Source: Alphaproteobacteria bacterium
Lineage (GTDB): Bacteria; Pseudomonadota; Alphaproteobacteria; UBA1280; UBA6503
Direction: 5' to 3'
DNA length: 64,000 bases
Assembly (NCBI GenBank): GCA_021774615.1
Contig: JAJFIW010000010.1
Location: 10,230-74,229 of the forward strand
Notes under the pieces: generated by a model
The model's database searches: none
Seen by the model: the letters and a program-made list of their open reading frames with translations, nothing else
What the model was told of the DNA's origin: nothing
Made by a program: the position numbers and the translations under genes
In this document: piece by piece, positions 1 to 64,000 of the stretch
How the letters are laid out: the number at the start of each line of letters is the position of its first letter
How positions within the stretch are numbered: the first letter of the stretch is position 1

Positions 1-1385
1 TGGTTACCAAATGTCTCTGGTTCAACCTTTTTGTTTGTAGCTTTTGCTTTTCTAGTAGAAGGAGGCCGTAATAGCTCGCCTTTATCGCCTGTTCTACGTT
101 CATCAAAAAATTGACCTGGGCGTGGTTTAACCACGGCATTTTCTGGGTCTGATAAAGCTTTCCTGTATTCTTCTAATGTTGCATTAGTCTGCCCAATAAT
201 TTTCATATTTCTCTTTGCTAACTCGTCAGGAGGAAGAGTTGTTGGGTCAACAATGACCTTATCATCTTCTAGCCTTGCTGATGTCTCTTTACGGCGATCT
301 GCACGTTTTCGGGCTATAGCCTCTTGTAATGCTGCAAATCTATCTACATCTTCAGGGATATCTAGTTCTTCATCTCCAACAATAGGTTCGCCAGCTTCAT
401 CAGGTGTAACATCGAGAATTTCTAGCTTTATATTACTTGGTTCTTGCTCTTGTGGTGCTAGTGCGACCTCAGGCGTAGGGGGTGTGATATCGTCATTCCT
501 AACGATAGCCTCAGCTTGTAGTGGATCTTCTTGGTTAGGCACAGTTGTAATAGGTACATCTTGTGCTACGTCATTTAATGTTCCAGTCCAACGAGATAGA
601 GACTCAATAGCGGTATCCTTATTCTGATAAAAGAAGAAAACCCCACCAACTAACATAATAATTAAAATAACAGATACAGCACCACCAGTTTTTGTGCCAA
701 TATCTGCGCCAACATTAGGAACATTGCCAGCTACTGTATCGCCAGGTAATATTGTTTTCTCGCCACTACTCTTCTTCTTCCATGGCGGAGTTTTCGGCGA
801 CTCAACCGCAGGAGCACTATCAAAAGGGGAACGGTCTGGCTCATCAGCAAATGGGGCTGATGCAGCTTTATTAACTGGCATGTCTACAAAGTCATCTAAG
901 TCCCACTGTTGGTTATCATCAGATACAATAACAGCTTCTTTGGTGTCTTCTGCCATCATAACAGTTTCATTACTATACTGTTTATTATCATTTCCACCTA
1001 AAATAGCCTCTGTTGATATATTGTGTTGATGAGGCGGTTTATTACTACTCATAGCCTCATGGTGGTCATCAGGGCGCGATACAGGTGTTTCTAGAACCAT
1101 ATCCTCTTCATCAAACTGGGCCTTAACAAACGGGTCTGGGATATCCTCAGGCATGCTAAAAGGGCTATTTGCTAAGTCAAATTTAGCATCTTTCTGCCCT
1201 GGAGGGGGTGGGATATCTTCAAGAATGTCAATATTGTCTTCTTTAGGGGCAATAGGTGTATCAGCGGCGGCAGCTTTATGCCCATCCGATGGTTTATCTG
1301 CTGCTAATGTTTTATCTTCCGCCTGTGTAACAAGTTCTTCATCAAACTTATTACTCTGACTTGGAAGTTTACGCTTCATAACCAT
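1..1385 (-). CDS. Partial CDS (3-prime end runs off the window): acidic, Pro-rich single-pass membrane protein immediately downstream of traC
   Basis: Manual reverse-complement translation from ATG 1385 (or 1379) stays open to nt 1 (>460 codons: MVMKRKLPSQSNKFDEELVTQAEDK ... GGAVSVILIIMLVGGVFFFYQNK ... RKAKATNKKVEPETFGN). It is absent from the ORF track because no stop lies inside the window. The Ser-rich + strand ORFs at 253-1359 are its antisense shadow. Confidence 0.6.
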   Translation of the reverse strand, partial: MVMKRKLPSQSNKFDEELVTQAEDKTLAADKPSDGHKAAAADTPIAPKEDNIDILEDIPPPPGQKDAKFDLANSPFSMPEDIPDPFVKAQFDEEDMVLETPVSRPDDHHEAMSSNKPPHQHNISTEAILGGNDNKQYSNETVMMAEDTKEAVIVSDDNQQWDLDDFVDMPVNKAASAPFADEPDRSPFDSAPAVESPKTPPWKKKSSGEKTILPGDTVAGNVPNVGADIGTKTGGAVSVILIIMLVGGVFFFYQNKDTAIESLSRWTGTLNDVAQDVPITTVPNQEDPLQAEAIVRNDDITPPTPEVALAPQEQEPSNIKLEILDVTPDEAGEPIVGDEELDIPEDVDRFAALQEAIARKRADRRKETSARLEDDKVIVDPTTLPPDELAKRNMKIIGQTNATLEEYRKALSDPENAVVKPRPGQFFDERRTGDKGELLRPPSTRKAKATNKKVEPETFGN

Positions 1386-1415
1386 TTGTTTAAAAGGCCC
1401 TGTCCTTCTTCTAAA

Positions 1416-4040
1416 TTAAGCAACACTCTTAGATGTATTATCACCTGTTATCTGCCGCTGTTTTGCTTCTGCTTGCTCCACTCGAACACCATTTGGGTAC
1501 ATCTGCGAAAATTTAATTGCTGCTTTCCATCTGTCACCACCATACTCTTTACCCAACCGAGCAAGCTCTGCAATATCATCTGGAGTTGTGGTTGCTAAAG
1601 CATAGGTTAGTTTATCACTAAGCAACCTACACACAACCTCTCCATGTGGCGACATCAAGTAAAACTCCGAGTAAAAACCTGGTTTTGTGTCAAGCGATGA
1701 AATATATTCGCTATGCCGCTCTGAACGAAGCCCTAAAGATTGCATTAATAATGGTATCATCTCGCGGCGTGGTTTAAGGATTAAGCGTTTGGTTATATTA
1801 CCAATAATAGCTTGCCCAACTTCCGAGGTTAAATCTTCCTCGTTCTGGGTTGCAATCCCGCACATGCAGTTTAACGAGCGGTAAGTCCTAAATGCTCTTT
1901 TTAGCTGGTTTGCCACAGTCTGCCCGCCTTTTGCAGTTACCATAGAAATCATCTCATCAACCAAGAGGTGCTTCTTCTCGCTACGGTCACCAGTATACAT
2001 AATATTATCAAGCATCGTGAAAATAGCATTGATGATAACGTCTGATATTTTCTCTGACAGTACATTTTGTAGGTTAAAAACAACCAAACCATCTTTATCT
2101 GTTACCGATGGCTGCGCATCAAACAAACGGCCGTAAACACCTTCTGAACAATATGACCCCATAACCTCTGCAGCTTCAAAGCCAAGGTTACGTTGGTCAG
2201 TACTAGAGTATGGGAACCGTAAGAATGCTTCTTTAATCCATGTTGGGCGCAATACATCACCTTCAGGGACAAGTTCGTAGGCAAACTGTATGATTTGCTC
2301 GTTTAAACGTGCTTCTTCACGTGCGGCTTCATAGGTACCACCATTCATCAACATTAGTTCTAGTGCATTAGACCATTGCTGCAAGCGGTGTTTTGTCATC
2401 TCGCCAGCAAATGGGTTAATACATGCGCTTTGGCTATCAAGGTCAATAATAACTAGTTTACCCATGGTTTCAGCAAAACGGTCGTAGTCGTCTTTAATGG
2501 TCATTAGGTATTGTTTTCTGATACCTGCTGCAAATAGCTGCAACGTTAAGTCAGTCACTGCAAAAGACTTACCAGAGCCCGATGTACCAGTAATAGCATA
2601 GTGCCAGTTAACAAAGTCGTTACTGGTATGGTCAAAAAATGTTACTTCACCGTCACGGTTAACATATACCGATTGAGGGTTGTCATGCCCACCCCAGTGC
2701 CCATGCACTGGTACAAGCTCGCATAAATCATCCGAAATAACCCGCCTAGTACGTGCAAATGGTTTGGTATATTCAAACCTAAATACCAAAGGCCAGCTAT
2801 ACACAATAGACTGCAAACACATACTTCTCTCAATATCGGGGACAACTGATAATTTCTTGAAGTTAGAGTTTATTCGCAACATTCTATCTTCAACCTCACG
2901 GCGAGAGTAACCATGGACAATAACCCCAAGCTGCATATACATAATACGCCGCCCACCAACCATCCGTAGTTTAACTTCGGATGCCTCTTGACCCACAATC
3001 ATAGATTCTTCACGAGAGAATACCGTAGAAACCCTTTGCCGTAATGCTGCACTAACCGTAAGCGCAACTTTCTCTAACGCTTGATTTGCTTGTTTTATAT
3101 TAACAAATACAGTGTACTGGGTAGGTAAGGTACGTCTAATCATACCTAAATAATCGGGAAATATCTGGTCTGGCATCATCGCAAGCATTACTGTGCCGTG
3201 GTAGTCATGGCCAATCCGCACAATGTCGTTGTCGTGTTCAATAGGTAGCGGTAAAATTTGTTCTTTAAAATCACGGTTCTTATCAATAGTGACTTTTTGC
3301 CCTGGCTCTTTATATGAAGGAGCATAAGCTGTCCAGTAGTGCCTTTTAAGTTCTTCAAGCCCCATACGCTCAACACTAAACATTCCATCAAGAGTTGACT
3401 CTACCGATACTAATGCTTCCTGGAACTCATTAGCGGTACGTTTCATGGACTTGGTCACCATGTCCATAATCGTAGGCATCGCAATACCAAAATGGCCCAC
3501 AAAGAAACTTGCTAACGACTCCAAAGACTGTAGCATAAATTTAAACAAGCCATATTCAGCATAAGCTTCAGGAGAACGCATGGTAATAACCATATAAGTA
3601 TCGCGCAGCATAGAATAACGCCCAGGTGCTACTTGGTAGCCATTAAAACCAGATTCTAGCAACTTCTCCGCACGTGAGTGGCGCAAAACCTTAGCTCTAT
3701 CATTAGGAGGCGATGCCTCCAAATAACGCTTCATCTTATCCTCAAGGTTATTATGCGAAGTAATAATAATTTGGGTTTCATAGTCGTATGGCAAATTCTC
3801 TAAGAATGTTTGCAACTCTCTTACTGTTTGCACATGCCCCTCATCGTAGGAATATGAAGGCGGGACTGGTGTTTTCCAGCAAATACCCAAAGCGCCATCT
3901 GCCAATAAGTGCACCTTATTAAACTGTGATTCTTCGCTATTTTCAAACTCGAAATAAGGTAGTTGGTCAACAAGCATTTGCTGCCTAATAGGTGAATAAT
4001 GGCTACCTGGAGGAACTCCTTTACGATTGTTATCTGCCAT
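1416..4040 (-). CDS. traC: F-type TraC / VirB4-family conjugative transfer ATPase
   Basis: 874 aa with Walker A ITGTSGSGKSFAV. Size matches F TraC, it directly follows a TraV-like lipoprotein, and GGAAGG lies upstream of the ATG. Confidence 0.85.
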   Translation of the reverse strand: MADNNRKGVPPGSHYSPIRQQMLVDQLPYFEFENSEESQFNKVHLLADGALGICWKTPVPPSYSYDEGHVQTVRELQTFLENLPYDYETQIIITSHNNLEDKMKRYLEASPPNDRAKVLRHSRAEKLLESGFNGYQVAPGRYSMLRDTYMVITMRSPEAYAEYGLFKFMLQSLESLASFFVGHFGIAMPTIMDMVTKSMKRTANEFQEALVSVESTLDGMFSVERMGLEELKRHYWTAYAPSYKEPGQKVTIDKNRDFKEQILPLPIEHDNDIVRIGHDYHGTVMLAMMPDQIFPDYLGMIRRTLPTQYTVFVNIKQANQALEKVALTVSAALRQRVSTVFSREESMIVGQEASEVKLRMVGGRRIMYMQLGVIVHGYSRREVEDRMLRINSNFKKLSVVPDIERSMCLQSIVYSWPLVFRFEYTKPFARTRRVISDDLCELVPVHGHWGGHDNPQSVYVNRDGEVTFFDHTSNDFVNWHYAITGTSGSGKSFAVTDLTLQLFAAGIRKQYLMTIKDDYDRFAETMGKLVIIDLDSQSACINPFAGEMTKHRLQQWSNALELMLMNGGTYEAAREEARLNEQIIQFAYELVPEGDVLRPTWIKEAFLRFPYSSTDQRNLGFEAAEVMGSYCSEGVYGRLFDAQPSVTDKDGLVVFNLQNVLSEKISDVIINAIFTMLDNIMYTGDRSEKKHLLVDEMISMVTAKGGQTVANQLKRAFRTYRSLNCMCGIATQNEEDLTSEVGQAIIGNITKRLILKPRREMIPLLMQSLGLRSERHSEYISSLDTKPGFYSEFYLMSPHGEVVCRLLSDKLTYALATTTPDDIAELARLGKEYGGDRWKAAIKFSQMYPNGVRVEQAEAKQRQITGDNTSKSVA

Positions 4041-4049
4041 ATAAGTTAC

Positions 4050-4439
4050 CTACCTTCCTCTACCAAAGGCTGGTTGCTCATTTTCTGGCAGAACCCACTC
4101 ATATCTGTCAGTTAAGAAAATAGTTGCCCAATTACCAAACACACGGGTGTTATCATCGGTTACATGCGGGAAATTCCATACTAATAGTGTTTTAGGTGGT
4201 GCTACAACTGCTAGCTCTTTCTCTGGTAAGTAACTAGGGCGATTAATTTGTGGCCGCGGTAATGCTGGCAACGGTTCACCACCCGGCCCCATAATTGGCG
4301 CACGGTTAGAAGTACGCGACAAAGCATCATCCATAGAAATAGGGTTCTCTGGTGGCAAAGCACCACCATAAAATTTACACCCAGACAGAAGTAAACCGCC
4401 CAATAACATTAATAGTATATTACGACTCAGCAATTTCAT
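4050..4439 (-). CDS. traV: TraV-like outer-membrane lipoprotein of the T4SS core
   Basis: Start moved to ATG 4439 (AGGAGA 8 nt upstream), giving MKLLSRNILLMLLGGLLLSGC with a lipobox. The C-terminus LLVWNFPHVTDDNTRVFGNWATIFLTDRYEW resembles the F TraV C-terminus as I recall it. It sits between traB and traC as in F. Confidence 0.6.
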   Translation of the reverse strand: MKLLSRNILLMLLGGLLLSGCKFYGGALPPENPISMDDALSRTSNRAPIMGPGGEPLPALPRPQINRPSYLPEKELAVVAPPKTLLVWNFPHVTDDNTRVFGNWATIFLTDRYEWVLPENEQPAFGRGR

Positions 4440-4461
4440 TAGGCTTATTTCTCCTATAAAT

Positions 4462-5844
4462 CTATAGTACATTGTCAGCATTAAATAATAACGACCAGGC
4501 GTTACCTTCGGCGCGTAACTCAGTCCCACTTAGTAGAACAACATGAACTTTACGCATTGCATCAATCCGAATAAATGGTGACACACGCTCTGCACGCTCA
4601 AGCAAAAAGTCGGTTAAACGGTTAGTTGCACTAGCAACACCACCAGCAACAGATGCCCTAGCGTCGCTACCAGTCAAGAATGAAGAGTTAGTACCACTAG
4701 AATCCGTCACATTAGTAGACTGGTTACTGCTAATAACATTCGCAACACCTGCAGCAAACTGCGCTGCCATCGCTAAAGCTATCCGCCCAGAGTCACCCTC
4801 GAAAAACAGTCCAGGAACACCTTCAAGACCATCCTCAGCATCTACCACATAGCCTGTAATATCATAAGTAACCGCACCACGGTCAGGGTAAACACATGTC
4901 ATCCTGCTTGGTTTGCCTCTAGCACGTTCTGTAGATATATCGCCTTCAAACTCTAACAACATAAAACACCCATCGAGCATAACGGTAGAATTCATCGCTG
5001 TTTTATAAACACCATGCAAACGAGCCAATGACGGTGTAGCAACACCACTAGTGGCCAAAGCGTCGACACCATTTAATAAAGTTGCCTTAATAAACCCTAA
5101 AGGTGGAAGAAATGGGAGCGCGTCCTCTGGCTCAAGCTGATCAACGCCCCCTTGCCCCTCCGGGGATGCTACAACACCACCCGCAACACCTTGTAATAAT
5201 GCTTGGTTCCCAGAAACATTAGGGTTACCAGGAGAACTAAGACGAGTTTCAGAAATACGGCTAGGGGTACGGCGACGCACTTGTGTTTCTTCTTGTTGCT
5301 TTGCCGTCACAGAACGCAACCCTTGGCGCCGTGCTTCTTCAACCAAACGTGATATTTCATCACGCTGGCGAGCGTTAGATTGCTCCATAATTTGCATTTG
5401 CCCGTTAAGGACCTTCATGGTTTCTTGTAGCTGTGACTGCAACTGCTGCATTTCCTGTGCGCGTTGCTCAAATTCTCTTTGTTGTTGGCTAGATTGTTTT
5501 TGGATCTCGCTACGCATTTGTTGGAGAGCCTGTGTCTGTTGGGTCACAAAACCACGCCTAAGGGATGATCTATCTGGCCCTACAGGAGTAAAACCGTCTC
5601 TATTTTCTTCTACTCGTTCGATGTTTTGCTCAACTGCTATCATCTGTGAAGGGGCCTCCACAACTGGTGGTGGTTGGACCTCTTCTCCACCGCTACGCAT
5701 CAAGAATACCACAAAGAAAAACACAAATAGCCCAATAACACCAAACTTTGCATTTGGTGGGAGCTCGTTAAACCTTTGGATTCCGCCAGCTAAGCTATTA
5801 TCTTCTGCTGTACTGCCACCCATGCTGCCATGCTGTTCAGACAT
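4462..5844 (-). CDS. traB: TraB-like (VirB10/TrbI-family) T4SS core protein
   Basis: 460 aa with an N-terminal TM (FGVIGLFVFFFVVFLM), a Gln-rich coiled-coil segment and a C-terminal beta-rich domain. It lies immediately upstream of traV-traC as in F. Confidence 0.65.
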   Translation of the reverse strand: MSEQHGSMGGSTAEDNSLAGGIQRFNELPPNAKFGVIGLFVFFFVVFLMRSGGEEVQPPPVVEAPSQMIAVEQNIERVEENRDGFTPVGPDRSSLRRGFVTQQTQALQQMRSEIQKQSSQQQREFEQRAQEMQQLQSQLQETMKVLNGQMQIMEQSNARQRDEISRLVEEARRQGLRSVTAKQQEETQVRRRTPSRISETRLSSPGNPNVSGNQALLQGVAGGVVASPEGQGGVDQLEPEDALPFLPPLGFIKATLLNGVDALATSGVATPSLARLHGVYKTAMNSTVMLDGCFMLLEFEGDISTERARGKPSRMTCVYPDRGAVTYDITGYVVDAEDGLEGVPGLFFEGDSGRIALAMAAQFAAGVANVISSNQSTNVTDSSGTNSSFLTGSDARASVAGGVASATNRLTDFLLERAERVSPFIRIDAMRKVHVVLLSGTELRAEGNAWSLLFNADNVL

Positions 5845-6006
5845 TGTATTCTCTCTCTAAAAAGATGTTTCTATTTACCTATTATCCATAACATAGGCAA
5901 AACAAGAGTATATTTTTTATACTCTCTACCAGCATACAACTTTCTTAAAGAATATTCAAACAATCGGTTACAGTAAATTAATAGTCTTTTTGTAGATGTT
6001 TAAGGC

Positions 6007-8052
6007 TTATACAACTGGTGCATCTGTAAAAGCAGCATATGGAACTTGTGACTTTTCATCTTCAGTGCTAGTAGCTGCAAGAATATCGTATAGCTCGCTA
6101 GGTGGAGTGCCATACCAATAAGCCTTAATATATTCTTCTTTAGAATTTCTATACAAATTATGGCGCAGCCTAAGCAACCTAATTGCTTGTTCTGACATAC
6201 CAATAACAGCTTGTGCCAACCCAGAGTTTAGAGATTCCATATCTTCATAAGAATTGGGGTGGGTTTCTTCTTTGTCAAAAAACAAGTCTTCTAAATATTC
6301 TAAGTTTAAAGGGAATATGGCCTTAATAAGTTCTGGCGGGGATAAATCCTCGAAGTATCTATTTAATTGCGGATAGTCATAAATTGCTTCAGTGGTAGTA
6401 GTTACCATAAGGCTTGTGTCCCTAAACCATGGGGCGTCAATATCATGAGGGGTAGCAGCAATATACGAGGCAGGGCGCACGCTAGACTCAATAATAGGGC
6501 ATATATTCTCTTCTTCTTTAAAAGGTACGACTTTTTCTGACAAGCGTTTACGAGGATCCAACTCAGGTAACCACCAATTATCTAGCTCAAACTCGAAAAG
6601 TAGCGGTAGTGGGTGGTAGCCAACATCGCAAGAGTCCTCTCCATCATCAAACCTACGTAAAGTAGTTAAAGGCAACACCTTATTTTCATAACGTCTTTTT
6701 AGCTCTGCTCTGTCCATAATATCGTAACCACGCATTGAGATTACAGGGTAAAAACGTTCCTTCATCCCATCTGGTACACGCACTAATAGTTGGTTATTCT
6801 TAAGTTTATCGTTTTCGTAAGAGTTAATAACCTTATCTACACTCTCATAATAATAATGGAGAGGGTCCCACAAAGGGCCACGAGATTGCACAAAATGGCT
6901 ACTTTTAGCACACCACCCCCATATGGCAGGTGCTTCAAAATGGATAGGATGGGTCGGGATCCAAGCTGCCCCCCATTTAGCAGAAAGTCGCTGATGAGGT
7001 AGCCTTAGATCTGGTGTTTTAGGCTTTGGGTTGCCATTGTGTGGTGATACATACTTAGTACCATCGCTTACCACAACTTCTGCAGGTTGAACATGATACG
7101 ACAACATATACCCCGGCCTTATAACTTCTAAAATAGTACCTTCTGGTGCATCGCTTTCGCGGCGTTCTTTAATTGTATGAAGCCCCTGCACTGCTCTGCC
7201 TTGCCAAAAACCCTCAAGCTCAAAATTTGCGCCAACTTTATTATAGCCATTAAACGCTTCTATAGTCGGGATAAGAGTACAACCATCTGTAAATATCTGC
7301 TCGAAGAATTCATCTCCGCAGGAGCTGATAAAATCATCATAACCTTGCCCTTCAGGACGGCTTGACCAACGTTTCATGAGGTCTGCTGCTACTTGTTCTG
7401 CCTTATCTGGGGTTGTCTTATTTACAAATAGCATTTCGAGTTGGGGTAGTTTCCAGCCGTCTATATAAAATGTATCAAGGCGCAATTTATATGGGTACAA
7501 ATTTGCACTCGAGTATACATAAGGAAGCCCCACATCTGGCATATCTACAGGGGAAAATATCCTATTTAATGACATTTCTAAAGTTCTGAACCCTGTTAGA
7601 AATACATTTTCTAGCAATTTATTAATTTGTTGGTCGGTAACTAGCCTTACGCCTTTAGGTAAATGAGCATTCTGGATGCGGCTGTCGGATGACCATTCAT
7701 CACTTTTGCGTTGCTCGGGCCCTGTGCCAAGGTAAACTGTACGCCCTGCAAGGTCTCTTGCAAAAAGAGGTGAAATTGGCACTTCGTCATTATTCCCTGG
7801 AGCATCTTTAAACCAGCCTTTTATAGTATTATGCCCTAAAACATTACCAACAGGGGGTATCTTTAAAAAAGATGGGATATATAAGTTACTACCACTTTTA
7901 AGCTCGTCTCTGTTAAATAAAGCACTACTTGAGGCTAAAGAAGGATGCATCCCCTCCCATAAATTCCAGCGCATACCGAATACATCTAAACGAACAGTCG
8001 GGGTGGCGCCTTCTTTGTCACCCCAACCAGATTTATAGCCAAATAAGTCCAT
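6007..8052 (-). CDS. Hypothetical 681-aa Trp-rich protein with no signal peptide and no recognisable motif
   Basis: Long uninterrupted ORF co-directional with the tra genes, between traG and traB. No TM, lipobox, Walker or HUH motif was seen by eye. Confidence 0.6.
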   Translation of the reverse strand: MDLFGYKSGWGDKEGATPTVRLDVFGMRWNLWEGMHPSLASSSALFNRDELKSGSNLYIPSFLKIPPVGNVLGHNTIKGWFKDAPGNNDEVPISPLFARDLAGRTVYLGTGPEQRKSDEWSSDSRIQNAHLPKGVRLVTDQQINKLLENVFLTGFRTLEMSLNRIFSPVDMPDVGLPYVYSSANLYPYKLRLDTFYIDGWKLPQLEMLFVNKTTPDKAEQVAADLMKRWSSRPEGQGYDDFISSCGDEFFEQIFTDGCTLIPTIEAFNGYNKVGANFELEGFWQGRAVQGLHTIKERRESDAPEGTILEVIRPGYMLSYHVQPAEVVVSDGTKYVSPHNGNPKPKTPDLRLPHQRLSAKWGAAWIPTHPIHFEAPAIWGWCAKSSHFVQSRGPLWDPLHYYYESVDKVINSYENDKLKNNQLLVRVPDGMKERFYPVISMRGYDIMDRAELKRRYENKVLPLTTLRRFDDGEDSCDVGYHPLPLLFEFELDNWWLPELDPRKRLSEKVVPFKEEENICPIIESSVRPASYIAATPHDIDAPWFRDTSLMVTTTTEAIYDYPQLNRYFEDLSPPELIKAIFPLNLEYLEDLFFDKEETHPNSYEDMESLNSGLAQAVIGMSEQAIRLLRLRHNLYRNSKEEYIKAYWYGTPPSELYDILAATSTEDEKSQVPYAAFTDAPVV

Positions 8053-8104
8053 AATGTTTTTCTCTTATTTTTTATTCTTATTAGAACTTTTGTTTATTAA
8101 AGCA

Positions 8105-10957
8105 TTAAGCCTTCATATTCTTAATGATTTTATCAACAGCTGCTTGCACCGCATTTGGATCAGAAGGCTCATACTCTTTAAACCCTTGGTCCGCTTTTAG
8201 ATCTAAAGACCCACTTTCTAGATGAACTCGAACCTCTTTCATAGCGTTTCTCTCGGCAAAGTTCCTATCTTTATACTTATTAGGGTTTTGTTTTTGTAGC
8301 TCGTCAGCAATTTTACTCGAAATATCGCTAATCGCACCTTTTTCTTTGCTATACCTAGTTACAGGCTTACCATCCGCACCTACACCATCTATTCTAACTG
8401 GGAATTTACCATAGTAACCATCAATATCATTAGCCTCTGCAGCGCGCTCTAATGCATCAGCAGCGTATTTCTTCTTGCCTGCTATTTCTTGTCTTACTAA
8501 ATCTTGACGATAGTCTTTATCATCAACAGCTTCTCGCTCTTCTCTGGCTTTAGTAGTCTTAATAGAGCTTTCTCTAGCTTCATCTTTTTTACGGTTATAG
8601 CCAGTAGCATCACCAAGGAAATTACCAATAGACTCCATAGTGTCTGGAGACTCTCCACCCACTGCTTCCCTTCTTTCTTTCATGAAAGAAGCAGCTTGGT
8701 TTTTACCTGCAATTGCTGCAAGACCACCAATACCGCCAGTAACAAGAGCTGCACCACCCTTAGCTACCCCTAGAGCCGTACCACCAAGCTGTAACGCCTC
8801 TCTACCAGATATTTGCGCTGTTTGGTCAGCAGATTTAGAAACCTGCTGCACTAGCCCTGCTGGGTTTTTTAAGCCAAACATTAAGAATAGCGCAATCGCA
8901 AATGCTGCTGTATATGCCATACCTAATAGAATATCGTAGAAATCTGTTATGTTAGTGTTTGCTACCACTACGCCAGACTCCATCCCTTGCCGGAATATAT
9001 TGAATATTGCTTTTATCAGAATGAACGATATCTCAACCACTTTAAGGTATAATACTGCTAGCACTGGCATGATAAATATCATCAACGACCATTCCGGGAT
9101 AAGCAGCCCCATTAGGTATAAAAATGGCGTCATAACAATAATTAATGCCATACCCCAAGTAACGATCAATGGCATAATCTCGGAGTAAGTACCAGCAGCA
9201 AAACCACCAACTGCAGACTGGAACCACAAGAAAACTCCTGTCAATTTCTGCCCGCCAGAAAAAAGAGTCTGCCTAAGCTTGCCTTGGAACAACTGGTCAC
9301 TTTGCGCATTCTGTAAAATCCCATCTGCAACAACTTGGTCATTACGCATTAAGTTAACAATAAGACCATGTTTAACTGCTTCGAGAGCCTCATTTGGGCT
9401 TTGACAAACAATTTTCTCTCCTAAGCCAAGAAGACCAAATATGCCAGTAAAAGCGTTTACAGCTTGAGTAGTTATAGAGGTATTCGCAGCACACTCACGA
9501 TTTCCCTCTTTTACACTTCTCTGGGCATACTTATATGCTATCTGTAATTTCTGTTTTTGAGTCATACCAGACCATTCACCACCGGTTATTCCATCACAAA
9601 TAGAACTTCCTGCTCCTGAGCTTGTTTGGCACTCTTCAAATAGTTTAGTTGCAAATGCAGCTGATGTTGCACTAATCCCAAGAGATTCCTCTGCAATATT
9701 GCCCATAACATCGAACAGGTATTTATGGTATTCTTTACAGTCGTCTATTTCAGGGCTAGACCCCCAATTAAGTCTACTAAGCCCCCTATTTAAAACATTG
9801 CCCGAAGTATTCAACGAACCACTACTACTATCAACAACTGGCATATAAATAGCTATATTAGCATTTAAAACCTCTTTATTCTCATAATCTGATGCTAAAG
9901 TTTTTAGAAGAACTGCTTTAAAATCATTCTCCTTTCTATCAAAATCTACGATAAATTTAGACCACAGAGTTTCTGCAGATGTTAAAGCACCTGAAATACC
10001 ATCGCCCTCAAGCCCACTATAAGCGCTCAAACCAGTAAGGCCTGTAAATTTTTCAACATCTTTTGAGTCATCAAGAAGTGGTGGTAATGCAAATTTAGCA
10101 AAATCAGCGCTATTTAAATCAGCCCCTGCTGCAAGCTTTGATATTTCAGCTCTGGTGCTATAAAAAAGCATATGGAGGCGAATAAAGTCACCAAGGGTAA
10201 TATTACGGTCTTGCCATGCTTTAGACACATGAGGTGGGATTGCCTTAGGGCTAACTTGGACAAAACCTTCTAAAGCAGGGTCACTTGCAGTACAAACTGT
10301 TCTAAATGCTGCCGTATGGTATGCCGAGCGAAAGTCGTCAGTAGCTACATTCTTCATTAAAGATGCCGATGCTAATCTATCAGACAAAGTCCTGCTACCA
10401 ACAGGGAACAAACTTTGCGCCAGCCCTCTTCTTACCTCATTAGATACATGAATTGCAGCAGCCTGAGGGCCAAACATATACAAGCCATTACTTATATCAT
10501 GGTCTTGCATCAATCTGTCTTTTGGTGTCTGGAACTTCGAGATAGTCTCGGCAAGGTCCCCACCAGGAGTATTATTAATCTTTATCATCTCATCGTAAGT
10601 ATGCTCTTTGAGAGGGTCAATAGGGGCCACCATCCCTTGGTGGTTCGTGGGCGAGAGCTTTATAAAGAACACATTACCGCCAGTATAACTAGGCCCTGAT
10701 AACATAATGAGTAATAAAACCAACCATGGGAAAACAACCACTGCACGCCATGCAGTATGCATAATGCCGATATAAGTAAAACCAATTAAGCCAAAAGTAA
10801 AAGCAATATTCCGCAAAAACCCATTACTACTAGAGCCTAGCCCAGCAAACTGATAAAAAAGGTCAGTCTGACTGGCAAAAGCAATAGCAATCATTGAGAT
10901 TTGATCACCATCAACCCCTAAATTAGGAAAATTTGCAAGCCCTGTAGCAATTGACAT
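8105..10957 (-). CDS. traG: TraG(F)-like polytopic membrane protein (pilus assembly / mating-pair stabilisation family)
   Basis: 950 aa (F TraG is ~940 aa). It has several TM segments in the N-terminal third and again around residues 560-700, plus a Lys/Glu-rich tail. It lies directly downstream of the traH-like gene as in F. Confidence 0.6.
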   Translation of the reverse strand: MSIATGLANFPNLGVDGDQISMIAIAFASQTDLFYQFAGLGSSSNGFLRNIAFTFGLIGFTYIGIMHTAWRAVVVFPWLVLLLIMLSGPSYTGGNVFFIKLSPTNHQGMVAPIDPLKEHTYDEMIKINNTPGGDLAETISKFQTPKDRLMQDHDISNGLYMFGPQAAAIHVSNEVRRGLAQSLFPVGSRTLSDRLASASLMKNVATDDFRSAYHTAAFRTVCTASDPALEGFVQVSPKAIPPHVSKAWQDRNITLGDFIRLHMLFYSTRAEISKLAAGADLNSADFAKFALPPLLDDSKDVEKFTGLTGLSAYSGLEGDGISGALTSAETLWSKFIVDFDRKENDFKAVLLKTLASDYENKEVLNANIAIYMPVVDSSSGSLNTSGNVLNRGLSRLNWGSSPEIDDCKEYHKYLFDVMGNIAEESLGISATSAAFATKLFEECQTSSGAGSSICDGITGGEWSGMTQKQKLQIAYKYAQRSVKEGNRECAANTSITTQAVNAFTGIFGLLGLGEKIVCQSPNEALEAVKHGLIVNLMRNDQVVADGILQNAQSDQLFQGKLRQTLFSGGQKLTGVFLWFQSAVGGFAAGTYSEIMPLIVTWGMALIIVMTPFLYLMGLLIPEWSLMIFIMPVLAVLYLKVVEISFILIKAIFNIFRQGMESGVVVANTNITDFYDILLGMAYTAAFAIALFLMFGLKNPAGLVQQVSKSADQTAQISGREALQLGGTALGVAKGGAALVTGGIGGLAAIAGKNQAASFMKERREAVGGESPDTMESIGNFLGDATGYNRKKDEARESSIKTTKAREEREAVDDKDYRQDLVRQEIAGKKKYAADALERAAEANDIDGYYGKFPVRIDGVGADGKPVTRYSKEKGAISDISSKIADELQKQNPNKYKDRNFAERNAMKEVRVHLESGSLDLKADQGFKEYEPSDPNAVQAAVDKIIKNMKA

Positions 10958-10977
10958 AAATAATCCCTTTTCTAATT

Positions 10978-12549
10978 TTACCTAGAGCCAAAACGTATTT
11001 GGTCAGCTCTGTTTTGTTGACCGCTTCCAGTATTAGCAACATTCCCAATTGCGGAAGCACCTTTTGCTGCACCAGCAGCTTTGTTTTTATCCATTTCATC
11101 AATCATTGCGCTAACACGTCCAGCAACATCTTCTGTAAGGCGCATTTCTGTAATTAGAGAATCTCTTTGGTTTTTAAACATTTCTATCTGTGCTGTAACA
11201 AAGTCAAGGGTATGGGTATTCATACTATTGTCTTTGTTTGATGATTCTTCGCCACCTGACCGTATTAGAGCCTCAGACAATTTCATGATTAAAGCATTAT
11301 AAAGATCTACTGATGCCTTTGTTTTCATGACTTGGGACAAAGATGCTTTAACCCCTTCACGCTCTGACGATGGTAACGTACACATGTTTAAGTCAATATG
11401 GCCATGGATCTCTTTACCAATAAGGCATTCTGTGTGCGCTGCAACAAGTGCAACTGGGTTAACATTTTTTGATTCCTCTAAAGCAGAGCCTAAATCTGAA
11501 GTGTCTATATCAACCCCTTCACCAGCATCAACCAGACACGACTCGATAGGGCTTAAGCCATTACTAGGAGAAGGTGCAGTAGGTGTTGTAGTAGCACTAG
11601 CGCTAGCAGATGATGCTGAGCTAGAACTAGCATTTGCACCACAATGGATTTTCTCTTCACCAATTTGCACTAACCGCATAGCTTCAGAGTAACCCTTTTC
11701 ACTTATGAGTTTACAAGCCATTTCTTCTCGTTTTTCGAAACATTCCATCGCAGCATTTTCAGCAACTGCGCTTACCACACCAACAGGTATCTCGGCCTCG
11801 CCTGTTTTACCTTGACCAGAGCCAATATCGTACGCAAAATCAGGAAGGAATCGACATACACCACTTTCACTGCCCTCAGGGCATACTTGATCATGTAGTG
11901 TTCCACTCCAGCGCTTAGAACCGATAATTTTATCAATACCAGCCTGTAAGTTTGCTGGGTTATCACAGAACTGGGCATCACCACCAGAGTCGTCCAAGCA
12001 TTGTGCATAACCTTCGTCCTTAAGGCGCTTGTTGGTTACATCAGCCAAAATCTCGTTAGCATTACATTTCTCTTGTAAAATACTTACCCGTGCATGGCCA
12101 ATTGCTTTCATCCCGTCAAGAACCTGCGCCACACCTGGTTGAGAATATAATAACGATAATGCTTCGGTAGCAATAGTATTCTGTAGGTAGCTTTTAAACT
12201 CATCACCCAAATTACCAAGATTAAAGGTATTCTGTAGCATTCCACCAATATCTAACCCCGAGCAACCCAATATACCACCCATATTAATACCTGAGTTAAC
12301 ATCAAGAATTGGACGCTGATAAGGCCCAGAACCTTGTTGCAAACTGTCTGGCGAACGCATTACACCACCAAAACCATAAGAACGAGAATAATCGGGGCTA
12401 CCCATACCATTATTTGAGCCACGAGCAAGGTTGGAGTTTCTATCCAGAAATCTATTATCTTCACTATAAGCATTAGGAGCAAAAACTAGCGGAACCGCCA
12501 TAATAATAGCGGCAATAACATATATAAATGTTTTTTTGTAGCCCTGCAT
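10978..12549 (-). CDS. traH: TraH-like periplasmic F-type pilus assembly protein
   Basis: Start moved to ATG 12549 (GGGAGA upstream), giving the signal peptide MQGYKKTFIYVIAAIIMAVPLVFAPNAYS. The motif GGILGCSGLDIGGML ... KCNANE parallels F TraH INAGCGGIDAYLGSF ... SSCQAAQ (from memory). Confidence 0.65.
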   Translation of the reverse strand: MQGYKKTFIYVIAAIIMAVPLVFAPNAYSEDNRFLDRNSNLARGSNNGMGSPDYSRSYGFGGVMRSPDSLQQGSGPYQRPILDVNSGINMGGILGCSGLDIGGMLQNTFNLGNLGDEFKSYLQNTIATEALSLLYSQPGVAQVLDGMKAIGHARVSILQEKCNANEILADVTNKRLKDEGYAQCLDDSGGDAQFCDNPANLQAGIDKIIGSKRWSGTLHDQVCPEGSESGVCRFLPDFAYDIGSGQGKTGEAEIPVGVVSAVAENAAMECFEKREEMACKLISEKGYSEAMRLVQIGEEKIHCGANASSSSASSASASATTTPTAPSPSNGLSPIESCLVDAGEGVDIDTSDLGSALEESKNVNPVALVAAHTECLIGKEIHGHIDLNMCTLPSSEREGVKASLSQVMKTKASVDLYNALIMKLSEALIRSGGEESSNKDNSMNTHTLDFVTAQIEMFKNQRDSLITEMRLTEDVAGRVSAMIDEMDKNKAAGAAKGASAIGNVANTGSGQQNRADQIRFGSR

Positions 12550-12638
12550 TTTAATATTTCTCCCGAAATCCCATATAATCCCTGTATTACTTATAGATAT
12601 AGGTACTAATATAACTAATATCAATTCCTGACAGGGAA

Positions 12639-14738
12639 TTAGTCAGAATTAGAAACCCCATCGAGGAACCTACAGCTATTATGTATTTCAAGACGTAATG
12701 TGTTCATAGATTTCTCGAGTTCACCAAAAAGTGAATTAAGTTCAACAACTTGTTTACGCCTAACATCAATTCGAGCTAAATCCTTGCCAGCATGCTGGAT
12801 ACTCTTAATAGCTGAGGCTAAACGCTCGCTGACAGTAAAAAAATCACGTAGTTGCTTTAATTCTTGCTCCATCGCCTTTGGGTTGCCAAATTTAATAAGT
12901 TCAGCAGCCTCTACTTCACGGCGTAAAGCTTCAGCCTCTCCTTTAATGTCTGTTAGCTCTTCTCGTTGTTGGTTAATAACTGCTTCTCGTTGTGCTGCCC
13001 ATATTTCTTGGTCTTTTAGTACCATGGCGTAAGTTTCGATCTGCTTTTGTAGGGCCTCTGTTCTTTTTTGCGTTGCAACATCCTGACCTTGTGGAACAAG
13101 CCCACCTTTAGTATCAACAGCTGGTACAGAAGGTTTACCAAGAGTATCTACCTTACCTTCAACAGCGGCATCATAAAGCTTGTTAAACTTCTTACCTTTA
13201 GACCACTGGATACCATTACGACGAATAAACGCTACTATCTTTTCTTGCCCTTCCTCGGGCAAATCTGCACAGGTTGCAGCGTTAGTTATTTGAATCAACC
13301 CATCTTCGAATAAACCACGCAAAGTGGGGATAGCCCTATCACGCACCTTACAATATACTAATACATTAGTACGGCTTGTGCCCAAATAGTCTGATATCTT
13401 CTGTTGTGAAAAGCCCATATCGCTTAACACACCAATTGCATAGTACATCTCTGTTTTACTGGCACTATGAAGGCGCATATTAATAACAACCCTCAACCGT
13501 TTTTTATCTTCATCAGAAGCTATTTTACGGGTTATGCATAAGTAGTCATTTTTACCTCTATATTTAGCAGCCTGAATCCGTCGTACCCCGTCGATAATGT
13601 AGCCATCTTCACTAACAACTGCTGGGTATTGAGGGCTATTAATGTCGAAATTATTGGCAAAATCTATAAAGGATTCTTCACTCTCCTGAGACCTAAACTC
13701 AAACTCCATCTCTTTAAGGCTACTAATTGGACGCACTCCAACCTCTGCTAAAGGGTATTTCTTGTTTTCTTCTTCAGAGAACACCTTCTCGTAAGCAGGT
13801 GGTAAATCAGCATCTCTCTTATCGTTGTTTTTGTTACCAACCTGACCTTTTTTCGATAGCTTTATACTTTGATTTTTCTTACACAAAGCATCCAAGTCTT
13901 TGTAGTCACCTTTAAAGGTGTTAATAATCTCTTTTGCTCTGTCTTCGTCTGCATTTTGGAATGCCTCTGAAAGCAAGCGTAGTACTCGTTTTTCATTAAA
14001 TTTTAATTTAATGAAATCATTATGAACAGACTTTAAGTCTCTATCTATCAGGCGTTGTACATAAAAAGCGTCCATAAGCTCGTTCATGACTTGGCTTGCA
14101 CGCGAGTCTGTTACACCAAAATGGTAGGCAATCTCTTGGAAGTTATAAACACCGCCAACTTTAACATGTAATAAAGCAGCTTGTTTTTTCTCATCGCTCT
14201 CTTTGGCTACTAGTTCCGACAATTTTTGGTCAAAGAAACTATCACGCATAATTCTAAAAACAGCGTCATCTTCACGGTTGCCATAGGCTTCTGCTACCTC
14301 ACCTCGTAAAGACTCTTGCAAAGTATTTTCATGGTCAAGGTGTTGTACCAACAAAGGAGGGTCTGTTCTAAAACGTTCTTTTTCAGATGGGTTCATTTGG
14401 TCTGTCATTGCTTGGCGTGCTTGGTACTCGGGGTCACGATTACGCATTTCCATTGCTCGTGCCTCAAGGCGGCTACCAAAAAATGTATTAAACTTTACCG
14501 AAATTTCGCTACCATCTTCTTTTTCGATAACTGGTTTATAGTCGCGAACACACATTAATAAAACTTCGTAGCCTTCTTGTGCTAACTCATCAGGATCTAG
14601 ACGAAAATTACGAGAGATACTCCCAATAGCGGCACCTCTACTATCAAGGTAAGCAACAGCATCTTCAAAAGCTAAGCAATAGCCTTTATCTTGCTGTTTC
14701 ATTTTCTCTAAACTAGCTTTGGTAGTTTTCCTTGGCAC
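12639..14738 (-). CDS. Fusion protein: sigma-70-like N-terminal half (regions 2 and 4), ParB/Srx-type domain, HTH and a long C-terminal coiled coil
   Basis: Region-2-like DELAQEGYEVLLMCVRDYKP...FNTFFGSRLEARAMEMRN and region-4-like YNFQEIAYHFGVTDSRASQVMNELMDAF. ParB box PAVVSEDGYIIDGVRRIQAAKYRG, then HTH FSQQKISDYLGTSRTNVLVYCKV. The last ~150 aa are heptad-rich (EELTDIKGEAEALRREVEAAE). Confidence 0.6.
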   Translation of the reverse strand: MPRKTTKASLEKMKQQDKGYCLAFEDAVAYLDSRGAAIGSISRNFRLDPDELAQEGYEVLLMCVRDYKPVIEKEDGSEISVKFNTFFGSRLEARAMEMRNRDPEYQARQAMTDQMNPSEKERFRTDPPLLVQHLDHENTLQESLRGEVAEAYGNREDDAVFRIMRDSFFDQKLSELVAKESDEKKQAALLHVKVGGVYNFQEIAYHFGVTDSRASQVMNELMDAFYVQRLIDRDLKSVHNDFIKLKFNEKRVLRLLSEAFQNADEDRAKEIINTFKGDYKDLDALCKKNQSIKLSKKGQVGNKNNDKRDADLPPAYEKVFSEEENKKYPLAEVGVRPISSLKEMEFEFRSQESEESFIDFANNFDINSPQYPAVVSEDGYIIDGVRRIQAAKYRGKNDYLCITRKIASDEDKKRLRVVINMRLHSASKTEMYYAIGVLSDMGFSQQKISDYLGTSRTNVLVYCKVRDRAIPTLRGLFEDGLIQITNAATCADLPEEGQEKIVAFIRRNGIQWSKGKKFNKLYDAAVEGKVDTLGKPSVPAVDTKGGLVPQGQDVATQKRTEALQKQIETYAMVLKDQEIWAAQREAVINQQREELTDIKGEAEALRREVEAAELIKFGNPKAMEQELKQLRDFFTVSERLASAIKSIQHAGKDLARIDVRRKQVVELNSLFGELEKSMNTLRLEIHNSCRFLDGVSNSD

Positions 14739-15032
14739 AATACAATTCCTTTTTATTTTCTGACACTATAAGCACAAGCAAAATACAACTATAGGTACTC
14801 GCACTATCTAGATGCATAAAGAACATTGTAGAATATAATCCAAAAAAACAAAATAACTAACATGTCAGGAATTACTACTAAATAGGATTATAATAAATAG
14901 ATGTTGCACAAAAAGCGCTTAATTTGTCAGTCAGCTTTGTAGATTTGTAATAGCATATTACCCATTACTTACTATTAAGGATAAAAGTATACAGCGTACC
15001 AAGCAAGCTACTTAGTAGGGGGGGGTATTTAA

Positions 15033-16772
15033 CTAGGCAGCGCTACTAGCTGCTTTTGTTTTGAACACATCTAGGTACGAGCTTTGTTGCCCGCTGTATA
15101 GTAGAATAGACTCTTTGCTAGCGCGAGTGACTGCCATATAAAGCAAGCGACGTTCGGCGTTGCCCAATTGGGGCAATACCCGATAAGAAAATGGGTAATT
15201 ATGTTTAGATGTAAATGGCACAATTACATGGGTAAATGCCATATTTCTGCTTTCTCGAACTGGGCTAACAATAACTTTTGCAGTTGGGTCTGGTTTACGG
15301 TGTTGCGTTAACTTTTTAAGTATTTGTACCAAACTACCTTTTGTCGACAATAACTCATCTAAAGCTAGTAGTGCGTCTTGGCGGTCATCTTGGCGTAATT
15401 TTTCGAACATATGGTAAATCATAGCTTTAAAAACTACTTTCGGGCCCATTTCTGGCATCATTTTACTGTAGTTAACCAGTTTTTGGCGTAAAACACCTAG
15501 CTCTTTTAGCGCTGCTAACGGGAGGTCAGCCTCAACACCACTGGGGATCGGAGCACCTCTTTTAAGCCAACCGTCTGCCATAAGCCCATGGGAAAATAAA
15601 GTGTCAATAACTTGTGATGACAAACCAAAAACTGACAGAACATTACGTAAACGGTTATTACTCGCTCGGCTTAAGACAACCTCTAGCAAGTCGAGCACCA
15701 AGGTAGCACCTGGAGTTTCCCAAATTGAACGGGCAAAACTACTATGAGCAATACCAATATTATTAAGAACTCGCTCCACTTGACGGGCTTGTATGTCGTG
15801 GCGGGTAATAATCCCTATACTGTTGCTACTGTCTTTTGCCCAGTTGCTAACCAATTTTGCTATCTCGCGCATTTCTTGCTCTACACCTTGGCAACTAACA
15901 ATCGAGAATCGCCCACCTTGGCTAACAGCTTTATTAGGTAGCACCAATCTATCTTCTAGTGGAGATATTAGCTTATCTGAGCTGTCAACAAGTAGGCTTG
16001 GTAAGCGGTAGTTGTCTGTTAGGGTGAAGCGTTTAAGGTCGTTCATTTCTTCAAAGTCAATAAATGCATCTTTACCAAGGGCGCCTGCTCTTTTGAAAAG
16101 CATTAGGTCGTCGCAACCAAAAGCATAAATTTTTGTGCCTGCCTTTAGGTGGTCCACCAACCATAAAAGCTGGATTTGCGTTACATCTTGGAAGTTATCT
16201 ATAAAAATATGTTTAACTCTTACCGTTTCATAAATATCGTTACGCATACCGATAATATGCCTCCGAACAAGGTCGTAGCGGTCGCAAAGGCCAGCTTGTT
16301 CTAGGCGCTGCTTATAGGTATTGAAAAGGTCAAAATGGTCTTCGGTCTCGCTAGGTTTGCGCCCACGGCTTTTAAACGAACACATTATATGTTCAGCCTC
16401 TTTTACATAGCCCTTAAAGCCAACTTCTTCCATAGACTGTCGCAGTAAACGACGCACAAAATTGTTATCTGCCACCTTAGGCAGGTTATCTTTATCAGTA
16501 GCGCCCATCGCCATTAAGGGCAGGTCAACCGTAGTTCCTACAACAATCCCCGCACTAGCACTACCCAGCCTAGCAGCTAATTGCTGGCGCATAACCATTA
16601 AGCTCCGATAAGAAAAAGTAAGAACTGCAATGCTGTTAGCGCTAACCCCTTGCTCGACAAGGTAAGCAATTTTACGGAACATAACAGAAGTTTTACCTGT
16701 GCCTGGTGCCCCTAAAACAGTACAAGAATTGTCGTAAGCTATAACAGCTGATTGTTGTTTACTAAACTTCAT
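15033..16772 (-). CDS. UvrD/Rep/PcrA-family SF1 DNA helicase, short form (579 aa)
   Basis: KQQSAVIAYDNSCTVLGAPGTGKTSV (Walker A), IFIDNFQDVTQ (motif II, DExQD-like) and C-terminal LLYMAVTRASKE. Its ATG overlaps the stop of the upstream transglycosylase gene (TAATG at 16770-16774). Confidence 0.8.
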   Translation of the reverse strand: MKFSKQQSAVIAYDNSCTVLGAPGTGKTSVMFRKIAYLVEQGVSANSIAVLTFSYRSLMVMRQQLAARLGSASAGIVVGTTVDLPLMAMGATDKDNLPKVADNNFVRRLLRQSMEEVGFKGYVKEAEHIMCSFKSRGRKPSETEDHFDLFNTYKQRLEQAGLCDRYDLVRRHIIGMRNDIYETVRVKHIFIDNFQDVTQIQLLWLVDHLKAGTKIYAFGCDDLMLFKRAGALGKDAFIDFEEMNDLKRFTLTDNYRLPSLLVDSSDKLISPLEDRLVLPNKAVSQGGRFSIVSCQGVEQEMREIAKLVSNWAKDSSNSIGIITRHDIQARQVERVLNNIGIAHSSFARSIWETPGATLVLDLLEVVLSRASNNRLRNVLSVFGLSSQVIDTLFSHGLMADGWLKRGAPIPSGVEADLPLAALKELGVLRQKLVNYSKMMPEMGPKVVFKAMIYHMFEKLRQDDRQDALLALDELLSTKGSLVQILKKLTQHRKPDPTAKVIVSPVRESRNMAFTHVIVPFTSKHNYPFSYRVLPQLGNAERRLLYMAVTRASKESILLYSGQQSSYLDVFKTKAASSAA

Positions 16773-17545
16773 TAACCTTGGCTACCATCATAATTTAACC
16801 GATGTACCTTTTTATACATCGCCCACACATTTTTAACATAGCGGTCAGCATGAACACTTGTTTTGCTATGATACCGACCTACACTTGTCCACCAGTCATG
16901 ATTTTGGCGGTGTTCCATTAAGTATGATACTGCATAGCGCACATTATGGTAAGGGTCAAATGCTTGTGCAATATCGGCAAAATTACTACCATGATACATC
17001 CAATTAACCTGCATTAGCCCAATATCGATATTATTATGCCCTGCTGCAAGTAGTCTGTTCACAAAAAATGTGGCTTCCCATTTATTCTTGAACCTCTTAG
17101 AAAACCGCAGTCCACGTAAAACAACTTCGTCGTCAGCATCAATAGCTACTAATACTGCTTGTGCTGTTTTTGGGCTAAGAGACTTATAGAACTTACCAGA
17201 ACTTTTTTTAATAGAGAAAGACTTAAAGCCCAGATTTTGTAGATGTTTCATCTCTAGCAAAGCTTTTTGAGCTGGCGCTTTTATTGAACGTGATGAATTA
17301 ACATTTGTTGTATAAGGCCATGGCATGTACTGGTTACCAAGCCCTTGCCCTGTCTCGACAAGGCTAATAGAATGTAGCAACCCACGAGGGATAGAATGTT
17401 TTGCCTCAGCATCATGCAACGCTTGCCATGCACTAAGGGCTACGGTTTTATCTGCACCTGCAGCAATATTAACATGTGTACCAACCACCAAAAATGATAG
17501 CAGGAATATAATTAATAATGGTTTACTGCGCATAAAATTCTCCAT
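16772..17545 (-). CDS. Secreted lytic transglycosylase (SLT domain), T4SS/pilus-associated peptidoglycan hydrolase
   Basis: Signal peptide MRSKPLLIIFLLSFLVVGTHVNIAAGA. Catalytic-Glu motif LLHSISLVETG, then IDIGLMQVN and YAVSYL, which together form the classic SLT signature. Confidence 0.8.
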   Translation of the reverse strand: MENFMRSKPLLIIFLLSFLVVGTHVNIAAGADKTVALSAWQALHDAEAKHSIPRGLLHSISLVETGQGLGNQYMPWPYTTNVNSSRSIKAPAQKALLEMKHLQNLGFKSFSIKKSSGKFYKSLSPKTAQAVLVAIDADDEVVLRGLRFSKRFKNKWEATFFVNRLLAAGHNNIDIGLMQVNWMYHGSNFADIAQAFDPYHNVRYAVSYLMEHRQNHDWWTSVGRYHSKTSVHADRYVKNVWAMYKKVHRLNYDGSQG

Positions 17546-17650
17546 GAGTACTATCTTATCATGTGGGAATTAAACTAACAAAAAGCAAGGGGTTTCCTGT
17601 AAATAGAGAAAGAACAACTGTGACAAACTAGCCGCAATAACACACTCTAT

Positions 17651-17694
17651 AGAAACAAAAAAACACCTGTGATTAACAAGTGTTTTTTGTTTCT
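17651..17694 (-). terminator. Long hairpin immediately downstream of the traK stop
   Basis: AGAAACAAAAAAACAC / GTGTTTTTTGTTTCT arms (15-16 nt, one bulge) around a 13-nt loop, 11 nt after the stop at 17705. Confidence 0.55.
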
Positions 17695-17704
17695 ATAAAA
17701 AATA

Positions 17705-18454
17705 CTAGCGCTTAAATACTAAGAACAGTACACCTCTGTCATTAGGCATACCTCTTGGGGCAAGACGCATATTTTCCATTGCAGCGTGGCGCAAAACGCC
17801 CCACTCATCGGTGCGAGGAATAGTTAATGCGGGTAAATTAACCTCATTTGCTTCACGGCGCTCATTTGCTACATGTACTACCAAACCTGTCATCAATGGT
17901 GTTTGCCAAACTTCTGATAGTTCAAAAGCAACCCCACCACCACGGAACCAGTCAGGAATTAGGTGTGTTTCTCGCAGAACTCCTGGCAAATCTTTATCCA
18001 TAGCCATTGCACGGACCAAATCACGAGAGTCAAACTTGCGGCTAAGAGATGCGGCAATCTCATCTATTTTTGATGCATCAACAACTTCAACAAAAGCCCC
18101 GTAGGGTACATCTGTTGTTAAGACTACAATATATGTTTTTTGGCTGGCACCTGTCATGAACATCCGAGTTGCCATTTTTGGTAGCAACGAACGCATACGA
18201 AATGCTTTGTTATTACGGCCTGCAACCACAAGAATATCTACATAATCTGGATTTTCGATTGTAACGTTAGTAATTTCCTCAGGGAACTCAACATGGGAAA
18301 TATCTTCTTCGTTTAAGCCAATTGTAATTGTATGGGTTGGGCCTTTCCAAGGTATAACCTCAGCTAAAACAGTTTGTGGTAAAGCAATAAGCACCACCCA
18401 CAACAAAACCGTAAGAATAATACTACTAGAACGCATCACTGCACTTAAACTCAT
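17705..18454 (-). CDS. traK: TraK-like periplasmic T4SS core protein (VirB9-like role)
   Basis: 249 aa with a signal peptide ending LAEV. The C-terminal LSEVWQTPLMTGLVVHVANERREANEVNL parallels F TraK [28 protein letters not shown] (from memory). It has a 4-nt overlap with traE upstream. Confidence 0.55.
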   Translation of the reverse strand: MSLSAVMRSSSIILTVLLWVVLIALPQTVLAEVIPWKGPTHTITIGLNEEDISHVEFPEEITNVTIENPDYVDILVVAGRNNKAFRMRSLLPKMATRMFMTGASQKTYIVVLTTDVPYGAFVEVVDASKIDEIAASLSRKFDSRDLVRAMAMDKDLPGVLRETHLIPDWFRGGGVAFELSEVWQTPLMTGLVVHVANERREANEVNLPALTIPRTDEWGVLRHAAMENMRLAPRGMPNDRGVLFLVFKR

Positions 18455-19080
18455 AGGGATTCCTCTCGATACTTAGCCAACACAAAACCCCATGGGTTTG
18501 TTTGGCTAATACTAGATTGGCGCACAGTAAGGATAATACGAATATCACGAGCTGCAACTATCTGCGAGCCAATAATATCTTGTCGTTTTCCTTCAACACT
18601 ATATTCGTAATAACTAAAACCTCTATCTCCACCAGATGGGGCAGATGTTTGTTTAATTTTAATGGTATTGCGTTTAACCACCAGCATCGACGAATGCTCA
18701 TCTTGCTTGGCATCTTTAATCCGCTCAGCATAAAAAGGTTTAGCATCTAACAGCATTGACGGGGTAAAAAACTTCTGTGTTTCTGCAAATTGTGGCTCGA
18801 GATTATTGTAGGTATAAGTATTAAGCGATTGCAAGATATACTCACCAAAGTTTTGTAGCAACATCTCAGACTGAGAAGGAGCATAAAAACCAGCTTGGCT
18901 ACCAGGAACAATGTAAACTTGGCGAGTGTTACTTAGCCGCTCAATCTCGTTACTTAAACTAGCATTAGATTGAGATAATGACATAGCAATAAAACCTAAA
19001 CATACAGTTGCCACCATAAAAAACCCAGCAACTCTATGAGAACGATCAATAAACGAACCAGCCCGTGCAATAAATTCCAT
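18451..19080 (-). CDS. traE: TraE-like bitopic inner-membrane T4SS protein (VirB8-like role)
   Basis: 209 aa with an N-terminal TM (VAGFFMVATVCLGFIAMSL). FYAERIKDAKQDEHSSM parallels F TraE LAEEAKRIKNDNVNSAF, and it sits in the L-E-K order. Confidence 0.55.
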   Translation of the reverse strand: MEFIARAGSFIDRSHRVAGFFMVATVCLGFIAMSLSQSNASLSNEIERLSNTRQVYIVPGSQAGFYAPSQSEMLLQNFGEYILQSLNTYTYNNLEPQFAETQKFFTPSMLLDAKPFYAERIKDAKQDEHSSMLVVKRNTIKIKQTSAPSGGDRGFSYYEYSVEGKRQDIIGSQIVAARDIRIILTVRQSSISQTNPWGFVLAKYREESL

Positions 19081-19170
19081 TAGTCTGACCTTTTTCAGGT
19101 TTTTGTTAATTATTCATTGTTCATAATACCCTAAAAACAACAAATTTCCACATACTTTTACACATAGTAG

Positions 19171-19246
19171 TTAAACTTTGGCTTTGACACAGTTTAAGCG
19201 AAACTTAGAGGCAACTTAAGACTGTGTGCGGTCTTAAGTTAAATTA
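19171..19246 (+). repeat. Two-hairpin ~75-nt dispersed repeat, copy 1 (in the traL-traE gap)
   Basis: TTAAACTTTGGCTTTGACACAGTTTAAGCGAAACTTAGAGGCAACTTAAGACTGTGTGCGGTCTTAAGTTAAATTA. It is about 80% identical to 59891-59965 in the same orientation, and both hairpins are preserved. Confidence 0.7.
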
Positions 19247-19262
19247 CTATAGGTGGTAGTAG

Positions 19263-19526
19263 CTATATTTCGAATTTTTTAACTTTTTTAGCTGGGGGGA
19301 TCATCTTACCTAATCCAAAACGGCGGTACACAACCCTATACATGGCACCTTCTGGTTTATTAAGAGTTAGCTTATAAGTTATATAAAATGCCATAAATGT
19401 AACAACAATGGCTAAAAGAGGCTTGCCTGTCATAAACATTGTGCCATACCAACCAAACATAAATGTTGCTGCATATTCAGCATTACGGTTAGGGCGATCA
19501 ATATTACGTGGAACTTGGCGAACCAT
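19263..19526 (-). CDS. traL: TraL-like small membrane protein (VirB3-like role)
   Basis: 87 aa with an N-terminal PRNIDRPNR segment followed by two hydrophobic helices. It lies between the pilin gene and traE as in F. Confidence 0.5.
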   Translation of the reverse strand: MVRQVPRNIDRPNRNAEYAATFMFGWYGTMFMTGKPLLAIVVTFMAFYITYKLTLNKPEGAMYRVVYRRFGLGKMIPPAKKVKKFEI

Positions 19527-19586
19527 TCTTTAATACCTCATTTTAAAACAATCTAACTTAATTATACCTTAGATAGCTTCCAAAGA

Positions 19587-19612
19587 AAAGAGCCACCATA
19601 CGGTGGCTCTTT
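19587..19612 (-). terminator. Hairpin (attenuator/terminator) just downstream of the T4SS pilin gene
   Basis: AAAGAGCCACC-ATAC-GGTGGCTCTTT, followed on the minus strand by TTCTTTGG. It lies 20 nt after the pilin stop. Confidence 0.6.
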
Positions 19613-19631
19613 AATAGTATAACACTTAGAC

Positions 19632-20003
19632 TTAGTTAGGGTTACGAGCGGCACTCGCGTTACTATCAATGTCTGTGAAAGCGTTATTGATACCTTGGCT
19701 AATTCCTGCGTAGATACCTGGGAATGCTGTAACAGCAGCACCAGCAATCACGATAACTAGACCAAAAGAGCTTTGCTGTACAAGCCACATCCACAAACCA
19801 AATAGTGAAATAAGTAATCCAACAAGAACACCAATATTACCTCTGATTAATGATTGAACATCATTAAACAAGTTATTACCCACATTACTAGTAGTACCGC
19901 CGCCGCCAACTTGCGCCATAGCAATATCTGGAAGTAATGCAAATGTAACTGCTAATAACCCCAAAACAAATAAGCCCATATTTTTTGATGATAATTTACT
20001 CAT
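19632..20003 (-). CDS. VirB2/TrbC/TraA-type conjugative propilin
   Basis: 123 aa with a signal peptide ending DIAMA-QV, then two hydrophobic helices (IGVLVGLLISLFGLWMWLV and FGLVIVIAGAAVTAFPGIYAGI). It is the first gene of the tra block. Confidence 0.6.
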   Translation of the reverse strand: MSKLSSKNMGLFVLGLLAVTFALLPDIAMAQVGGGGTTSNVGNNLFNDVQSLIRGNIGVLVGLLISLFGLWMWLVQQSSFGLVIVIAGAAVTAFPGIYAGISQGINNAFTDIDSNASAARNPN

Positions 20004-20231
20004 CTTTCCTATACTCCCAACATTATTTTTTATACCCTAAGCTTAACTAGGATTGTTCTTTCTAACTATATATCTAAAAAGAACAATACCAACAAGCCCC
20101 ATAAAACAATTATGGTGCCTATTATCAATAAATCAAGCCTATCATTATATAAAATATCTTTGTTTAGGCGATACGTGGCATTTTTCACATAAATATAGGT
20201 ATGCCTATATCAGCTAAATATGGCAGAAATG

Positions 20232-21833
20232 TTAGGATTCATCATCAGTTATAACTACTACTCTGTTTTTACCGAACATTTTAAATGATAACTTAACTTT
20301 ATGAGCAGCAAACACTTTTTGACCAACATACGAGATGATATCGCTTACCGTTGCCTCTACAGCAACAGTCCACTCTTCCTCAGCTATATGTGCATTTTTA
20401 GGGTGTAATTGCCATGAAATGCGCCAAGAACCTGCTTGGTTCTCGACATTAGCTACTATTAGTGCAAAAACATCGCGTAGCGACATATCTTTTACTTCAA
20501 GAGCAACATTTGCTTCTCCCAATGAATGCGCAGTTGCTTTACCGTTTATAACAACGCTAGCAAGCCGTTCAATGTCACCATCTACAATCCGCCCTGACAC
20601 AATAGATGCATAAACCTTATCTAGCCCTTCTGGCCCAACGTTATCAGGTATTCTGTTTGGTAGTTTAGTTGCTTTACTTGCTAACCTAACAGCTTCCATT
20701 TGCAGACGCTCTGCTTCCATCTCTAGCTGTTGGCGTTGGGCAATTTGTGCTGCATACGCTAGGCGTTCAGACTCGGCAATTTGTTGCGCTGCTTGCAAAA
20801 CTGCCGCTTGGCGAGTGTTTTTCGAGCGGCTCTCTGACTCTTTTAAATCTGCAGAGAGATTTGCTATTTTCTTTTGTAGCTCTGCTTGGCGAGTATCATA
20901 ATTATGTTTTAACTTCCTGTTATACCTATCAAAATCCTTTATACGGGCTTGTAATTGCTCTACATGCTCGCGCAGTTTGTTATTTTCTAACCCTGTAACT
21001 GTACGCTCGGTCTCGAGCAGAACCGTTTTCTTACTAATTGCTTTTTGCAGGCTTTCTCGCTGCTCTTTGCGTAATTGTGCTTTACGCTCGGTCTCGCGGA
21101 GAAGAGCTGTTAGCTCTAGAATCTGGTCTTGCTGAATACGCATTTGCTCTAGTGTTGCAACACGTTTAACTGTGCGTACATCAGCCAGAATTTGTTCGGT
21201 TTCTTTTAAAAGGCGTTCTCTGTTTTCGTCAGAACGCCAATTTTTAATTGTATTGGACAGACGGCTATTAATCGCCTCAGGGCTACCGTCACGCAAATTA
21301 TCCGCTACTGATGCAACATCAGCAGGCATTTTGTCTGGTGATTCTACAAAATCAGAGAGGCTTTGTGGTGCATGTAAACCAGAAACTTGGTCAGGCATCA
21401 TCAAAGCCTGATTAGAAAGCATTAGTGGTATATCGTCTGTGATATCTGGCTCTTTAGGTAATAGTCTCTCTGCGAATGGATCAACAAAGTTAATATCTAC
21501 ACCAAGTGAGGCTGCTCGTTGTGCTGCTTTACTTCTACCGTCAAACATAATATTAGCAGCCACGCATGGCTCCCCTGCCTTATCGAACAAATAATTAGTG
21601 TCTTCTTTAGCCATATGCACAGAAACACCAACACCAAGCTGTTCTATACAATCTGACGGAGTAAGTGTTGTTTTGGTTGCTGTGACACTCCCTACCATGG
21701 AAGTACTTGCAAGTAAAACCCCATCATCATGAATAGGGAATGCCTCTACATTAAGACGTTTACCATCGTCAACAGCACAGCCAGCCAATATAATGGCAAT
21801 GCTTGCTATTGTAATGGTTTTAATGGTTCTCAA
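20232..21833 (-). CDS. Lipoprotein with a long coiled coil and a C-terminal PilL/TcpQ-like domain
   Basis: Lipobox IILAGC. Residues ~200-390 are heptad/Gln-Glu-Arg rich. The C-terminus LRDVFALIV...GSWRISWQL...KLSFKMFGKNRVVVITD matches a pattern seen in 21851-22474 and twice in 33894-35036. Confidence 0.5.
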   Translation of the reverse strand: MRTIKTITIASIAIILAGCAVDDGKRLNVEAFPIHDDGVLLASTSMVGSVTATKTTLTPSDCIEQLGVGVSVHMAKEDTNYLFDKAGEPCVAANIMFDGRSKAAQRAASLGVDINFVDPFAERLLPKEPDITDDIPLMLSNQALMMPDQVSGLHAPQSLSDFVESPDKMPADVASVADNLRDGSPEAINSRLSNTIKNWRSDENRERLLKETEQILADVRTVKRVATLEQMRIQQDQILELTALLRETERKAQLRKEQRESLQKAISKKTVLLETERTVTGLENNKLREHVEQLQARIKDFDRYNRKLKHNYDTRQAELQKKIANLSADLKESESRSKNTRQAAVLQAAQQIAESERLAYAAQIAQRQQLEMEAERLQMEAVRLASKATKLPNRIPDNVGPEGLDKVYASIVSGRIVDGDIERLASVVINGKATAHSLGEANVALEVKDMSLRDVFALIVANVENQAGSWRISWQLHPKNAHIAEEEWTVAVEATVSDIISYVGQKVFAAHKVKLSFKMFGKNRVVVITDDES

Positions 21834-21850
21834 GTTTATTTAACCTCTAT

Positions 21851-22474
21851 CTACATCTTATCGCTAATAATTAATACTCGTTCTTTTTCAAACATCTCAA
21901 ATGTTAATTCTAAACCGCTATAATTCAAAATAAATGCCGACATGTCAGCAATAAACTTACTAAATGTAGTCTCTGTGTTTAAGCTAAACCTTTCGTCAAG
22001 AAGGTTTAGGTTCTCGTAGCTAACCTTCCATTGTAGCTTCCACGGACCTGTATAAGGCATAAGGTCTCGCATAACGTCTTCAATAAGCTCTTTAAATGGC
22101 TTATTTTCCACATGTGCTGCCACCCGAGCTGTTCTAATGTCTATCCACTCGTGAGGAGGCAGAAACTCTATAGCCTTATTATATTCACTTCCTACGATAC
22201 CACGTTTACGAACAATTGTGCCGTCGGGTTTAATGTATTCTTTTGTATTGTTTAAGGCTAACTCTTCTCGGCGTTCTTTTTGTTCTTTCATTTGCTGGGT
22301 AAGAGCAGCCCACCCTCCGGTTCGGCGCATAAAAATATGCCCTGTCTCGAGGCGAGCAGGTTTCATTGCAAAATGATTAGGAACAACCCGTTGTTGTTTG
22401 TGCTGTTGATTAATAGAACAACCAGCTAACGACACTGTTAATAAAGATACAAATATGGCTATTTTTAGCATCAA
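21851..22474 (-). CDS. Small lipoprotein with a PilL/TcpQ-like C-terminal domain
   Basis: Lipobox SLAGC. The C-terminus is FKELIEDVM...GPWKLQWKV...ELTFEMFEKERVLIISD. Confidence 0.5.
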   Translation of the reverse strand: MMLKIAIFVSLLTVSLAGCSINQQHKQQRVVPNHFAMKPARLETGHIFMRRTGGWAALTQQMKEQKERREELALNNTKEYIKPDGTIVRKRGIVGSEYNKAIEFLPPHEWIDIRTARVAAHVENKPFKELIEDVMRDLMPYTGPWKLQWKVSYENLNLLDERFSLNTETTFSKFIADMSAFILNYSGLELTFEMFEKERVLIISDKM

Positions 22475-22557
22475 GCCGTCTTTTTATGGATTTATCTTAA
22501 TAGTTTCCTGTTTAAATAATAAAGAAACTATCTACCATAGGCAAATAACAGACCATA

Positions 22558-23013
22558 TTAGAGCAATAAAACAACAAGGCATAGCAACCCAAATGCCACA
22601 CTTTTAAAAGCAACCTGTCGCCATACTAGCCCAATATAGCCCACAAAGAAAAATGCCATCAACGCCGCATATAAAACTATAAATAAGAAACCCTCACCTA
22701 TAATCCACAAACTAACAACTGCTAACATAATGCTGACCAACTCAGTAGCAAGATATCGAGAAGATATAGAGGCACCACACTGCCTGCATTTCCCCCTAAA
22801 ACATAACCATGATAACACTGGAACTAAATCAACAGCTCTTAGGCCTTTATTGCAATAGGGGCATGAACTTGGCGGGTGCCATAAACTGCCATTTCTAGGG
22901 CACCGATACATAGCACAAGTTAGAAATGAGCCAAATACACCACCAACAACCACAGCTAGCAAAGGGAAAAACCATGGTAGCTCTACTATTACAAGCCCTA
23001 TAATATCTTCCAA
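22558..23013 (-). CDS. Truncated prepilin-peptidase-like protein: only the N-terminal Cys-rich (DiS_P_DiS-type) region, no A24 aspartyl peptidase domain
   Basis: 151 aa: FGSFLTCAMYRCPRNGS...CPYCNKGLRAVDLVPVLSWLCFRGKCRQCGASISSRYLATELV is the typical PilD/TcpJ N-terminal signature. The remaining ~60 aa are hydrophobic and contain no Asp. Only 83 nt separate it from the next gene. Confidence 0.65.
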   Translation of the reverse strand: MEDIIGLVIVELPWFFPLLAVVVGGVFGSFLTCAMYRCPRNGSLWHPPSSCPYCNKGLRAVDLVPVLSWLCFRGKCRQCGASISSRYLATELVSIMLAVVSLWIIGEGFLFIVLYAALMAFFFVGYIGLVWRQVAFKSVAFGLLCLVVLLL

Positions 23014-23025
23014 CAGAAGCCGCCC

Positions 23026-24207
23026 TTAGTTACCGCAAGTAATAGGGCTAATAGCCACTTTTGCTGGGTAATAAGGAGGCTGAAGTGAATATGTACAGCT
23101 AGCACCTATAACAGCACCAGGGTGCGAGTAATAATAAAAAGGCTCGCCAGTAACAGCATTACAGCAATGGTCTTCGGGAAGACCCAAAATGCGCATTAAT
23201 GTTCTCATCTCAGCCATCCGTGTTGCTGTAGTTGCATTAATAGTGTCAACAAATTCGTTTGTGTCACCACGAATAGCAGACACATCTGCCCGCACTCTAC
23301 CACTATAGCGATTGGTTATATTACTACCTAAAGACCTGCAGCCAACGTCAGGGTGGTTAGAGTTACTGTGCGCTCTAGGCTCAGTAGACCAACTTGGAGG
23401 GTAGAATATTAACTCACTTAAACATGCTGTGCCTAGTAAGAGATCTTCATTAAGCCGCCCTTGAGCATACCTATCTAAAGCGTCAATAATACGTTCTAGA
23501 CGATGGATTGTCTCGTCCTGATTATCAATTTTCTGTTGGTTATCGGCGTATTTAACCAAAATATCATCACCAAGTAGCTGGTATGCTCCATATTGGTCTA
23601 CGTTCGCCCAATCTGCCTGATATGTTCCTGTAATCCCTGCTCTATCACGGAAATTACTAATATTAGCAGCCTTATTAGCAGCATTAGCCTGCACACCACC
23701 ACTAACACAAGCTGGCGACGCTGGAGTTGCTGTTGTGCCTGTATCATCACACTGATTACCGCCAACACTACGAACAGTAGCATAATGGAAGTCAACCGCC
23801 CCTTCGCGATAATTGCGTGACTCAACAAAATGGGTATATTTACGCTCGGTACCTATAACATCGTTTAAGATGCTATCTGGTGCCATACTAGAAAATGATG
23901 CCAAAGCCTCGTGCCAACCTATACCAGCAGCACCTGGTGCATCTGTACAGTTTGCTCGAGTTGGGTTATTAGTACGAGCAGGCAAACGCTTACATTCACG
24001 GGCGTAAGAATCCATAGCTTTCTGGATTTCAGACATAGATATCTTCTCTTGCTCTACTTGTTGGCGCCTAAAGAAAAGGGCTATATCTGGAAAAGCCATA
24101 CCACTGATAATTGCTAAAACCGAGATAATAAGAATAATTTCTGGCATTGTAAAGCCGCTATCTCTACGACTATTCGCCTGATATCGGTTTTTCATTTTCC
24201 TTATCAT
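23026..24207 (-). CDS. Large type IV pilin-like protein (PilV-like minor pilin / adhesin candidate)
   Basis: Class III signal: an 18-aa basic leader ending RRDSG, then FTMPEIILIISVLAIISGMAF (Glu at +5). 393 aa with many Cys in the C-terminal half. Confidence 0.7.
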   Translation of the reverse strand: MIRKMKNRYQANSRRDSGFTMPEIILIISVLAIISGMAFPDIALFFRRQQVEQEKISMSEIQKAMDSYARECKRLPARTNNPTRANCTDAPGAAGIGWHEALASFSSMAPDSILNDVIGTERKYTHFVESRNYREGAVDFHYATVRSVGGNQCDDTGTTATPASPACVSGGVQANAANKAANISNFRDRAGITGTYQADWANVDQYGAYQLLGDDILVKYADNQQKIDNQDETIHRLERIIDALDRYAQGRLNEDLLLGTACLSELIFYPPSWSTEPRAHSNSNHPDVGCRSLGSNITNRYSGRVRADVSAIRGDTNEFVDTINATTATRMAEMRTLMRILGLPEDHCCNAVTGEPFYYYSHPGAVIGASCTYSLQPPYYPAKVAISPITCGN

Positions 24208-24255
24208 CTTAACTTCACCCCTTTATTTTTATTCTACCACTCGTAGTATAAACTA

Positions 24256-25338
24256 TTATTTGCTCCGAATAGGAGTATCTTTTGTTATGCTCCAACCATT
24301 AGCATTTATATTACGAACAACTCGCAGTGTATCTGGCTCATTGTCATTATAAACAAATCTCAAACCACCAAATGGATCTCGCTCAACTGTTGAGCTAATA
24401 CCTACTTTATAAGGAAGAACCGTACAATTACTTTGCCCCGCGCAATTACGAGCAGTGCTACTGTTAGGAGAACCCGCCATTGTAGGGAAACGAACATTAG
24501 CTTTTAAAACCGGGTCAAACTTCCAGCAATCTGTTACATCAATATCTCTGGTAGATGGCATTACAGCAGTTACAGGCCTTACAGCCGTACTGCCATTTCT
24601 TACAGCTAAATTATAAGTATGCATAGCCCCACACTCGGTAATAGCACTTGCTGTAAACCTTGCACAGTTTAAACCGCCAGCATTCCCTGTTTGGCCAATA
24701 ATTGCACAATTTGTAAAATCACCAACATCATTGTCGCCACCTGCAACAGTTATTGGGCTATATTGCTCAATTCGTTGTTGGTAGTCAGAAATTGCTATTT
24801 CACGGATCTTATCCTCAACTTCAGTGGCGTTATTCCATATTTTCATCATTGGGCCACGTGTCGAGAAGGTTTTAACAATATCATCGCCCACAGCACCTGC
24901 AGAATGCAGAGTGCGCCATTCGGTAATTGTAGTTGGTGTTGCTGTTTGGATGGCTCTATCTTTACCACCTGAAATAATAGCAAAATGTGAAACCTGAGCC
25001 GTTGCATTTTGCCCACCACCAAAAGCAGCAATAACTTGGTTCTCATCTAAACGAATCATATTAATATTAGCGCCCCAAGGGTCTTGCCTAACCTCGTCAG
25101 CCCCCCAAGACAAATATCTAATAACATAGTCAATATTTGTTGTAGACTCTCCATCTAGGCTCAGTCTCTCGCTAAGAACAATCTTATTAATAGCATATTC
25201 AATATCGGAGAAGATGTGTTGGGCTTTGTTTTCTTTGTCTAGCTGTAGCTGCATAGTAGTACGCGCCATGCCAACAGTAATACCAGACATTACAAAAAAG
25301 AATGTCCCGAAAAGTCCTATGTAAAACAATGCCTGCAT
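24256..25338 (-). CDS. Membrane-anchored pilus-cluster protein (pilin-like hydrophobic N-terminus without a leader or Glu5)
   Basis: 360 aa with N-terminus MQALFYIGLFGTFFFVMSGITVGMA. GGGGGGTAA lies upstream of the ATG, and Cys residues are scattered through the C-terminal half. Confidence 0.45.
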   Translation of the reverse strand: MQALFYIGLFGTFFFVMSGITVGMARTTMQLQLDKENKAQHIFSDIEYAINKIVLSERLSLDGESTTNIDYVIRYLSWGADEVRQDPWGANINMIRLDENQVIAAFGGGQNATAQVSHFAIISGGKDRAIQTATPTTITEWRTLHSAGAVGDDIVKTFSTRGPMMKIWNNATEVEDKIREIAISDYQQRIEQYSPITVAGGDNDVGDFTNCAIIGQTGNAGGLNCARFTASAITECGAMHTYNLAVRNGSTAVRPVTAVMPSTRDIDVTDCWKFDPVLKANVRFPTMAGSPNSSTARNCAGQSNCTVLPYKVGISSTVERDPFGGLRFVYNDNEPDTLRVVRNINANGWSITKDTPIRSK

Positions 25339-25422
25339 AAAATATTACCCCCCAAACTCAAGTATGCTAAGCCCCCCCTACAGCAACACTATAGGAACTG
25401 ACTTATTTACTTATGGGTAGCG

Positions 25423-26079
25423 TCACCAGCCTTTATTAACAAAAGAAATGACACCCAGCCTACCGCTTGGCATTCTTAGGTTAATACCGTCATTATTAAT
25501 TTTACGAATCATCACTCTACGAGGACCAATAGAAGAAAGGCGGGACTCCACCTCTTCACGGACAATATCTGCTAAGTTATTGTCTATCATCTCAAGATCA
25601 GACAGCAAACCAACCAAGGTTTCTGCTGTAACTACAGGGGCTTCTAGAGTATCTCCCTCCATAAACCACCTTCTATTAATCAGCACCATTGGGCCAGCCT
25701 TACCTGAGGTAATAGCGCTTATCTTAATACTACTAACATCTGGGATAAATGCTTCTTCATCCTTTAATAAGTCTCTGATTCTGGACATTTTTGATGCAGC
25801 ACTGCGTACTAATTGCTGTGCACGCAATTCCTCCATCATAAGCACATTTTCCTCAGCACTAACAATAGCATCTTCTTCATCTTCTACTTCTTCAACTGGA
25901 GGGAGCCTAATACTAAATACTGTGCCTATCCCCTCATATAAAGGTACAGGTTCTGACTCTAGCTCATTACCAACATGCCATAAAATCTCACCCCGAACTT
26001 GCGCATGCGCAGGCTGCAAAAATAATATGGTAAGGCCAAATATGGCTATAGCTATAATACTGTTATTTATTAAGGCCAT
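25423..26079 (-). CDS. Secreted hypothetical protein of the pilus cluster
   Basis: Signal peptide MALINNSIIAIAIFGLTILFLQPAHA-QV, an acidic stretch EEVEDEEDA, and a 17-nt overlap with the upstream gene. Preferred over the Ser-rich + strand ORF 25448-26083. Confidence 0.5.
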   Translation of the reverse strand: MALINNSIIAIAIFGLTILFLQPAHAQVRGEILWHVGNELESEPVPLYEGIGTVFSIRLPPVEEVEDEEDAIVSAEENVLMMEELRAQQLVRSAASKMSRIRDLLKDEEAFIPDVSSIKISAITSGKAGPMVLINRRWFMEGDTLEAPVVTAETLVGLLSDLEMIDNNLADIVREEVESRLSSIGPRRVMIRKINNDGINLRMPSGRLGVISFVNKGW

Positions 26080-26557
26080 ATAAAGTACCCTCTATTCGTA
26101 ATAAAACATTATCGCCAAAATCATTACCTGGTGATAAATTCACCCTCTCGATTACTACTTTATTTGTATTATGGAGCCAATCAACCTGCCCTAGAGCCTC
26201 TGCATAAGCCATATTCCCAGAAAGGCTAAATTGGCGAATATTTAGCTTAGTTCCAGCTATTGGCTTAACACTATGAGAACGTGTCTCATATTTTATGGTT
26301 GATTCCTCAAGGTTTAAATAACGTAAGATGTCTAGTGTTGTTGACTCTTTCTCGTTAATTGTAAAGTTATCAAGATCGGCTAAGGCTGCTGAAAATAGGT
26401 TACCTGCTCGCAGATCACGTGCAAGCTGTTCTCTTCTGGCTTCTTCAGAAGCAATTTCAACGTGGAACTCTTGTGCTTTACGCATCGTAGAATATGCCCC
26501 TGCTAGTAGTAGTAGCACTATCATTATCCACATTCTTCTTGTTCCGGTTCTTGTCAT
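26063..26557 (-). CDS. Small bitopic pilus assembly protein (R64 PilP-like by size and position)
   Basis: 164 aa with an N-terminal TM (MWIMIVLLLLAGAY). Its start overlaps the stop of the upstream gene at 26557. Confidence 0.4.
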   Translation of the reverse strand: MTRTGTRRMWIMIVLLLLAGAYSTMRKAQEFHVEIASEEARREQLARDLRAGNLFSAALADLDNFTINEKESTTLDILRYLNLEESTIKYETRSHSVKPIAGTKLNIRQFSLSGNMAYAEALGQVDWLHNTNKVVIERVNLSPGNDFGDNVLLRIEGTLYGLNK

Positions 26558-27699
26558 CAGTCTATTTTAACTCCTATCTCAAGAACCATACTCTGACCAG
26601 TTGCACCACTACCACTACGCTCTATGTAGCGAATCCAAGGTCTATCTTTTAAAGTTGATTCAGCAACCCGCTCTTGGTCTACTAGGAGGTATTTCTCCCC
26701 GCCTTCAACAATTACTTTTATTGGTAATACACTTTCTTGCGCCCAGCCAACATTGCCAGTATCAGAGACTTTTTTAACAAGACTACTGCTTACACGGCGA
26801 GTTTCCACTTCTACTACTTTAACTTCACCTAATATAGAAGCTACCTCTCCGACTGCATGTATAACAGAAGATGGCCTTTGTTTAAGAGGGCGTTTTATAA
26901 AATCTAGTATTTCATTGGGGTTACCAACATTACCTAGTCGTTGCGTGCTTTTTGTTTCTTTAATTTGCCGTTCAATATTAGTAATGTCATCTCTTAAGTC
27001 GCTTAGTTCTAGGCGGCTTGTTACAGCAGAAATAATAGATGCCACAAGCAAAATTAAAGCAACCATAGCAAAAATTACATATACAAGGCCGTGGTCACGG
27101 TGCACATAAAGAGGTCTAGCTATTTTAGCTGGCGACAACTCTGAAAAACGAATAACATTTTGTGATAAAGGCTCTAAGGACTCTACAATATTGCTGTATA
27201 TCTTGTCATCATGCACTGCTACGCATATATTCTCGCGCATACCACTTGCAATACGCTCAGATATAGACTGTACCAATATGCTATTTAGGGCATCGGTAGA
27301 AGTATTATTAAAGCGTGAGATACCCCAACTAACAGAACCATCGTCATTAACATTACGTACACCGTGGATAACAACACCTTTAGGGAATACATAATAAAAT
27401 ACACTTGTGCCATCAGGAGCGAAATCTTCTGGTAGAAATACTTCTAAACCGTGGCGTCGCTCTTGGATATTTTTAGGAAGCAAGCCATAAACAACAACTG
27501 TGCCACCTTCTTGACGCCACAACGGAATTTGCTGGATATCCCCATAGCGCTCTTTAACACTGCTGGTGTTAATAGTGCCAATGTCTGTAAATTGTCTTGT
27601 TTGCTCTCGTGAAGATACAAAAAGTGCTAAAGCATCTGAACGACCTTTATCCGCATAATGAACCCCACTACGGGAGAATACCATGATATTTTTACTCAT
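26557..27699 (-). CDS. Bitopic pilus assembly protein (R64 PilO-like / PilM-N-like)
   Basis: 380 aa with a central TM (LVYVIFAMVALILLVASIISAV) separating a ~200-aa cytoplasmic part from a ~150-aa periplasmic part. It lies directly downstream of the GspF-like gene. Confidence 0.4.
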   Translation of the reverse strand: MSKNIMVFSRSGVHYADKGRSDALALFVSSREQTRQFTDIGTINTSSVKERYGDIQQIPLWRQEGGTVVVYGLLPKNIQERRHGLEVFLPEDFAPDGTSVFYYVFPKGVVIHGVRNVNDDGSVSWGISRFNNTSTDALNSILVQSISERIASGMRENICVAVHDDKIYSNIVESLEPLSQNVIRFSELSPAKIARPLYVHRDHGLVYVIFAMVALILLVASIISAVTSRLELSDLRDDITNIERQIKETKSTQRLGNVGNPNEILDFIKRPLKQRPSSVIHAVGEVASILGEVKVVEVETRRVSSSLVKKVSDTGNVGWAQESVLPIKVIVEGGEKYLLVDQERVAESTLKDRPWIRYIERSGSGATGQSMVLEIGVKID

Positions 27700-27715
27700 A
27701 TCTTTTTCCTCCCTC

Positions 27716-28798
27716 TTAAAATTCCATTAATGCAAATATAGGTGCTACTAGACTAGTATACATACTTACGATAAATAAGGGTAGCAATCCAGCCATCACA
27801 ATTAACATTAGTGTACCAACAGCTCTACGCATTATTCGATCATACTCTGCTGCATAAGGTTTTTTAAGGTCTTCTATTCGTTCGGCTATTTGACCAGTTT
27901 TTTCCCCAGCCTCAACAGCACTACGGAATGAGCCTTTTAATGGCACCCGTGCTAAAGCGTCACCAACTCGCATTCCTGCTTCGTGTTCGCTTGCAGCAAT
28001 CCTAAAGTTATTACCTATCATCCTGTTTTCTAGCGACCGTGCAACAGCACGCAATACATCATGAATAGGCATACCAGAGCGAACCAACGCTGGCATAAAA
28101 TATACTACTAATACTCCATTAAATGCTATAGAAATACGCCGCAATGGTGCAAGCCGCCAAATAATTCTCTCTACAAACGGTTTCATAGTCTCAGTATTAC
28201 GGGTTAAAAATAATACAGGCGGAATTGCTAATAAAACCAGAGGTACAAACCAATTGTCTTGCATCCACACAGAGAAATACCAAAAGCCACGCACAATACT
28301 AGGGAATTCATTAATTGCATCAGGTTTACGGTCAAGAACAGGGCCTAACACTAGGGGTAGCATAAACATTGCTACCCCTAACGACATAACAATAAGCATA
28401 AACCCACCAACAACTGGCATTGCTAGCTGGCGGTATAAGGATCGTGTAGAGTTCATGCGCATCTCGAGCGCTTCCACTAATTCTGGGATAGCAATACGTA
28501 GCTGGTTAGAGCGTTCGGCAGCATCTAATACTGATAGTTCTTGGTCTGTAAAGCCTAGTCCTGCTTGTCTGAGTGCATGAACTAGTGTTGTTTGTCCAGA
28601 CTCGAACTCAACAACAACCCGATTCATCCGGTTTGCTAAGGTTTTGTATTCGTCACGGGAGAAGGCGTCACAAGTATTGCGCACAGCCTCACTAACAGGC
28701 ATTTGTCCGCTACCAGAGGTTAACCATGAGGATAATGTACGGAAAAACTCAATCCTATCCCCAAGAGCTAAACTACTTATGCCAATTTCGATTCCCAT
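27716..28798 (-). CDS. GspF/PilC-family inner-membrane platform protein (R64 PilR-like)
   Basis: 360 aa with two repeated cytoplasmic helical domains, each followed by TM helices (MPVVGGFMLIVMSLGVAMFML; GTLMLIVMAGLLPLFIV). It lies immediately after the GspE-type ATPase. Confidence 0.8.
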   Translation of the reverse strand: MGIEIGISSLALGDRIEFFRTLSSWLTSGSGQMPVSEAVRNTCDAFSRDEYKTLANRMNRVVVEFESGQTTLVHALRQAGLGFTDQELSVLDAAERSNQLRIAIPELVEALEMRMNSTRSLYRQLAMPVVGGFMLIVMSLGVAMFMLPLVLGPVLDRKPDAINEFPSIVRGFWYFSVWMQDNWFVPLVLLAIPPVLFLTRNTETMKPFVERIIWRLAPLRRISIAFNGVLVVYFMPALVRSGMPIHDVLRAVARSLENRMIGNNFRIAASEHEAGMRVGDALARVPLKGSFRSAVEAGEKTGQIAERIEDLKKPYAAEYDRIMRRAVGTLMLIVMAGLLPLFIVSMYTSLVAPIFALMEF

Positions 28799-28838
28799 AA
28801 CCTATAGTCATCCCTTAAACTACTAAGTACCTACGGTT

Positions 28839-31253
28839 TTATATCCGTACATCTTCAGCTGATTTACTAATTTTCTTCTCTCTAACCACGTCTTTATCAC
28901 GTACTTCTATAGATAGCTCAAGGATAACACGCCCCAGCTCTTCGGCATCAGTGATACCGGCTTTAACGTGCATAATTCCCATATGCCCCATTGGCTTCCA
29001 ACCTGCCGCAATTGCAATTTCTTCAAGGCGGTTAAAGTCTCGGTCGGCTGTTGCTTGAACCATTTCTTTATTTGGTACCAACCACTCAGCTACGGCTATT
29101 CGCCCACGATAACCTGTAAACCCACAGTTAGGGCAGCCATCAGGGCTTGCCCGATATAGCTCCGACCCTTCAACAGGAACTTTGTAATAATCAAAACAAA
29201 ATTGCGTCCATTCGTCGGGCTTGTCCATCGTTTGGCGACAATGGGTACACAACCTCCGGACCAATCTTTGTGCTGCAATACCACGAACATACGAAACCAA
29301 GAAACCACGAATGCCTAACTCGTCCAAACGAACAATTGCATCAACAGAAGTATTAGTGTGCAATGTAGAAAATACCAAGTGACCAGTGTTAGCAGCTTCA
29401 AAAACTAACTTTGCCATTGTATTATCACGAACCTCACCAAAGATAATAACATCAGGGTCAGCCCTAAGTGATGACTTAAGTAACTCTGTACCACTCCTTG
29501 AGCTATCACCCTCAGCTACTTCCATTTGTACAGCGTAACCTTCAACCCTTTTCTCGGGAGGGTCTTCAATGGTATGAACACTTAAACCACGTGCCATTGG
29601 GTTTGCACTAATAACAGCCGAGTGGATAGACTCTGTTTTACCAGACCCTGTAGGCCCAGTCCAAAATATAACACCATTTGAAGCACTGGCCGCAGCTTGT
29701 ATACTTGCAATAAACTCGTCAGAATAACCTAAACGTTCCATTGACAAAGAGTCAGGGTTCAAACGCCGGATAACAATCCGTGGTACAGGCCCTAGACGCC
29801 CTGAATGGGGCTGTATCTGAACACGCCAGTCAAAACCAGCACGAGAAAATGCGCCTTTATTAGGGTGGTTTTGGTTTACCTTAGGCATCCGTGCAATGTT
29901 CTCAATCCGCACTCTTAGCCGCTCAAGCTGATCTAGGGAAACAACCTCACGCGGGCGAACCATACCATCGACACGGTATTTAACAGTGGCTTTATTCTCC
30001 CCTTTCATATTGGGGTCAATATGAATATCTGATGCTTTAGCATCTACCGCAGTTGTTACAATCCGGTCAAGTAATGCTTCAGCTTCCATCCCCTCATCAA
30101 GGTCAGCACCTTCGTCTCCACTTACCCAGAACTGCCCACAAACATCTTTAACTGCAAAGTGCCAGACAAACTGGAACCCAGGCATAACTTCGAGCAACAT
30201 CGACTCTAGTACTAAGTCTCTCATATCGCTGTCATGTGCAAGGTGTAATTCGTGAGCATCTTTCTCGCGCTTACGTAGTGGGATAATCCTTCTTTCACGT
30301 AGCAGGTTTTGTATCCTGATATCAAGCTCTTTACGTAAAGACCTTGCACCATCGGGCAAATCCTGAATACTCATAATTTCTAGCCGGTTCTGGCTACGAG
30401 CAATTGCCCTTGCTAATTGCTGACGGTCAATAAGTTGTTCATTAATTAGGTCTCTTACTGACAGCTGTGGTAAGCGGTCTTCCTCAATAAGCTCTTTAAT
30501 ACGTGCTACAGCAAGGCTATCAACGTTTAAATCTTCACTAATTCGTAAAACATTTAACGCTCGTAAATAAAGCCTTTCATGAGAAGGGCGGGTATTATCT
30601 TCGCCTTGGCCGTATAGATCATCAGTCTCTTTATCACGTTCTAAAACAAGATCAGGGAGGGAATCTTCTGTTCCATGCTCAATATCTGCAACTAGATCTG
30701 TATCTGGTAAGTCATCAAACCCGAAGGATAAATCATCAATTTCTGAGAATTCATCTTCTTCTGGCAAATCAACCTCTTGGAATTCTAAGCCATCTATTGT
30801 ATCTGTTGCTTTACCAGTATTTTTACCCACTGGCGCTGACATAACCATATTCTCTGTTTCGTCATCAAGGAAGTCATCTAAACTGCTAGCATCACTCTTG
30901 CCTGATAGCTCATGTTCATGCCCCTCATCTTTTACAGAGTCATCATCAAGGCTAACTTCATCAAAAACATCTTCTACAAAATCATGGATAGGCTCTTCAG
31001 AAGAGCTATTGTCCAGAAAATCATCTAGCACTTCATCATCACTCTTCTCAATGTTATTGTCATCATGACTTTCTTGAGAGTTTGGTGAAGGTGGCATAGT
31101 TTCTAGTATGTCTTCGTCAGAAACAGCAACATCCTGATCTTGCAACTGCTGATCAGGATTTTGCTGTTCTACTTGTTCTTTGGATATATCAACGCTGTCT
31201 GCGGCATCTTCTTCTACCGCAGACGACGTTGACTTTTCTTTTTCATCAACCAT
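28839..31253 (-). CDS. GspE/PilB-family type IV pilus assembly ATPase (R64 PilQ-like) with a ~215-aa acidic N-terminal extension
   Basis: Walker A GPTGSGKT, Walker B/Asp box DPDVIIFGEVRD, His box GHLVFSTLHTN and tetracysteine CTHC...CPNC. N-terminal residues 1-215 are >35% Asp/Glu with repeated LDDFLD. Confidence 0.9.
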   Translation of the reverse strand: MVDEKEKSTSSAVEEDAADSVDISKEQVEQQNPDQQLQDQDVAVSDEDILETMPPSPNSQESHDDNNIEKSDDEVLDDFLDNSSSEEPIHDFVEDVFDEVSLDDDSVKDEGHEHELSGKSDASSLDDFLDDETENMVMSAPVGKNTGKATDTIDGLEFQEVDLPEEDEFSEIDDLSFGFDDLPDTDLVADIEHGTEDSLPDLVLERDKETDDLYGQGEDNTRPSHERLYLRALNVLRISEDLNVDSLAVARIKELIEEDRLPQLSVRDLINEQLIDRQQLARAIARSQNRLEIMSIQDLPDGARSLRKELDIRIQNLLRERRIIPLRKREKDAHELHLAHDSDMRDLVLESMLLEVMPGFQFVWHFAVKDVCGQFWVSGDEGADLDEGMEAEALLDRIVTTAVDAKASDIHIDPNMKGENKATVKYRVDGMVRPREVVSLDQLERLRVRIENIARMPKVNQNHPNKGAFSRAGFDWRVQIQPHSGRLGPVPRIVIRRLNPDSLSMERLGYSDEFIASIQAAASASNGVIFWTGPTGSGKTESIHSAVISANPMARGLSVHTIEDPPEKRVEGYAVQMEVAEGDSSRSGTELLKSSLRADPDVIIFGEVRDNTMAKLVFEAANTGHLVFSTLHTNTSVDAIVRLDELGIRGFLVSYVRGIAAQRLVRRLCTHCRQTMDKPDEWTQFCFDYYKVPVEGSELYRASPDGCPNCGFTGYRGRIAVAEWLVPNKEMVQATADRDFNRLEEIAIAAGWKPMGHMGIMHVKAGITDAEELGRVILELSIEVRDKDVVREKKISKSAEDVRI

Positions 31254-31309
31254 TCATGAACCAGTTATTTCTTATATTATTGTCTGCTTCATTTACTAAC
31301 AAACTAATC

Positions 31310-31903
31310 TTACTGCACAACGTTTGCAAAGTAACGTAAAGTAATAGTAGCTGTCAGAGCAGGGTCAGTAGCTGCACGAAGACGCCCAGTCTGCCAATCT
31401 GCACCATTGTCCATTGCTTCATCTGCACTTTCGAACTCGTCAGACGGTACACCTGTCATCTCAAACACCATAAATGTTTGACCAGCATCAACAGCAGTTG
31501 TTAACCCAACTGTACCTGTACCTGCACCAAACGGGTGGTTAACAGTACCCCCATCATTTCTGTAGCCCTGCAAATAGTTACGGAAGTTACCAGAACCTTG
31601 CAGCGCAGCTTGTAATGCAGTTTCTAAGATTAAAGTTGAGAATGTAACCGTAGTATCAGCAGGTGTTGCACTAGCCTGATGTGGCCACAAGTTATACTGA
31701 GCAAAGAAAGAGCCCGTAGCATTTTCGAACTGCACCAAATGTGACTGCAATTTAGTACTACCTGCACGAGTAAGTAAGTCCCACCCAACAGAGCCAATAA
31801 TCATCGTAACAAGAATTGCAATAACCGCAACAATCAGAATTGTTTGGTCAATGGTGTAACCTGCTTGACGACGTAAATTTTGTTTAAAACTAGAGTAACT
31901 CAT
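31310..31903 (-). CDS. Type IVb prepilin, major pilin candidate (R64 PilS-like)
   Basis: Start moved to ATG 31903 (GGGGA upstream): the leader MSYSSFKQNLRRQAG is followed by YTIDQTILIVAVIAILVTMIIG. About 180 aa mature, located between the secretin and ATPase genes. Confidence 0.65.
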   Translation of the reverse strand: MSYSSFKQNLRRQAGYTIDQTILIVAVIAILVTMIIGSVGWDLLTRAGSTKLQSHLVQFENATGSFFAQYNLWPHQASATPADTTVTFSTLILETALQAALQGSGNFRNYLQGYRNDGGTVNHPFGAGTGTVGLTTAVDAGQTFMVFEMTGVPSDEFESADEAMDNGADWQTGRLRAATDPALTATITLRYFANVVQ

Positions 31904-32019
31904 TTTATTTTTCCCCATGTTAAGCTTAATATTTAGTATTCTATCACACACTTAGTTAATATGGTGACGAACCATTTGTTTTTAAAGTTATTATTATTCT
32001 TTTACTATAAATAAGCCTC

Positions 32020-33894
32020 TTACTTAAGCCGTCTAACCTGCATTAATACCAAGAACTCCACATCTTCAAACGAGATGTTTTCTTCATTAACACCTTTACC
32101 AGCAATTGGAATTCCACGTAGAATCGGAACACCAGACTCTTTATCAATTGCAATTGTACGAGTTAAACCACCAATTACTTTAACTTCACCATCACGCATC
32201 CGCACTTTCTGGTCAATAATCCTAGTATTTACAACTGGGATATCATCAGAAAATTGCTGGCCATTAAAGTTTTGGATCAAGGCTTCTTGGGCAACAATTT
32301 CCGTAATAGGGATTTGCACCGCAATTGTATGAGGGTCGTTACCACTAGCAATTTGTGCAGTAACCGCAAACTGGATCCCTTCGAATTGAGATTTCTGTGT
32401 TGCTGTAGTATTTACAATATTACCACCGTCAGATGCAATAACCTCACTCTCACGAACAAAGAATACATCATTACGGCCATCAATTAATATAGCCTTTTGC
32501 CTATCCATAACCTCTAAGGTTGGTTTCATAAGCTGATAAGTAGTAGAGAAACTCTCGATAAACCTAACCACACCCTCTATTGAGTTATCACGGATACCGG
32601 CAAAACCACCCGCACTAGTAAGGTTTGCCAACATACCTGCTATAGAGTCGTTAGGTCCACCAATTCTAGGAGTATCAGCACCTGAAAAACCAACACCTAT
32701 ATTAGAATTTTTAATACCTACATCTAAGATTGACGCAAGTTTTGTACCTTGTTCAAAAGAACGCTCTTTACTAACCGCAATAATACGGGCTTCAACCAGT
32801 AAGCGACGGCTTGCGATGTCTTCTGTTTGTTTAATGATTAAATCAGCATCACGCAGCACTCTACGAGAAGCTTGCATTTGCACTACACCCACCGAACGGT
32901 TTAAGCGTACATAACCACAAGGGAGCTCTACAGCTACATTGCCACTACTATCGCCAACACTAGATGGAGGCGATAATAACCCTGATGAGCTACTACCATC
33001 ACTGGTATTACAAGAATTACTTATCAATGTTTCAAGGTCTGTCTTAAGTTCATCTATCAAGTCTCTATCTTGACGAATAACAACCTCAGCAGAACCACCT
33101 ACGGCATTGTCTCCACTGCCACCAGCTTCATTACTTCCTGTGTCAGAGCTAGCAGAGCCACCACTCAATGAAGCGCTATAACTAATACTTTGTGTTTCAC
33201 TACGTAAAGGTTCGTATAGGTTTAGTTTCCAAGTCCTTGTAGGCAGGCCACCAATAGAGAAATAGTCGCCTTGCTCAACCAATGTTAGCCCATGAGGAAC
33301 AAGGATTGCATCAAAAGCATCGGTACATGTTATATCTTTAAAAGATGCACTAACTCGTGTGTTCGCTAAACGCTCGCGGTTTTCAGTAATAACTAAGTTC
33401 ATGTCACATTGTTTTGCTAAACCACGGATTGCATCAACCAAAGCGACATCATCCCCAGGAGAGAATTGTTCAATTCTGGCAACATCAGCCGCTGGCAAAA
33501 CTAATAAACGGCGCTCGCCTTCACGGACGATCTGAACCTTATAAACATCTTCTATATAACTACGAGCTTCATTAAATTTTAAGTCTGCGATTAAAAGATC
33601 TTTACCAGAATTTTTCCTAATACCAGCACCATAACGTATAGCAACATTATAAGTGTTTGCTACTTGTTCCATTAAGTCACTTAGCGTTACATGCCCTTCA
33701 ACTCTTAAAATAGCATCCGCACGCATTTGGCGGCTAGAGATAGGCTCTCCAACACCAACTACAGCAGAGCCATTCTCGCGATAGTCTTTAAAGGCATTAG
33801 CAGGGCTTTCGCGCTGCACATAACTAACATTATCACACGCTGCTAATGCAACTGTAGTAACTGCTAGGCAAACAAATAAGATCTTCTTAAGCAT
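32020..33894 (-). CDS. Lipoprotein secretin of a type IVb pilus (R64 PilN / BfpB-like)
   Basis: Lipobox VALAAC. The C-terminal secretin signature is VIGGLTRTIAIDKESGVPILRGIPIAGKG...FLVLMQV. Confidence 0.85.
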   Translation of the reverse strand: MLKKILFVCLAVTTVALAACDNVSYVQRESPANAFKDYRENGSAVVGVGEPISSRQMRADAILRVEGHVTLSDLMEQVANTYNVAIRYGAGIRKNSGKDLLIADLKFNEARSYIEDVYKVQIVREGERRLLVLPAADVARIEQFSPGDDVALVDAIRGLAKQCDMNLVITENRERLANTRVSASFKDITCTDAFDAILVPHGLTLVEQGDYFSIGGLPTRTWKLNLYEPLRSETQSISYSASLSGGSASSDTGSNEAGGSGDNAVGGSAEVVIRQDRDLIDELKTDLETLISNSCNTSDGSSSSGLLSPPSSVGDSSGNVAVELPCGYVRLNRSVGVVQMQASRRVLRDADLIIKQTEDIASRRLLVEARIIAVSKERSFEQGTKLASILDVGIKNSNIGVGFSGADTPRIGGPNDSIAGMLANLTSAGGFAGIRDNSIEGVVRFIESFSTTYQLMKPTLEVMDRQKAILIDGRNDVFFVRESEVIASDGGNIVNTTATQKSQFEGIQFAVTAQIASGNDPHTIAVQIPITEIVAQEALIQNFNGQQFSDDIPVVNTRIIDQKVRMRDGEVKVIGGLTRTIAIDKESGVPILRGIPIAGKGVNEENISFEDVEFLVLMQVRRLK

Positions 33895-35036
33895 TACTGA
33901 ACCCCATTAAATCCAAATCGGTTAGTTTGTGTCACAACCACTAGCTTACCGCCAGGGAAGATCTCGTACTTCAAGTTAAACAACCTAAGCAAACGCTCCA
34001 TCGCTACAGAGAACGGCTCTTCAATATGTGCAGGTTTTAACACTTGGTCAACCCCAGCATAAATACGCAGGCGCCATTGTCCTTTACCAGCTTGGTTAAC
34101 CATACTTTCTAGTGCATCTACTAATGGTATCTCGTCGTAATGAAGAGAGATCATAGACTCTTTTAAGAAATGTTCTGTAACTATAGGGTCTTTCTCTGCC
34201 TCAACACCTATTGGTGACACAGTGTTCTGTGCTAACCTATGCCCTGATGCACGGTCTGTAATAACTAGGCGGTGTGTATTATCGTAGCGAATTACCCGTA
34301 ATGGCTGCCCAGACCGAGTCTGTAAGCGTGCCAGAAGTGCATTCAGAACATTAACGAATGGCTCGTGTGCATCGATAGATATCTCCATTTCTGCTAAAGG
34401 CATATTTTGCTCGGATAAATCCCACATAATAGTCCAGTCGTTAGCGCCAATCTGGTCCATCATCCGTTGTAGTACACGACGAACAGTTACCCGTTCTTCG
34501 CGAACTCGGATAAGGCTATTGTTCATGTCTACCATTGCACGGCCAGACACTTGGCCAACAGCAACCTCAACACCGCCATTTGCGGTAAAGGTTGGGGTCT
34601 GTTGCACAAAACCACCTACAGCATTAGCTGGGGCTGGTTGATGACCTCTAGGGTCAAACTGTCGTTGTTGCCCCATGCTTGGGTTAGCAGCACCATTCCT
34701 TTGTTGGTCTGCAATGCGGTTCATTTCAGTGTCAATATCGCTACCAGAACCTGCAATACGGTTCATCTCACGCTCAAAATCGTCAGAGCCAACACCATTA
34801 TTATTGCCTGCCGCTTGTGCTAATATGGCTTGTTCATGGTTTTGGCGGAGCTCAACCTGATCTTTCATCCTAAATTGTTGATGGTCTGGCACATAAACCC
34901 CACGAGTATCATCCACATATGCAGGGGCACGAACTTGTGCAACTGGTGGTACATAGCCTGGTACAGCTTGGGCCCAAGCAGAGCTACTGAAAAAGATTGT
35001 CAGTGCAAAAACGCTAAGGTGCGTCGTCATTGGCAT
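33894..35036 (-). CDS. Secreted protein with two PilL/TcpQ-like domains (first gene of the pilus cluster)
   Basis: Signal peptide ending SSAWA-QA. Two copies of the pattern: VRRVLQRMMDQIG..DWTIMWDL...RLVITD and LVDALESMVNQAG.GQWRLRIY...KLVVVTQ. Its stop overlaps the secretin start. Confidence 0.5.
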   Translation of the reverse strand: MPMTTHLSVFALTIFFSSSAWAQAVPGYVPPVAQVRAPAYVDDTRGVYVPDHQQFRMKDQVELRQNHEQAILAQAAGNNNGVGSDDFEREMNRIAGSGSDIDTEMNRIADQQRNGAANPSMGQQRQFDPRGHQPAPANAVGGFVQQTPTFTANGGVEVAVGQVSGRAMVDMNNSLIRVREERVTVRRVLQRMMDQIGANDWTIMWDLSEQNMPLAEMEISIDAHEPFVNVLNALLARLQTRSGQPLRVIRYDNTHRLVITDRASGHRLAQNTVSPIGVEAEKDPIVTEHFLKESMISLHYDEIPLVDALESMVNQAGKGQWRLRIYAGVDQVLKPAHIEEPFSVAMERLLRLFNLKYEIFPGGKLVVVTQTNRFGFNGVQ

Positions 35037-35171
35037 GTTCTTTTATCCTTTTTGTTGACGGCGATATTCAATTTAAGCTTGATTATAAGTAATCCTGTAA
35101 TCATATTGTATAAAATTATTCTGTTAAAGTGTTAAACTCAAGACCGAAACAATAAAGGGAGGCCCCAAAAG

Positions 35172-36524
35172 ATGTATGATCCTAAGTTTAGGATGGCTAT
35201 TCTTATATCTATTGCGGTAACCCTATTTACCGTAATTAACGTTATATTTGAATATGTTGTGGGCGATGCCAACTTTATGTTTGATGACTATATGGTCAAG
35301 GTTTCGTCTATTGGAAGTGCTGTTCTTAGTGGTTTCATTTTTGTATTGGTGTGTACTAAATTTATCACATTCGAGCGATTTAGAAAAACAGGGTTCGAGC
35401 CAGTGTTCCGTGATGAGACCGGAACAGGGTTTAATTTCCCTGTTTCTCTTAGTAAATATTTGCCTGATATTATTGCCGAGCCAGGAAATAATAATATTCA
35501 CCCGGTTGAGGCAGAGCTACTAGGGTTCTTAAACGGCTACCGTAACTGGCCTTACGACATAACTGGCCAAGATAGCGACAGCCTTTACACACACACCTAC
35601 AAACAGTGGCGTGAGATAAGGCAAATTCCCAACACTTCATCGCCGCATCACATTGCTGTTTTAGCGCAAGATTTAGCAAAAGTTTTTGCGTATAAAGAAA
35701 CTCGCAAACGTTTTCCTACGTCCCAGTTTTGGAAGCAAGATAAGGTTGCTTTTTCTAGGCGTTGTATCGAGCATGGTGGTCTTTCATCTTTTATTCTTGG
35801 TACAATGCCATCTTTTATGGCAATGCCCGAACGAACACGACGCGCTATCCTGATTGCGGTTCGTTTTCGGGATAACCCTATTTATATCCCTGCTAACTGC
35901 GACCCGCTAGCTCTAGAAATTTACGAGAGCATCCACATGGCAGCAGAAAAAGTCCAAGAAGCTGAAGGGATAGAAGCCCAAGGCAAAGCGTCACCTGAGG
36001 ATGTTAAACACCTTGAAGCAGAGATAAACTCTTTCTTTGGTTCAATCATAAGGGGGTTAGAAGTAAACCCTGCAGGGCAATCGAGCAAAAGTGATGGGGT
36101 TTATATTGGCGACGGGATTTTAATTGCTCGGATGAGCAACATTGTACGCGCTTTTGCCGCAGCATTAAGCCCGCAACTACGCCGCCGTTTTGTTATGTGG
36201 CGGCTCGACGGAAAACCCCATCCTTGTTGGCCTGTATTTGTTGAAGCCTTCCGCAGTATGGGGCTTTTAGTAGAAACATTCCAAAACACTAAAACTGAGA
36301 ATGGCTTATTTGATATAAAAATTGGTGAGAAAGAGTTTATTAATAGTATCGTATTAAAAATAGATCTAGTTAGCCAAGCAGAACTGCGCAACTCTTTGGA
36401 TGCATTACCTAAATTTAGCGGTTTAACCGAAGTAGTTCAAAATAAAACTTCGCTAAAAGAAGAAATCACCACTGCAGCAAATAGTATAGACAAGCTACTT
36501 ACTCAAGCACGAGACGCTCTTTAA
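35172..36524 (+). CDS. Hypothetical membrane-anchored protein, divergent from the pilus cluster
   Basis: 450 aa with two N-terminal TM helices (MAILISIAVTLFTVINVIF; GSAVLSGFIFVLVCTKFI). GGGAGG lies upstream of the ATG and a strong terminator follows. Confidence 0.6.
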   Translation: MYDPKFRMAILISIAVTLFTVINVIFEYVVGDANFMFDDYMVKVSSIGSAVLSGFIFVLVCTKFITFERFRKTGFEPVFRDETGTGFNFPVSLSKYLPDIIAEPGNNNIHPVEAELLGFLNGYRNWPYDITGQDSDSLYTHTYKQWREIRQIPNTSSPHHIAVLAQDLAKVFAYKETRKRFPTSQFWKQDKVAFSRRCIEHGGLSSFILGTMPSFMAMPERTRRAILIAVRFRDNPIYIPANCDPLALEIYESIHMAAEKVQEAEGIEAQGKASPEDVKHLEAEINSFFGSIIRGLEVNPAGQSSKSDGVYIGDGILIARMSNIVRAFAAALSPQLRRRFVMWRLDGKPHPCWPVFVEAFRSMGLLVETFQNTKTENGLFDIKIGEKEFINSIVLKIDLVSQAELRNSLDALPKFSGLTEVVQNKTSLKEEITTAANSIDKLLTQARDAL

Positions 36525-36550
36525 ACTATACCTCATATATTACTATAAAC

Positions 36551-36579
36551 AAGAAAGCCGCCATAATGGCGGCTTTCTT
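36551..36579. terminator. Bidirectional intrinsic terminator between convergent genes
   Basis: AAGAAAGCCGCC-ATAAT-GGCGGCTTTCTT, a perfect 12-bp stem. Confidence 0.8.
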
Positions 36580-36663
36580 TCGTAGGTATCTATCCCAAGC
36601 CATGAAATGGCAGTTAGAGATGAGATTTTGCTTTTTGTGGGATAGACACTAGGGCAGATGCTT

Positions 36664-37005
36664 TTAATGCACGTATGCACAAACATCATGAATATTAACA
36701 ACAGGGTAAAGTTTGCGCTCTCCTTCTAAATGGGCAATTTTATTATCGCACCATAATTTAAAAGTGCTCTCACAGCCCCTGATTGCACTTAATGCAGTAC
36801 CTTCAACAAAAATATTAATTGTTAATTTAATATCTTCTGCTTGTAGATGACCGAACCCTTCTTCAAGGGTATCAGGGAGGTTATCTATAAAAGAAACCAT
36901 CCCTTGGTAAATAGCACGCATAATATAGTCTTCTCTAGCGTCAATTTCATCAAGAAGGTATGTTTCTAGGTTGTAATCAATAACAGCTTCGTCTAAAAGC
37001 AACAT
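36664..37005 (-). CDS. Hypothetical 113-aa protein, paralog B of a tandem pair
   Basis: AIYQGMVSFIDNLPDTL / IKLTINIFVEGT / FKLWCDNKIAHL aligns with the neighbouring gene product. Both are the same length (113 aa). Confidence 0.5.
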   Translation of the reverse strand: MLLLDEAVIDYNLETYLLDEIDAREDYIMRAIYQGMVSFIDNLPDTLEEGFGHLQAEDIKLTINIFVEGTALSAIRGCESTFKLWCDNKIAHLEGERKLYPVVNIHDVCAYVH

Positions 37006-37027
37006 GTAGCCTCCTACTTTTAAAAAA

Positions 37028-37369
37028 TTACTGGTTAGATATAGCTACGGTAAATTCGTGGTTATATTCAATACATTTGTTCCTAAATATATATTCAAGG
37101 CTGGTATGCACCCAATTATTGAAATATGGGTCTTTTAACAAAAGACTGAGTATATAAGAGTCACTAATTACTAGTAATAGCCTTATCTTAACAACAGAAT
37201 TAGCTGGTATATTATTATAAGTGCCATTGTTTATTACTATTTCAGGGAGGGTACTAATTAATTTTTCAGCCCCTGTGTAAACCCCAGCCAAAACATTTTC
37301 TTTTGTAGTGTTTGGTGAGATTATATTTCTTACTCTCATTACGGCTCTAATAAGTATTGAATCTGTCAT
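37028..37369 (-). CDS. Hypothetical 113-aa protein, paralog A of a tandem pair
   Basis: GVYTGAEKLISTLPEIV / VKIRLLLVISDS / FNNWVHTSLEYI aligns with 36664-37005. A purine-rich tract (pyrimidine-rich leader on the coding strand) lies at 37385-37413. Confidence 0.5.
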   Translation of the reverse strand: MTDSILIRAVMRVRNIISPNTTKENVLAGVYTGAEKLISTLPEIVINNGTYNNIPANSVVKIRLLLVISDSYILSLLLKDPYFNNWVHTSLEYIFRNKCIEYNHEFTVAISNQ

Positions 37370-37468
37370 AGTTTTTATTCCTCAAGAAAGGAAAATTAAA
37401 AAGAAAGGGAAACCTAGATCGGATTATTATTTACAATAGAGGGAGTAACCATACTTTTCAAGTAGAAA

Positions 37469-37486
37469 ACCACCCCTAAGGGTGGT
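37469..37486 (-). terminator. Intrinsic terminator after the 98-aa gene
   Basis: ACCACCC-CTAA-GGGTGGT, followed on the minus strand by TTTTCTAC. Confidence 0.6.
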
Positions 37487-37510
37487 CTCTACATTATAGT
37501 TCTAATAGAG

Positions 37511-37807
37511 CTACTGGCGAATGCCACCTTCTTGACCATCTCCCATCTCGTCGAGGTTCTCGCTAAACAAGAAAGTAGAGAAAAAGTAATAACAACCGCC
37601 TTGCAAAACCTCTTTAGTACGGATCGTCCAGTTAGGGGTAAAACCTGAAAGGCCAGTAGTAATACGGATAAGTTGGTCGGTAGCAAATTCCACAGGGTGG
37701 CAAGCTTCAGTTAGTTTGTCTTCTCCATCAGCCTTCATAACAAGACCAGTCCAATAAGAAAAAGCCAAAACTGATGCTAATAAAAATATAGTGCGTACTA
37801 AGTCCAC
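37511..37807 (-). CDS. Small secreted or membrane-anchored hypothetical protein (98 aa)
   Basis: N-terminal hydrophobic segment IFLLASVLAFSYWTGLV, two Cys, and GGGGGGAATATT upstream of the start. Confidence 0.45.
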   Translation of the reverse strand: MDLVRTIFLLASVLAFSYWTGLVMKADGEDKLTEACHPVEFATDQLIRITTGLSGFTPNWTIRTKEVLQGGCYYFFSTFLFSENLDEMGDGQEGGIRQ

Positions 37808-37869
37808 AATATTCCCCCCAAGGAAATTAATAATATGGGAGAACTTATCATCTTTTTGTAGAAAAAACA

Positions 37870-37895
37870 GTTATTAACTATAATATGTTAATAAC
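37870..37895. promoter_or_regulatory. 9-bp inverted repeat bracketing a TATAAT-like hexamer in a divergent intergenic region
   Basis: GTTATTAAC-TATAATAT-GTTAATAAC. The direct repeat TTGCTATAT occurs twice just downstream (about 37919-37938). Confidence 0.35.
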
Positions 37896-37968
37896 ATTAA
37901 CTTACCTATGTTGCCAGTTTGCTATATTTTGCTATATATAGTAACTATAAATATAGAGTGGGTTACAC

Positions 37969-38586
37969 ATGCCATTAATAGACATTAACCGTTTCGAGCT
38001 ATTTGCATTATTAGCAATATTGTCGTCTGTGCTTGTGTACACAACTTACCTATGGTCAATTTACCAAAAGAAAACTAGACCCCATATATTCAGCTGGTTT
38101 AATTGGGGGCTACTTAGTGCTATTGGTGCTTATGCACAGCTAGAGATAGGCGGCGGGCCTTCGGCTTGGGTTGTTGTAACTATTGCCGTTGTATGTTTTT
38201 TTATAACATTTCTTGCTTATTTTATTGGCGAAAAGAATATTACCAAGAGCGATTGGCTAACTTTTATCGGTGCGTTATTAGCAATTCCGGCATGGTTAAT
38301 AGCAGAAGATCCATTTATAGTACTAATTATTGTAGTTACTATTAGTATCCTTACTTATTACCCAACTATTCGTAAATCTTGGAGAGACCCATGGGGAGAG
38401 CCCCCTCAGACATATTTTTGGGCTGGGCTTAGGTTTTTCCTAACATTATTCGCCGTTCCCGATGCATCAGCAGAAACTTTGTTCTATCCATTCTTTTTAA
38501 TGTCTACCGAGTGGGGCTTTGCAATATACATTCTGTGGCGACGAAGAAAATTAATGCAACAAACTGCTAATATAAAAGCTATTTAG
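37969..38586 (+). CDS. Polytopic membrane protein (about 6-7 TM), function unknown
   Basis: 205 aa, almost entirely hydrophobic helices separated by short loops, with a terminator directly downstream. Confidence 0.6.
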   Translation: MPLIDINRFELFALLAILSSVLVYTTYLWSIYQKKTRPHIFSWFNWGLLSAIGAYAQLEIGGGPSAWVVVTIAVVCFFITFLAYFIGEKNITKSDWLTFIGALLAIPAWLIAEDPFIVLIIVVTISILTYYPTIRKSWRDPWGEPPQTYFWAGLRFFLTLFAVPDASAETLFYPFFLMSTEWGFAIYILWRRRKLMQQTANIKAI

Positions 38587-38592
38587 TAAAAA

Positions 38593-38620
38593 AATACCCC
38601 AGTATTTCTACTGGGGTATT
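38593..38620. terminator. Bidirectional intrinsic terminator
   Basis: AATACCCCAG-TATTTCTA-CTGGGGTATT, flanked by A-run and T-run. Confidence 0.8.
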
Positions 38621-38640
38621 TTTAATAGAAATATATTTTT

Positions 38641-39156
38641 CTATAGACCTTCAACCTGCTCTGAGGCTTTAGGTGCAGCTTCTACCTTAGGAGTAGCTGT
38701 AGCTTTTTCAGCCACATCTGCTTCCACTTTTTCGGCTTTCTCGGCCTTTGCAGCTTTAGCTGGTTTTTCTTTAGCTTCAGGGGCTTCCTTTTTAGCCTTT
38801 TTAACAGCTGTAGACAAACCATAACGTTGTGCTACACGGCTAACAAAGTTATTACCAGTTAAGTCAATGTTGTGGCGCTCAACTTCGGCTTTCATTTGCT
38901 CCATCATGAAGTCAATACTTCTTAAAAATGCTTTTTGTGTTTCCTCGTAGTCGCCACGTTTTGATGCGGCCATATAACCACGAGTTTTACGGTCTGATGT
39001 TACCAAGATATGTTCCCATAGACGGGCAAAATTAATCATGTCGGTGGCTTCTGGTGTTGTGCGTACAATCACCTCAGCGCTATAGCCATTGCGTTCAAGT
39101 TGCTCTTTTTGGCTATCTAGGCGAGCTTGGAATTGCCCTTTTTTAGTATTAGACAT
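38641..39156 (-). CDS. Hypothetical protein with a Lys/Ala/Glu/Pro-rich histone-H1-like tail
   Basis: 171 aa with C-terminal KKAKKEAPEAKEKPAKAAKAEKAEKVEADVAEKATATPKVEAAPKA. The N-terminal 120 aa have no motif I recognise. Confidence 0.55.
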   Translation of the reverse strand: MSNTKKGQFQARLDSQKEQLERNGYSAEVIVRTTPEATDMINFARLWEHILVTSDRKTRGYMAASKRGDYEETQKAFLRSIDFMMEQMKAEVERHNIDLTGNNFVSRVAQRYGLSTAVKKAKKEAPEAKEKPAKAAKAEKAEKVEADVAEKATATPKVEAAPKASEQVEGL

Positions 39157-39315
39157 TATAATGTCTCCTCACAGTTTTAGTTTATTACAGAACGGTACAT
39201 TATATAATATAAATATACCCAGTTATCAGCTGCATTACCTGCAGCACGTTAATAGTATAGGCGTGTTAGGAACCATTACAAGTGCTACCCCATAAAAAGA
39301 TATATTAAGGATGGA

Positions 39316-39777
39316 TTAAGGCTGCAGCAGACGGTTTTTATTAATCCAACCTTCTTTTCCGCTTACTTCTATTTCGCATAAACCTAAAGCACAACGGGTT
39401 ACTAGTACTACAACACCAGCTTCAAGGCGCAGCACTGGTCGTTTGCCATCGCGGTCTTTATAAACTGTTACAGGCTCACCATTGCTAATAAGCCCTGTTT
39501 TACGGGTGGAAAAGAAGTTTTGGTATATCCAACCTTCTTCCCCTTCAATATCTCTAACCTGATACCACCCCCCAAACCTAGCAATTGCTCGCACTGGGTA
39601 GCCTCGGTATTTGTATACCCATAAAATAGGGTAGCTCATCCCTGGCCCCACTCGGACATTAACTTTATGGCTTTTAATACTGCCTGCAACTGGCACAAAA
39701 CTTCGATCGGGCCCTGCTTGTGCAGTGTTAACCCCTAGAAATAGTAATAGTGTAATTATAACAACTAGTTTACTCAT
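39316..39777 (-). CDS. Secreted bacterial SH3-domain protein (tandem SH3b, DUF1058-like)
   Basis: Signal peptide ending NTAQA. VNVRVGPGMSYPILWVYKYRGYPVRAIARFGGWYQVRDIEGEEGWIY and a second similar unit ending CEIEVSGKEGWINKNRL. Confidence 0.7.
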   Translation of the reverse strand: MSKLVVIITLLLFLGVNTAQAGPDRSFVPVAGSIKSHKVNVRVGPGMSYPILWVYKYRGYPVRAIARFGGWYQVRDIEGEEGWIYQNFFSTRKTGLISNGEPVTVYKDRDGKRPVLRLEAGVVVLVTRCALGLCEIEVSGKEGWINKNRLLQP

Positions 39778-41285
39778 AGCGCTACCTGCCTAAACGATAA
39801 AGCTTCGGCAATATGATTGCGGGATACATTTTCAGCCCCTGCTAAATCGGCAATAGTTCGTGCCACCCGTAGCACTCGATGATAACCTCGGGCTGAAAAT
39901 GCGTATTTTTCGGCAGCTTTATCTAGAAGTTTTCGTCCTTCTGCATCAGGAGCTGCAACTTCTTCTAGTTGTCTGCCGTCAATTTGGCTATTACACATAT
40001 AGCTACCATAGCGGTGTTGTTGGGTTGTACGGGCTATTTGCACTCGTTTTGCAATAGTGGCTGTGCTTTCGCCAACTGGTGCGTTCGATAAATCGCTAAT
40101 TGGCATTGCTTGTACGTCTACAAATAAGTCAAACCTGTCAAGCAATGGCCCCGACAACCGCGACAAATATTTTTGTACTTGGGTCGGGGTATCGGTGCAA
40201 GTTTTAGTATGGTGCCCTTGGTAACCGCAGGGGCAAGGGTTCATCGCTGCAATTAACTGGAACCTAGCAGGGTACCGCAAGTGGTTATTGGCACGTGCTA
40301 CTGTTATTTCGCCACTTTCTAGCGGTTGGCGCAGAGTTTCTAAAACTTGGCGTGGGAACTCGGGCAACTCGTCTAAGAATAACACCCCACTATGGGCTAG
40401 CGACATTTCCCCCGGTTTTGCCCCATGCCCGCCACCCGATAACGCTACGGCTGACGCCGAATGGTGTGGGTCTCTAAATGGGCGTTGTCTGACCAACCCA
40501 CCAACTGGTAACGTACCTGCAATTGAATGGACTAGCGACACATCTAAAGCTTCTTGCGAGGTAAGCTCTGGCATAAGTCCAGATAAGCGTTTTGCTATCA
40601 TACTTTTGCCGCTACCCGGAGGGCCCGACATTAGCAGATGATGCCCACCAGCGGCAGCAATCTCGGCTGCTCGGCGAGCTGTGGTTTGCCCTTTAATGTC
40701 GCTAAAGTCTAGGTATTCGCTCTTTTTATCATCTACTATTGCAGGTTCTTTTGCTTTAAGGATTTTCTCGCCTTTTAGGTGTGCTACAAGTGTGTGTAAA
40801 TCATCAATCCCATAAATATTAACTTCCCCTGCCCACGCGGCTTCAGCCGCATTACACTGAGGGATGTATACATCCTTTATACCATTAGCCGTTGCATACA
40901 TAGCTGCTGGCAATGCGCCTGTAATACGCTCTAATTTTGCACCTAACGACATCTCACCCATAAAAATAGCACTCTCTACCACATCTTTAGGGATAGCACC
41001 CAATGCTGCCAGTAACGCCACCGCAATTGGTAAGTCGTAATGCCCGCCTTGCTTAAGCAAATCAGCAGGAGATAAATTAACAATTATTTTTTTTGCTGGT
41101 AACCCAACCCCTGCACTATGGAATGCCGCTTGCACCCGTTCGCGTGCTTCACGAACTGCATTATCGGGCAAGCCCACAATTTGGAAACCAGCCAACCCCG
41201 GGCGCACCTGTACTTGCACGTCTACAGGCACGGCCTGTATACCTTGTAAAGAAACTGTATGGGCAATTGCAGTTGACATAAGCAC
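39774..41285 (-). CDS. comM: YifB/ComM-family Mg-chelatase-like AAA+ ATPase
   Basis: 503 aa with a Lon-like N-domain, Walker A GPPGSGKS, GVLFLDELPEF, CPCGY zinc motif and C-terminal RGYHRVLRVARTIADL. Confidence 0.9.
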   Translation of the reverse strand: MLMSTAIAHTVSLQGIQAVPVDVQVQVRPGLAGFQIVGLPDNAVREARERVQAAFHSAGVGLPAKKIIVNLSPADLLKQGGHYDLPIAVALLAALGAIPKDVVESAIFMGEMSLGAKLERITGALPAAMYATANGIKDVYIPQCNAAEAAWAGEVNIYGIDDLHTLVAHLKGEKILKAKEPAIVDDKKSEYLDFSDIKGQTTARRAAEIAAAGGHHLLMSGPPGSGKSMIAKRLSGLMPELTSQEALDVSLVHSIAGTLPVGGLVRQRPFRDPHHSASAVALSGGGHGAKPGEMSLAHSGVLFLDELPEFPRQVLETLRQPLESGEITVARANNHLRYPARFQLIAAMNPCPCGYQGHHTKTCTDTPTQVQKYLSRLSGPLLDRFDLFVDVQAMPISDLSNAPVGESTATIAKRVQIARTTQQHRYGSYMCNSQIDGRQLEEVAAPDAEGRKLLDKAAEKYAFSARGYHRVLRVARTIADLAGAENVSRNHIAEALSFRQVAL

Positions 41286-41324
41286 ATTTTAACCTGCAAA
41301 CACAAAATTGGTACAAAAAAGCAC

Positions 41325-41360
41325 AAAAAAACTCCCCTTCGCAAAAAGGGGAGTTTTTTT
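41325..41360 (-). terminator. Intrinsic terminator after kinase-fold paralog 1
   Basis: ACTCCCCTT-CGCAAA-AAGGGGAGT, flanked by A- and T-runs. Confidence 0.75.
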
Positions 41361-41369
41361 TATCGCTAA

Positions 41370-42431
41370 TTAAGCTTCAAACTTTATTTCTTTGTTGCCA
41401 TTCAAAAAATCTTGAGCAGTTTTTAGAAATAAATACCCATAACGCCTGTATTTGTCTGCAAGCTCGGGGTCGTGGGTTTTGTCTACCTTAAGTAACCAAG
41501 ACTTGCCACGAACCACACAAGCATATGCTATCCAGAATGGTAGAACACCTAAGAGTGTTTCATCGGGATTGGCAAGCATGTAGCCTCTAAGGAATGTTTC
41601 GGCTAAATCCTCACAACCATACATATAGAGTGGCGCAAGTACAAAAGCAACGTCTTTAGCAACATCGTCATAACGCAAGCCATCAATAGCAACCATAGGG
41701 TTAAATGCTATAAAGCCGCCATTTACATAAACAATATTGCTAGGGTCTAGGTTACCATGAATGGTTCTAAAACACTCTGGCCCACGTGCTATAAAGGCAT
41801 GAACACCGCCATGAACACTAAGTTTTTCAGCCATCAAAGCTTTAATGGTTTCTAAAGCCCTTATCGAGTCAGAGCATAGCTGTGAGTTAAGCCCAAGGTC
41901 TACCAAGCTTGTAAACTCTTGCCTGAAAGATTTACGTATGTCGTTTTCTAAAATCGTAATGGCTGGTGATTTCTCGTGGTAATGACCTACAATCTTACCA
42001 AACTGGAACATTTCATAAGGTTCAACAACTTCACTAGAAATCTGGCGATACAGCACATCCTTTTGTGGGAACCTATGCATTTTAATTACATAGTCCACAA
42101 CCTTGCGGCCATTTTCTGCACCAATATCGACGATCTCTAGCTTTTTGCCATTTTTAACAATTGCACGAACCCCGATATAAAGGTTATTGCCCAATACATC
42201 TGTAGATAAATATTTACTTGCCTCAATTTCTAGCTGCGCATTTTTAAGCCGTGCGGCAACCGTAGTGTTATCACGACTGCAAACAGCAGATTTATACAGT
42301 TTATAAGCATAATCACCGGCCAGAAAAACAATACTTTGGTCTGTTTCCATTCTTCTCATGTTATGGGTAAAATGGAAATAAGAACTACCTTTAACTAGAA
42401 AATCAATAACTGATTTTTGTGGGTTTTTCAT
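41370..42431 (-). CDS. APH/protein-kinase-fold protein, paralog 1 (353 aa)
   Basis: VFLAGDYAYKLYKS near the N-terminus. The catalytic-loop-like motif is IHGNLDPSNIVY, followed by DDVAKDVAF. Confidence 0.65.
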   Translation of the reverse strand: MKNPQKSVIDFLVKGSSYFHFTHNMRRMETDQSIVFLAGDYAYKLYKSAVCSRDNTTVAARLKNAQLEIEASKYLSTDVLGNNLYIGVRAIVKNGKKLEIVDIGAENGRKVVDYVIKMHRFPQKDVLYRQISSEVVEPYEMFQFGKIVGHYHEKSPAITILENDIRKSFRQEFTSLVDLGLNSQLCSDSIRALETIKALMAEKLSVHGGVHAFIARGPECFRTIHGNLDPSNIVYVNGGFIAFNPMVAIDGLRYDDVAKDVAFVLAPLYMYGCEDLAETFLRGYMLANPDETLLGVLPFWIAYACVVRGKSWLLKVDKTHDPELADKYRRYGYLFLKTAQDFLNGNKEIKFEA

Positions 42432-42716
42432 ATTTTAAGTTCTCCGAAAAGGAAAAGGGAAAGGGAAAGAAGAAAGTAAAGCCTTATAAACAACCTGTAT
42501 ACGATTACATACCTAAAGTCAATACAGTGAAAATTAAAATAATCGTCAACTAAAAGTTGAAAAACACAAAATAAATATCCATAATAAGATATGAAAAAAG
42601 AACTAGGGAGATATGCGAGTAAACTACGTATGGTTAATTCGGATATGATTGGCTTAAATAAGCTAATCAGATGTTCTTTTGGAAGTGATATGCCTACTAT
42701 TATGTTAGATAAACTT

Positions 42717-42747
42717 ACCCCGCCTATAATAAGGCGGGGTTCTTTTT
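42717..42747 (+). terminator. Orphan + strand intrinsic terminator in a 422-bp gap
   Basis: ACCCCGCC-TATAATAA-GGCGGGGT followed by TCTTTTT. No track ORF ends here. Confidence 0.5.
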
Positions 42748-42795
42748 GTAATATAGTAATTTAACCATGTAAGTACAAAGTTAAACGACTATAAA

Positions 42796-42828
42796 GCAAA
42801 AGCCCCTCTAAAAAGAGGGGCTTTTTCG
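42796..42828 (-). terminator. Intrinsic terminator after kinase-fold paralog 2 (33-nt identical copy)
   Basis: GCAAAAGCCCCTCTAAAAAGAGGGGCTTTTTCG, identical to 43964-43996. Confidence 0.8.
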
Positions 42829-42853
42829 CTAAATGATGTAACTAGACCTGCAA

Positions 42854-43852
42854 TTACTTCCGCAAAAAATCTAGTGCTTGTTTAAGATACAAACCACCTG
42901 CTGTTTTTTCTTTTGGAATGTCAGAAAGCACTAACAACCAAAGACCTCTAACTACTGAGGCATGTACAACCCAATAGTTAATTACATTGTGGATGGTGTC
43001 ATCGTCATTTACAGACAAATAACCGTCTAGAAATGCTGCTGCCAAATCATCACGCTTATGGAAATATAGTGACGACATGAAGTATCCAACATCTTTTGCA
43101 ATATCTTGATTAGTAAGTATGCCAAAGCTTTGGGCACTTCTAATATTTATATTATCGTCTATGTAGACAACATTATTAGGGCACATATTCCCATGCAAGA
43201 AACGAAAACAGCAAGCCGAGCGGGTTTTAAAGGCCGCTTTGATGCTTGGAGCCTTCTCACCTACAAGGGCTCTAATTTCACTTAGTGAAACTTTAGAATC
43301 AGTTTTTTCACCCAGCCCCATAGGGTCTGTAAGACCGGCCATGTCTTCTACAAAGCCTGTGCCAGTATTTGTGCTATTAAGCTCTACAACAACTCTGCCA
43401 TAGTGATACTCTGCTATTTTAGCACCAAGGCTGTATACATCGTCATAAAACAACTGCGAATTTGTTAGAAGGTTAGCCATAGTATGCTCTGGCGGGAATC
43501 TTCTCATCTCTAGTGCATAGTCTAGGACTGTATAATCACCTTCAGCACCAGCTTCAACAATCTTTATTTTGCCACTACTATTGCGAACAATCGCAACAAC
43601 GCGGATATAACATTCTGGAGCAAGGTCATTAAGCTCTAGTTCTGACCTTGCGCTTTCAAGGCGCCCATCTAATGTAGAGTTATCACGCTCATTACAAGAT
43701 ACGCCATAAAACCTATATGCTCTACTTCCTACTAAAACAACCTGGTCGTAAGCATTTTTGATTACTTCAAAACTTCCGCCGCCCATTGTTTCAAGCCAAG
43801 AGAGCGCTTCTTGTTGTTTAGATCTTTGTTGTTTCAAATTTGAAAAGCTCAT
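42854..43852 (-). CDS. APH/protein-kinase-fold protein, paralog 2 (332 aa)
   Basis: Start moved to ATG 43852 (ACGGAGG upstream; the track N-terminal extension is Phe/Leu-rich junk overlapping the leader). Motifs VLVGSRAYRFYGV, LHGNMCPNNVVY and QDIAKDVGY. Confidence 0.65.
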   Translation of the reverse strand: MSFSNLKQQRSKQQEALSWLETMGGGSFEVIKNAYDQVVLVGSRAYRFYGVSCNERDNSTLDGRLESARSELELNDLAPECYIRVVAIVRNSSGKIKIVEAGAEGDYTVLDYALEMRRFPPEHTMANLLTNSQLFYDDVYSLGAKIAEYHYGRVVVELNSTNTGTGFVEDMAGLTDPMGLGEKTDSKVSLSEIRALVGEKAPSIKAAFKTRSACCFRFLHGNMCPNNVVYIDDNINIRSAQSFGILTNQDIAKDVGYFMSSLYFHKRDDLAAAFLDGYLSVNDDDTIHNVINYWVVHASVVRGLWLLVLSDIPKEKTAGGLYLKQALDFLRK

Positions 43853-43963
43853 AATAAGAACCTCCGTAAAGAAAAAAGAGAAAAGAAGATACGTTAAAAA
43901 CTTAACTTTGTATAAAAAGTACACATTTTGGTATAAGTCAAGTGATAGTTGATACAACAAACA

Positions 43964-43996
43964 GCAAAAGCCCCTCTAAAAAGAGGGGCTTTTTCG
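43964..43996 (-). terminator. Intrinsic terminator after kinase-fold paralog 3 (33-nt identical copy)
   Basis: GCAAAAGCCCCTCTAAAAAGAGGGGCTTTTTCG. Confidence 0.8.
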
Positions 43997-44013
43997 ATTA
44001 AACAACAGAGTAA

Positions 44014-44985
44014 TTACTGCTCTATCTTTTCTAGCATTGCTATTGCTTGCTTAAGGTATGACACACCCATTTTATTTGAGCACCTATCATCCTTACCAAG
44101 CAAATCAATACCATTTCGGAAAGATGCAAAAGCCACCCAATAATCAACAACAAAATTAATTGTGTTATTGACGGTTGCATGTATGTAGCTTTCCAAAAAT
44201 ATTTTGGCCAAATCATGGCGGCCATAAAAATAGAGGCCTGATAAAATATCGCCCACATCTTTTGCTACATCATGGTTTGTGCCTTCTGCCTTCCATTGTA
44301 AGTTAAGGATATTAATAGCATTACCCATTATAACAATATTATGCAGCCGCATATCGCCATGCACCGAGGTTACGCAATCAACCCGACTATAAATAGTGTG
44401 GGTGATTTTTGTGGTCTTTTTGCTTAACTCTAGCTTTATGCAATCTAGAAGTTGCAACACTTCTTGGTTGCCCATAAAGTTGTTAATTTCTTCATCTATC
44501 ATGCTTTTAAAATAAGCAATTGTTGTTGTGTCACCTGGTTGGTTACTAGTTTCTGTTAAAAGACTTGCATGGAATTTGCCAACAATAGTGCCAAGATTTT
44601 GCAACCATGACTCACCCAATGTTGTGGTTTTAACCATCTCTTGGAGCACTAAACTAGGTGAGTACGGCCGCATTCTTAGTATATAACCAGCAGTATTGCG
44701 GTGGTCTTCATTTTCGAGTGTAGTGAACTCAAACGAGCTACCACTTTCTACAATTTTAACTACGCTTTCAGATTTTTCAAAAAACCTATGTGGTGCAAGT
44801 ATTCTATTAAAGAAAACATCACGGCTAGCTTCTGTAAGTTGGTCTCCAACATTACTTATGCCAGTAAATATTTTATATACAACACCATTACCACTAACCA
44901 GCAGTGTACTATTGCTGTTGTCAAACCTAGTAATGCCGTTGGCTTGGTTGGTTTCCATAAGCCAAGCGATTATTTTTTCATTCAT
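44014..44985 (-). CDS. APH/protein-kinase-fold protein, paralog 3 (323 aa)
   Basis: Motifs LLVSGNGVVYKIF, VHGDMRLHNIVI and HDVAKDVGD, with GGAG upstream of the ATG. Confidence 0.65.
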   Translation of the reverse strand: MNEKIIAWLMETNQANGITRFDNSNSTLLVSGNGVVYKIFTGISNVGDQLTEASRDVFFNRILAPHRFFEKSESVVKIVESGSSFEFTTLENEDHRNTAGYILRMRPYSPSLVLQEMVKTTTLGESWLQNLGTIVGKFHASLLTETSNQPGDTTTIAYFKSMIDEEINNFMGNQEVLQLLDCIKLELSKKTTKITHTIYSRVDCVTSVHGDMRLHNIVIMGNAINILNLQWKAEGTNHDVAKDVGDILSGLYFYGRHDLAKIFLESYIHATVNNTINFVVDYWVAFASFRNGIDLLGKDDRCSNKMGVSYLKQAIAMLEKIEQ

Positions 44986-45136
44986 GGTTAATAGTCTCCA
45001 TAAAAGTGGGGAAAAGAAAAGAAAGGTACAAGAAAAGTACTTGTATATAACTATGTATACGTTTCCGAAAAATAGTCAAGTAGATATAAAGTTAGGCTGC
45101 TACATAACTATTTATATGTAAAATTCTTCTAACTTC

Positions 45137-46237
45137 TTGTATGCTGCAATTATGTGGATAAATCGTCTTAAGATAAACCAATTCCGTAACCTAACCCCAA
45201 CAGACATCACTTTGCCTGAGTCTGGTGTGTATGTATTGTATGGGCACAATGGTGCAGGCAAAACAAACCTACTCGAAGCATTGTCGCTCCTTTCTCCAGG
45301 GCAAGGGCTGCACCGTGCTAAGCTAGACCATATGACAGCTGAAAACAGTAAGGAATGGTCTATATTCGCTGAAATAAGCAGCCTTAATACAAACCGCAAA
45401 CTAGGTATGGTATACAACAAAAAACGCCGCCAAATTAAACTCGACGGGGAAGACATGCCCAGCCAAGCAGAGCTTGCTAAACTAGGCTCGGTACTATGGT
45501 TTACCCCCGAAATGGACAGGCTATTTTACGATAGCCCCGCTGCGCGCAGGCGTTTCTTTGACCGTTTAGTGTTTAGTATTACCCCCGAGCACGCCCTAAA
45601 CCTTAACCGTTATACTAGGCATATCCAAAACCGCGCAAAGTTGTTAAAGGAAAACACCCCCGACCAAGAATGGCTAACCATCGAGGAACAACAAGCCGCA
45701 CACTTTGGAGTAAAAGTTAGCCAACAGCGCCTAAACTACCTAACCCAACTACAACCTTCGTTAAAAGACGTTACAATGGAGCTAGTCGGCAATGCTGAAA
45801 GTATAATCAAAGAATCTCCAGAAAACTCTGAGGAAGAGACTGAAAGCTTATTTGCACAAACCCTATTACAAAACCGTAGCCGTGATGCTCGTTTTGCTAC
45901 TACCCATTTTGGTTCGCACCGTAGCGATGTAAGTGGGGTTTTATATACCGACACACCTCTGTCTCGGGCGTCTATGGGGCAGCATAAAAAGGCTTTACTC
46001 CATATTCTTATTGCCGCAGCCGAACTACAATACAAAACAGATGGCCAGCCACCGTGCATTCTACTCGATGAAGTAGCAACCCACTTAGATGAAACTTCTA
46101 GAGACGACCTTTACCAACGATTAATGGCTATGGGTGGGCAGCTATGGCTAACTGGAACCGAGAAAAGTTTTTTCGGGAACTTACAAAAACCTTACTTTAT
46201 AAGAGTTAACAATGGGCAAATAACACCCGAATTCTAA
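45137..46237 (+). CDS. recF: DNA replication and repair protein RecF
   Basis: INRLKINQFRNL, Walker A GHNGAGKTNLLEA and signature GQHKKALL, with LLDEV Walker B. The true start may be ATG 45152 (MWINRL). Confidence 0.9.
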   Translation: MYAAIMWINRLKINQFRNLTPTDITLPESGVYVLYGHNGAGKTNLLEALSLLSPGQGLHRAKLDHMTAENSKEWSIFAEISSLNTNRKLGMVYNKKRRQIKLDGEDMPSQAELAKLGSVLWFTPEMDRLFYDSPAARRRFFDRLVFSITPEHALNLNRYTRHIQNRAKLLKENTPDQEWLTIEEQQAAHFGVKVSQQRLNYLTQLQPSLKDVTMELVGNAESIIKESPENSEEETESLFAQTLLQNRSRDARFATTHFGSHRSDVSGVLYTDTPLSRASMGQHKKALLHILIAAAELQYKTDGQPPCILLDEVATHLDETSRDDLYQRLMAMGGQLWLTGTEKSFFGNLQKPYFIRVNNGQITPEF

Positions 46238-46330
46238 GTTTTAACTTGTTTCATAATTATAAACCGTTAAAGTTATATAAATATTTCTTATTTTATCTTC
46301 CTCTATTTCTTTCTTTAAAAGGAGCTACTA

Positions 46331-47551
46331 ATGTTCTCCAAACAAGGTATTGTGCAGCAAACGCTGCCACAAGTTGTATATATTCATGTCCAAAAAACTG
46401 ACCCAGATGATGATTGCTTAAAAAGCGGGTTGGAAGGGTCTGGTATTATTTACCACGAGAGTGGAATTATAGTTACCAACTCACACATTACTAATGAAGG
46501 TACGGGTTTTGCTGTCGAACTTTATGACGGAACAATTCTACCTGCAAAATTAATTGGCGAAAGCCTTCTTACCGACCTTGCAGTGTTAAAGATTGATTAC
46601 GATAAACCATTACCAGCGGTTACAATTGCAAAAGATGATGAAGCTAACGTTGGCGACAAAGTATTTGCTATTGGTTCTCCTTTAATAGAACACTTAAAAG
46701 GAACCGCAACATTTGGCTACATTAGCCACCTTAAAAGGTTCGGCTTTAAAAGCAAGTCTGATATTTATTTACCGATACTACAGTCTAATATCTCTCTTGC
46801 TGTAGGTAGCTCTGGCGGAGGTCTGTTTAACAGAGAAGGGCATTTGGTAGGTATTAACACCCTTATTCTAGGCAATAAAGTAGCCGCTAGCTTTTCAGGA
46901 GCTATTAATAGCAGTGATGTGGTATGGGTTGTTGAAAGTATCCTTAAAACTGGTTATGGCCCTTGGAAGACTGCTTTTGGTATTAATCTAAAACCTGTAA
47001 CTACAGCTATGGCTAAGGCACATAACCTTCCTGCACCAACAGGGGTTATTATTAATAACGTTACAGAAGGTTCGCTTGCGGAAAGTCTTGGGCTTAAGGT
47101 TAGTGACCTTATATTAAAAGTTGGTCATATACTAACCGACAGTGTAGCCGCTCTTACCTACGCATCAATGCATGCAGAAGGCAAACGCACAACTATATCT
47201 ATTAGTCGTGCTGCACAAATAGTAGAAATACCCCTGTATATTCCTCTAAAGCACAGAAAACGTGTTGTGAAGAACATAAGAGGGTTTGATAAATATGGTT
47301 TTAAGCTAAAGAATTCTCATAACTGTATTGGGGTACAGGTTAATGGCGTATTACCCGGAAGCCCTGCTGCTGCAGAAGGTTTTTTGGGTGATGAAGTTAT
47401 TATTGCAATCCAACCTCCAAATAGCAGTAAATGGGTAGAGGTTAATACCCCCAAAACCTTACGTGAGCAGCTTAAATTATATACTGGCAACGGTGTTATT
47501 ATCAAAGTATTAGAGCACGGCGAAGAGGTATTAATGGCTTTATCTTGCTAA
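46331..47551 (+). CDS. HtrA/DegP-family serine protease with two PDZ domains and no signal peptide
   Basis: Triad contexts IVTNSHI, TDLAVLKI and GSSGGGLFN. PDZ-like GVIINNVTEGSLAESLGLKVSDLIL and GVQVNGVLPGSPAAAEGFLGDEVII. AAGGAG lies 7 nt upstream of the ATG, and the N-terminus MFSKQGIVQQT is not hydrophobic. Confidence 0.8.
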   Translation: MFSKQGIVQQTLPQVVYIHVQKTDPDDDCLKSGLEGSGIIYHESGIIVTNSHITNEGTGFAVELYDGTILPAKLIGESLLTDLAVLKIDYDKPLPAVTIAKDDEANVGDKVFAIGSPLIEHLKGTATFGYISHLKRFGFKSKSDIYLPILQSNISLAVGSSGGGLFNREGHLVGINTLILGNKVAASFSGAINSSDVVWVVESILKTGYGPWKTAFGINLKPVTTAMAKAHNLPAPTGVIINNVTEGSLAESLGLKVSDLILKVGHILTDSVAALTYASMHAEGKRTTISISRAAQIVEIPLYIPLKHRKRVVKNIRGFDKYGFKLKNSHNCIGVQVNGVLPGSPAAAEGFLGDEVIIAIQPPNSSKWVEVNTPKTLREQLKLYTGNGVIIKVLEHGEEVLMALSC

Positions 47552-47553
47552 CG

Positions 47554-47586
47554 AAAAAGCACCCGCTATTACAGTGGGTGCTTTTT
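47554..47586 (+). terminator. Intrinsic terminator after the HtrA-like gene
   Basis: AAAAAGCACCC-(11 nt)-GGGTGCTTTTT. Confidence 0.75.
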
Positions 47587-47659
47587 GTTGTATACATGGT
47601 GTAAATATGCGGTTTTTTTGTGCTTTTGTTGGGGGTTTGTGGTATATTTTGGGGACTAA

Positions 47660-50149
<2,490 letters not shown>

Positions 50150-50168
50150 ACATCAATAGCAAATCAAT

Positions 50169-50197
50169 AAAGCCCCTGTATAAACTACAGGGGCTTT
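50169..50197. terminator. Bidirectional terminator between gyrB and the ankyrin-like array
   Basis: AAAGCCCCTGTA-TAAAC-TACAGGGGCTTT. Confidence 0.8.
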
Positions 50198-50208
50198 ATT
50201 CTTTTCGA

Positions 50209-50421
50209 TTATTCAATGCTTAAGCCGTGTTGGGCAATTAAAGCATCGAAGCTTAATGGCCTTGAAAAACCCATTTGCAAAAGCGCCTTAACAAGATGAG
50301 CATTTTTGGTTTCGATTGCTAGCTTAAGAAGGTTGGTATCATTCTTAAGCTCAGAATCTGCTCTAACCGCATCTTGTATAGCAGGAATGTTAGCTTCCTG
50401 TATGAGTTTGGTTATATCCAT
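50209..50421 (-). CDS. 70-aa protein consisting only of the C-terminal module of the ankyrin-like family
   Basis: Start moved to ATG 50421 (GGAGGG 8 nt upstream; the track extension overlaps the upstream gene). AIETKNAHLVKALLQMGFSRPLSFDALI matches the family C-terminal motif. Confidence 0.45.
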   Translation of the reverse strand: MDITKLIQEANIPAIQDAVRADSELKNDTNLLKLAIETKNAHLVKALLQMGFSRPLSFDALIAQHGLSIE

Positions 50422-50425
50422 GGCT

Positions 50426-50863
50426 TTAACCCTCCTTAAATTGTTGATCTTCTGCAACAATATCAAGATTACTATCAACCAGACTGCCGTAATTGTCTGG
50501 CTGCTTAAACCCAATGGTTATTAGGTTATTGGCACCACTAAAGTTTCTTTCTTTTGTAAAGGTGTTTGTAACAACCTCTGGGTCATTAAGGGCATCATTA
50601 CCGCATAGGATAGATTTGACAGTATCACAATCATCATTACTAAAAAGCAAAGCCTCTTTGTCCATAACCTTAGCAAGGGAAATAACAGACTTCATATTGC
50701 CTGCTTTTGCAAATAACATGATGGCAGTATTACCATTTTCATCAACCCCATTGGTTAAAGCACCTTCTGAGATAAAGTTTTGTGCTGATTCCCAATCATT
50801 ATTCTCAGCCGCGCCAAGAAATAACTGAGTCACAGGGTTATTAATAGTTCTTTGATTTTTCAT
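50426..50863 (-). CDS. Ankyrin-like repeat family protein (145 aa)
   Basis: LFLGAAENNDWESAQNFISEGALTNGVDENGNTAIMLFAKAGNMKSVISLAKV, with C-terminal LITIGFKQPDNY. Confidence 0.55.
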   Translation of the reverse strand: MKNQRTINNPVTQLFLGAAENNDWESAQNFISEGALTNGVDENGNTAIMLFAKAGNMKSVISLAKVMDKEALLFSNDDCDTVKSILCGNDALNDPEVVTNTFTKERNFSGANNLITIGFKQPDNYGSLVDSNLDIVAEDQQFKEG

Positions 50864-50961
50864 AATTGAACCCTACTGGTTAAGGTAGGTCCTTATAAAA
50901 TAAGAGAAGAAAAGAAGATAAAAGTTAAACCTAAGAGAGTATACAAAGAATTCCTATAAAG

Positions 50962-50999
50962 TAAAGCCCCTAAACACAAAACTGTGTCAAGGGGCTTTA
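50962..50999 (-). terminator. Intrinsic terminator after an ankyrin-like gene
   Basis: TAAAGCCCC ... GGGGCTTTA with an inner ACACA/TGTGT pairing. Confidence 0.6.
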
Positions 51000-51014
51000 C
51001 TTAAAGAAGAAGTG

Positions 51015-51665
51015 TTACTTTTTCTTCTTTTTCGTTCTACGTTTCTTTACCTTTGGTGTAGCTAATAGCTTTGCCTTTGGCAGAGAACGCTTATCAATTC
51101 CTTGTTTATTAACAAGCATGTTGAAGTTTTTGGGCTTTTTAAACCCAGCCTTAACAAGCTTGCCAACAAGCTTAGAGTTTTTCAAAGAAAGAGCGAATTC
51201 AACGAAGAATTCGTTATTCATGATTGCCGGAAACATCTCCGCCAGGTCATAAATAAATGAATCCTCTCTTCTCAAGAGACCTCTAATCATAACAATTTTT
51301 TCGACCAATTCTTCCATAGCAGCATCACCAGGGTAAATCCGCTGTGTAAGAACAAGAAGCTTATTAAGGTCAATAATACTTGGGTTAGTAATATTAACCT
51401 CTAAAAAGAACTCGAAATTCTTGTTGGCAATAAGCCAATAGAAGATCGAAGCTCCAAAACTGTCTTCTTGATTCAAAAGGTCTGGATTTATCTCCAACAA
51501 CTTCCGGAGCGAGTCATTATCTCCAGCAGCTGCGAATATCATACCAACAGTATTACCGTTAGTAGATCTTCTGAAAGGAGAGAAGGTCTTTTTCTCTATG
51601 TTGTCAAAAACAAGTTTTGCATTGCCCGCATGTGCTGCGGCAAAATGATGATTTATATCTAACAT
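51015..51665 (-). CDS. Ankyrin-like repeat family protein (216 aa)
   Basis: Start moved to ATG 51665 (the track extension runs through the upstream terminator). STNGNTVGMIFAAAGDNDSLRKLLEINPDLLNQEDSFGASIFYW, C-terminal LVKAGFKKPKNF and a poly-Lys tail. Confidence 0.55.
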   Translation of the reverse strand: MLDINHHFAAAHAGNAKLVFDNIEKKTFSPFRRSTNGNTVGMIFAAAGDNDSLRKLLEINPDLLNQEDSFGASIFYWLIANKNFEFFLEVNITNPSIIDLNKLLVLTQRIYPGDAAMEELVEKIVMIRGLLRREDSFIYDLAEMFPAIMNNEFFVEFALSLKNSKLVGKLVKAGFKKPKNFNMLVNKQGIDKRSLPKAKLLATPKVKKRRTKKKKK

Positions 51666-51762
51666 AATTTCACCCCCTCTAAGAGGGGCTCCAAAAAAGG
51701 TAGTGCTTAAAAAAAACAGATTATTTTGTGTATCGTTTACTAATATAGGAACTATTTTAATA

Positions 51763-51798
51763 AATAAAACCCCCTGCATTGCTACAGGGGGTTTTATT
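51763..51798 (-). terminator. Intrinsic terminator after an ankyrin-like gene
   Basis: AATAAAACCCCCTG-CATTGCTA-CAGGGGGTTTTATT. Confidence 0.75.
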
Positions 51799-51816
51799 CG
51801 CTAATTTATGGCTTTT

Positions 51817-53460
51817 TTAGAGCACTTCGGACATTTCTATCCCAACTCCATTAAGCCACTTTTCTAAAGATTCATGCTGCTTGAACCCCATACCAATTAA
51901 GGCCTTTGTTATTCTAACAGCTCTATCTTTCTCAGCTTTATCGAAGGCAGCCTTCTCTAATTCTCTAGCTGCTTGTATTTCGGCTTCTTCTGCTGCTTTA
52001 ACCAGGTCCATTGCTTCTGCTCTATCTTTGCCATCAGCAACAAGAGCATCAACTTTAACCATCCTTGCAGCTCTATCAGCTTTCCTTGTTTCTTTGTTCT
52101 GAGCTTTTGGTTCAGGCTGGTACTCTAGAACATATGTAGAAACACCAAAAACATCTTCCTGCTCGAGTATTTCGGGGAAATGTTCGGCTAATACCTTTAG
52201 ACCATCTATATTATCACTAGATACCAACTCCATTGGAGTTGTATACCCATCAATATCACGATGGCTAAGAATATCTGGCTTTAACTTAGCTATTCTGATT
52301 ATATATTCTATCTTTCTATAAACCATCATAGTTAAGGTAATATTATTCCCAAAACAATCGCTTTGGTCTAATGCCTCGATATTAATCTTGGCAATTTCTT
52401 CAATAGCCTCAAAGCGTAGCCTTGTAGCAAGAGTTATCATAACATTGTTACCAAACTTATCCATATGAGTAACAGTACTAGGTCTAACCCTAATTAGCTC
52501 AACAACACTCTCCCAGTCGGTAGTTTCTGCTAGTTTCATAACAGCATTCTTCCCATTCCTGGGGTAAGTTCGATATGCAATATCAGGTTCAATACTAGCT
52601 AGCTTTATAATGGTTTCACCACCACCACGAGCAGCCAAAAGGGACTCTATCGAGTTATCATATATATCCTTATGGTCTAGAATTGATGGCCTGATTTTGG
52701 CAAATTTTAGAACAGTGTCTCCACCTCTACCATCATAATTAATAAAATACATAACAGCAGACTCTCTCATACCATGCAAATGGTCTAGCACAGCTGGTTC
52801 AATATTAATCAGCTCTTCTATTGCACTTACATTCTTTTGCTTAGCAAAGATAGTAGCGACTGTGTCGCCGTTATGGTCCTGTGCCAGAATATTAGCACCA
52901 GCTTCTATTTTCTTTAATACTGCAGATATATCATTCCTGCCAGCATGGTTCAGCATTACAAACTGGTTTTTAATGTCCTTCTTCCAAATTTTTCTTTTAC
53001 GAATAATTTCTCTAAAGTCAGAAGGCACTTTAAAACCAGCCCGTAATATCGGGACAATTTCATTGACCCCATAATTACAAGCAACCAAACGAAGTACATT
53101 TGCTTGTTCTAATACCTTCTTGTTATAGAAAGGAAGTCTACATACTTCTATAAACATTCCCTTTGCTGCAAAATGTTCGGCAGGTGTAAGGGTTCCAGTT
53201 TTAGTAGGCTCAAGAAGTTGAGACGGTATTTCTATTATCTCATCTTTCTTTTTATTTACCTTTGCTTCTGCTTGCTCTAACTCAATTTTAACAAGCTCTA
53301 CTACAGCAGCAAAGTCGCCATGGCTTGCAAAAATAGTAGCAACAGTATTGCCTTTTATATCTTGCGCTAGAATATCAGCACCAGATGTGATAAACCCTTT
53401 AACCCGTAATATATTGCGGGCTTGGGCTGCTTCTAGCATTAATTTGTCTAGAATAAACAT
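51817..53460 (-). CDS. Ankyrin-like repeat family protein, apparent fusion of two family units (547 aa)
   Basis: ATG 53460 is preferred over GTG 53472. About nine units of ~34 aa fit the pattern D..GNT/S....A......V..L..I.P..L. The family motif occurs twice: ILRAGFKVPSDF near residue 150 and LIGMGFKQHESL at the C-terminus. Confidence 0.6.
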   Translation of the reverse strand: MFILDKLMLEAAQARNILRVKGFITSGADILAQDIKGNTVATIFASHGDFAAVVELVKIELEQAEAKVNKKKDEIIEIPSQLLEPTKTGTLTPAEHFAAKGMFIEVCRLPFYNKKVLEQANVLRLVACNYGVNEIVPILRAGFKVPSDFREIIRKRKIWKKDIKNQFVMLNHAGRNDISAVLKKIEAGANILAQDHNGDTVATIFAKQKNVSAIEELINIEPAVLDHLHGMRESAVMYFINYDGRGGDTVLKFAKIRPSILDHKDIYDNSIESLLAARGGGETIIKLASIEPDIAYRTYPRNGKNAVMKLAETTDWESVVELIRVRPSTVTHMDKFGNNVMITLATRLRFEAIEEIAKINIEALDQSDCFGNNITLTMMVYRKIEYIIRIAKLKPDILSHRDIDGYTTPMELVSSDNIDGLKVLAEHFPEILEQEDVFGVSTYVLEYQPEPKAQNKETRKADRAARMVKVDALVADGKDRAEAMDLVKAAEEAEIQAARELEKAAFDKAEKDRAVRITKALIGMGFKQHESLEKWLNGVGIEMSEVL

Positions 53461-53559
53461 AACTAGTTCCACCTGTTAGGGCGGCTCCTCTAAAATATAA
53501 AAAATGAAAAGAAGGAAACTTATAGTTGCATAAACATATATACTCATTATATATAAATT

Positions 53560-53592
53560 AAAAGCCCCCACATATTGTATGTGGGGGCTTTT
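53560..53592 (-). terminator. Intrinsic terminator after an ankyrin-like gene
   Basis: AAAAGCCCCCACAT-ATTGT-ATGTGGGGGCTTTT. Confidence 0.8.
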
Positions 53593-53626
53593 ATTTCGTA
53601 TTTTTATAGGCTACATGTAGTTATTA

Positions 53627-54160
53627 CTAGCCAGCTAAGCTTAAATTTGCTTTATTCATAGAGGTTTTAAAGTTCTGGGGTTTCTTAAACCCTGCAGCTA
53701 ATAACATTCCTATGAACATAGTATTTTTAAGGCTAATAGCCTCAGTAATTATTGCAGTATTTTCTCTGATTTTATTATTAATAGTCGCCAATAATATAAC
53801 CGTACCGATATTACCATTGTCTATTAATAGTTTAGAAGAGCAGTCGTAGATATCATCAGGGATATCAACCAACTCGGGGCTAATCTTAGCTAATAATAGT
53901 ATTGCTACAGTATTATTATAATATGCCAACCACGTAGTAACAGAGTTACCATGTGTGTCTGTCTGTGTAATGATAGACGCATCTTGCCTTGCTAACGCCA
54001 AAACAGCTTGGGTATTATTATGGTAGGCAAACCATGTTGCAACACCATCATCATTATTATCTTTAGCAAGAATATAAGCACCATAGGCCAGGCAATCTTG
54101 AACGGTAGGCCAGTCATTTCGCCGTGCTGCATTTAACATAATTTTATTAATTGGATTCAT
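53627..54160 (-). CDS. Ankyrin-like repeat family protein (177 aa)
   Basis: IMLNAARRNDWPTVQDCLAYGAYILAKDNNDDGVATWFAYHNNTQAVLALAR..DTHGNSVTTWLAYYNN, with C-terminal LLAAGFKKPQNF. Confidence 0.6.
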   Translation of the reverse strand: MNPINKIMLNAARRNDWPTVQDCLAYGAYILAKDNNDDGVATWFAYHNNTQAVLALARQDASIITQTDTHGNSVTTWLAYYNNTVAILLLAKISPELVDIPDDIYDCSSKLLIDNGNIGTVILLATINNKIRENTAIITEAISLKNTMFIGMLLAAGFKKPQNFKTSMNKANLSLAG

Positions 54161-54259
54161 ATGTTTTTACATACCTTGTTTAAGGTAGCTCCTTAGAAAT
54201 AGAAAAAGGGAAGAAAAGAAGAATCAATCTCGAGACTATACTAACTATCACCAAACAAG

Positions 54260-54296
54260 TAAACCCCCTATATACTTTACGGTATATAGGGGGTTA
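54260..54296 (-). terminator. Intrinsic terminator after an ankyrin-like gene
   Basis: TAAACCCCCTATATAC-TTTACG-GTATATAGGGGGTTA. Confidence 0.75.
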
Positions 54297-54307
54297 CCCA
54301 AAGTTCG

Positions 54308-54949
54308 TTATTGGGACATACTCATGACAATATCATAGACTTCTTGCTTCTTAACTCTATGAGCTGCCATAAATTCAGCAAAATCATCAGGCTCTCTAAA
54401 ACCAGCAACCAGCAATTCTGCAATCATATTTGGATCCCTAAATTTACGGATTGCAATTTTAATCACGGCATTATTACCCAATACAAGCTTGCTAATACTA
54501 GCTAACTCCTTTACTGCAGCAACATTACCGTGGTTCATTAGGTGTTCAATAGGCAAACAATTGCTTTCGTCTTGGCAAAGAAGAACGTTTTCATCCATCC
54601 GAGCAAGCTTAATAACCAAATCAGCATTATTATGATATGCCATCCAACTAGTAACACTGTTACCAAATGCATCTCTGCATTTTAGTGCATGTGGGTAGCT
54701 ATCAATTAATTCTGAAACAGCATCAGCATTATTATGAGAAGCAAAAATAATTGGTGCGGTTGCACCATCTTCACCATCTCTAGCAAGTATATCTGCACCA
54801 CAAACAAGGAAACCTTTAGCAGACAACCAGCGGTTTTTTCTTGCTTCAAATAGCATTAAATTTTCCATAGCACTATTGTTAGTAGCTTCAACTTCACCAA
54901 GAACACCACTGTATAAACCAAGGGAAAAAGCTCTGATAGTTAATGACAT
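54308..54949 (-). CDS. Ankyrin-like repeat family protein (213 aa)
   Basis: NLMLFEARKNRWLSAKGFLVCGADILARDGEDGATAPIIFASHNNADAVSELI..DAFGNSVTSWMAYHNN, with C-terminal LLVAGFREPDDF. AGGAG lies upstream of ATG 54949. Confidence 0.6.
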   Translation of the reverse strand: MSLTIRAFSLGLYSGVLGEVEATNNSAMENLMLFEARKNRWLSAKGFLVCGADILARDGEDGATAPIIFASHNNADAVSELIDSYPHALKCRDAFGNSVTSWMAYHNNADLVIKLARMDENVLLCQDESNCLPIEHLMNHGNVAAVKELASISKLVLGNNAVIKIAIRKFRDPNMIAELLVAGFREPDDFAEFMAAHRVKKQEVYDIVMSMSQ

Positions 54950-55022
54950 AAGTAATCTCCTATAAAAGTAAAAAAGGAAGGTCGAGGTTTAAGGTTATTA
55001 CTTGATATACCTTAGCAGTAAA

Positions 55023-55052
55023 GCAAACCCTCTATATATTTAGAGGGTTTGC
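55023..55052 (-). terminator. Intrinsic terminator after an ankyrin-like gene
   Basis: GCAAACCCTCTA-TATATT-TAGAGGGTTTGC. Confidence 0.75.
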
Positions 55053-55061
55053 ATACAAATG

Positions 55062-56015
55062 TTATGGTATATCTAGCTTATATCTAATCAATAGCATTTC
55101 TAAATCTGGTGGTTCCATAAAGCTATTATCCAGCAGTGATCTTAACAAAGGAAGGTTACTTCGTATAATAGCAGCTGTAACAACCATTTCTTGTTTTAAG
55201 ATGAGAGGGTTGATTTTTGCTAATGCTAAAATAGCCTTAGCACAACCATCATTATTAAGGTAAGACAACCAAAAAACAGCAGATCTACCACCTTCATCAG
55301 TTTGCTCTAATACCGATGGGTTTACCTTAGCTAATTTTCTGATTTCTCTATAATTATTATAACGTGCTAACCAAGTAGTTATACTTCTGCCATATCCGTC
55401 CACTTGGGTAAGAACCTTAGGCTCTAACTTTACTAACTTCAGCACAGCTTTAACATAGTTTTTACAAGCAAATATAATAGCAGCTGTACTACCACCACCA
55501 TCTGCATGGTACAAAGACTTTTTATTAAGCCTAGCTAAAACCATAACCCCTCTAGAGCAACAATGCCGAGCCAGCCATATAATAGGCTTTACGCCTTTTG
55601 CATCAGCTTGCTCGATAATACTTGGGTTCTTCTTTGCAAAAGCTGGTATTAATTTAGTATTGCTTCTCCTAGGTATTAATATGGTGGTAACGGTGTTACC
55701 ATTTATATCAATATGATCTAGAATAGCAGGGTTTATTTTAATAAAGGCCTTTATAGCATTTATATTATTATGTTCTGCAAATACAATAGCTGCAGTTTTA
55801 TTGCTTACCCCAGTCTGTAACAACAACTCTGGGTACTTTTTAACTAGCTTAATAGCCTCATAAGCATTGTTATTAAACGCCAAGATCATAATAAGAGTAT
55901 TACCACACTCATCTTGTGCCGAAAGGTCAGCCCCAAGTTTTATCATCCTGTTAACAACAACAAAATCGCCGCTATGGGCGCCACTAAGCATTAGTTTGTT
56001 TAAAAGGGAGTACAT
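55062..56015 (-). CDS. Ankyrin-like repeat family protein (317 aa)
   Basis: KLMLSGAHSGDFVVVNRMIKLGADLSAQDECGNTLIMILAFNNNAYEAIKLV, followed by about seven further ~34-aa units. C-terminal LLDNSFMEPPDL, with AGGAGG upstream. Confidence 0.6.
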   Translation of the reverse strand: MYSLLNKLMLSGAHSGDFVVVNRMIKLGADLSAQDECGNTLIMILAFNNNAYEAIKLVKKYPELLLQTGVSNKTAAIVFAEHNNINAIKAFIKINPAILDHIDINGNTVTTILIPRRSNTKLIPAFAKKNPSIIEQADAKGVKPIIWLARHCCSRGVMVLARLNKKSLYHADGGGSTAAIIFACKNYVKAVLKLVKLEPKVLTQVDGYGRSITTWLARYNNYREIRKLAKVNPSVLEQTDEGGRSAVFWLSYLNNDGCAKAILALAKINPLILKQEMVVTAAIIRSNLPLLRSLLDNSFMEPPDLEMLLIRYKLDIP

Positions 56016-56163
56016 AAGTTTCCTCCTATAAAAGAGAAAAATATAATAAGATGTATATATTTACATATACAACCTATATTAACATAATATCTTATTCAAC
56101 CATAAAAACACCCCCCTGCATATTTATACAAAAGGGGTGTAGAGAATTTATATACTAATTATA

Positions 56164-57279
56164 CTAAATACGCATTGGCATTAAAACAAACAATGCATCC
56201 ACATCTTTAGGGTCTTTAAGGATAACTGGTGAAGTACCGTCCCTTAGGAAGAACTGCATATCGTCACCTTCAATAAGGTTACCAATTTCAGACATATAAC
56301 GAGCATTAAAACCAAGGTCTATATCGCCATTGTCGTAGTCAACCCGCATTTCTTCGGTTGCGTTTTCTTGATCTGGGTTATTAGCGCTAATAACCAACTG
56401 GTTAGACTTTAGAGAAAATTTAATCGAGCGTGATTTTTCGTGCGACAACACCGCAACACGGTCCACAGCTTGCAAAAGCGGTAAACGGGCTACATCCATC
56501 TCAAAGTTATTTTCTTTAGGGATTACCCTTTGGTAGTCAGGGAATGTGCCATCAATAACTTTTGAAGTAATAACCATTTCTGGGGTTTCAAACTGGATTT
56601 TCTTGTCAGTGATAGTTACCTTAATTTCTTTGGCTTTATCAGCTAGTCTTTTTATTTCAGAAATAGTTTTACGTGGGATAATAACCCCCGACATACTTTC
56701 TGCCCCACTTGGTAATGCTTGCTCAACACTAGCTAGGCGATGGCCATCGGTTGCAACACAACGCAACACTTTACCTTCAGCACCATCAGCAACATGTAGG
56801 TAAACCCCATTTAAGTATTTGCGGGTATCTTCTTGGGATGCCGCAAACTGGGCTTTAATTAAAAGGCGTTTAAGCTCTGTGCCGCTAAGCATAAAAGATT
56901 TTTTATCATTAATGCTGGTAAAGTCAGGGAATGCAGCAGCATCCAAACAAGCTAACGAGAAATGAGCCTTACCAGCAGATATAGCTAAACGGTCGCCAGT
57001 TTCGGTAAGTTCGGCATTTACCATAACACCCTCAGGGAGCTTACGAACAATCTCGAATAATTTGTGCGCACTTACAGTAGTAATACCAGCATTCTCTACA
57101 AAAGCGTCTGCTACACCTTGCACGGCGATATCATTGTCGGTAGCTGTTGTAACTAATTTATTGTCTTTAGCTTCCAGCCGTACGTTCGACAAAATTGCAA
57201 TACTGCTTTTTTTCTCGACTACAGACTGGCTGTAACCTAGGTTCTCTAACAAAACTTCACGGGTGATTGAAAACTTCAT
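56164..57279 (-). CDS. dnaN: DNA polymerase III beta sliding clamp
   Basis: MKFSITREVLLENLGYSQSVVEKKSSIAILSNVRLEA..., 371 aa, ending VLMPMRI. Confidence 0.95.
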   Translation of the reverse strand: MKFSITREVLLENLGYSQSVVEKKSSIAILSNVRLEAKDNKLVTTATDNDIAVQGVADAFVENAGITTVSAHKLFEIVRKLPEGVMVNAELTETGDRLAISAGKAHFSLACLDAAAFPDFTSINDKKSFMLSGTELKRLLIKAQFAASQEDTRKYLNGVYLHVADGAEGKVLRCVATDGHRLASVEQALPSGAESMSGVIIPRKTISEIKRLADKAKEIKVTITDKKIQFETPEMVITSKVIDGTFPDYQRVIPKENNFEMDVARLPLLQAVDRVAVLSHEKSRSIKFSLKSNQLVISANNPDQENATEEMRVDYDNGDIDLGFNARYMSEIGNLIEGDDMQFFLRDGTSPVILKDPKDVDALFVLMPMRI

Positions 57280-57370
57280 GGCTTTTTCTACCTATAGCAA
57301 ATTAAAAACTGTCCAAAATATAGCACATATATGCCACATCCCAAAGCCTATACATAATAAAAAATTCTAT

Positions 57371-57418
57371 TTACCAATACAGAAAGTAGAAAAGACTAAG
57401 TCTAATACATCCTCTGTA
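57371..57418 (-). repeat. Displaced duplicate of the last 16 codons plus stop of mnmE
   Basis: 46 of 48 nt are identical to 57542-57589. Read on the minus strand with the adjacent stop, it encodes TEDVLDLVFSTFCIGK-stop, identical to the MnmE C-terminus. All differences are synonymous (ACC/ACT, TTT/TTC, AAG/AAA, TAA/TAG). Confidence 0.85.
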
Positions 57419-57537
57419 AGTTCTTTATACACCTGCGGTTAGGCATAGCCTAACTCTTGGTGCTGCGTTCCGCAGACTGTCGGTAACCTCTTGCCTTACG
57501 GCAAATCGGGATACCGCCTTTGTTAACTAAGAAGCTG

Positions 57538-58917
57538 TTACTTACCAATACAAAAGGTAGAAAAGACTAAGTCTAATACATCCTCTGTATCGGTACGCCC
57601 TGTTACTTGACCGATGGCATTAGCGGCATCGCGTAGGTCTTGGGCTAGCATATCGGCAGAAAAGCTACCGCCAGCAGCACATGCCGCTAGTAGTTCTTGC
57701 GCTCGTTTTAGATGTGTAGTGGCATCATACACTGCTTGACGGTGTCGTTGTCTGGTTAGTTGTGCTGCATTGGTAGTATTAGCAAATGTATCGTCAAGTT
57801 TAGCTCTTATAAGCTCTAATATAGTTGGCAGTGCAGCAGGGTTAGTTAAATCTACTCCAATCACATTGTATACAATATCATCAATTGTAATGTCTTTAGG
57901 TAGTTCAACAGGTGTAATATCTGTTTTCGAGACCAAAATAACCCCCTCTTTACCCTTTAAAAATTTAGTAACTTGGGGGTCTAAATTGGGCCATTTTGCA
58001 GCATCGGTTACTAAAAGTACTAAATCGGCCTCTTGTGCCTTCTTGCCAGCACGGTTTATTCCTTCTATTTCAATAACATCACTAGCTACTCTTAACCCTG
58101 CGGTATCTGCTAAAATTACAGGGTAACCTGCAATATCAAGGTGGCTTTCCACCACATCTCTCGTGGTGCCAGCTATAGGGCTAACAATGGCGGTATCTCT
58201 ACCTGTTAAAAGGTTTGTAAGCGTTGACTTACCACTGTTTGGCTGCCCAATAACCGCCATTATAAAACCATCACGCAGGCGTTGCCCTGTTTGGTTGGTT
58301 ATGGCTATTGTAAAGTCAGATAGTATACAATCCACTTTACTATCAAGCCCAGCTTCGGTCAAAACGTCTAATTCTTCATCAGGAAAATCAATCGCTGCTT
58401 CAGCATGTGCTACAAGGTGCATAATGTCAGCTCGCCATTGTTCAAACTTGTTGCCCAGCTCGCCACCCATTTGCCGCAACGCTTGCTGGCGCTGTTGCTC
58501 AGTGCTGGCGGCTACTAAGTCTGCCAAACCTTCCGCTTGGGTTAAATCGAGCTTACCATTTAGAAATGCTCGCCGAGTAAATTCACCAGCCTCAGCAGGT
58601 TTCGCACCTAAAGCAAAAAATGCATCTAGAACTGCCTTTACAACTGCTCTACCGCCGTGACCATGAAATTCGACCACTTCTTCGCCAGTAAAACTATTGG
58701 GGGCAGCAAACCAAACCAAAAGCCCCTCATCGAGAGTGTTTTCTTGAGTTACTAGCTTCCCAAAGTGCATTTTACGAGGACTAATTCCTGCAAATGATGG
58801 GCACAGTTTATCGGCTAGCTCTTTAGCACCAACCCCAGAAATGCGCACAATTGCTACGCCTGCCGCCATTGGTGCGGTTGCAACTGCTGCAATAATATGG
58901 TTGTTGATAAGTGCCAT
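57538..58917 (-). CDS. mnmE: tRNA modification GTPase MnmE (TrmE/ThdF)
   Basis: G-domain GQPNSGKSTLTNLL, DTAGLR, and the invariant C-terminal FCIGK. Confidence 0.95.
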   Translation of the reverse strand: MALINNHIIAAVATAPMAAGVAIVRISGVGAKELADKLCPSFAGISPRKMHFGKLVTQENTLDEGLLVWFAAPNSFTGEEVVEFHGHGGRAVVKAVLDAFFALGAKPAEAGEFTRRAFLNGKLDLTQAEGLADLVAASTEQQRQQALRQMGGELGNKFEQWRADIMHLVAHAEAAIDFPDEELDVLTEAGLDSKVDCILSDFTIAITNQTGQRLRDGFIMAVIGQPNSGKSTLTNLLTGRDTAIVSPIAGTTRDVVESHLDIAGYPVILADTAGLRVASDVIEIEGINRAGKKAQEADLVLLVTDAAKWPNLDPQVTKFLKGKEGVILVSKTDITPVELPKDITIDDIVYNVIGVDLTNPAALPTILELIRAKLDDTFANTTNAAQLTRQRHRQAVYDATTHLKRAQELLAACAAGGSFSADMLAQDLRDAANAIGQVTGRTDTEDVLDLVFSTFCIGK

Positions 58918-58987
58918 TACTTTATAATAAGTCCTAATTTCTATATGCTATATATATTCTATAATCAAATTTTAAGGAAGTAGCAAT

Positions 58988-59815
58988 ATGCCAGAACTAC
59001 CTGAAGTAGAAACAGTTTGCAGAGGAATCACCAAAAAAGTTCTTAATAAACATATAAAGAAGGTAGTAACTCGGCGTGAAGGGTTAAGGGTGCCATTCCC
59101 TAAAGATTTAGCCCAGAAATGTAATAATGCTACGGTTAAGAGTGTTATACGCCGCGCAAAATTTGTATTAATCCACCTTGATAATGACCAAACTATTATA
59201 ATCCACCTGGGGATGAGCGGTAAAGTTACCTTCCCTGAAACAGGCACCCCACCCGCAAAACACGACCATCTTAGCATCTATTTTGAAGACGACATCCAAC
59301 TATGCCTAAATGATACCCGCCGTTTTGGAGTGGTTGATATATCCGCAACCAAAGACCTAGCAACCAATAAACATTTAGAAAAACTAGGAGTAGAACCTCT
59401 TACAGACCAATTCGATGGGGATTATCTATATAAAATCTTGCAGAATAAACGCATCCCAATCAAACAAGCCATTATGGATGGGCACCTTGTGGTTGGAGTT
59501 GGTAATATTTATGCTAGCGAATCTCTATTTAAAGCTGCAATTAACCCCACCCAAAGTGCAAATACTGTAACTAAAAGTAAAATAAAACTTTTATGTACCG
59601 TTATTAAACAAACCCTTACCGATGCTATTGCTGCTGGTGGCTCTACCTTGCAAGACTATGTACAGACTGACGGTTCTTTGGGCTATTTCCAGCATCAATT
59701 TAAAGTTTATGGCCGTGACAAACAACCCTGCCAAGTTTGCGAAACCCCAATCGAGAAAATAGTACAAGGTGGTAGAGCCACCTTTTTCTGCCCTAAATGC
59801 CAGATAGTTAAGTAA
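58988..59815 (+). CDS. mutM: Formamidopyrimidine-DNA glycosylase
   Basis: MPELPEVETV N-terminus, H2TH region and C-terminal zinc finger CQVC...CPKCQ. Confidence 0.95.
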   Translation: MPELPEVETVCRGITKKVLNKHIKKVVTRREGLRVPFPKDLAQKCNNATVKSVIRRAKFVLIHLDNDQTIIIHLGMSGKVTFPETGTPPAKHDHLSIYFEDDIQLCLNDTRRFGVVDISATKDLATNKHLEKLGVEPLTDQFDGDYLYKILQNKRIPIKQAIMDGHLVVGVGNIYASESLFKAAINPTQSANTVTKSKIKLLCTVIKQTLTDAIAAGGSTLQDYVQTDGSLGYFQHQFKVYGRDKQPCQVCETPIEKIVQGGRATFFCPKCQIVK

Positions 59816-59816
59816 T

Positions 59817-59879
59817 CGTAGTTGTTTAAAGCTCAAGGTTGAGCTTTAAACAACTACGGCCGCAAACTGTTTTGCGGCC
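59817..59879 (+). terminator. Two consecutive perfect hairpins right after the mutM stop
   Basis: CGTAGTTGTTTAAAGCTCAA-GG-TTGAGCTTTAAACAACTACG (20-bp arms), then GGCCGCAAA-CTGT-TTTGCGGCC (9-bp arms). Confidence 0.6.
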
Positions 59880-59890
59880 CGCAAGTGCAG

Positions 59891-59965
59891 TCTAACTGTG
59901 GCTTTGCCACAGTTAAAGCGAAACTTAGCGACAACTTAAGACCGTATAGGCCTTAAGTTAAATTA
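59891..59965 (+). repeat. Two-hairpin ~75-nt dispersed repeat, copy 2 (mutM-tsaD gap)
   Basis: TCTAACTGTGGCTTTGCCACAGTTAAAGCGAAACTTAGCGACAACTTAAGACCGTATAGGCCTTAAGTTAAATTA. See copy 1 at 19171-19246. Confidence 0.7.
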
Positions 59966-60059
59966 AGATATGTCATTTAAGACACAGAATGTGCTTATAA
60001 AGATACTTTGTGTATAAAATCCTTATAAATACAGTACCATATTAGTTATACTTAATTCT

Positions 60060-61109
60060 ATGTATCATGTATTGGGTATAGAATCATCGTGCGACGAAAC
60101 CGCAGCCTCTGTCATCGCCTTTGCTGACGATGCGCAGCCTACTGTGCTGTCTAATATTGTATACACCCAACACAAAGAACATCTTGATTATGGTGGGGTT
60201 GTTCCAGAAATTGCGGCTCGTGCCCATGTTGATAAAATAGAGCCTATCGTTAGCGAAGCATTAAAAGAAGCGGGCGTAAAACTAACCGACATTGACGGCT
60301 TTGCCGCAACCTGTGGCCCAGGGCTACTTGGGGGGTTACTAGTTGGTGTAAGCTATGCCAAAACTTTAGCATCTACCATGGGTAAACCCTACATTGGGGT
60401 TAACCACCTTGAGGGGCATGCCCTTACTTGCAGGCTTACTAACAATGTACCATTCCCATATTTATTGTTACTGGTTTCGGGGGGGCATTGCCAATTTATA
60501 CATGTTAGTGGTGTTGGGGAATACGAAACTATTGGTGGCACTTTAGATGACGCAGTTGGTGAAGCCTTCGACAAAGTTGCAAAACTACTAAAGCTTGGCT
60601 ACCCCGGTGGCCCTGCGGTTGAGAAACTTGCCGAAAAAGGTAACCCTAAAGCATTTAAGCTACCAATTCCTCTTAAAAACAAGGGGATTGATTTCTCGTT
60701 TTCGGGTTTAAAAACCGCCACTAGGCAACTTATCCAAGAGCAGGGTGACCATATGTCACAGCAAACATTGGCAGATTTATGTGCTTCTTTCCAAGAAACC
60801 GTAGCACAAACCTTAGAAGTAAAAACTAAACGTGCTTTACAGCAACTTAAACAAACCAAGCATTTTGTGCTTTCTGGTGGGGTTGCTGCTAATAAAATTT
60901 TATGTGGGCGGCTTAAAAAAGTATGTGCAGCAGAAAATATAGAGTTTACAGCACCACCAACCCCACTATGTACCGACAATGGGGTCATGATTGCTTATGC
61001 AGGTGGAGTAAGGCTATTAGCAGGGGAAAGCCACCCTCTTGACAGTAATGCCACCCCACGCTTGCCACTAGAAACTATGAACAAACCAGATAATAAGGAA
61101 ATAAAATAG
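60060..61109 (+). CDS. tsaD: tRNA N6-adenosine threonylcarbamoyltransferase TsaD (Gcp/YgjD)
   Basis: VLGIESSCDETAASV, GVNHLEGH, LLVSGGHC and GVAANK. Confidence 0.95.
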   Translation: MYHVLGIESSCDETAASVIAFADDAQPTVLSNIVYTQHKEHLDYGGVVPEIAARAHVDKIEPIVSEALKEAGVKLTDIDGFAATCGPGLLGGLLVGVSYAKTLASTMGKPYIGVNHLEGHALTCRLTNNVPFPYLLLLVSGGHCQFIHVSGVGEYETIGGTLDDAVGEAFDKVAKLLKLGYPGGPAVEKLAEKGNPKAFKLPIPLKNKGIDFSFSGLKTATRQLIQEQGDHMSQQTLADLCASFQETVAQTLEVKTKRALQQLKQTKHFVLSGGVAANKILCGRLKKVCAAENIEFTAPPTPLCTDNGVMIAYAGGVRLLAGESHPLDSNATPRLPLETMNKPDNKEIK

Positions 61110-61111
61110 TA

Positions 61112-62137
61112 ATGGCTTATAAATACCCTGTTGGGATTATTGGCGCTGGCGCTTGGGGAACAGCTTTGGCTGAACACCTTGGCACATGTTGCGGGCATAA
61201 TGTACTATTATGGTCGTACGATAAAAAAGCTGCTAAAGATATCCGCAAGAACAATGAAAACTCGGTGTTTTTGCCTAATATTGATCTATCTGATAATATT
61301 GATGTTACAACATCTATAGAAGATATCACCAAGCATTGCGAAATAATAATTTACGCTACACCAGCCCATTTTTGCTCGGAAATAGCTTGTTTAATTGCAC
61401 CAGATATTAAAGAAGACCAAATCCTAGTTATTAGCTCTAAAGGTTTTAGGGAAGATGACGGTGCACTGTTGTCTGATGTGTGGCTAGAAAAAGCACCACA
61501 ACTAAATAAAATAGCCATCTTAGCTGGCCCAACATTTGCTGAAGAAGTTGCCACAAAAAAACCCACTACCGCAACAATTGCTTGCGAAGATACCTATACC
61601 CTTGGCAAGATTGATGCCTTATTTTCGTCTACTTTATTCCGTCTTTATTACAGCAAAGACATTATTGGTGCACAAGTTGGTGGTGCAGTTAAAAATGTTA
61701 TTTCTATTGCTGCTGGTATATCAGCAGGGTTAGGAATGGGTGAAAATTTTAAAGCGGCTATACTTTGCCGTGGCGTAATTGAGATGATGCGCTATACCCG
61801 AAGCATTGGCGGGGAACGCATTACTTTGGCTGGTTTGTCTGGCCTTGGAGACTTAATACTTTCATCCCACGAGGGGTCTCGGAACTACCGCTTTGGCTAC
61901 TACCTAGGGCAAGGCAAAGATGTACAACAAGCCGAAAGGCTTGTGGGCTCTACAGTTGAAGGTATTAAAAGCGCCGCTATTTTAACTATGCAGGGCGCAT
62001 CCCACGGGATTGATATGGGGATTATTATGGCAATCCACAGCATTATTAACGGCGATATTGACGCCAAGCGCACTTTTTACATGCTACTAGACCGACCACG
62101 CGTAAACGAATTTAACACTGAGGACGAACTAAGATGA
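61112..62137 (+). CDS. gpsA: NAD(P)H-dependent glycerol-3-phosphate dehydrogenase
   Basis: GAGAWGTALA Rossmann motif, GPTFAEEV, GGAVKNVISIAAG and GLSGLGDL. Confidence 0.93.
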   Translation: MAYKYPVGIIGAGAWGTALAEHLGTCCGHNVLLWSYDKKAAKDIRKNNENSVFLPNIDLSDNIDVTTSIEDITKHCEIIIYATPAHFCSEIACLIAPDIKEDQILVISSKGFREDDGALLSDVWLEKAPQLNKIAILAGPTFAEEVATKKPTTATIACEDTYTLGKIDALFSSTLFRLYYSKDIIGAQVGGAVKNVISIAAGISAGLGMGENFKAAILCRGVIEMMRYTRSIGGERITLAGLSGLGDLILSSHEGSRNYRFGYYLGQGKDVQQAERLVGSTVEGIKSAAILTMQGASHGIDMGIIMAIHSIINGDIDAKRTFYMLLDRPRVNEFNTEDELR

Positions 62138-63120
62138 TATACATTCGCGAAAAACTACCAGTTATCCTGGTTTTTATTATAGCTGCTTGTCTTGTTATAT
62201 TAGGGTTAATATCTGCAGCGGTAGCACAACCAATACTTAAACCATGGACACCGCACGAACATAGTGGAGAATATGTAACTAAGATGCGCCCTACTCTTAT
62301 TGGTCGTGCTGGGGTTATCCCCGAAGCGCCACCACCTCCTCAATCAGATATTGTTTCTGTTGAAGAATTACCAAAACTACCCAGCCTTGCCGATAAACAT
62401 AAAGAAAAAGAAATGCGCCCCGATATGTCTAAGGTATCGTCTGCTAAAGGTTTAAAAAAACGCAGAGGCACCATAGAAAACCCTATTCCTAACCTTAAAG
62501 AGCTCGCCTTAAATAATGGTGAGCTACGCACAGCCGAAGTGCAAATTTTGCTAAAAGAAGACAAAGAAGCCCAACAAAAACTACGTTGGCATTTAAACCC
62601 AGTAGAACTACCAGTATTTCTTGAAAGAATTAATAAAATAGAACCTGCTTTAAGTGGGCAGGTAACAGGCACACCATCTGGTACAGAATACCGCTTTTTG
62701 CAAGTAAGATTAATTGCAAAAAATGGGGTGGTATACCAACCAATCAATATCTACCAAAACAGAATTAGAGTCCCTGGTATAAATATTCCCCTTGAAGACG
62801 AGAACAGAGAGCTAGAGATGTGGACTATGGGAACAGCTAAAACATTTGCCCAACGCAGTGCAATAACAAAACTTCTTAAAATTATGAGTTTTGACGAGTG
62901 CAAAGCCCTAAACCACACACTAATGGACACAATGCCTCGCCAATGCATTTTGCCCGATGGCACAACATTCCTAGATATAGACAAAAAACTTAGCGATAAA
63001 TACCGAGACATTACCAATTTTGATAAATGCCTCCACGGTGGCCACCCGCTAATTGTAGATTTCCCCCGTAAATGTGTTGCCCCTGGCGGGCAAGTCCACA
63101 TCGAGCCTCCACGGTTGTAG
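62134..63120 (+). CDS. Hypothetical exported or membrane-anchored protein (328 aa)
   Basis: N-terminal anchor LPVILVFIIAACLVILGLISAAVA, a 4-nt overlap with gpsA, and four Cys in the C-terminal 90 aa. Confidence 0.55.
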   Translation: MIYIREKLPVILVFIIAACLVILGLISAAVAQPILKPWTPHEHSGEYVTKMRPTLIGRAGVIPEAPPPPQSDIVSVEELPKLPSLADKHKEKEMRPDMSKVSSAKGLKKRRGTIENPIPNLKELALNNGELRTAEVQILLKEDKEAQQKLRWHLNPVELPVFLERINKIEPALSGQVTGTPSGTEYRFLQVRLIAKNGVVYQPINIYQNRIRVPGINIPLEDENRELEMWTMGTAKTFAQRSAITKLLKIMSFDECKALNHTLMDTMPRQCILPDGTTFLDIDKKLSDKYRDITNFDKCLHGGHPLIVDFPRKCVAPGGQVHIEPPRL

Positions 63121-63149
63121 TTATATAGTTTGAAACATCAGGAAACCCC

Positions 63150-63818
63150 ATGAGCAAAAAAGTTGATGAGAAGCTAAAAGTTATCACAGGCGAGCTGATA
63201 AAAAAGCGGGAAAAACCCGCTGAAATACCTACGGTTAAGATATCAGGTGATGGAAACAGTGTTGTTATCGGTGCTACTATCCAAGGGGGCGTAGTTACTG
63301 GCAGAGCATCCACAGACAACAGAGAACTCCACCAAACCCATATCACGCACCAATCATTCGCTGAAAAAGAGGCCGACATCCAGTCTATTATAGACCGTGA
63401 CCCATCAGCCCACAAACAAGGCAGAAAACCACTAGGCTGGCGCAAACGTGGCGAACGGGTAAAGCCCGAGTTTATGACCCCTAAAGAGTATACTAACTTT
63501 ACTGCACAAACCGAAGACGGTACCCCAATATGGGACGGCATCGAGCGCAAATTTATGCGCCTTAATTGGGAGCCTTGGGATTGGGGTAAAGAAACCAAAG
63601 CCAACCTCCCACCAGTTAACCGCCGTGTTGACAAAGACCGCCGTAAACCGTGGGCTATTTCCACAGGATACGACCGCCGCAAACCACACAGCCACGGAAA
63701 ACGCCACGAGGATATTATGTCGCAGCGGGTTAGGGTTGTCACTTTGCTTATAGGCTGCTCCATTCTCGGAACAATAATTATTTTAGCATTTCTAAAATAC
63801 TATGGAGTAATAAACTAG
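63150..63818 (+). CDS. Hypothetical basic protein with a C-terminal TM anchor (222 aa)
   Basis: Lys/Arg/Glu-rich with the C-terminal helix VVTLLIGCSILGTIIILAFL. Preferred over the Arg/Ser/Trp-rich antisense ORF 63011-63763. Confidence 0.5.
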   Translation: MSKKVDEKLKVITGELIKKREKPAEIPTVKISGDGNSVVIGATIQGGVVTGRASTDNRELHQTHITHQSFAEKEADIQSIIDRDPSAHKQGRKPLGWRKRGERVKPEFMTPKEYTNFTAQTEDGTPIWDGIERKFMRLNWEPWDWGKETKANLPPVNRRVDKDRRKPWAISTGYDRRKPHSHGKRHEDIMSQRVRVVTLLIGCSILGTIIILAFLKYYGVIN

Positions 63819-64000
63819 ATGGGTCATGTAAGAGGTTTAACTTATGGTGTAGTAGCAATGGTATTCATAGCTATATTAAATGTATATTTAAAAACCATTG
63901 CTGGTTATGATTTTAATGCACCATTATTTTTTACCATAGCTATGATATTTGCAGGAACCACACTTATTTTTGTTGGAGGAAAAACAACATTAGCTATTGA
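63819..64000 (+). CDS. Partial CDS (5-prime end only): polytopic membrane protein, possibly a DMT/EamA-like transporter
   Basis: ATG 63819 directly follows the TAG of the previous gene. It translates as MGHVRGLTYGVVAMVFIAILNVYLKTIAGYDFNAPLFFTIAMIFAGTTLIFVGG and runs off the window. Confidence 0.4.
   Translation, partial: MGHVRGLTYGVVAMVFIAILNVYLKTIAGYDFNAPLFFTIAMIFAGTTLIFVGGKTTLAI

Follow-up and report, generated by a model that had tools for sequence, protein, structure and literature searches.

The window, a 64,000-nt stretch from an uncultured marine proteobacterium, carries a chromosomal gene block of 36 kb that contains an unbroken minus-strand chain of 27 ORFs from 35036 down to nt 1 (intergenic gaps -68 to +294 nt), confirming the co-directional arrangement described in an earlier sequence-only reading. 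A pilus cluster and a type IV secretion system (T4SS) cluster are separated in this chain by a 228-nt gap holding promoter-like sites and an 18-nt palindrome, and the final ORF (start 1385) continues past nt 1. The neighbors of the block are housekeeping genes (yifB, recF, gyrB, dnaN, mnmE); this right flank is common to the window and the UBA6503-like relative L012, flanking EAL and SURF1 genes are found again in relatives, and the upstream flank in relative L011 is unlike that of the window. No integrase, tRNA or att/flanking repeat was found at the block, and no GC or compositional break was seen across it. YifB is 74% identical to its L012 counterpart and the proteins of the two clusters are 48-85% identical, so that the divergence of the block is about equal to that of housekeeping genes. 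The block is chromosomal and vertically inherited; the same observations argue against its earlier description as an incomplete plasmid or integrative conjugative element (ICE).

HMM searches identify a type IV pilus (T4P)/T2SS-type machine at 20232-35036. The first gene of the block encodes a PilL/TcpQ-like secreted protein (33894-35036; Pfam TcpQ 1.6e-3, weak), and is followed by a secretin lipoprotein (32020-33894; Pfam Secretin 7.7e-17; LAAC lipobox) that scores 105 bits with MshL vs 24 bits with PilN. Next come: a long-leader pilin, RRQAG/YTIDQ with Gln for Glu at +5 (31310-31951), whose position is kept in all relatives; a GspE/PilB-type assembly ATPase of 804 aa (28839-31253; Pfam T2SSE 6.3e-72; GspE 242 bits, PilB 233 bits), extended at the N-terminus by ~390 disordered residues; and a GspF/PilC platform protein (27716-28798; Pfam T2SSF 5.5e-22). 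Three assembly proteins (25423-27699; 218-aa secreted, 164-aa, and 380-aa bitopic with PilO/GspL-like topology) returned no match in family searches, and their genes keep the same order in L010-L015. Pilin-like proteins of 393 aa (23026-24207; RRDSG/FTMPE, N_methyl) and 360 aa (hydrophobic N-terminal helix) are encoded at 23026-25338, and their profile matches IncI PilS (E 4e-3). A 151-aa prepilin-peptidase-like protein (22558-23013) is truncated to an A24_N domain (Pfam A24_N_bact 9.8e-28) and TM helices; the Peptidase_A24 domain was not found in it by Pfam, and since this short form, common to all relatives, lacks the catalytic domain, pilin processing must rely on another enzyme. The last pilus-cluster genes encode lipoproteins of 533 and 207 aa (20232-22474; LAGC lipoboxes), which have C-termini related to each other and no match in family searches.

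The secretin, GspE-type ATPase, GspF-type platform protein, bitopic 380-aa protein, weak TcpQ-like protein and both long-leader motifs, which are exact, had all been named from the sequence alone. That reading had also called the pilus R64-like, a label that the comparisons do not favor: the secretin is MshL-best, the ATPase profile scores 169 bits with the IncP-2 megaplasmid ATPase vs 89 bits with IncI PilQ, the lineage profiles reach only E 0.03 and E 0.16 with IncI PilN and PilL, and no PilV, shufflon or Rci was found for the cluster. As judged by these profiles, the pilus part is not specifically R64-like.

The T4SS cluster, likewise on the minus strand, opens with a VirB2/TraA-like pilin (19632-20003; signal peptide and two hydrophobic segments; Pfam TrbC/VirB2 4.7e-5, weak), whose profile matches H-type TraA (E 1.7e-3). 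TraL (VirB3-like, 87 aa; 19263-19526) has no family match of its own in the window copy and is assigned through orthologues that match Pfam TraL (L016, 3.1e-4; plasmid pOS401, 7e-3), and TraE (VirB8-like; 18451-19080) is weakly matched by Pfam TraE (2.1e-4) and TIGR02761 (4.2e-4). The secreted protein at the TraK/VirB9 position (17705-18454; signal peptide) is a tentative TraK, the assignment made earlier, on account of its position and a faint TraK_C match (E 0.011) of its pOS401 homologue (40 bits); a PDB search gave no match. A hairpin with a T-run lies after this gene at 17688-17658. At the other end of the cluster, TraB/VirB10 (4462-5844; Pfam TrbI 5.8e-14) scores 80 bits with the F-type TraB model NF010289, and its profile 65 bits with H_TraB and 60 bits with F_TraB. 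Between TraB and TraC, the same placement as in F, lies a TraV-like outer-membrane lipoprotein (4050-4442, probable start 4442; LLLSGC lipobox), whose family profile finds F-type TraV as its best PDB match (7OKN/7SPB; E 0.017). The TraC/VirB4 ATPase (1416-4040; Pfam P-loop_TraG, TraC_F_IV) is nearest to the F-type (H/SXT subtype): TIGR02746 (TraC-F-type) gives 195 bits against a curated cut-off of 567, the MPF-G model 82 and VirB4_CagE (VirB4/T) 64, and the lineage profile gives 118 bits with H-type TraC and 40 bits with F TraC; it is <25% identical to any PLSDB TraC. The ORF cut at nt 1 (1-1385) encodes the N-terminal 461 aa of an acidic, low-complexity bitopic membrane protein that has 654 aa in a UBA6503 relative; its orthologues come after TraC in L002, L003, L006-L008 and L016, and that of L002 has no Pfam match.

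Six additional minus-strand genes lie inside the tra part (6007-17545). They encode a VirB1-like lytic transglycosylase (16772-17545; Pfam SLT 1.9e-4; VirB1 NF010438 1.3e-3); a UvrD/Rep-family SF1 helicase (15033-16772; Pfam UvrD-helicase 1.3e-18, UvrD_C 1.1e-14) with orthologues in L016 and on pOS401 (102 bits, adjoining the coupling protein, T4CP); a protein of 699 aa that has a ParB/Spo0J-type domain in its central part (12639-14738; TIGR00180 parB_part 4.5e-8, aa 335-459; PDB Spo0J 1VZ0, E 6e-4) and an L016 orthologue at 51% identity; and a 548-aa secreted or periplasmic protein (10978-12624; signal peptide) that has no match in Pfam, NCBIfam or PDB and a homologue downstream of TraC on pOS401. 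The 950-aa polytopic membrane protein that follows (8105-10957; at least 5 TM segments) is a possible TraG_N/VirB6 analogue: 2 of 40 family members match Pfam TraG_N (best E 2.3e-4), which lends the TraG proposed earlier a weak, transitive rather than direct support. Its family counts only 114 representatives among 1.84e9 proteins, with no plasmid match, and its AF2 model (pLDDT 66) found no match in a fold search. The 681-aa cytoplasmic protein (6007-8052) belongs to a novel system-specific family, in which none of the 175 homologues has a name or a Pfam domain; it shares just ~40% identity with close relatives, and its AF2 model (pLDDT 89, pTM 0.90) matches nothing in the PDB save a local GrpE-like stretch of ~120 aa (E 0.03). 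The helicase, ParB-domain protein and SLT/VirB1-like enzyme, and the divergent gene described below, had been overlooked earlier.

Among MPF classes the T4SS scores best as MPF-F, its apparent nearest class, but every MPF-F match is far below its curated cut-off, so that the earlier assignment stands as to proximity and not as to full membership; assignments apart from TraC and TraB have sub-threshold scores. HMM and profile searches detected no TraW, TraU, TraN, TraF, TraH or TrbC in the window, and no relaxase, T4CP or integrase; these absences had been noted earlier except for that of TraH, whose presence had been claimed and for which we find no support.

Divergent from the pilus genes, a plus-strand gene (35172-36524) encodes a membrane-anchored 450-aa protein of the "HD domain-containing protein" family. 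In L010-L015 and L022 it is invariably transcribed away from pil, and on pOS401 it is the first gene of the cluster and co-directional. Its HD motif is QD in the window and QD/KD throughout the MAG lineage (alignment). Of the 138 plasmids that carry a homologue, 131 are Pseudomonas megaplasmids, and the Pseudomonas homologue matches Pfam HD at 21.3 bits. Together with the pilus ATPase, this gene links the system to the IncP-2/pBT2436/pQBR megaplasmid backbone, whose members are conjugative without a recognizable relaxase (PMC7070040; PMC13391042). Two conserved small accessory minus-strand genes (37511-39156) encode proteins of 98 aa (37511-37807) and 171 aa (38641-39156), which in relatives are part of the T4CP/thioredoxin block (tblastn; L010, L011, L012); a 110-aa family grouped with them also matches pOS401. 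Two ankyrin-repeat proteins are also encoded in the window.

The pil-then-tra order is shared by the window, L012 and L002 (UBA6503-like), L011, and L010 and L016, which overlap on a single contig of a distant MAG (TraC 63%, ATPase 55% identical). L010, L014, L015 and L022 carry a T4CP and a TraF-like thioredoxin on that side of the pilus cluster which faces away from tra (upstream of pil), which places T4SS genes on both flanks of pil; the coupling protein of relatives and pOS401 is of a short VirD4 type. The coupling-protein block is missing from its usual position in the window, L012 and L011, so that function without a T4CP is possible in this clade, and a fairly close relative, RI_95, keeps the coupling protein. 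In L002 (TraC 85%) TraC is followed by five further genes, one with a PD-(D/E)XK nuclease domain and none with a tra, relaxase, T4CP or integrase match, and then by EAL, queuosine salvage, SURF1 and MurJ genes. pOS401 shares 14 families with the system (T4CP 194 bits, TraC 206, TraB 110, UvrD 102, ATPase 93), with pilus-type ATPases upstream of VirB1-A-L-E-K-B-V-C, and is the only one of 72,556 PLSDB records to carry the whole system; the arrangement is not common in annotated plasmids. The pilus and T4SS clusters are one conserved unit, not two neighbors.

Based on these observations, we propose, at a probability of about one half, that the block represents an undescribed family of T4P-coupled type IV secretion systems, in a copy that has become fixed in the chromosome, and that it is probably a fixed DNA-translocation apparatus. 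Two machines would be combined: (i) a complete T2SS/T4P-type machine (PilL/TcpQ-like protein, secretin, long-leader pilins, GspE, GspF, bitopic proteins, terminal lipoproteins), and (ii) a reduced F-lineage channel (VirB2-like pilin, TraL, TraE, TraK-like, VirB1-like, TraB, TraV-like, TraC, TraG_N-like), missing the F-specific pilus-dynamics and mating-stabilization proteins TraW/U/N/F/H/TrbC. The channel cluster also contains putative DNA-handling genes (UvrD-like helicase, ParB-domain protein) and genes for novel proteins specific to the system, the divergent HD-family gene is counted as a member, and, judging from relatives and pOS401, the system would further include the short VirD4-type coupling protein and thioredoxin. 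The type IV pilus may make and tighten contact with a target cell, standing in for the missing F-pilus functions, whereupon the TraC-powered envelope channel would move a substrate; DNA, unwound by the helicase and passed on by the coupling protein, is the most likely one. A conjugative function is putative. Against it count the lack of a recognized relaxase anywhere in the system, the missing coupling-protein block in the window, L012 and L011, the QD/KD motif, the prepilin peptidase without a catalytic domain, and the sub-threshold T4SS assignments. Long vertical retention is unusual for a purely conjugative machine, and a host-beneficial function is a better fit.

That retention, at a stable chromosomal site, also suits a domesticated host- or prey-interaction apparatus, in which the pilus attaches and the reduced T4SS delivers protein or serves another contact-dependent function, and no longer DNA. 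The empty coupling-protein position, QD in place of HD, the ankyrin-repeat proteins and the fast-evolving 548/950/681-aa module within a conserved machine fit this reading, and epibiotic Saccharibacteria, which need both T4P and T4SS (PMC12857230), offer a precedent. All relatives nevertheless keep the UvrD-like helicase and ParB-domain protein, and RI_95 its coupling protein, which counts against domestication, a rather unlikely reading. No F-lineage T4SS is known to deliver effectors.

Still less probable is a plasmid or ICE with a two-pilus mating apparatus and with its relaxase, coupling protein and integrase immediately beyond the ends of the window: the left end of the block is cut, pOS401 has the same system and the L011 upstream flank differs, but the sequence beyond TraC in L002, the right flank common to L012, the absence of tRNA, att repeat and GC shift, and a divergence the same as that of YifB all speak against it. 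Adjacency of two unrelated systems by chance of position would accommodate the promoter-bearing gap with its palindrome and the IncP-2 pilus module; it is highly improbable given that adjacency and orientation persist across deep divergence and on pOS401, and that in relatives T4SS genes stand on both sides of the pilus cluster.

The proposed T4P-coupled family has no description that we could find in the literature, and recent reviews list T4SS-T4P pairings for IncI/R64 and PAPI-1 only, in line with the sequence-only reading, which knew of no described MPF-F pairing. Compared with the F system, the window channel is reduced and highly divergent, without TraW/U/N/F/H/TrbC; compared with IncI1 R64, the pilus is without PilV, shufflon and Rci, and its peptidase is truncated. 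In the IncP-2 megaplasmid, which carries the pilus module, the surrounding 79 kb contain no annotated T4SS cluster of VirB4/TraC type.

Running from nt 35036 to nt 1, the block is a continuous series of 27 ORFs, all on the minus strand; neighbouring ORFs overlap by up to 68 nt or are separated by up to 294 nt. The last ORF, with its start at 1385, is cut by the left end of the window. The series bears out the co-directional arrangement described in the sequence-only reading, which had taken the block for an R64-like type IVb pilus cluster (pil, 20232-35036) joined to an MPF-F conjugative type IV secretion system (T4SS; tra, 1-20003); we find that reading largely right as an observation and partly right as an interpretation. 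The GC content of the block is 0.38-0.45, and both GC content and GC skew are the same as in the remaining window.

The clear assignments in the secretion half are TraC/VirB4 and TraB/VirB10, both below their curated cut-offs. TraC scores 195 bits against the F-type model TIGR02746 (cut-off 567), compared with 82 bits against the MPF-G model (traC_PFL_4706-type; cut-off 521) and 64 bits against the VirB4/T model, and no other MPF class fits better; a TraC profile built from orthologues of the lineage scores 118 bits for the H-subtype (SXT/IncA/C-like) versus 40 bits for F. TraB reaches 80 bits, TraE (E 2e-4) and the VirB2-like pilin (E about 1e-4) are matched directly, and TraL is recognised through its orthologues only (E 3e-4). 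The gene for the TraV-like lipoprotein sits between those for TraB and TraC, and when its family profile is compared with the PDB, F-type TraV comes out on top (E 0.017). The assignment of TraK is weak, resting on a faint match of the homologue on plasmid pOS401; its profile gave no PDB sequence match, and tblastn with the protein gave no plasmid match. No Pfam or NCBIfam match to TraW, TraU, TrbC, TraN, TraF or TraH was found in the window or among the downstream genes of a UBA6503-like relative (L002), lineage profiles returned none of the six when compared with F and SXT-like references, and the TraH named in the sequence-only reading finds no support; a faint match to a TraF-like thioredoxin occurs in relatives. 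MPF-F is defined by 12 profiles including TraW, TraU, TraF, TrbC and TraH (Guglielmini et al. 2014), and for the proposed class the F-type VirB4 model is the best-scoring one, with absolute scores far below the cut-offs and these components undetected. As had been noted from the sequence, the window contains no recognisable coupling protein (T4CP) or integrase, nor was an att site or a replicon found there; a relaxase was not recognised anywhere in the system, whether in the window, its relatives or pOS401.

The pilus half encodes a secretin (32020-33894; Pfam Secretin 7.7e-17) with an LAAC lipobox, an 804-aa GspE/PilB-type ATPase (T2SSE 6.3e-72; GspE 242 bits, PilB 233 bits), a GspF platform protein and an N_methyl pilin-like protein, both from Pfam/NCBIfam, and a bitopic 380-aa protein. 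The final pil genes encode two lipoproteins, not pilins. The pilin leaders measure ~15-20 aa, and both leader motifs listed in the sequence-only reading are present. A single cluster holds the lipoprotein secretin, the ATPase, the platform protein, long-leader pilins and, as its first gene, a PilL/TcpQ-like gene whose Pfam TcpQ match is weak (E 1.6e-3). In NCBIfam the secretin scores 105 bits as MshL versus 24 bits as R64-type PilN (TIGR02520), and lineage profiles compared with IncI proteins matched PilQ (89 bits), PilR (18 bits) and PilS (E 4e-3), gave E 0.03 for PilN and 0.16 for PilL, and left PilO, PilP and PilV unmatched. Shufflon-like or clustered inverted repeats and a recombinase (Rci) were not found in the pilus region. 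Because the secretin and PilL scores are low, PilO, PilP and PilV unmatched, and shufflon and recombinase missing, the label R64-like does not hold; by its architecture the pilus machine is a T4b-like type IV filament system, not an R64 orthologue.

The prepilin-peptidase-like gene (22558-23013) encodes 151 aa comprising only an A24_N zinc-finger/N-terminal domain and TM helices. The aspartyl-peptidase domain of a dedicated full-length A24 prepilin peptidase is missing from it, and a similarly short form (115-174 aa) is kept in every relative; either the pilins are therefore cleaved by another enzyme, or the 151-aa protein has another role. In the 228-nt gap between pil and the VirB2-like gene lies a near-perfect spacerless palindrome of 18+18 nt (20052-20087) with the look of an operator.

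Between TraK and TraB lie a transglycosylase resembling VirB1, a UvrD-family helicase and a ParB-domain protein of 699 aa (12639-14738), none of them named in the sequence-only reading, together with a secreted 548-aa protein (10978-12624), a 950-aa protein (8105-10957) and a cytoplasmic 681-aa protein (6007-8052). The 950-aa protein, polytopic and called TraG in the sequence-only reading, belongs to a family with 114 representatives in 1.84 billion proteins. The name is tentative: of 40 scanned members, 2 match TraG_N (E 2.3e-4), the window protein itself has no match, its AF2 model is poor and gave no fold match (Foldseek), and no plasmid match was returned by tblastn. The 681-aa protein has a confidently predicted fold (AF2 pLDDT 89, pTM 0.90), for which Foldseek found no PDB relative beyond a local GrpE-like segment; its homologues (n=175) are all unnamed and all in this system. 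PDB sequence searches with the 681-, 548- and 699-aa proteins returned the ParB domain only. The 548-, 950- and 681-aa genes (6007-12624) are 40-49% identical to those of the UBA6503-like relative, compared with 85% for TraC, 72% for TraB and 74% for YifB; identity of the 681-aa protein is ~40-46% whichever relative is compared, and in distant relatives a 645/1265-aa pair is inverted. These identities suggest that, within an otherwise conserved machine, the three genes make up a module that evolves fast or can be exchanged.

The pil-then-tra order is common to the window, the UBA6503-like relative (L012 and L002) and another relative (L011). Two overlapping sequences of one contig (L010 and L016) show that pil adjoins tra in a distant MAG too, where the order is pil, VirB2-like, TraL, TraE, TraK-like, UvrD, ParB, 560 aa, the inverted 645/1265-aa pair, TraB, TraV-like and TraC. 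In four relatives (L010, L014, L015 and L022, the last being the fairly close RI_95) an extra block is encoded on the upstream side of the divergent gene, a plus-strand gene at 35172-36524 in the window that encodes a 450-aa HD-family protein. This block consists of a thioredoxin (the faint TraF match), a 110-aa protein, a short VirD4-type T4CP of ~470 aa (TraG-D_C) and four small proteins, and thus T4SS genes flank pil on both sides. The window, L012 and L011 keep two small genes of the block only (37511-37807 and 38641-39156 in the window). A loss of the T4CP in the window's clade, as judged by its absence from a match list, was considered and set aside as unreliable, since the T4CP of RI_95 exists yet is not listed there.

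To the right of the block are yifB, recF, an HtrA-like protease gene, gyrB, two ankyrin-repeat genes, dnaN and mnmE. No tRNA, Rfam element, integrase or att-like flanking direct repeat was found in the window. Exact-product searches with TraC, TraB and the 681-aa protein gave no leftward extension of the contig, and the UBA6503-like relative (L002) stands in for that region. In this relative, TraC is followed by an acidic membrane protein, by proteins of 296, 242 and 243 aa without a family match, and then by a PD-(D/E)XK-domain protein and genes for EAL, queuosine-salvage, SURF1 and MurJ proteins. Across all relatives the 296-aa protein keeps 60-71% identity, and EAL or SURF1 flanks recur among them. 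All TraC relatives with 62-85% identity come from MAGs that carry the label Proteobacteria, Alphaproteobacteria or 'Magnetococcales', and their contigs reach about 1 Mb. In the comparison of the window with L012, identity is 74% for YifB; the system's proteins are at 48-85%. Based on the housekeeping flanks, the missing integrase, tRNA and repeats, and a divergence alongside that of YifB, the locus is most probably resident and vertically inherited, not a recently acquired element.

Several other features of the window were recorded. The ankyrin-repeat proteins (51817-53472 and 55062-56015), encoded between gyrB and dnaN, may hint at a eukaryote-associated lifestyle; identity as a Micavibrio-like predator was dropped, the Micavibrio genome paper reporting no T4SS. 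A two-hairpin element of ~90 nt is present in two copies, ~85% identical, in the traL-traE gap (19169-19254) and upstream of an ORF at 60060 (59889-59973); the second copy folds with z-scores of -4.5 and -6.4 on its two strands and has no Rfam match, and the element is absent from the distant L016, in which the TraL-TraE gap is 22 nt. Near-identical terminator-like hairpins of 39 nt (42795-42833 and 43963-44001; AAAAGCCCCTCT..AGAGGGGCTTTT) bracket an unannotated 368-aa ORF (42854-43960). A 51-nt direct repeat of 94% identity occurs at the mnmE 3' end and in the dnaN-mnmE intergenic region (57368-57418 and 57539-57589).

Among the 72,556 plasmids of PLSDB, TraC is everywhere less than 25% identical, the best match being pOS401 (AP026971.1) of a Comamonadaceae isolate. 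As judged by lineage profiles, this plasmid is the only PLSDB record that carries the whole system, at about 67-106 kb, and the arrangement is thus not a common one on annotated plasmids. Its cluster comprises a homologue of the divergent gene, pilus-type ATPases, VirB1, a contiguous pilin-TraL-TraE-TraK-TraB-TraV-TraC series, a homologue of the 548-aa protein, a short T4CP (194 bits) followed directly by a UvrD-like helicase (102 bits), an SLT and a thioredoxin. It differs from the window in being plasmid-borne, with TraC ~25% identical, in its F-like order without the inserted module, and in having a second ATPase and a ParM-like protein. The pOS401 TraC is a singleton in PLSDB, and nearly all genes of the cluster are annotated as hypothetical. 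The plasmid is typed as non-mobilizable despite its T4SS, T4CP, helicase and pilus-type cluster, and mobility typing therefore misses this family.

The 450-aa divergent gene has homologues in 138 plasmids by tblastn (26% identity over 64% of the query), of which 131 are Pseudomonas IncP-2/pBT2436-like megaplasmids that annotate it as 'HD domain-containing protein'. On these megaplasmids a T4P/T2SS-like cluster and the HD gene are again transcribed divergently, and a short T4CP-like ATPase lies beside the latter; lineage profiles matched the HD protein (68 bits), the ATPase (169 bits) and the secretin (18 bits) there. An IncP-2-like megaplasmid (NZ_CP138358.1, 56-70 kb) has the short T4CP-like ATPase, the HD gene and the divergent T4P cluster in this layout, adjoining radical-SAM genes. 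IncP-2/pBT2436-like plasmids and the related pQBR103/57 are conjugative and encode a type IV pilus cluster, with no relaxase identified (PMC7070040, PMC13391042), and the layout is a candidate for the transfer functions of IncP-2-like megaplasmids. They differ from the window in that, the short T4CP-like ATPase apart, the 79 kb around the pilus cluster have no annotated T4SS cluster of TraC/VirB4 type, and a TraC related to the window's was not found for IncP-2/pQBR megaplasmids. The HD doublet is intact in pOS401 and Pseudomonas and reads QD or KD in the MAG lineage (window, L010 and L015 aligned), and D167, H201 and H350 are invariant in the alignment. Profile searches detected no MobH homology for the 450-aa protein, and the divergent intergenic region, searched for an oriT-like structure, yielded conserved promoter-like blocks only.

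Starting from what is observed, namely the genes present, their conserved order, the chromosomal location and vertical inheritance of the block, and its relation to pOS401 and the megaplasmid module, we propose that: (i) the pilus would supply contact and retraction, the functions of the F-specific proteins missing here; (ii) a TraC-driven channel would translocate DNA; and (iii) the helicase, ParB-domain and HD-family proteins would prepare the DNA, which the coupling protein would deliver. We give the combination of a pilus for contact and retraction with a DNA-translocating TraC channel a probability of about one half. Its main rival, which we regard as a serious though clearly weaker contender, is a domesticated machine for attachment and delivery that has lost its use of DNA. 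The sequence-only reading had regarded the block as an incomplete plasmid or ICE fragment; the lack of integrase, tRNA and flanking direct repeat and the housekeeping neighbours on the right speak against this, and such a fragment, a poor fit to the data, is improbable. Chance adjacency of two clusters fits the data poorly as well and is very improbable indeed. Returning to the pilus-assisted DNA channel, exactly the F components for pilus dynamics and mating-pair stabilisation are missing, and substitution by the T4P is therefore directly testable.

A tentative extension is that the family is an unrecognised T4SS class: F-derived, with a co-encoded T4P in place of the F pilus and mating proteins, and a non-canonical processing of DNA, by HD, UvrD, ParB and short T4CP proteins, in place of a known relaxase. 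Such a class might exist both in plasmid form (pOS401, with modules in IncP-2/pQBR) and as a chromosomally encoded organelle that is passed on vertically in an uncultured alphaproteobacteria-like lineage. By analogy with Saccharibacteria, in which T4P and T4SS are both essential (2025 T4SS nomenclature and plasmid-mobility reviews), the chromosomal form may be central to the lifestyle of its hosts. A T4SS-T4P partnership is known for only two MPF classes (I and G), to which this family adds a third and very different case, and how T4P and T4SS cooperate is a question stressed by the latest T4SS review. With this family, a conjugation-type machine is chromosomally fixed in a marine lineage that is widespread and uncultured; the family also holds several confidently folded proteins without known structural relatives. 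The shared module of HD gene, T4P and short T4CP offers a lead on the transfer of the clinically important IncP-2/pBT2436 and pQBR megaplasmids, and these plasmids and the cultured host of pOS401 provide ways to test the system.

Compared with known systems, the block shares with IncI1 R64 (pilI-V thin pilus and the Dot/Icm-like MPF-I) a T4P cluster co-resident with a T4SS and a gene logic of PilL-like protein, lipoprotein secretin, bitopic protein, ATPase, platform, long-leader pilins and peptidase-like gene. It differs in that the T4SS is apparently of F and not I lineage, the secretin and PilL are barely related, PilV, shufflon, Rci and a PilT transglycosylase within pil are absent, the peptidase is truncated, and the locus is chromosomal. 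PAPI-1/ICEclc-type ICEs (type IVb pilus with MPF-G) likewise have a T4P genetically tied to a divergent T4SS and many hypothetical genes, and PAPI-1 transfer requires its T4P (PMC12857230); here, in contrast, sub-threshold matches to F-type TraL, TraE, TraB and TraV are recognisable, and neither an integrase nor a tRNA site is present. With MPF-F (F, and the H-subtype of SXT/R391, IncA/C and pCAR1-like elements) the block shares the order A-L-E-K...B-V-C, its TraC being nearest to the H-subtype; it differs in the SLT, UvrD, ParB and three novel proteins between K and B, the attached T4P machine, the absence of a MOBF/MOBH relaxase and scores far under all curated cut-offs. The gonococcal genetic island resembles the block as an F-lineage T4SS that sits in the chromosome and has partition-type proteins (PMC12857230). 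It secretes chromosomal DNA, its host being a species that uses its T4P for DNA uptake, and differs in its full F gene set, its MOBH relaxase and a T4P encoded elsewhere. Our literature search found no description of pil with an F-like T4SS. IncI-type plasmids and PAPI-1 are the sole T4SS-T4P pairings listed in the 2025 T4SS nomenclature and plasmid-mobility reviews, in line with the sequence-only reading, which knew of no described MPF-F pairing. The system is a T4SS partnered with a type IV pilus, which is a kind already known, in an arrangement that is new.

What the first reader, a model, noticed from the sequence alone, without database searches (positions are those of the whole stretch)
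12639..14738. Single polypeptide combining sigma-70 regions 2 and 4 with a ParB/Srx domain, HTH and coiled coil
Residues ~50-100 (DELAQEGYEVLLMCVRDYKP...FNTFFGSRLEARAMEMRN) look like sigma-70 region 2. Residues ~190-225 (YNFQEIAYHFGVTDSRASQVMNELMDAF) look like region 4.2. Residues ~340-420 carry a ParB N-terminal box (DGYIIDGVRRIQAAKYRG, the GxRR arginine patch used for CTP binding in ParB), followed by an HTH and a ~150-aa coiled coil. ParB-like proteins are common on conjugative elements and ECF-like sigmas regulate some of them. A covalent fusion of the two is unusual. It could be an element-specific transcription factor that is loaded or clamped on DNA in a ParB-like manner. It is preceded by its own 294-bp upstream region.
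Basis: partly seen in the sequence, partly recalled or inferred. Interest (0 to 1): 0.65.

Follow-up and report, generated by a model that had tools for sequence, protein, structure and literature searches.

The report
Sigma-like/ParB hybrid in a secretion cluster
A real, conserved 699-residue protein joins a very divergent sigma-factor-like module to a ParB-type DNA clamp and a coiled coil, and it is most likely the built-in regulator of the type IV secretion/pilus gene cluster it sits in, in an uncultured proteobacterial lineage.

Summary
The ORF (12639-14738, minus strand, 699 aa) is real and is not a chimera. More than 120 full-length homologues (41-70% identity) come from independent assemblies, and unitigs from two runs span the domain junction.

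The middle part (residues ~320-535) is a clear ParB N-domain plus ParB/KorB/Noc-type HTH domain (Foldseek E 1e-6). It keeps the Box II G..R arginine and the Box III Asn. It lacks the Box III Glu and the Box I motif. The C-terminus (554-698) is three long helices, not a canonical ParB dimerisation domain.

The N-terminal half is the most conserved part. No Pfam match reaches threshold and HMMER finds no relatives outside the family. Profile-profile comparison gives one colinear sigma2-to-sigma4 alignment (probability 86%, P 5e-6; reversed-profile controls P >= 0.026). Sigma factors also top two Foldseek searches, but not significantly. The sigma likeness is therefore remote but probably real.

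The gene lies between a UvrD-like helicase gene and tra genes, in a conserved ~35-kb F-like T4SS plus type IV pilus cluster next to dnaN/recF/gyrB. No relaxase, coupling protein, ParA or integrase was recognised in the window. A conserved TGTCAG/CTGACA element lies upstream of the gene.

Best reading: a KorB/BisD-like clamp-type regulator with a fused sigma-like effector. This is a new variant of a known kind, and its function is inferred.

The parts
12639..14738 (-). Whole gene: 699-aa sigma-like/ParB/coiled-coil protein (GTG start, stop codon 12639-12641)
   Evidence: ORF list. At least 120 full-length homologues. Alignment A1. Independent contigs at 100% identity.
14430..14654 (-). Residues 29-103: sigma-70 region 2-like helical bundle (2.1/2.2-like DELAQEGYEVLLMCVRDYKP ... 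FNTFFGSRLEARAMEMRN), interrupted by a family-specific beta-hairpin at residues 70-80
   Evidence: hhalign of residues 14-130 against group 2/3 sigma factors: probability 84%, P 7.7e-6. A2 against A5: probability 69%, aligned to RpoH 59-120. Pfam Sigma70_r2 in register in P0098, E 6e-4, 20 bits, below the cutoff of 24. AF2 pLDDT ~90. Sigma factors top the Foldseek lists without being significant.
14199..14429 (-). Residues 104-180: linker between the two sigma-like parts. It carries invariant motifs (RNRDPEYQARQA, DPPLLVQHLD) but low model confidence (pLDDT <50 at residues 129-137)
   Evidence: Invariant columns in A1 and A2. pLDDT profile.
14043..14198 (-). Residues 181-232: sigma-70 region 4-like helix-turn-helix (KKQAALLHVKVGGVYNFQEIAYHFGVTDSRASQVMNELMDAF)
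   Evidence: Pfam Sigma70_r4 in 14 of 55 members, best E 1.9e-4, covering profile positions 7-43. hhalign probability 45-47%, P 2e-4, in register with region 4.1-4.2. Generic HTH families score similarly.
13839..14042 (-). Residues 233-300: four-helix extension of the N-terminal module, with no detectable relatives
   Evidence: AF2 helices 235-300 with pLDDT 87-92. No family hits.
13515..13781 (-). Residues 320-408: ParB/Srx N-terminal (NTPase-fold) domain. Box II is D383-G384-V-R386-R387. Box III is reduced to N420/R422 just downstream
   Evidence: TIGR00180 E 4.5e-8. Spo0J alignment. Foldseek hits to Noc, ParB and KorB at E ~1e-6, probability 1.0. Conservation in A1. PHROG ParB families.
13134..13514 (-). 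Residues 409-535: ParB/KorB/Noc-type HTH DNA-binding domain plus following helices
   Evidence: Foldseek hits 7nfu, 6t1f, 8qa9 and 1r71. Pfam KorB, HTH_ParB and HTH_Crp_2 sub-threshold hits in many members. pLDDT >93.
12642..13079 (-). Residues 554-699: three long helices (554-617, 620-656, 661-698), a putative coiled-coil dimerisation or interaction domain with invariant W580 and R584
   Evidence: AF2 with DSSP. Invariant columns.
14739..15032 (-). 294-bp upstream intergenic region
14857..14875 (-). GTAATTC-CTGACATGTTAG: the window's copy of the family-wide CTGACA/TGTCAG element. It is a candidate operator or loading site; in most relatives the CTGACA arm doubles as the -35 box of the gene's promoter
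   Evidence: TGTCAG-N10-32-CTGACA occurs once per locus in 19 of 35 loci, always just upstream of this gene (within ~210 nt of the start codon where scored). About 0.8 occurrences are expected by chance in 577 kb.
15033..16772 (-). UvrD/Rep-like SF1 helicase (579 aa), the conserved upstream neighbour
   Evidence: Pfam UvrD-helicase 1.3e-18. Present upstream in 28 of 35 loci.

Best explanation
The gene encodes the dedicated DNA-bound regulator of the type IV secretion/type IV pilus gene cluster in which it is embedded. It works like the ParB-family transcription regulators KorB, BisD and VirB, but carries its own effector module.

Shown here:
- It has a ParB N-domain and a ParB-type HTH domain.
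- A long helical C-terminus replaces the usual dimerisation domain.
- The N-terminal half is a very divergent but colinear sigma-70-like sigma2-linker-sigma4 module.
- Its position inside the cluster is fixed across the family.

Inferred model:
- The protein dimerises through the C-terminal helices.
- It recognises a specific site through the central HTH. The best candidate is the conserved TGTCAG/CTGACA element at its own promoter.
- It binds a nucleoside triphosphate through the conserved Box II arginine (R387). This closes it as a clamp that stays on or spreads over the cluster DNA.
- It uses the sigma-like module to contact RNA polymerase or a sigma-binding partner and so control the tra/pil operons and its own promoter.
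- Because the Box III glutamate is absent, nucleotide turnover is probably slow or absent.
For: - The ParB fold and DNA-binding domain are well supported: TIGR00180 E 4.5e-8, Spo0J E 6e-4, and Foldseek hits to Noc, ParB and KorB at E 1e-6, probability 1.0, TM up to 0.66.
- D383 and G384 are invariant. R387, N420 and R422 are conserved in at least 90% of 55 sequences.
- Sigma likeness: hhalign of residues 1-300 against 8 sigma factors gives probability 86%, P 5.2e-6, in one alignment from query 29-223 to RpoE 28-179. Residues 14-130 against group 2/3 sigma factors give 84%, P 7.7e-6.
- Controls with reversed sigma profiles, the ParB N-domain and the coiled coil give P >= 0.026.
- Pfam r2 and r4 sub-threshold hits fall in the right order and register. 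Sigma factors are the top named Foldseek hits in both PDB and BFVD.
- The N-terminal module is the most conserved part of the protein: 64% mean column identity against 49% overall.
- The gene always sits between UvrD/SLT and the p548..TraB..TraC genes in 35 loci whose upstream regions range from 23 to 70% G+C.
- A unique conserved dyad lies at its own promoter.
- No ParA is present in the 64 kb, so a partition role is unlikely.
- Precedents for ParB-type clamps that regulate transfer genes: PMC11790492 (KorB), PMC12409273 (BisD), PMC10770331 (VirB).
Against: - No functional test of any step was possible.
- Sigma similarity is below every curated threshold.
- HMMER sees no sigma similarity against PDB or 1.84 billion proteins. 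An ECF-only profile gives nothing. The Foldseek hits are not significant (best E 0.09 and 0.03).
- The region 4 match is barely better than that of an unrelated HTH in the same protein.
- The tryptophans of sigma region 2.3 are not kept (FFGSRLE against TWWIRQ / VHWIKAE).
- The two promoters recognisable in the cluster look like ordinary sigma-70 promoters: CTGACA-N17-TAnnnT, and TTGnnn-N16/17-CATAAT upstream of the pilin gene. No special promoter class points to a dedicated sigma factor.
- Box I and the Box III glutamate are not conserved, so nucleotide binding is itself uncertain.
- The neighbouring helicase hints at DNA processing rather than transcription.
Confidence: 0.5

Rival explanations
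1. It is a DNA-processing or DNA-recruitment factor of the secretion system rather than a transcription regulator. Together with the adjacent UvrD-like helicase, it would bind a specific DNA site and mark, unwind or hand over DNA to the T4SS, as a relaxosome-accessory or GGI-ParB-like protein. The candidate site is the conserved hairpin-forming TGTCAG...CTGACA element with its flanking CCACACCCC, in an oriT-like arrangement. In this reading the N-terminal HTH module is simply a second DNA-binding domain.
For: A UvrD-like helicase is directly upstream in 28 of 35 loci. The conserved inverted repeat has variable loop length and a conserved flank, resembling the oriT pattern of a hairpin plus an adjacent conserved sequence. 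There are two HTH domains plus a ParB fold. The gene lies in the middle of the tra operon.
Against: No relaxase, coupling protein (VirD4/TraD) or other Walker-A protein that could serve as one is seen in the 64 kb. The 3' arm of the repeat plus the N17-TGnTAnnnT block reads as an ordinary promoter. The upstream arm and hairpin are missing in the window's own subclade. The colinear sigma2-sigma4 similarity is not explained by this reading.
Confidence: 0.2
2. It is a true alternative sigma factor tethered to DNA. The N-terminal module would replace the housekeeping sigma on core RNA polymerase, and the ParB clamp would restrict its action to the cluster by sliding along it and delivering polymerase to cluster promoters.
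For: There is a colinear sigma2-sigma4 alignment, and the most conserved sigma region 2.1/2.2 positions are kept (D48, L52, Q54, E55, L61, V64, P69). The sigma2-sigma4 linker is invariant but predicted to be disordered, as expected for a segment that orders inside polymerase. One source annotated a homologue as a sigma-70 family protein (P0043).
Against: The same points as for the main model, plus the following. The region 2.3/2.4 melting and -10-reading residues are not conserved. A beta-hairpin is inserted in sigma2. The promoters seen in the cluster are of the housekeeping type. No sigma model reaches threshold.
Confidence: 0.15
3. The sigma resemblance is convergent or due to chance. In this reading the N-terminal half is a lineage-specific helical domain with a generic HTH, and the protein is just an unusual long ParB/KorB homologue (a repressor or nucleoid-organising protein).
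For: HMMER profile searches find no relative of the N-terminal module outside the family. All Pfam and Foldseek sigma hits are sub-threshold. Several generic HTH families score as well as Sigma70_r4.
Against: hhalign gives P 5e-6 to 8e-6 with clean reversed-profile and other-domain controls, and a single alignment covers both sigma domains in order. Sigma factors rank first in two independent structure libraries.
Confidence: 0.15

Closest known systems
KorB of IncP plasmid RK2 (ParB-family CTP-dependent sliding clamp and global repressor of plasmid and transfer genes; PMC11790492, PMC13584720)
   Same: Both have a ParB N-domain followed by a KorB/ParB-type HTH domain (Foldseek 8qa9, 8qa8 and 1r71 at E 2e-5 to 0.15; Pfam KorB sub-threshold in 5 of 55 members). 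Both are encoded among T4SS genes. The likely autoregulatory site lies at the gene's own promoter.
   Different: KorB needs a separate partner (KorA or TrbA) to act on promoters, has a partner ParA (IncC) and a canonical C-terminal dimerisation domain. This protein has a fused ~300-residue sigma-like module, a 145-residue helical C-terminus, no ParA nearby and no Box III glutamate.
BisD of ICEclc (ParB-like CTP clamp that activates transfer-competence promoters together with BisC; PMC12409273)
   Same: Both are ParB-like clamps carrying an extra, non-ParB activator domain, and both are encoded within a T4SS-bearing region. In BisD the GxxR arginine is essential; the equivalent R387 is conserved here.
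   Different: The extra domain of BisD is not sigma-like and works through a separate protein, BisC. No sequence relationship between the extra domains was found: the N-terminal profile hits only this family. Mobility of the present cluster is not shown.
Sigma-70 family, sigma2-sigma4 architecture (ECF/group 4 and group 3 sigma factors such as RpoE, RpoH and FliA)
   Same: There is a colinear match to region 2.1-2.2 and region 4.1-4.2 with a linker between them. The Q-E-(G) and F-x-T-(F/Y) signatures are conserved.
   Different: The match is below all curated thresholds. An 8-10-residue beta-hairpin is inserted in sigma2. The linker is ~80 residues with its own invariant motifs. The region 2.3 tryptophans are absent. 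The module is fused to 400 further residues. RNA polymerase binding is untested.
Phage ParB-CTPase/Sigma70 fusion protein uvig_297896_22 (survey of ParB-fold fusions; PMC12704722)
   Same: A ParB NTPase fold is covalently joined to a Sigma70-annotated domain. That protein shows the fold can bind ATP rather than CTP.
   Different: It is a phage protein with Box II GEHRVRA, against DGVRRIQA here. No homology to the present family was detected. The present family adds a ParB HTH domain and a coiled coil and lies in a bacterial T4SS cluster.
PhyR-type sigma-factor mimicry (my own knowledge; Pfam PhyR_sigma2 seen only for a control sigma factor)
   Same: A sigma2-sigma4-like module is built into a larger regulator and could serve as a protein-interaction surface rather than as a sigma factor.
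   Different: PhyR joins the module to a receiver domain and binds the anti-sigma NepR. No receiver domain or anti-sigma candidate was identified here. This is an analogy only.

Membership tests
ParB/Srx (ParB-CTPase fold) superfamily | ParB N-terminal domain fold | tested here: met
   Foldseek hits to Noc 7nfu, ParB 6sdk and 6t1f, and Spo0J 1vz0 at E ~1e-6 to 1e-5, probability 1.0. TIGR00180 E 4.5e-8, below its 58-bit cutoff. Pfam ParB_N is sub-threshold in 8 of 55 members.
ParB/Srx (ParB-CTPase fold) superfamily | Box II GxxR phosphate-binding arginine | tested here: met
   G384 is invariant and R387 is conserved in at least 90% of 55 sequences. R386 is variable.
ParB/Srx (ParB-CTPase fold) superfamily | Box III ENLQR (Asn plus the Glu linked to hydrolysis) and Box I (C motif, QPR) | tested here: not met
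   Aligned to Spo0J, ENLQR corresponds to I419-N420-M-R422-L. The Asn is kept and the Glu is replaced. Box I NPxQPR corresponds to the variable EFEFRSQ. The assignment of roles to these residues rests on the literature (PMC12704722) and my own knowledge.
ParB/Srx (ParB-CTPase fold) superfamily | Nucleotide (CTP, ATP or GTP) binding and N-gate closure | not testable with these tools
   This needs DRaCALA or ITC and cross-linking assays.
Canonical ParB (ParABS partition protein) | Partner ParA ATPase and N-terminal LG-R/K-GL ParA-binding motif | tested here: not met
   No KGGxGK[ST] ATPase occurs in any frame of the 64-kb window. The N-terminus is occupied by the sigma-like module.
Canonical ParB (ParABS partition protein) | Central HTH DNA-binding domain | tested here: met
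   Foldseek alignments of ~200 columns cover the N-domain plus DNA-binding domain of ParB, Noc and KorB, and the KorB DNA-binding domain 1r71 alone has TM 0.57-0.65.
Canonical ParB (ParABS partition protein) | Compact C-terminal dimerisation domain; 16-bp palindromic parS sites | tested here: not met
   The C-terminus is three long helices, 554-698. No recurring palindrome of 12 bp or more occurs in the window. The only conserved dyad has a variable 16-29 nt spacer.
Sigma-70 family | Region 2 (Pfam Sigma70_r2) match at or above the gathering score | tested here: not met
   The best hit is 20.0 bits against a cutoff of 24 (P0098, E 6e-4). It appears in 2 of 55 members and not in the window protein.
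Sigma-70 family | Region 4 (Sigma70_r4 or r4_2) match at or above the gathering score | tested here: not met
   The best E is 1.9e-4. It appears in 14 of 55 members at E <= 0.01. The window protein scores 13.8 bits against a cutoff of 24.1.
Sigma-70 family | Remote homology: colinear sigma2-linker-sigma4 by profile-profile comparison | tested here: met
   hhalign probability 86%, P 5.2e-6, query 29-223 to RpoE 28-179. For sigma2 alone, probability 84%, P 7.7e-6. Reversed and other-domain controls give P >= 0.026. The sigma profiles were validated. The probability is below the 95% usually required.
Sigma-70 family | Sigma2/sigma4 three-dimensional fold | tested here: inconclusive
   Sigma factors are the top named hits in PDB (5e17_F at E 0.09; the SigE N-domain 8b3z_D at TM 0.51, rmsd 3.8 Å) and in BFVD (phage sigma factors at E 0.15-0.27). 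None reaches E <= 0.001.
Sigma-70 family | Binding to RNA polymerase core and promoter-specific initiation | not testable with these tools
   This needs pull-down assays and in vitro transcription.

The most novel reading that the evidence does not exclude
The protein is a DNA-tethered sigma factor. A nucleotide-gated ParB clamp would load at the TGTCAG/CTGACA site and slide over the ~35-kb secretion/pilus cluster while carrying a covalently attached sigma2-sigma4 module that recruits core RNA polymerase. Promoter choice would then be set by where the clamp is allowed to travel rather than by promoter sequence alone. This would be a previously undescribed way of confining a sigma factor to one chromosomal region.
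Probability: 0.15. Interest if true: 0.9.

Novelty: new variant of a known kind. Interest (0 to 1): 0.6.

Why it matters
ParB-family nucleotide switches are now known to regulate transcription over long distances (KorB, BisD, VirB). In those cases the contact with the transcription machinery is made by a separate partner or an unrelated domain. Here a whole MAG-only proteobacterial lineage, which includes a MarineProteo1 genome, encodes a ParB-type clamp covalently joined to a module that looks like sigma2-sigma4. The gene is fixed inside a T4SS/type IV pilus cluster.

If the sigma-like module touches RNA polymerase, this would give a one-polypeptide system for studying how a sliding clamp talks to polymerase. 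It would also be a candidate for a region-restricted sigma factor.

Even in the conservative reading, the work defines an unannotated, well-conserved protein family. It has no Pfam or NCBIfam model, and its N-terminal module has only 16 representatives among 1.84 billion proteins. The work also identifies a candidate binding site that makes the question directly testable.

Tried and rejected
- HMMER profile of the N-terminal module against PDB sequences gave no sigma hit.
- The same profile against 1.84 billion representatives returned only family members, fragments, and one junk tandem-repeat translation, P0129. There are therefore no stand-alone or differently fused relatives.
- hhalign against a single RpoE sequence and against an ECF-only alignment gave nothing. 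Only profiles that include group 2/3 sigma factors gave signal.
- tblastn for sigma genes in the fetched loci found none.
- A search for recurring palindromes or parS-like sites and for repeated 12-mers in the window found nothing tied to this gene.
- The defence-system reading was rejected. PADLOC has no hit for the protein, and the helicase only gives generic GajB/UvrD matches with no GajA partner.
- The phage origin reading was rejected. PHROGs gives only ParB-like matches for the middle part.
- Rfam found no RNA family in the window.
- Exact-sequence look-ups of the window's own contig failed, so the region beyond TraC could not be extended. The partial ORF that runs off the window's left end is a low-complexity acidic/proline-rich membrane protein, not a coupling protein.
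- The promoter scan of the immediate region was at background level.
- The idea that CTGACA is a site for a special sigma factor was weakened when it turned out to sit 17 nt upstream of an extended -10 box, like an ordinary -35 box.
Full report
**1. The observation**

The window holds an ORF at 12639-14738 on the minus strand. It has a GTG start and encodes 699 aa. An AAGGA ribosome-binding site lies about 9 nt upstream, and a 294-bp gap separates it from the stop of the upstream gene at 15033. The description of the sequence is therefore correct.

**2. Real gene or chimera**

A word-indexed HMMER search of 5.8 billion proteins returned 140 hits. The 120 listed cover 92-100% of the query in all but a few fragments, are 683-797 aa long and are 41-70% identical. 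They come from NCBI, JGI, ENA and Logan assemblies.

A 55-sequence alignment (A1) shows the same order of blocks in every member. Only three short linkers and the extreme N-terminal Lys/Ala-rich tail vary.

The window sequence occurs in three runs of one biofilm-metagenome study. Their contigs match at 100% identity with no indels. Two of them (13589-14330 and 13373-13987) span the junction between the N-terminal module and the ParB part.

**3. The ParB part**

- NCBIfam TIGR00180 matches residues 335-459 at E 4.5e-8, below its cutoff.
- Thermus Spo0J (1vz0) matches residues 336-466 at E 6e-4.
- PHROG ParB families match at E 2e-5.
- The full-length AlphaFold2 model has mean pLDDT 81.7, and above 90 for residues 320-530.
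- With Foldseek, the model finds Noc, ParB, Spo0J, KorB and pNOB8 ParB with 32 hits at E <= 0.001. The best is E 9e-7, with probability 1.0 and target TM-scores up to 0.66. The alignments of ~200 columns cover both the N-domain and the HTH DNA-binding domain.

In the alignment to Spo0J/ParB, Box II GERR corresponds to G384-V-R386-R387. D383 and G384 are invariant, and R387 is kept in at least 90% of members. Box III ENLQR corresponds to I-N420-M-R422-L, so the Asn is kept and the Glu is lost. Box I (NPxQPR) is not conserved.

The fold and its key phosphate-binding arginine are therefore present. The residues tied to cytidine recognition and hydrolysis are not. Which nucleotide is bound, if any, is open. 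A 2025 survey showed that ParB folds can bind CTP, ATP or GTP depending on these motifs (PMC12704722).

**4. The C-terminus**

Residues 554-698 are modelled as three long helices (554-617, 620-656, 661-698) with pLDDT 75-91. They carry invariant W580 and R584. This replaces the compact dimerisation domain of canonical ParB. Dimerisation through this region is an inference.

**5. The N-terminal half: sigma or not**

This is the most conserved part of the protein. Mean column identity is 64% in A2 against 49% overall.

Evidence against a sigma relationship at ordinary sensitivity:
- No Pfam model reaches its gathering score. In the window protein, Sigma70_r4 scores E 0.042 and 13.8 bits.
- Across 55 members, r4 appears in 14 (best E 1.9e-4) and r2 in 2 (best E 6e-4, 20 bits against a cutoff of 24). 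Generic HTH families score as well as r4.
- A HMMER profile of residues 14-300 finds no sigma factor in PDB.
- The same profile finds only 16 proteins among 1.84 billion representatives. All are family members, fragments, or one junk repeat.

Evidence for a sigma relationship:
- I built sigma profiles and validated them. RpoE matches 1or7 at 100%. All six ECF sequences pass Pfam r2 and r4. The group 2/3 profile hits RpoH, RpoS, FliA and SigA in PDB at E down to 1e-109.
- hhalign of the family N-terminus against group 2/3 sigma factors gives probability 69-84% and P 4e-5 to 8e-6. Residues 36-102 align to RpoH 59-120 (regions 2.1-2.2), with an 8-residue insertion that AF2 models as a beta-hairpin.
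- Residues 1-300 against a mixed 8-sigma profile give one colinear alignment, query 29-223 to RpoE 28-179. It runs from sigma2 through region 4.2 with probability 86% and P 5.2e-6.

Controls:
- Reversed sigma profiles give P >= 0.026.
- The family's ParB N-domain and coiled coil give P >= 0.24.
- The family's ParB HTH matches region 4 with P 6e-4 to 1e-3. The region 4 match (P 2e-4) is therefore not specific on its own, but the sigma2 match and the colinearity are.
- An ECF-only profile gave nothing.

Structure: the AF2 model of residues 14-300 has pLDDT ~90 for the first 90 residues. Foldseek gives no significant hit. The top-ranked hits in PDB are still T. thermophilus and M. tuberculosis SigA, sigma-28, WhiG, the SigE N-domain (TM 0.51, rmsd 3.8 Å over 74 columns), RpoE and AlgU. 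In the viral library two of the five best hits are annotated phage sigma factors.

My reading is that the N-terminal half most likely descends from, or at least folds like, a sigma2-linker-sigma4 module (about 0.7). It is far too diverged to be filed as a sigma-70 family member. The positions most conserved in sigma region 2.1/2.2 (D, L, Q-E, L, V, P) coincide with family-invariant positions (D48, L52, Q54, E55, L61, V64, P69). The region 2.3 tryptophans are not kept.

Between the two sigma-like parts lies an ~80-residue linker with invariant motifs (RNRDPEYQARQA, DPPLLVQHLD) that AF2 cannot place (pLDDT <50 at residues 129-137). This pattern suggests a segment that becomes ordered only on a partner. 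That is an inference.

**6. Genomic context**

All neighbours are on the same strand. In transcription order:
- a type IV pilus set: secretin at 32020-33894, T2SSE ATPase at 28839-31253, T2SSF at 27716-28798, and prepilin peptidase at 22558-23013;
- a TrbC/VirB2-like pilin (19632-20003);
- TraE;
- an SLT transglycosylase;
- a UvrD/Rep-like helicase (15033-16772);
- this gene;
- three large unannotated proteins;
- TraB/TrbI;
- F-type TraC (TIGR02746, E 2e-57).

tblastn of the window's proteins against 35 homologous loci shows the same order nearly everywhere that enough flank is available. The helicase is directly upstream in 28 of 35 loci.

The loci come from MAGs labelled Proteobacteria, Alphaproteobacteria or 'Magnetococcales', including MarineProteo1_Bin2. 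Their contigs reach 1.35 Mb. The closest is UBA6503 at 69% identity.

In the window the cluster has the same G+C (~0.40) as its flanks. It abuts housekeeping genes: ComM, RecF, GyrB, DnaN and MnmE. It also abuts ankyrin-repeat proteins. No tRNA is present. No integrase, relaxase or coupling-protein family was recognised. The only Walker-A proteins are RecF, ComM, the pilus ATPase, the helicase and TraC, and there is no ParA-type ATPase. PADLOC gives no defence assignment.

The cluster therefore looks like a long-resident, lineage-typical apparatus. A mobile conjugative element is not demonstrated.

**7. A conserved cis element**

In the 300 nt upstream of the gene, the most widespread k-mers across loci of 23-70% G+C were CCCTGTCAG and CTGACAC. 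The pattern TGTCAG-N10-32-CTGACA occurs once per locus in 19 of 35 loci, always just upstream of this gene (within ~210 nt of the start codon where scored). It occurs nowhere else in 577 kb, where about 0.8 occurrences are expected by chance.

The consensus is CCACACCCC-TGTCAG-TTTT-(loop)-AAAA-CTGACA. It is followed 14 nt later by TGC-TAnnnT. The 3' arm therefore reads as a -35 box with a 17-nt spacer and an extended -10 box, which is a housekeeping-type promoter whose -35 box lies in an inverted repeat.

In the window's subclade only the WWTTY-CTGACA arm survives. L014 has the perfect palindrome CTGACATGTCAG, and the window has CTGACATGTTAG at 14857-14868.

A second conserved promoter, TTGnnn-N16/17-(CC)CATAAT, lies upstream of the pilin gene. 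In the window it is TTGATT at 20131-20136 and CATAAT at 20109-20114.

The dyad is the best candidate for the protein's operator or loading site. The absence of any unusual promoter class argues mildly against a dedicated sigma specificity.

**8. Mechanism**

I commit to the following model at about 0.5 confidence. The protein is a ParB-type, probably nucleotide-gated, DNA-bound regulator of the T4SS/pilus cluster. It dimerises through its C-terminal helices. It recognises the CTGACA/TGTCAG element at its own promoter. It uses the fused sigma-like module to engage RNA polymerase or a sigma-binding partner.

The fold assignments, conservation, synteny and cis element are shown. Dimerisation, nucleotide binding, site recognition, spreading and polymerase contact are inferred by analogy with KorB, BisD and VirB (PMC11790492, PMC12409273, PMC10770331).

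The rivals are:
- a DNA-processing or recruitment role with the adjacent helicase (0.2);
- a true DNA-tethered sigma factor (0.15, the most novel reading);
- a chance or convergent sigma resemblance in an otherwise unusual KorB-like protein (0.15).

**9. Comparison and novelty**

The protein is a member of the ParB/Srx fold superfamily, with fold and Box II met. It is not a canonical partition ParB: it has no ParA, no parS-type palindromes and a different C-terminus. It cannot be filed as a sigma-70 family member, because the curated thresholds are not met.

Fusion of a ParB fold to a Sigma70-annotated domain has been recorded for a gut-phage protein that binds ATP (PMC12704722). That protein has different motifs (GEHRVRA) and is not detectably related.

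The present family is unannotated. Its architecture is a full sigma2-sigma4-like module, a ParB N-domain with HTH, and a coiled coil, in a fixed place inside a T4SS cluster. I rate it a new variant of a known kind, with interest 0.6.

Noticed in passing
window 14857-14875 (minus strand); loci L001-L035, usually 10-210 nt upstream of the homologous gene: There is a family-wide conserved element, CCACACCCC-TGTCAG-TTTT..AAAA-CTGACA-N14-TGC-TAnnnT. It is an inverted repeat whose 3' arm doubles as a -35 box. It occurs once per locus and only upstream of this gene. It is reduced to WWTTYCTGACA in the window's subclade. Its hairpin potential with variable loop length could also fit an oriT-like or RNA element.
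   Followed up: partly
window 20109-20136 (minus strand); L005, L006, L018, L020, L028, L030, L034 about 3-7 kb upstream of the gene: A conserved housekeeping-type promoter, TTGnnn-N16/17-(CC)CATAAT, lies in front of the TrbC/VirB2-like pilin gene across loci of very different G+C.
   Followed up: partly
window 1-35036: A ~35-kb single-strand cluster combines F-like T4SS genes (TraC, TraB/TrbI, TraE, VirB2-like pilin, SLT) with a type IVb-like pilus set (secretin, T2SSE, T2SSF, prepilin peptidase). No relaxase, coupling protein, ParA, integrase or tRNA was recognised in the 64 kb. Several large conserved proteins (548, 950, 681, 533 and 450 aa) have no family assignment.
   Followed up: partly
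window 39774-58917: Origin-type housekeeping genes (ComM, RecF, GyrB, DnaN, MnmE) lie directly beside the cluster. Two ankyrin-repeat proteins (51817-53472 and 55062-56015) lie among them, which hints at a host-associated lifestyle.
   Followed up: no
window 42796-42828 and 43964-43996: Two identical copies of a bidirectional terminator-like hairpin, GCAAAAGCCCCTCTAAAAAGAGGGGCTTTTTCG, flank the 368-aa ORF at 42854-43960.
   Followed up: partly
window ~14334-14363 (residues 126-135): The segment DPPLLVQHLD is invariant in 55 homologues but is modelled with pLDDT <50. It is a conserved but apparently unstructured stretch in the linker between the two sigma-like parts.
   Followed up: no
window 36525-37968: A stretch of about 1.4 kb has no ORF of 120 aa or more on either strand and no Rfam match.
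   Followed up: no
L002, L003, L007, L008, L010, L011 (about 14.7-20.4 kb in the loci): In one subclade the homologues of the 950-aa and 681-aa genes are inverted relative to the rest of the cluster. In L015 and L018 the UvrD-like helicase is missing between SLT and the gene.
   Followed up: no
Homologues P0032, P0043, P0050, P0056, P0070 and others (alignment A1 columns 1-80): Many homologues carry an N-terminal Lys/Ala/Pro-rich tail of up to ~70 residues, of histone H1-like composition. It is almost absent from the window protein.
   Followed up: no
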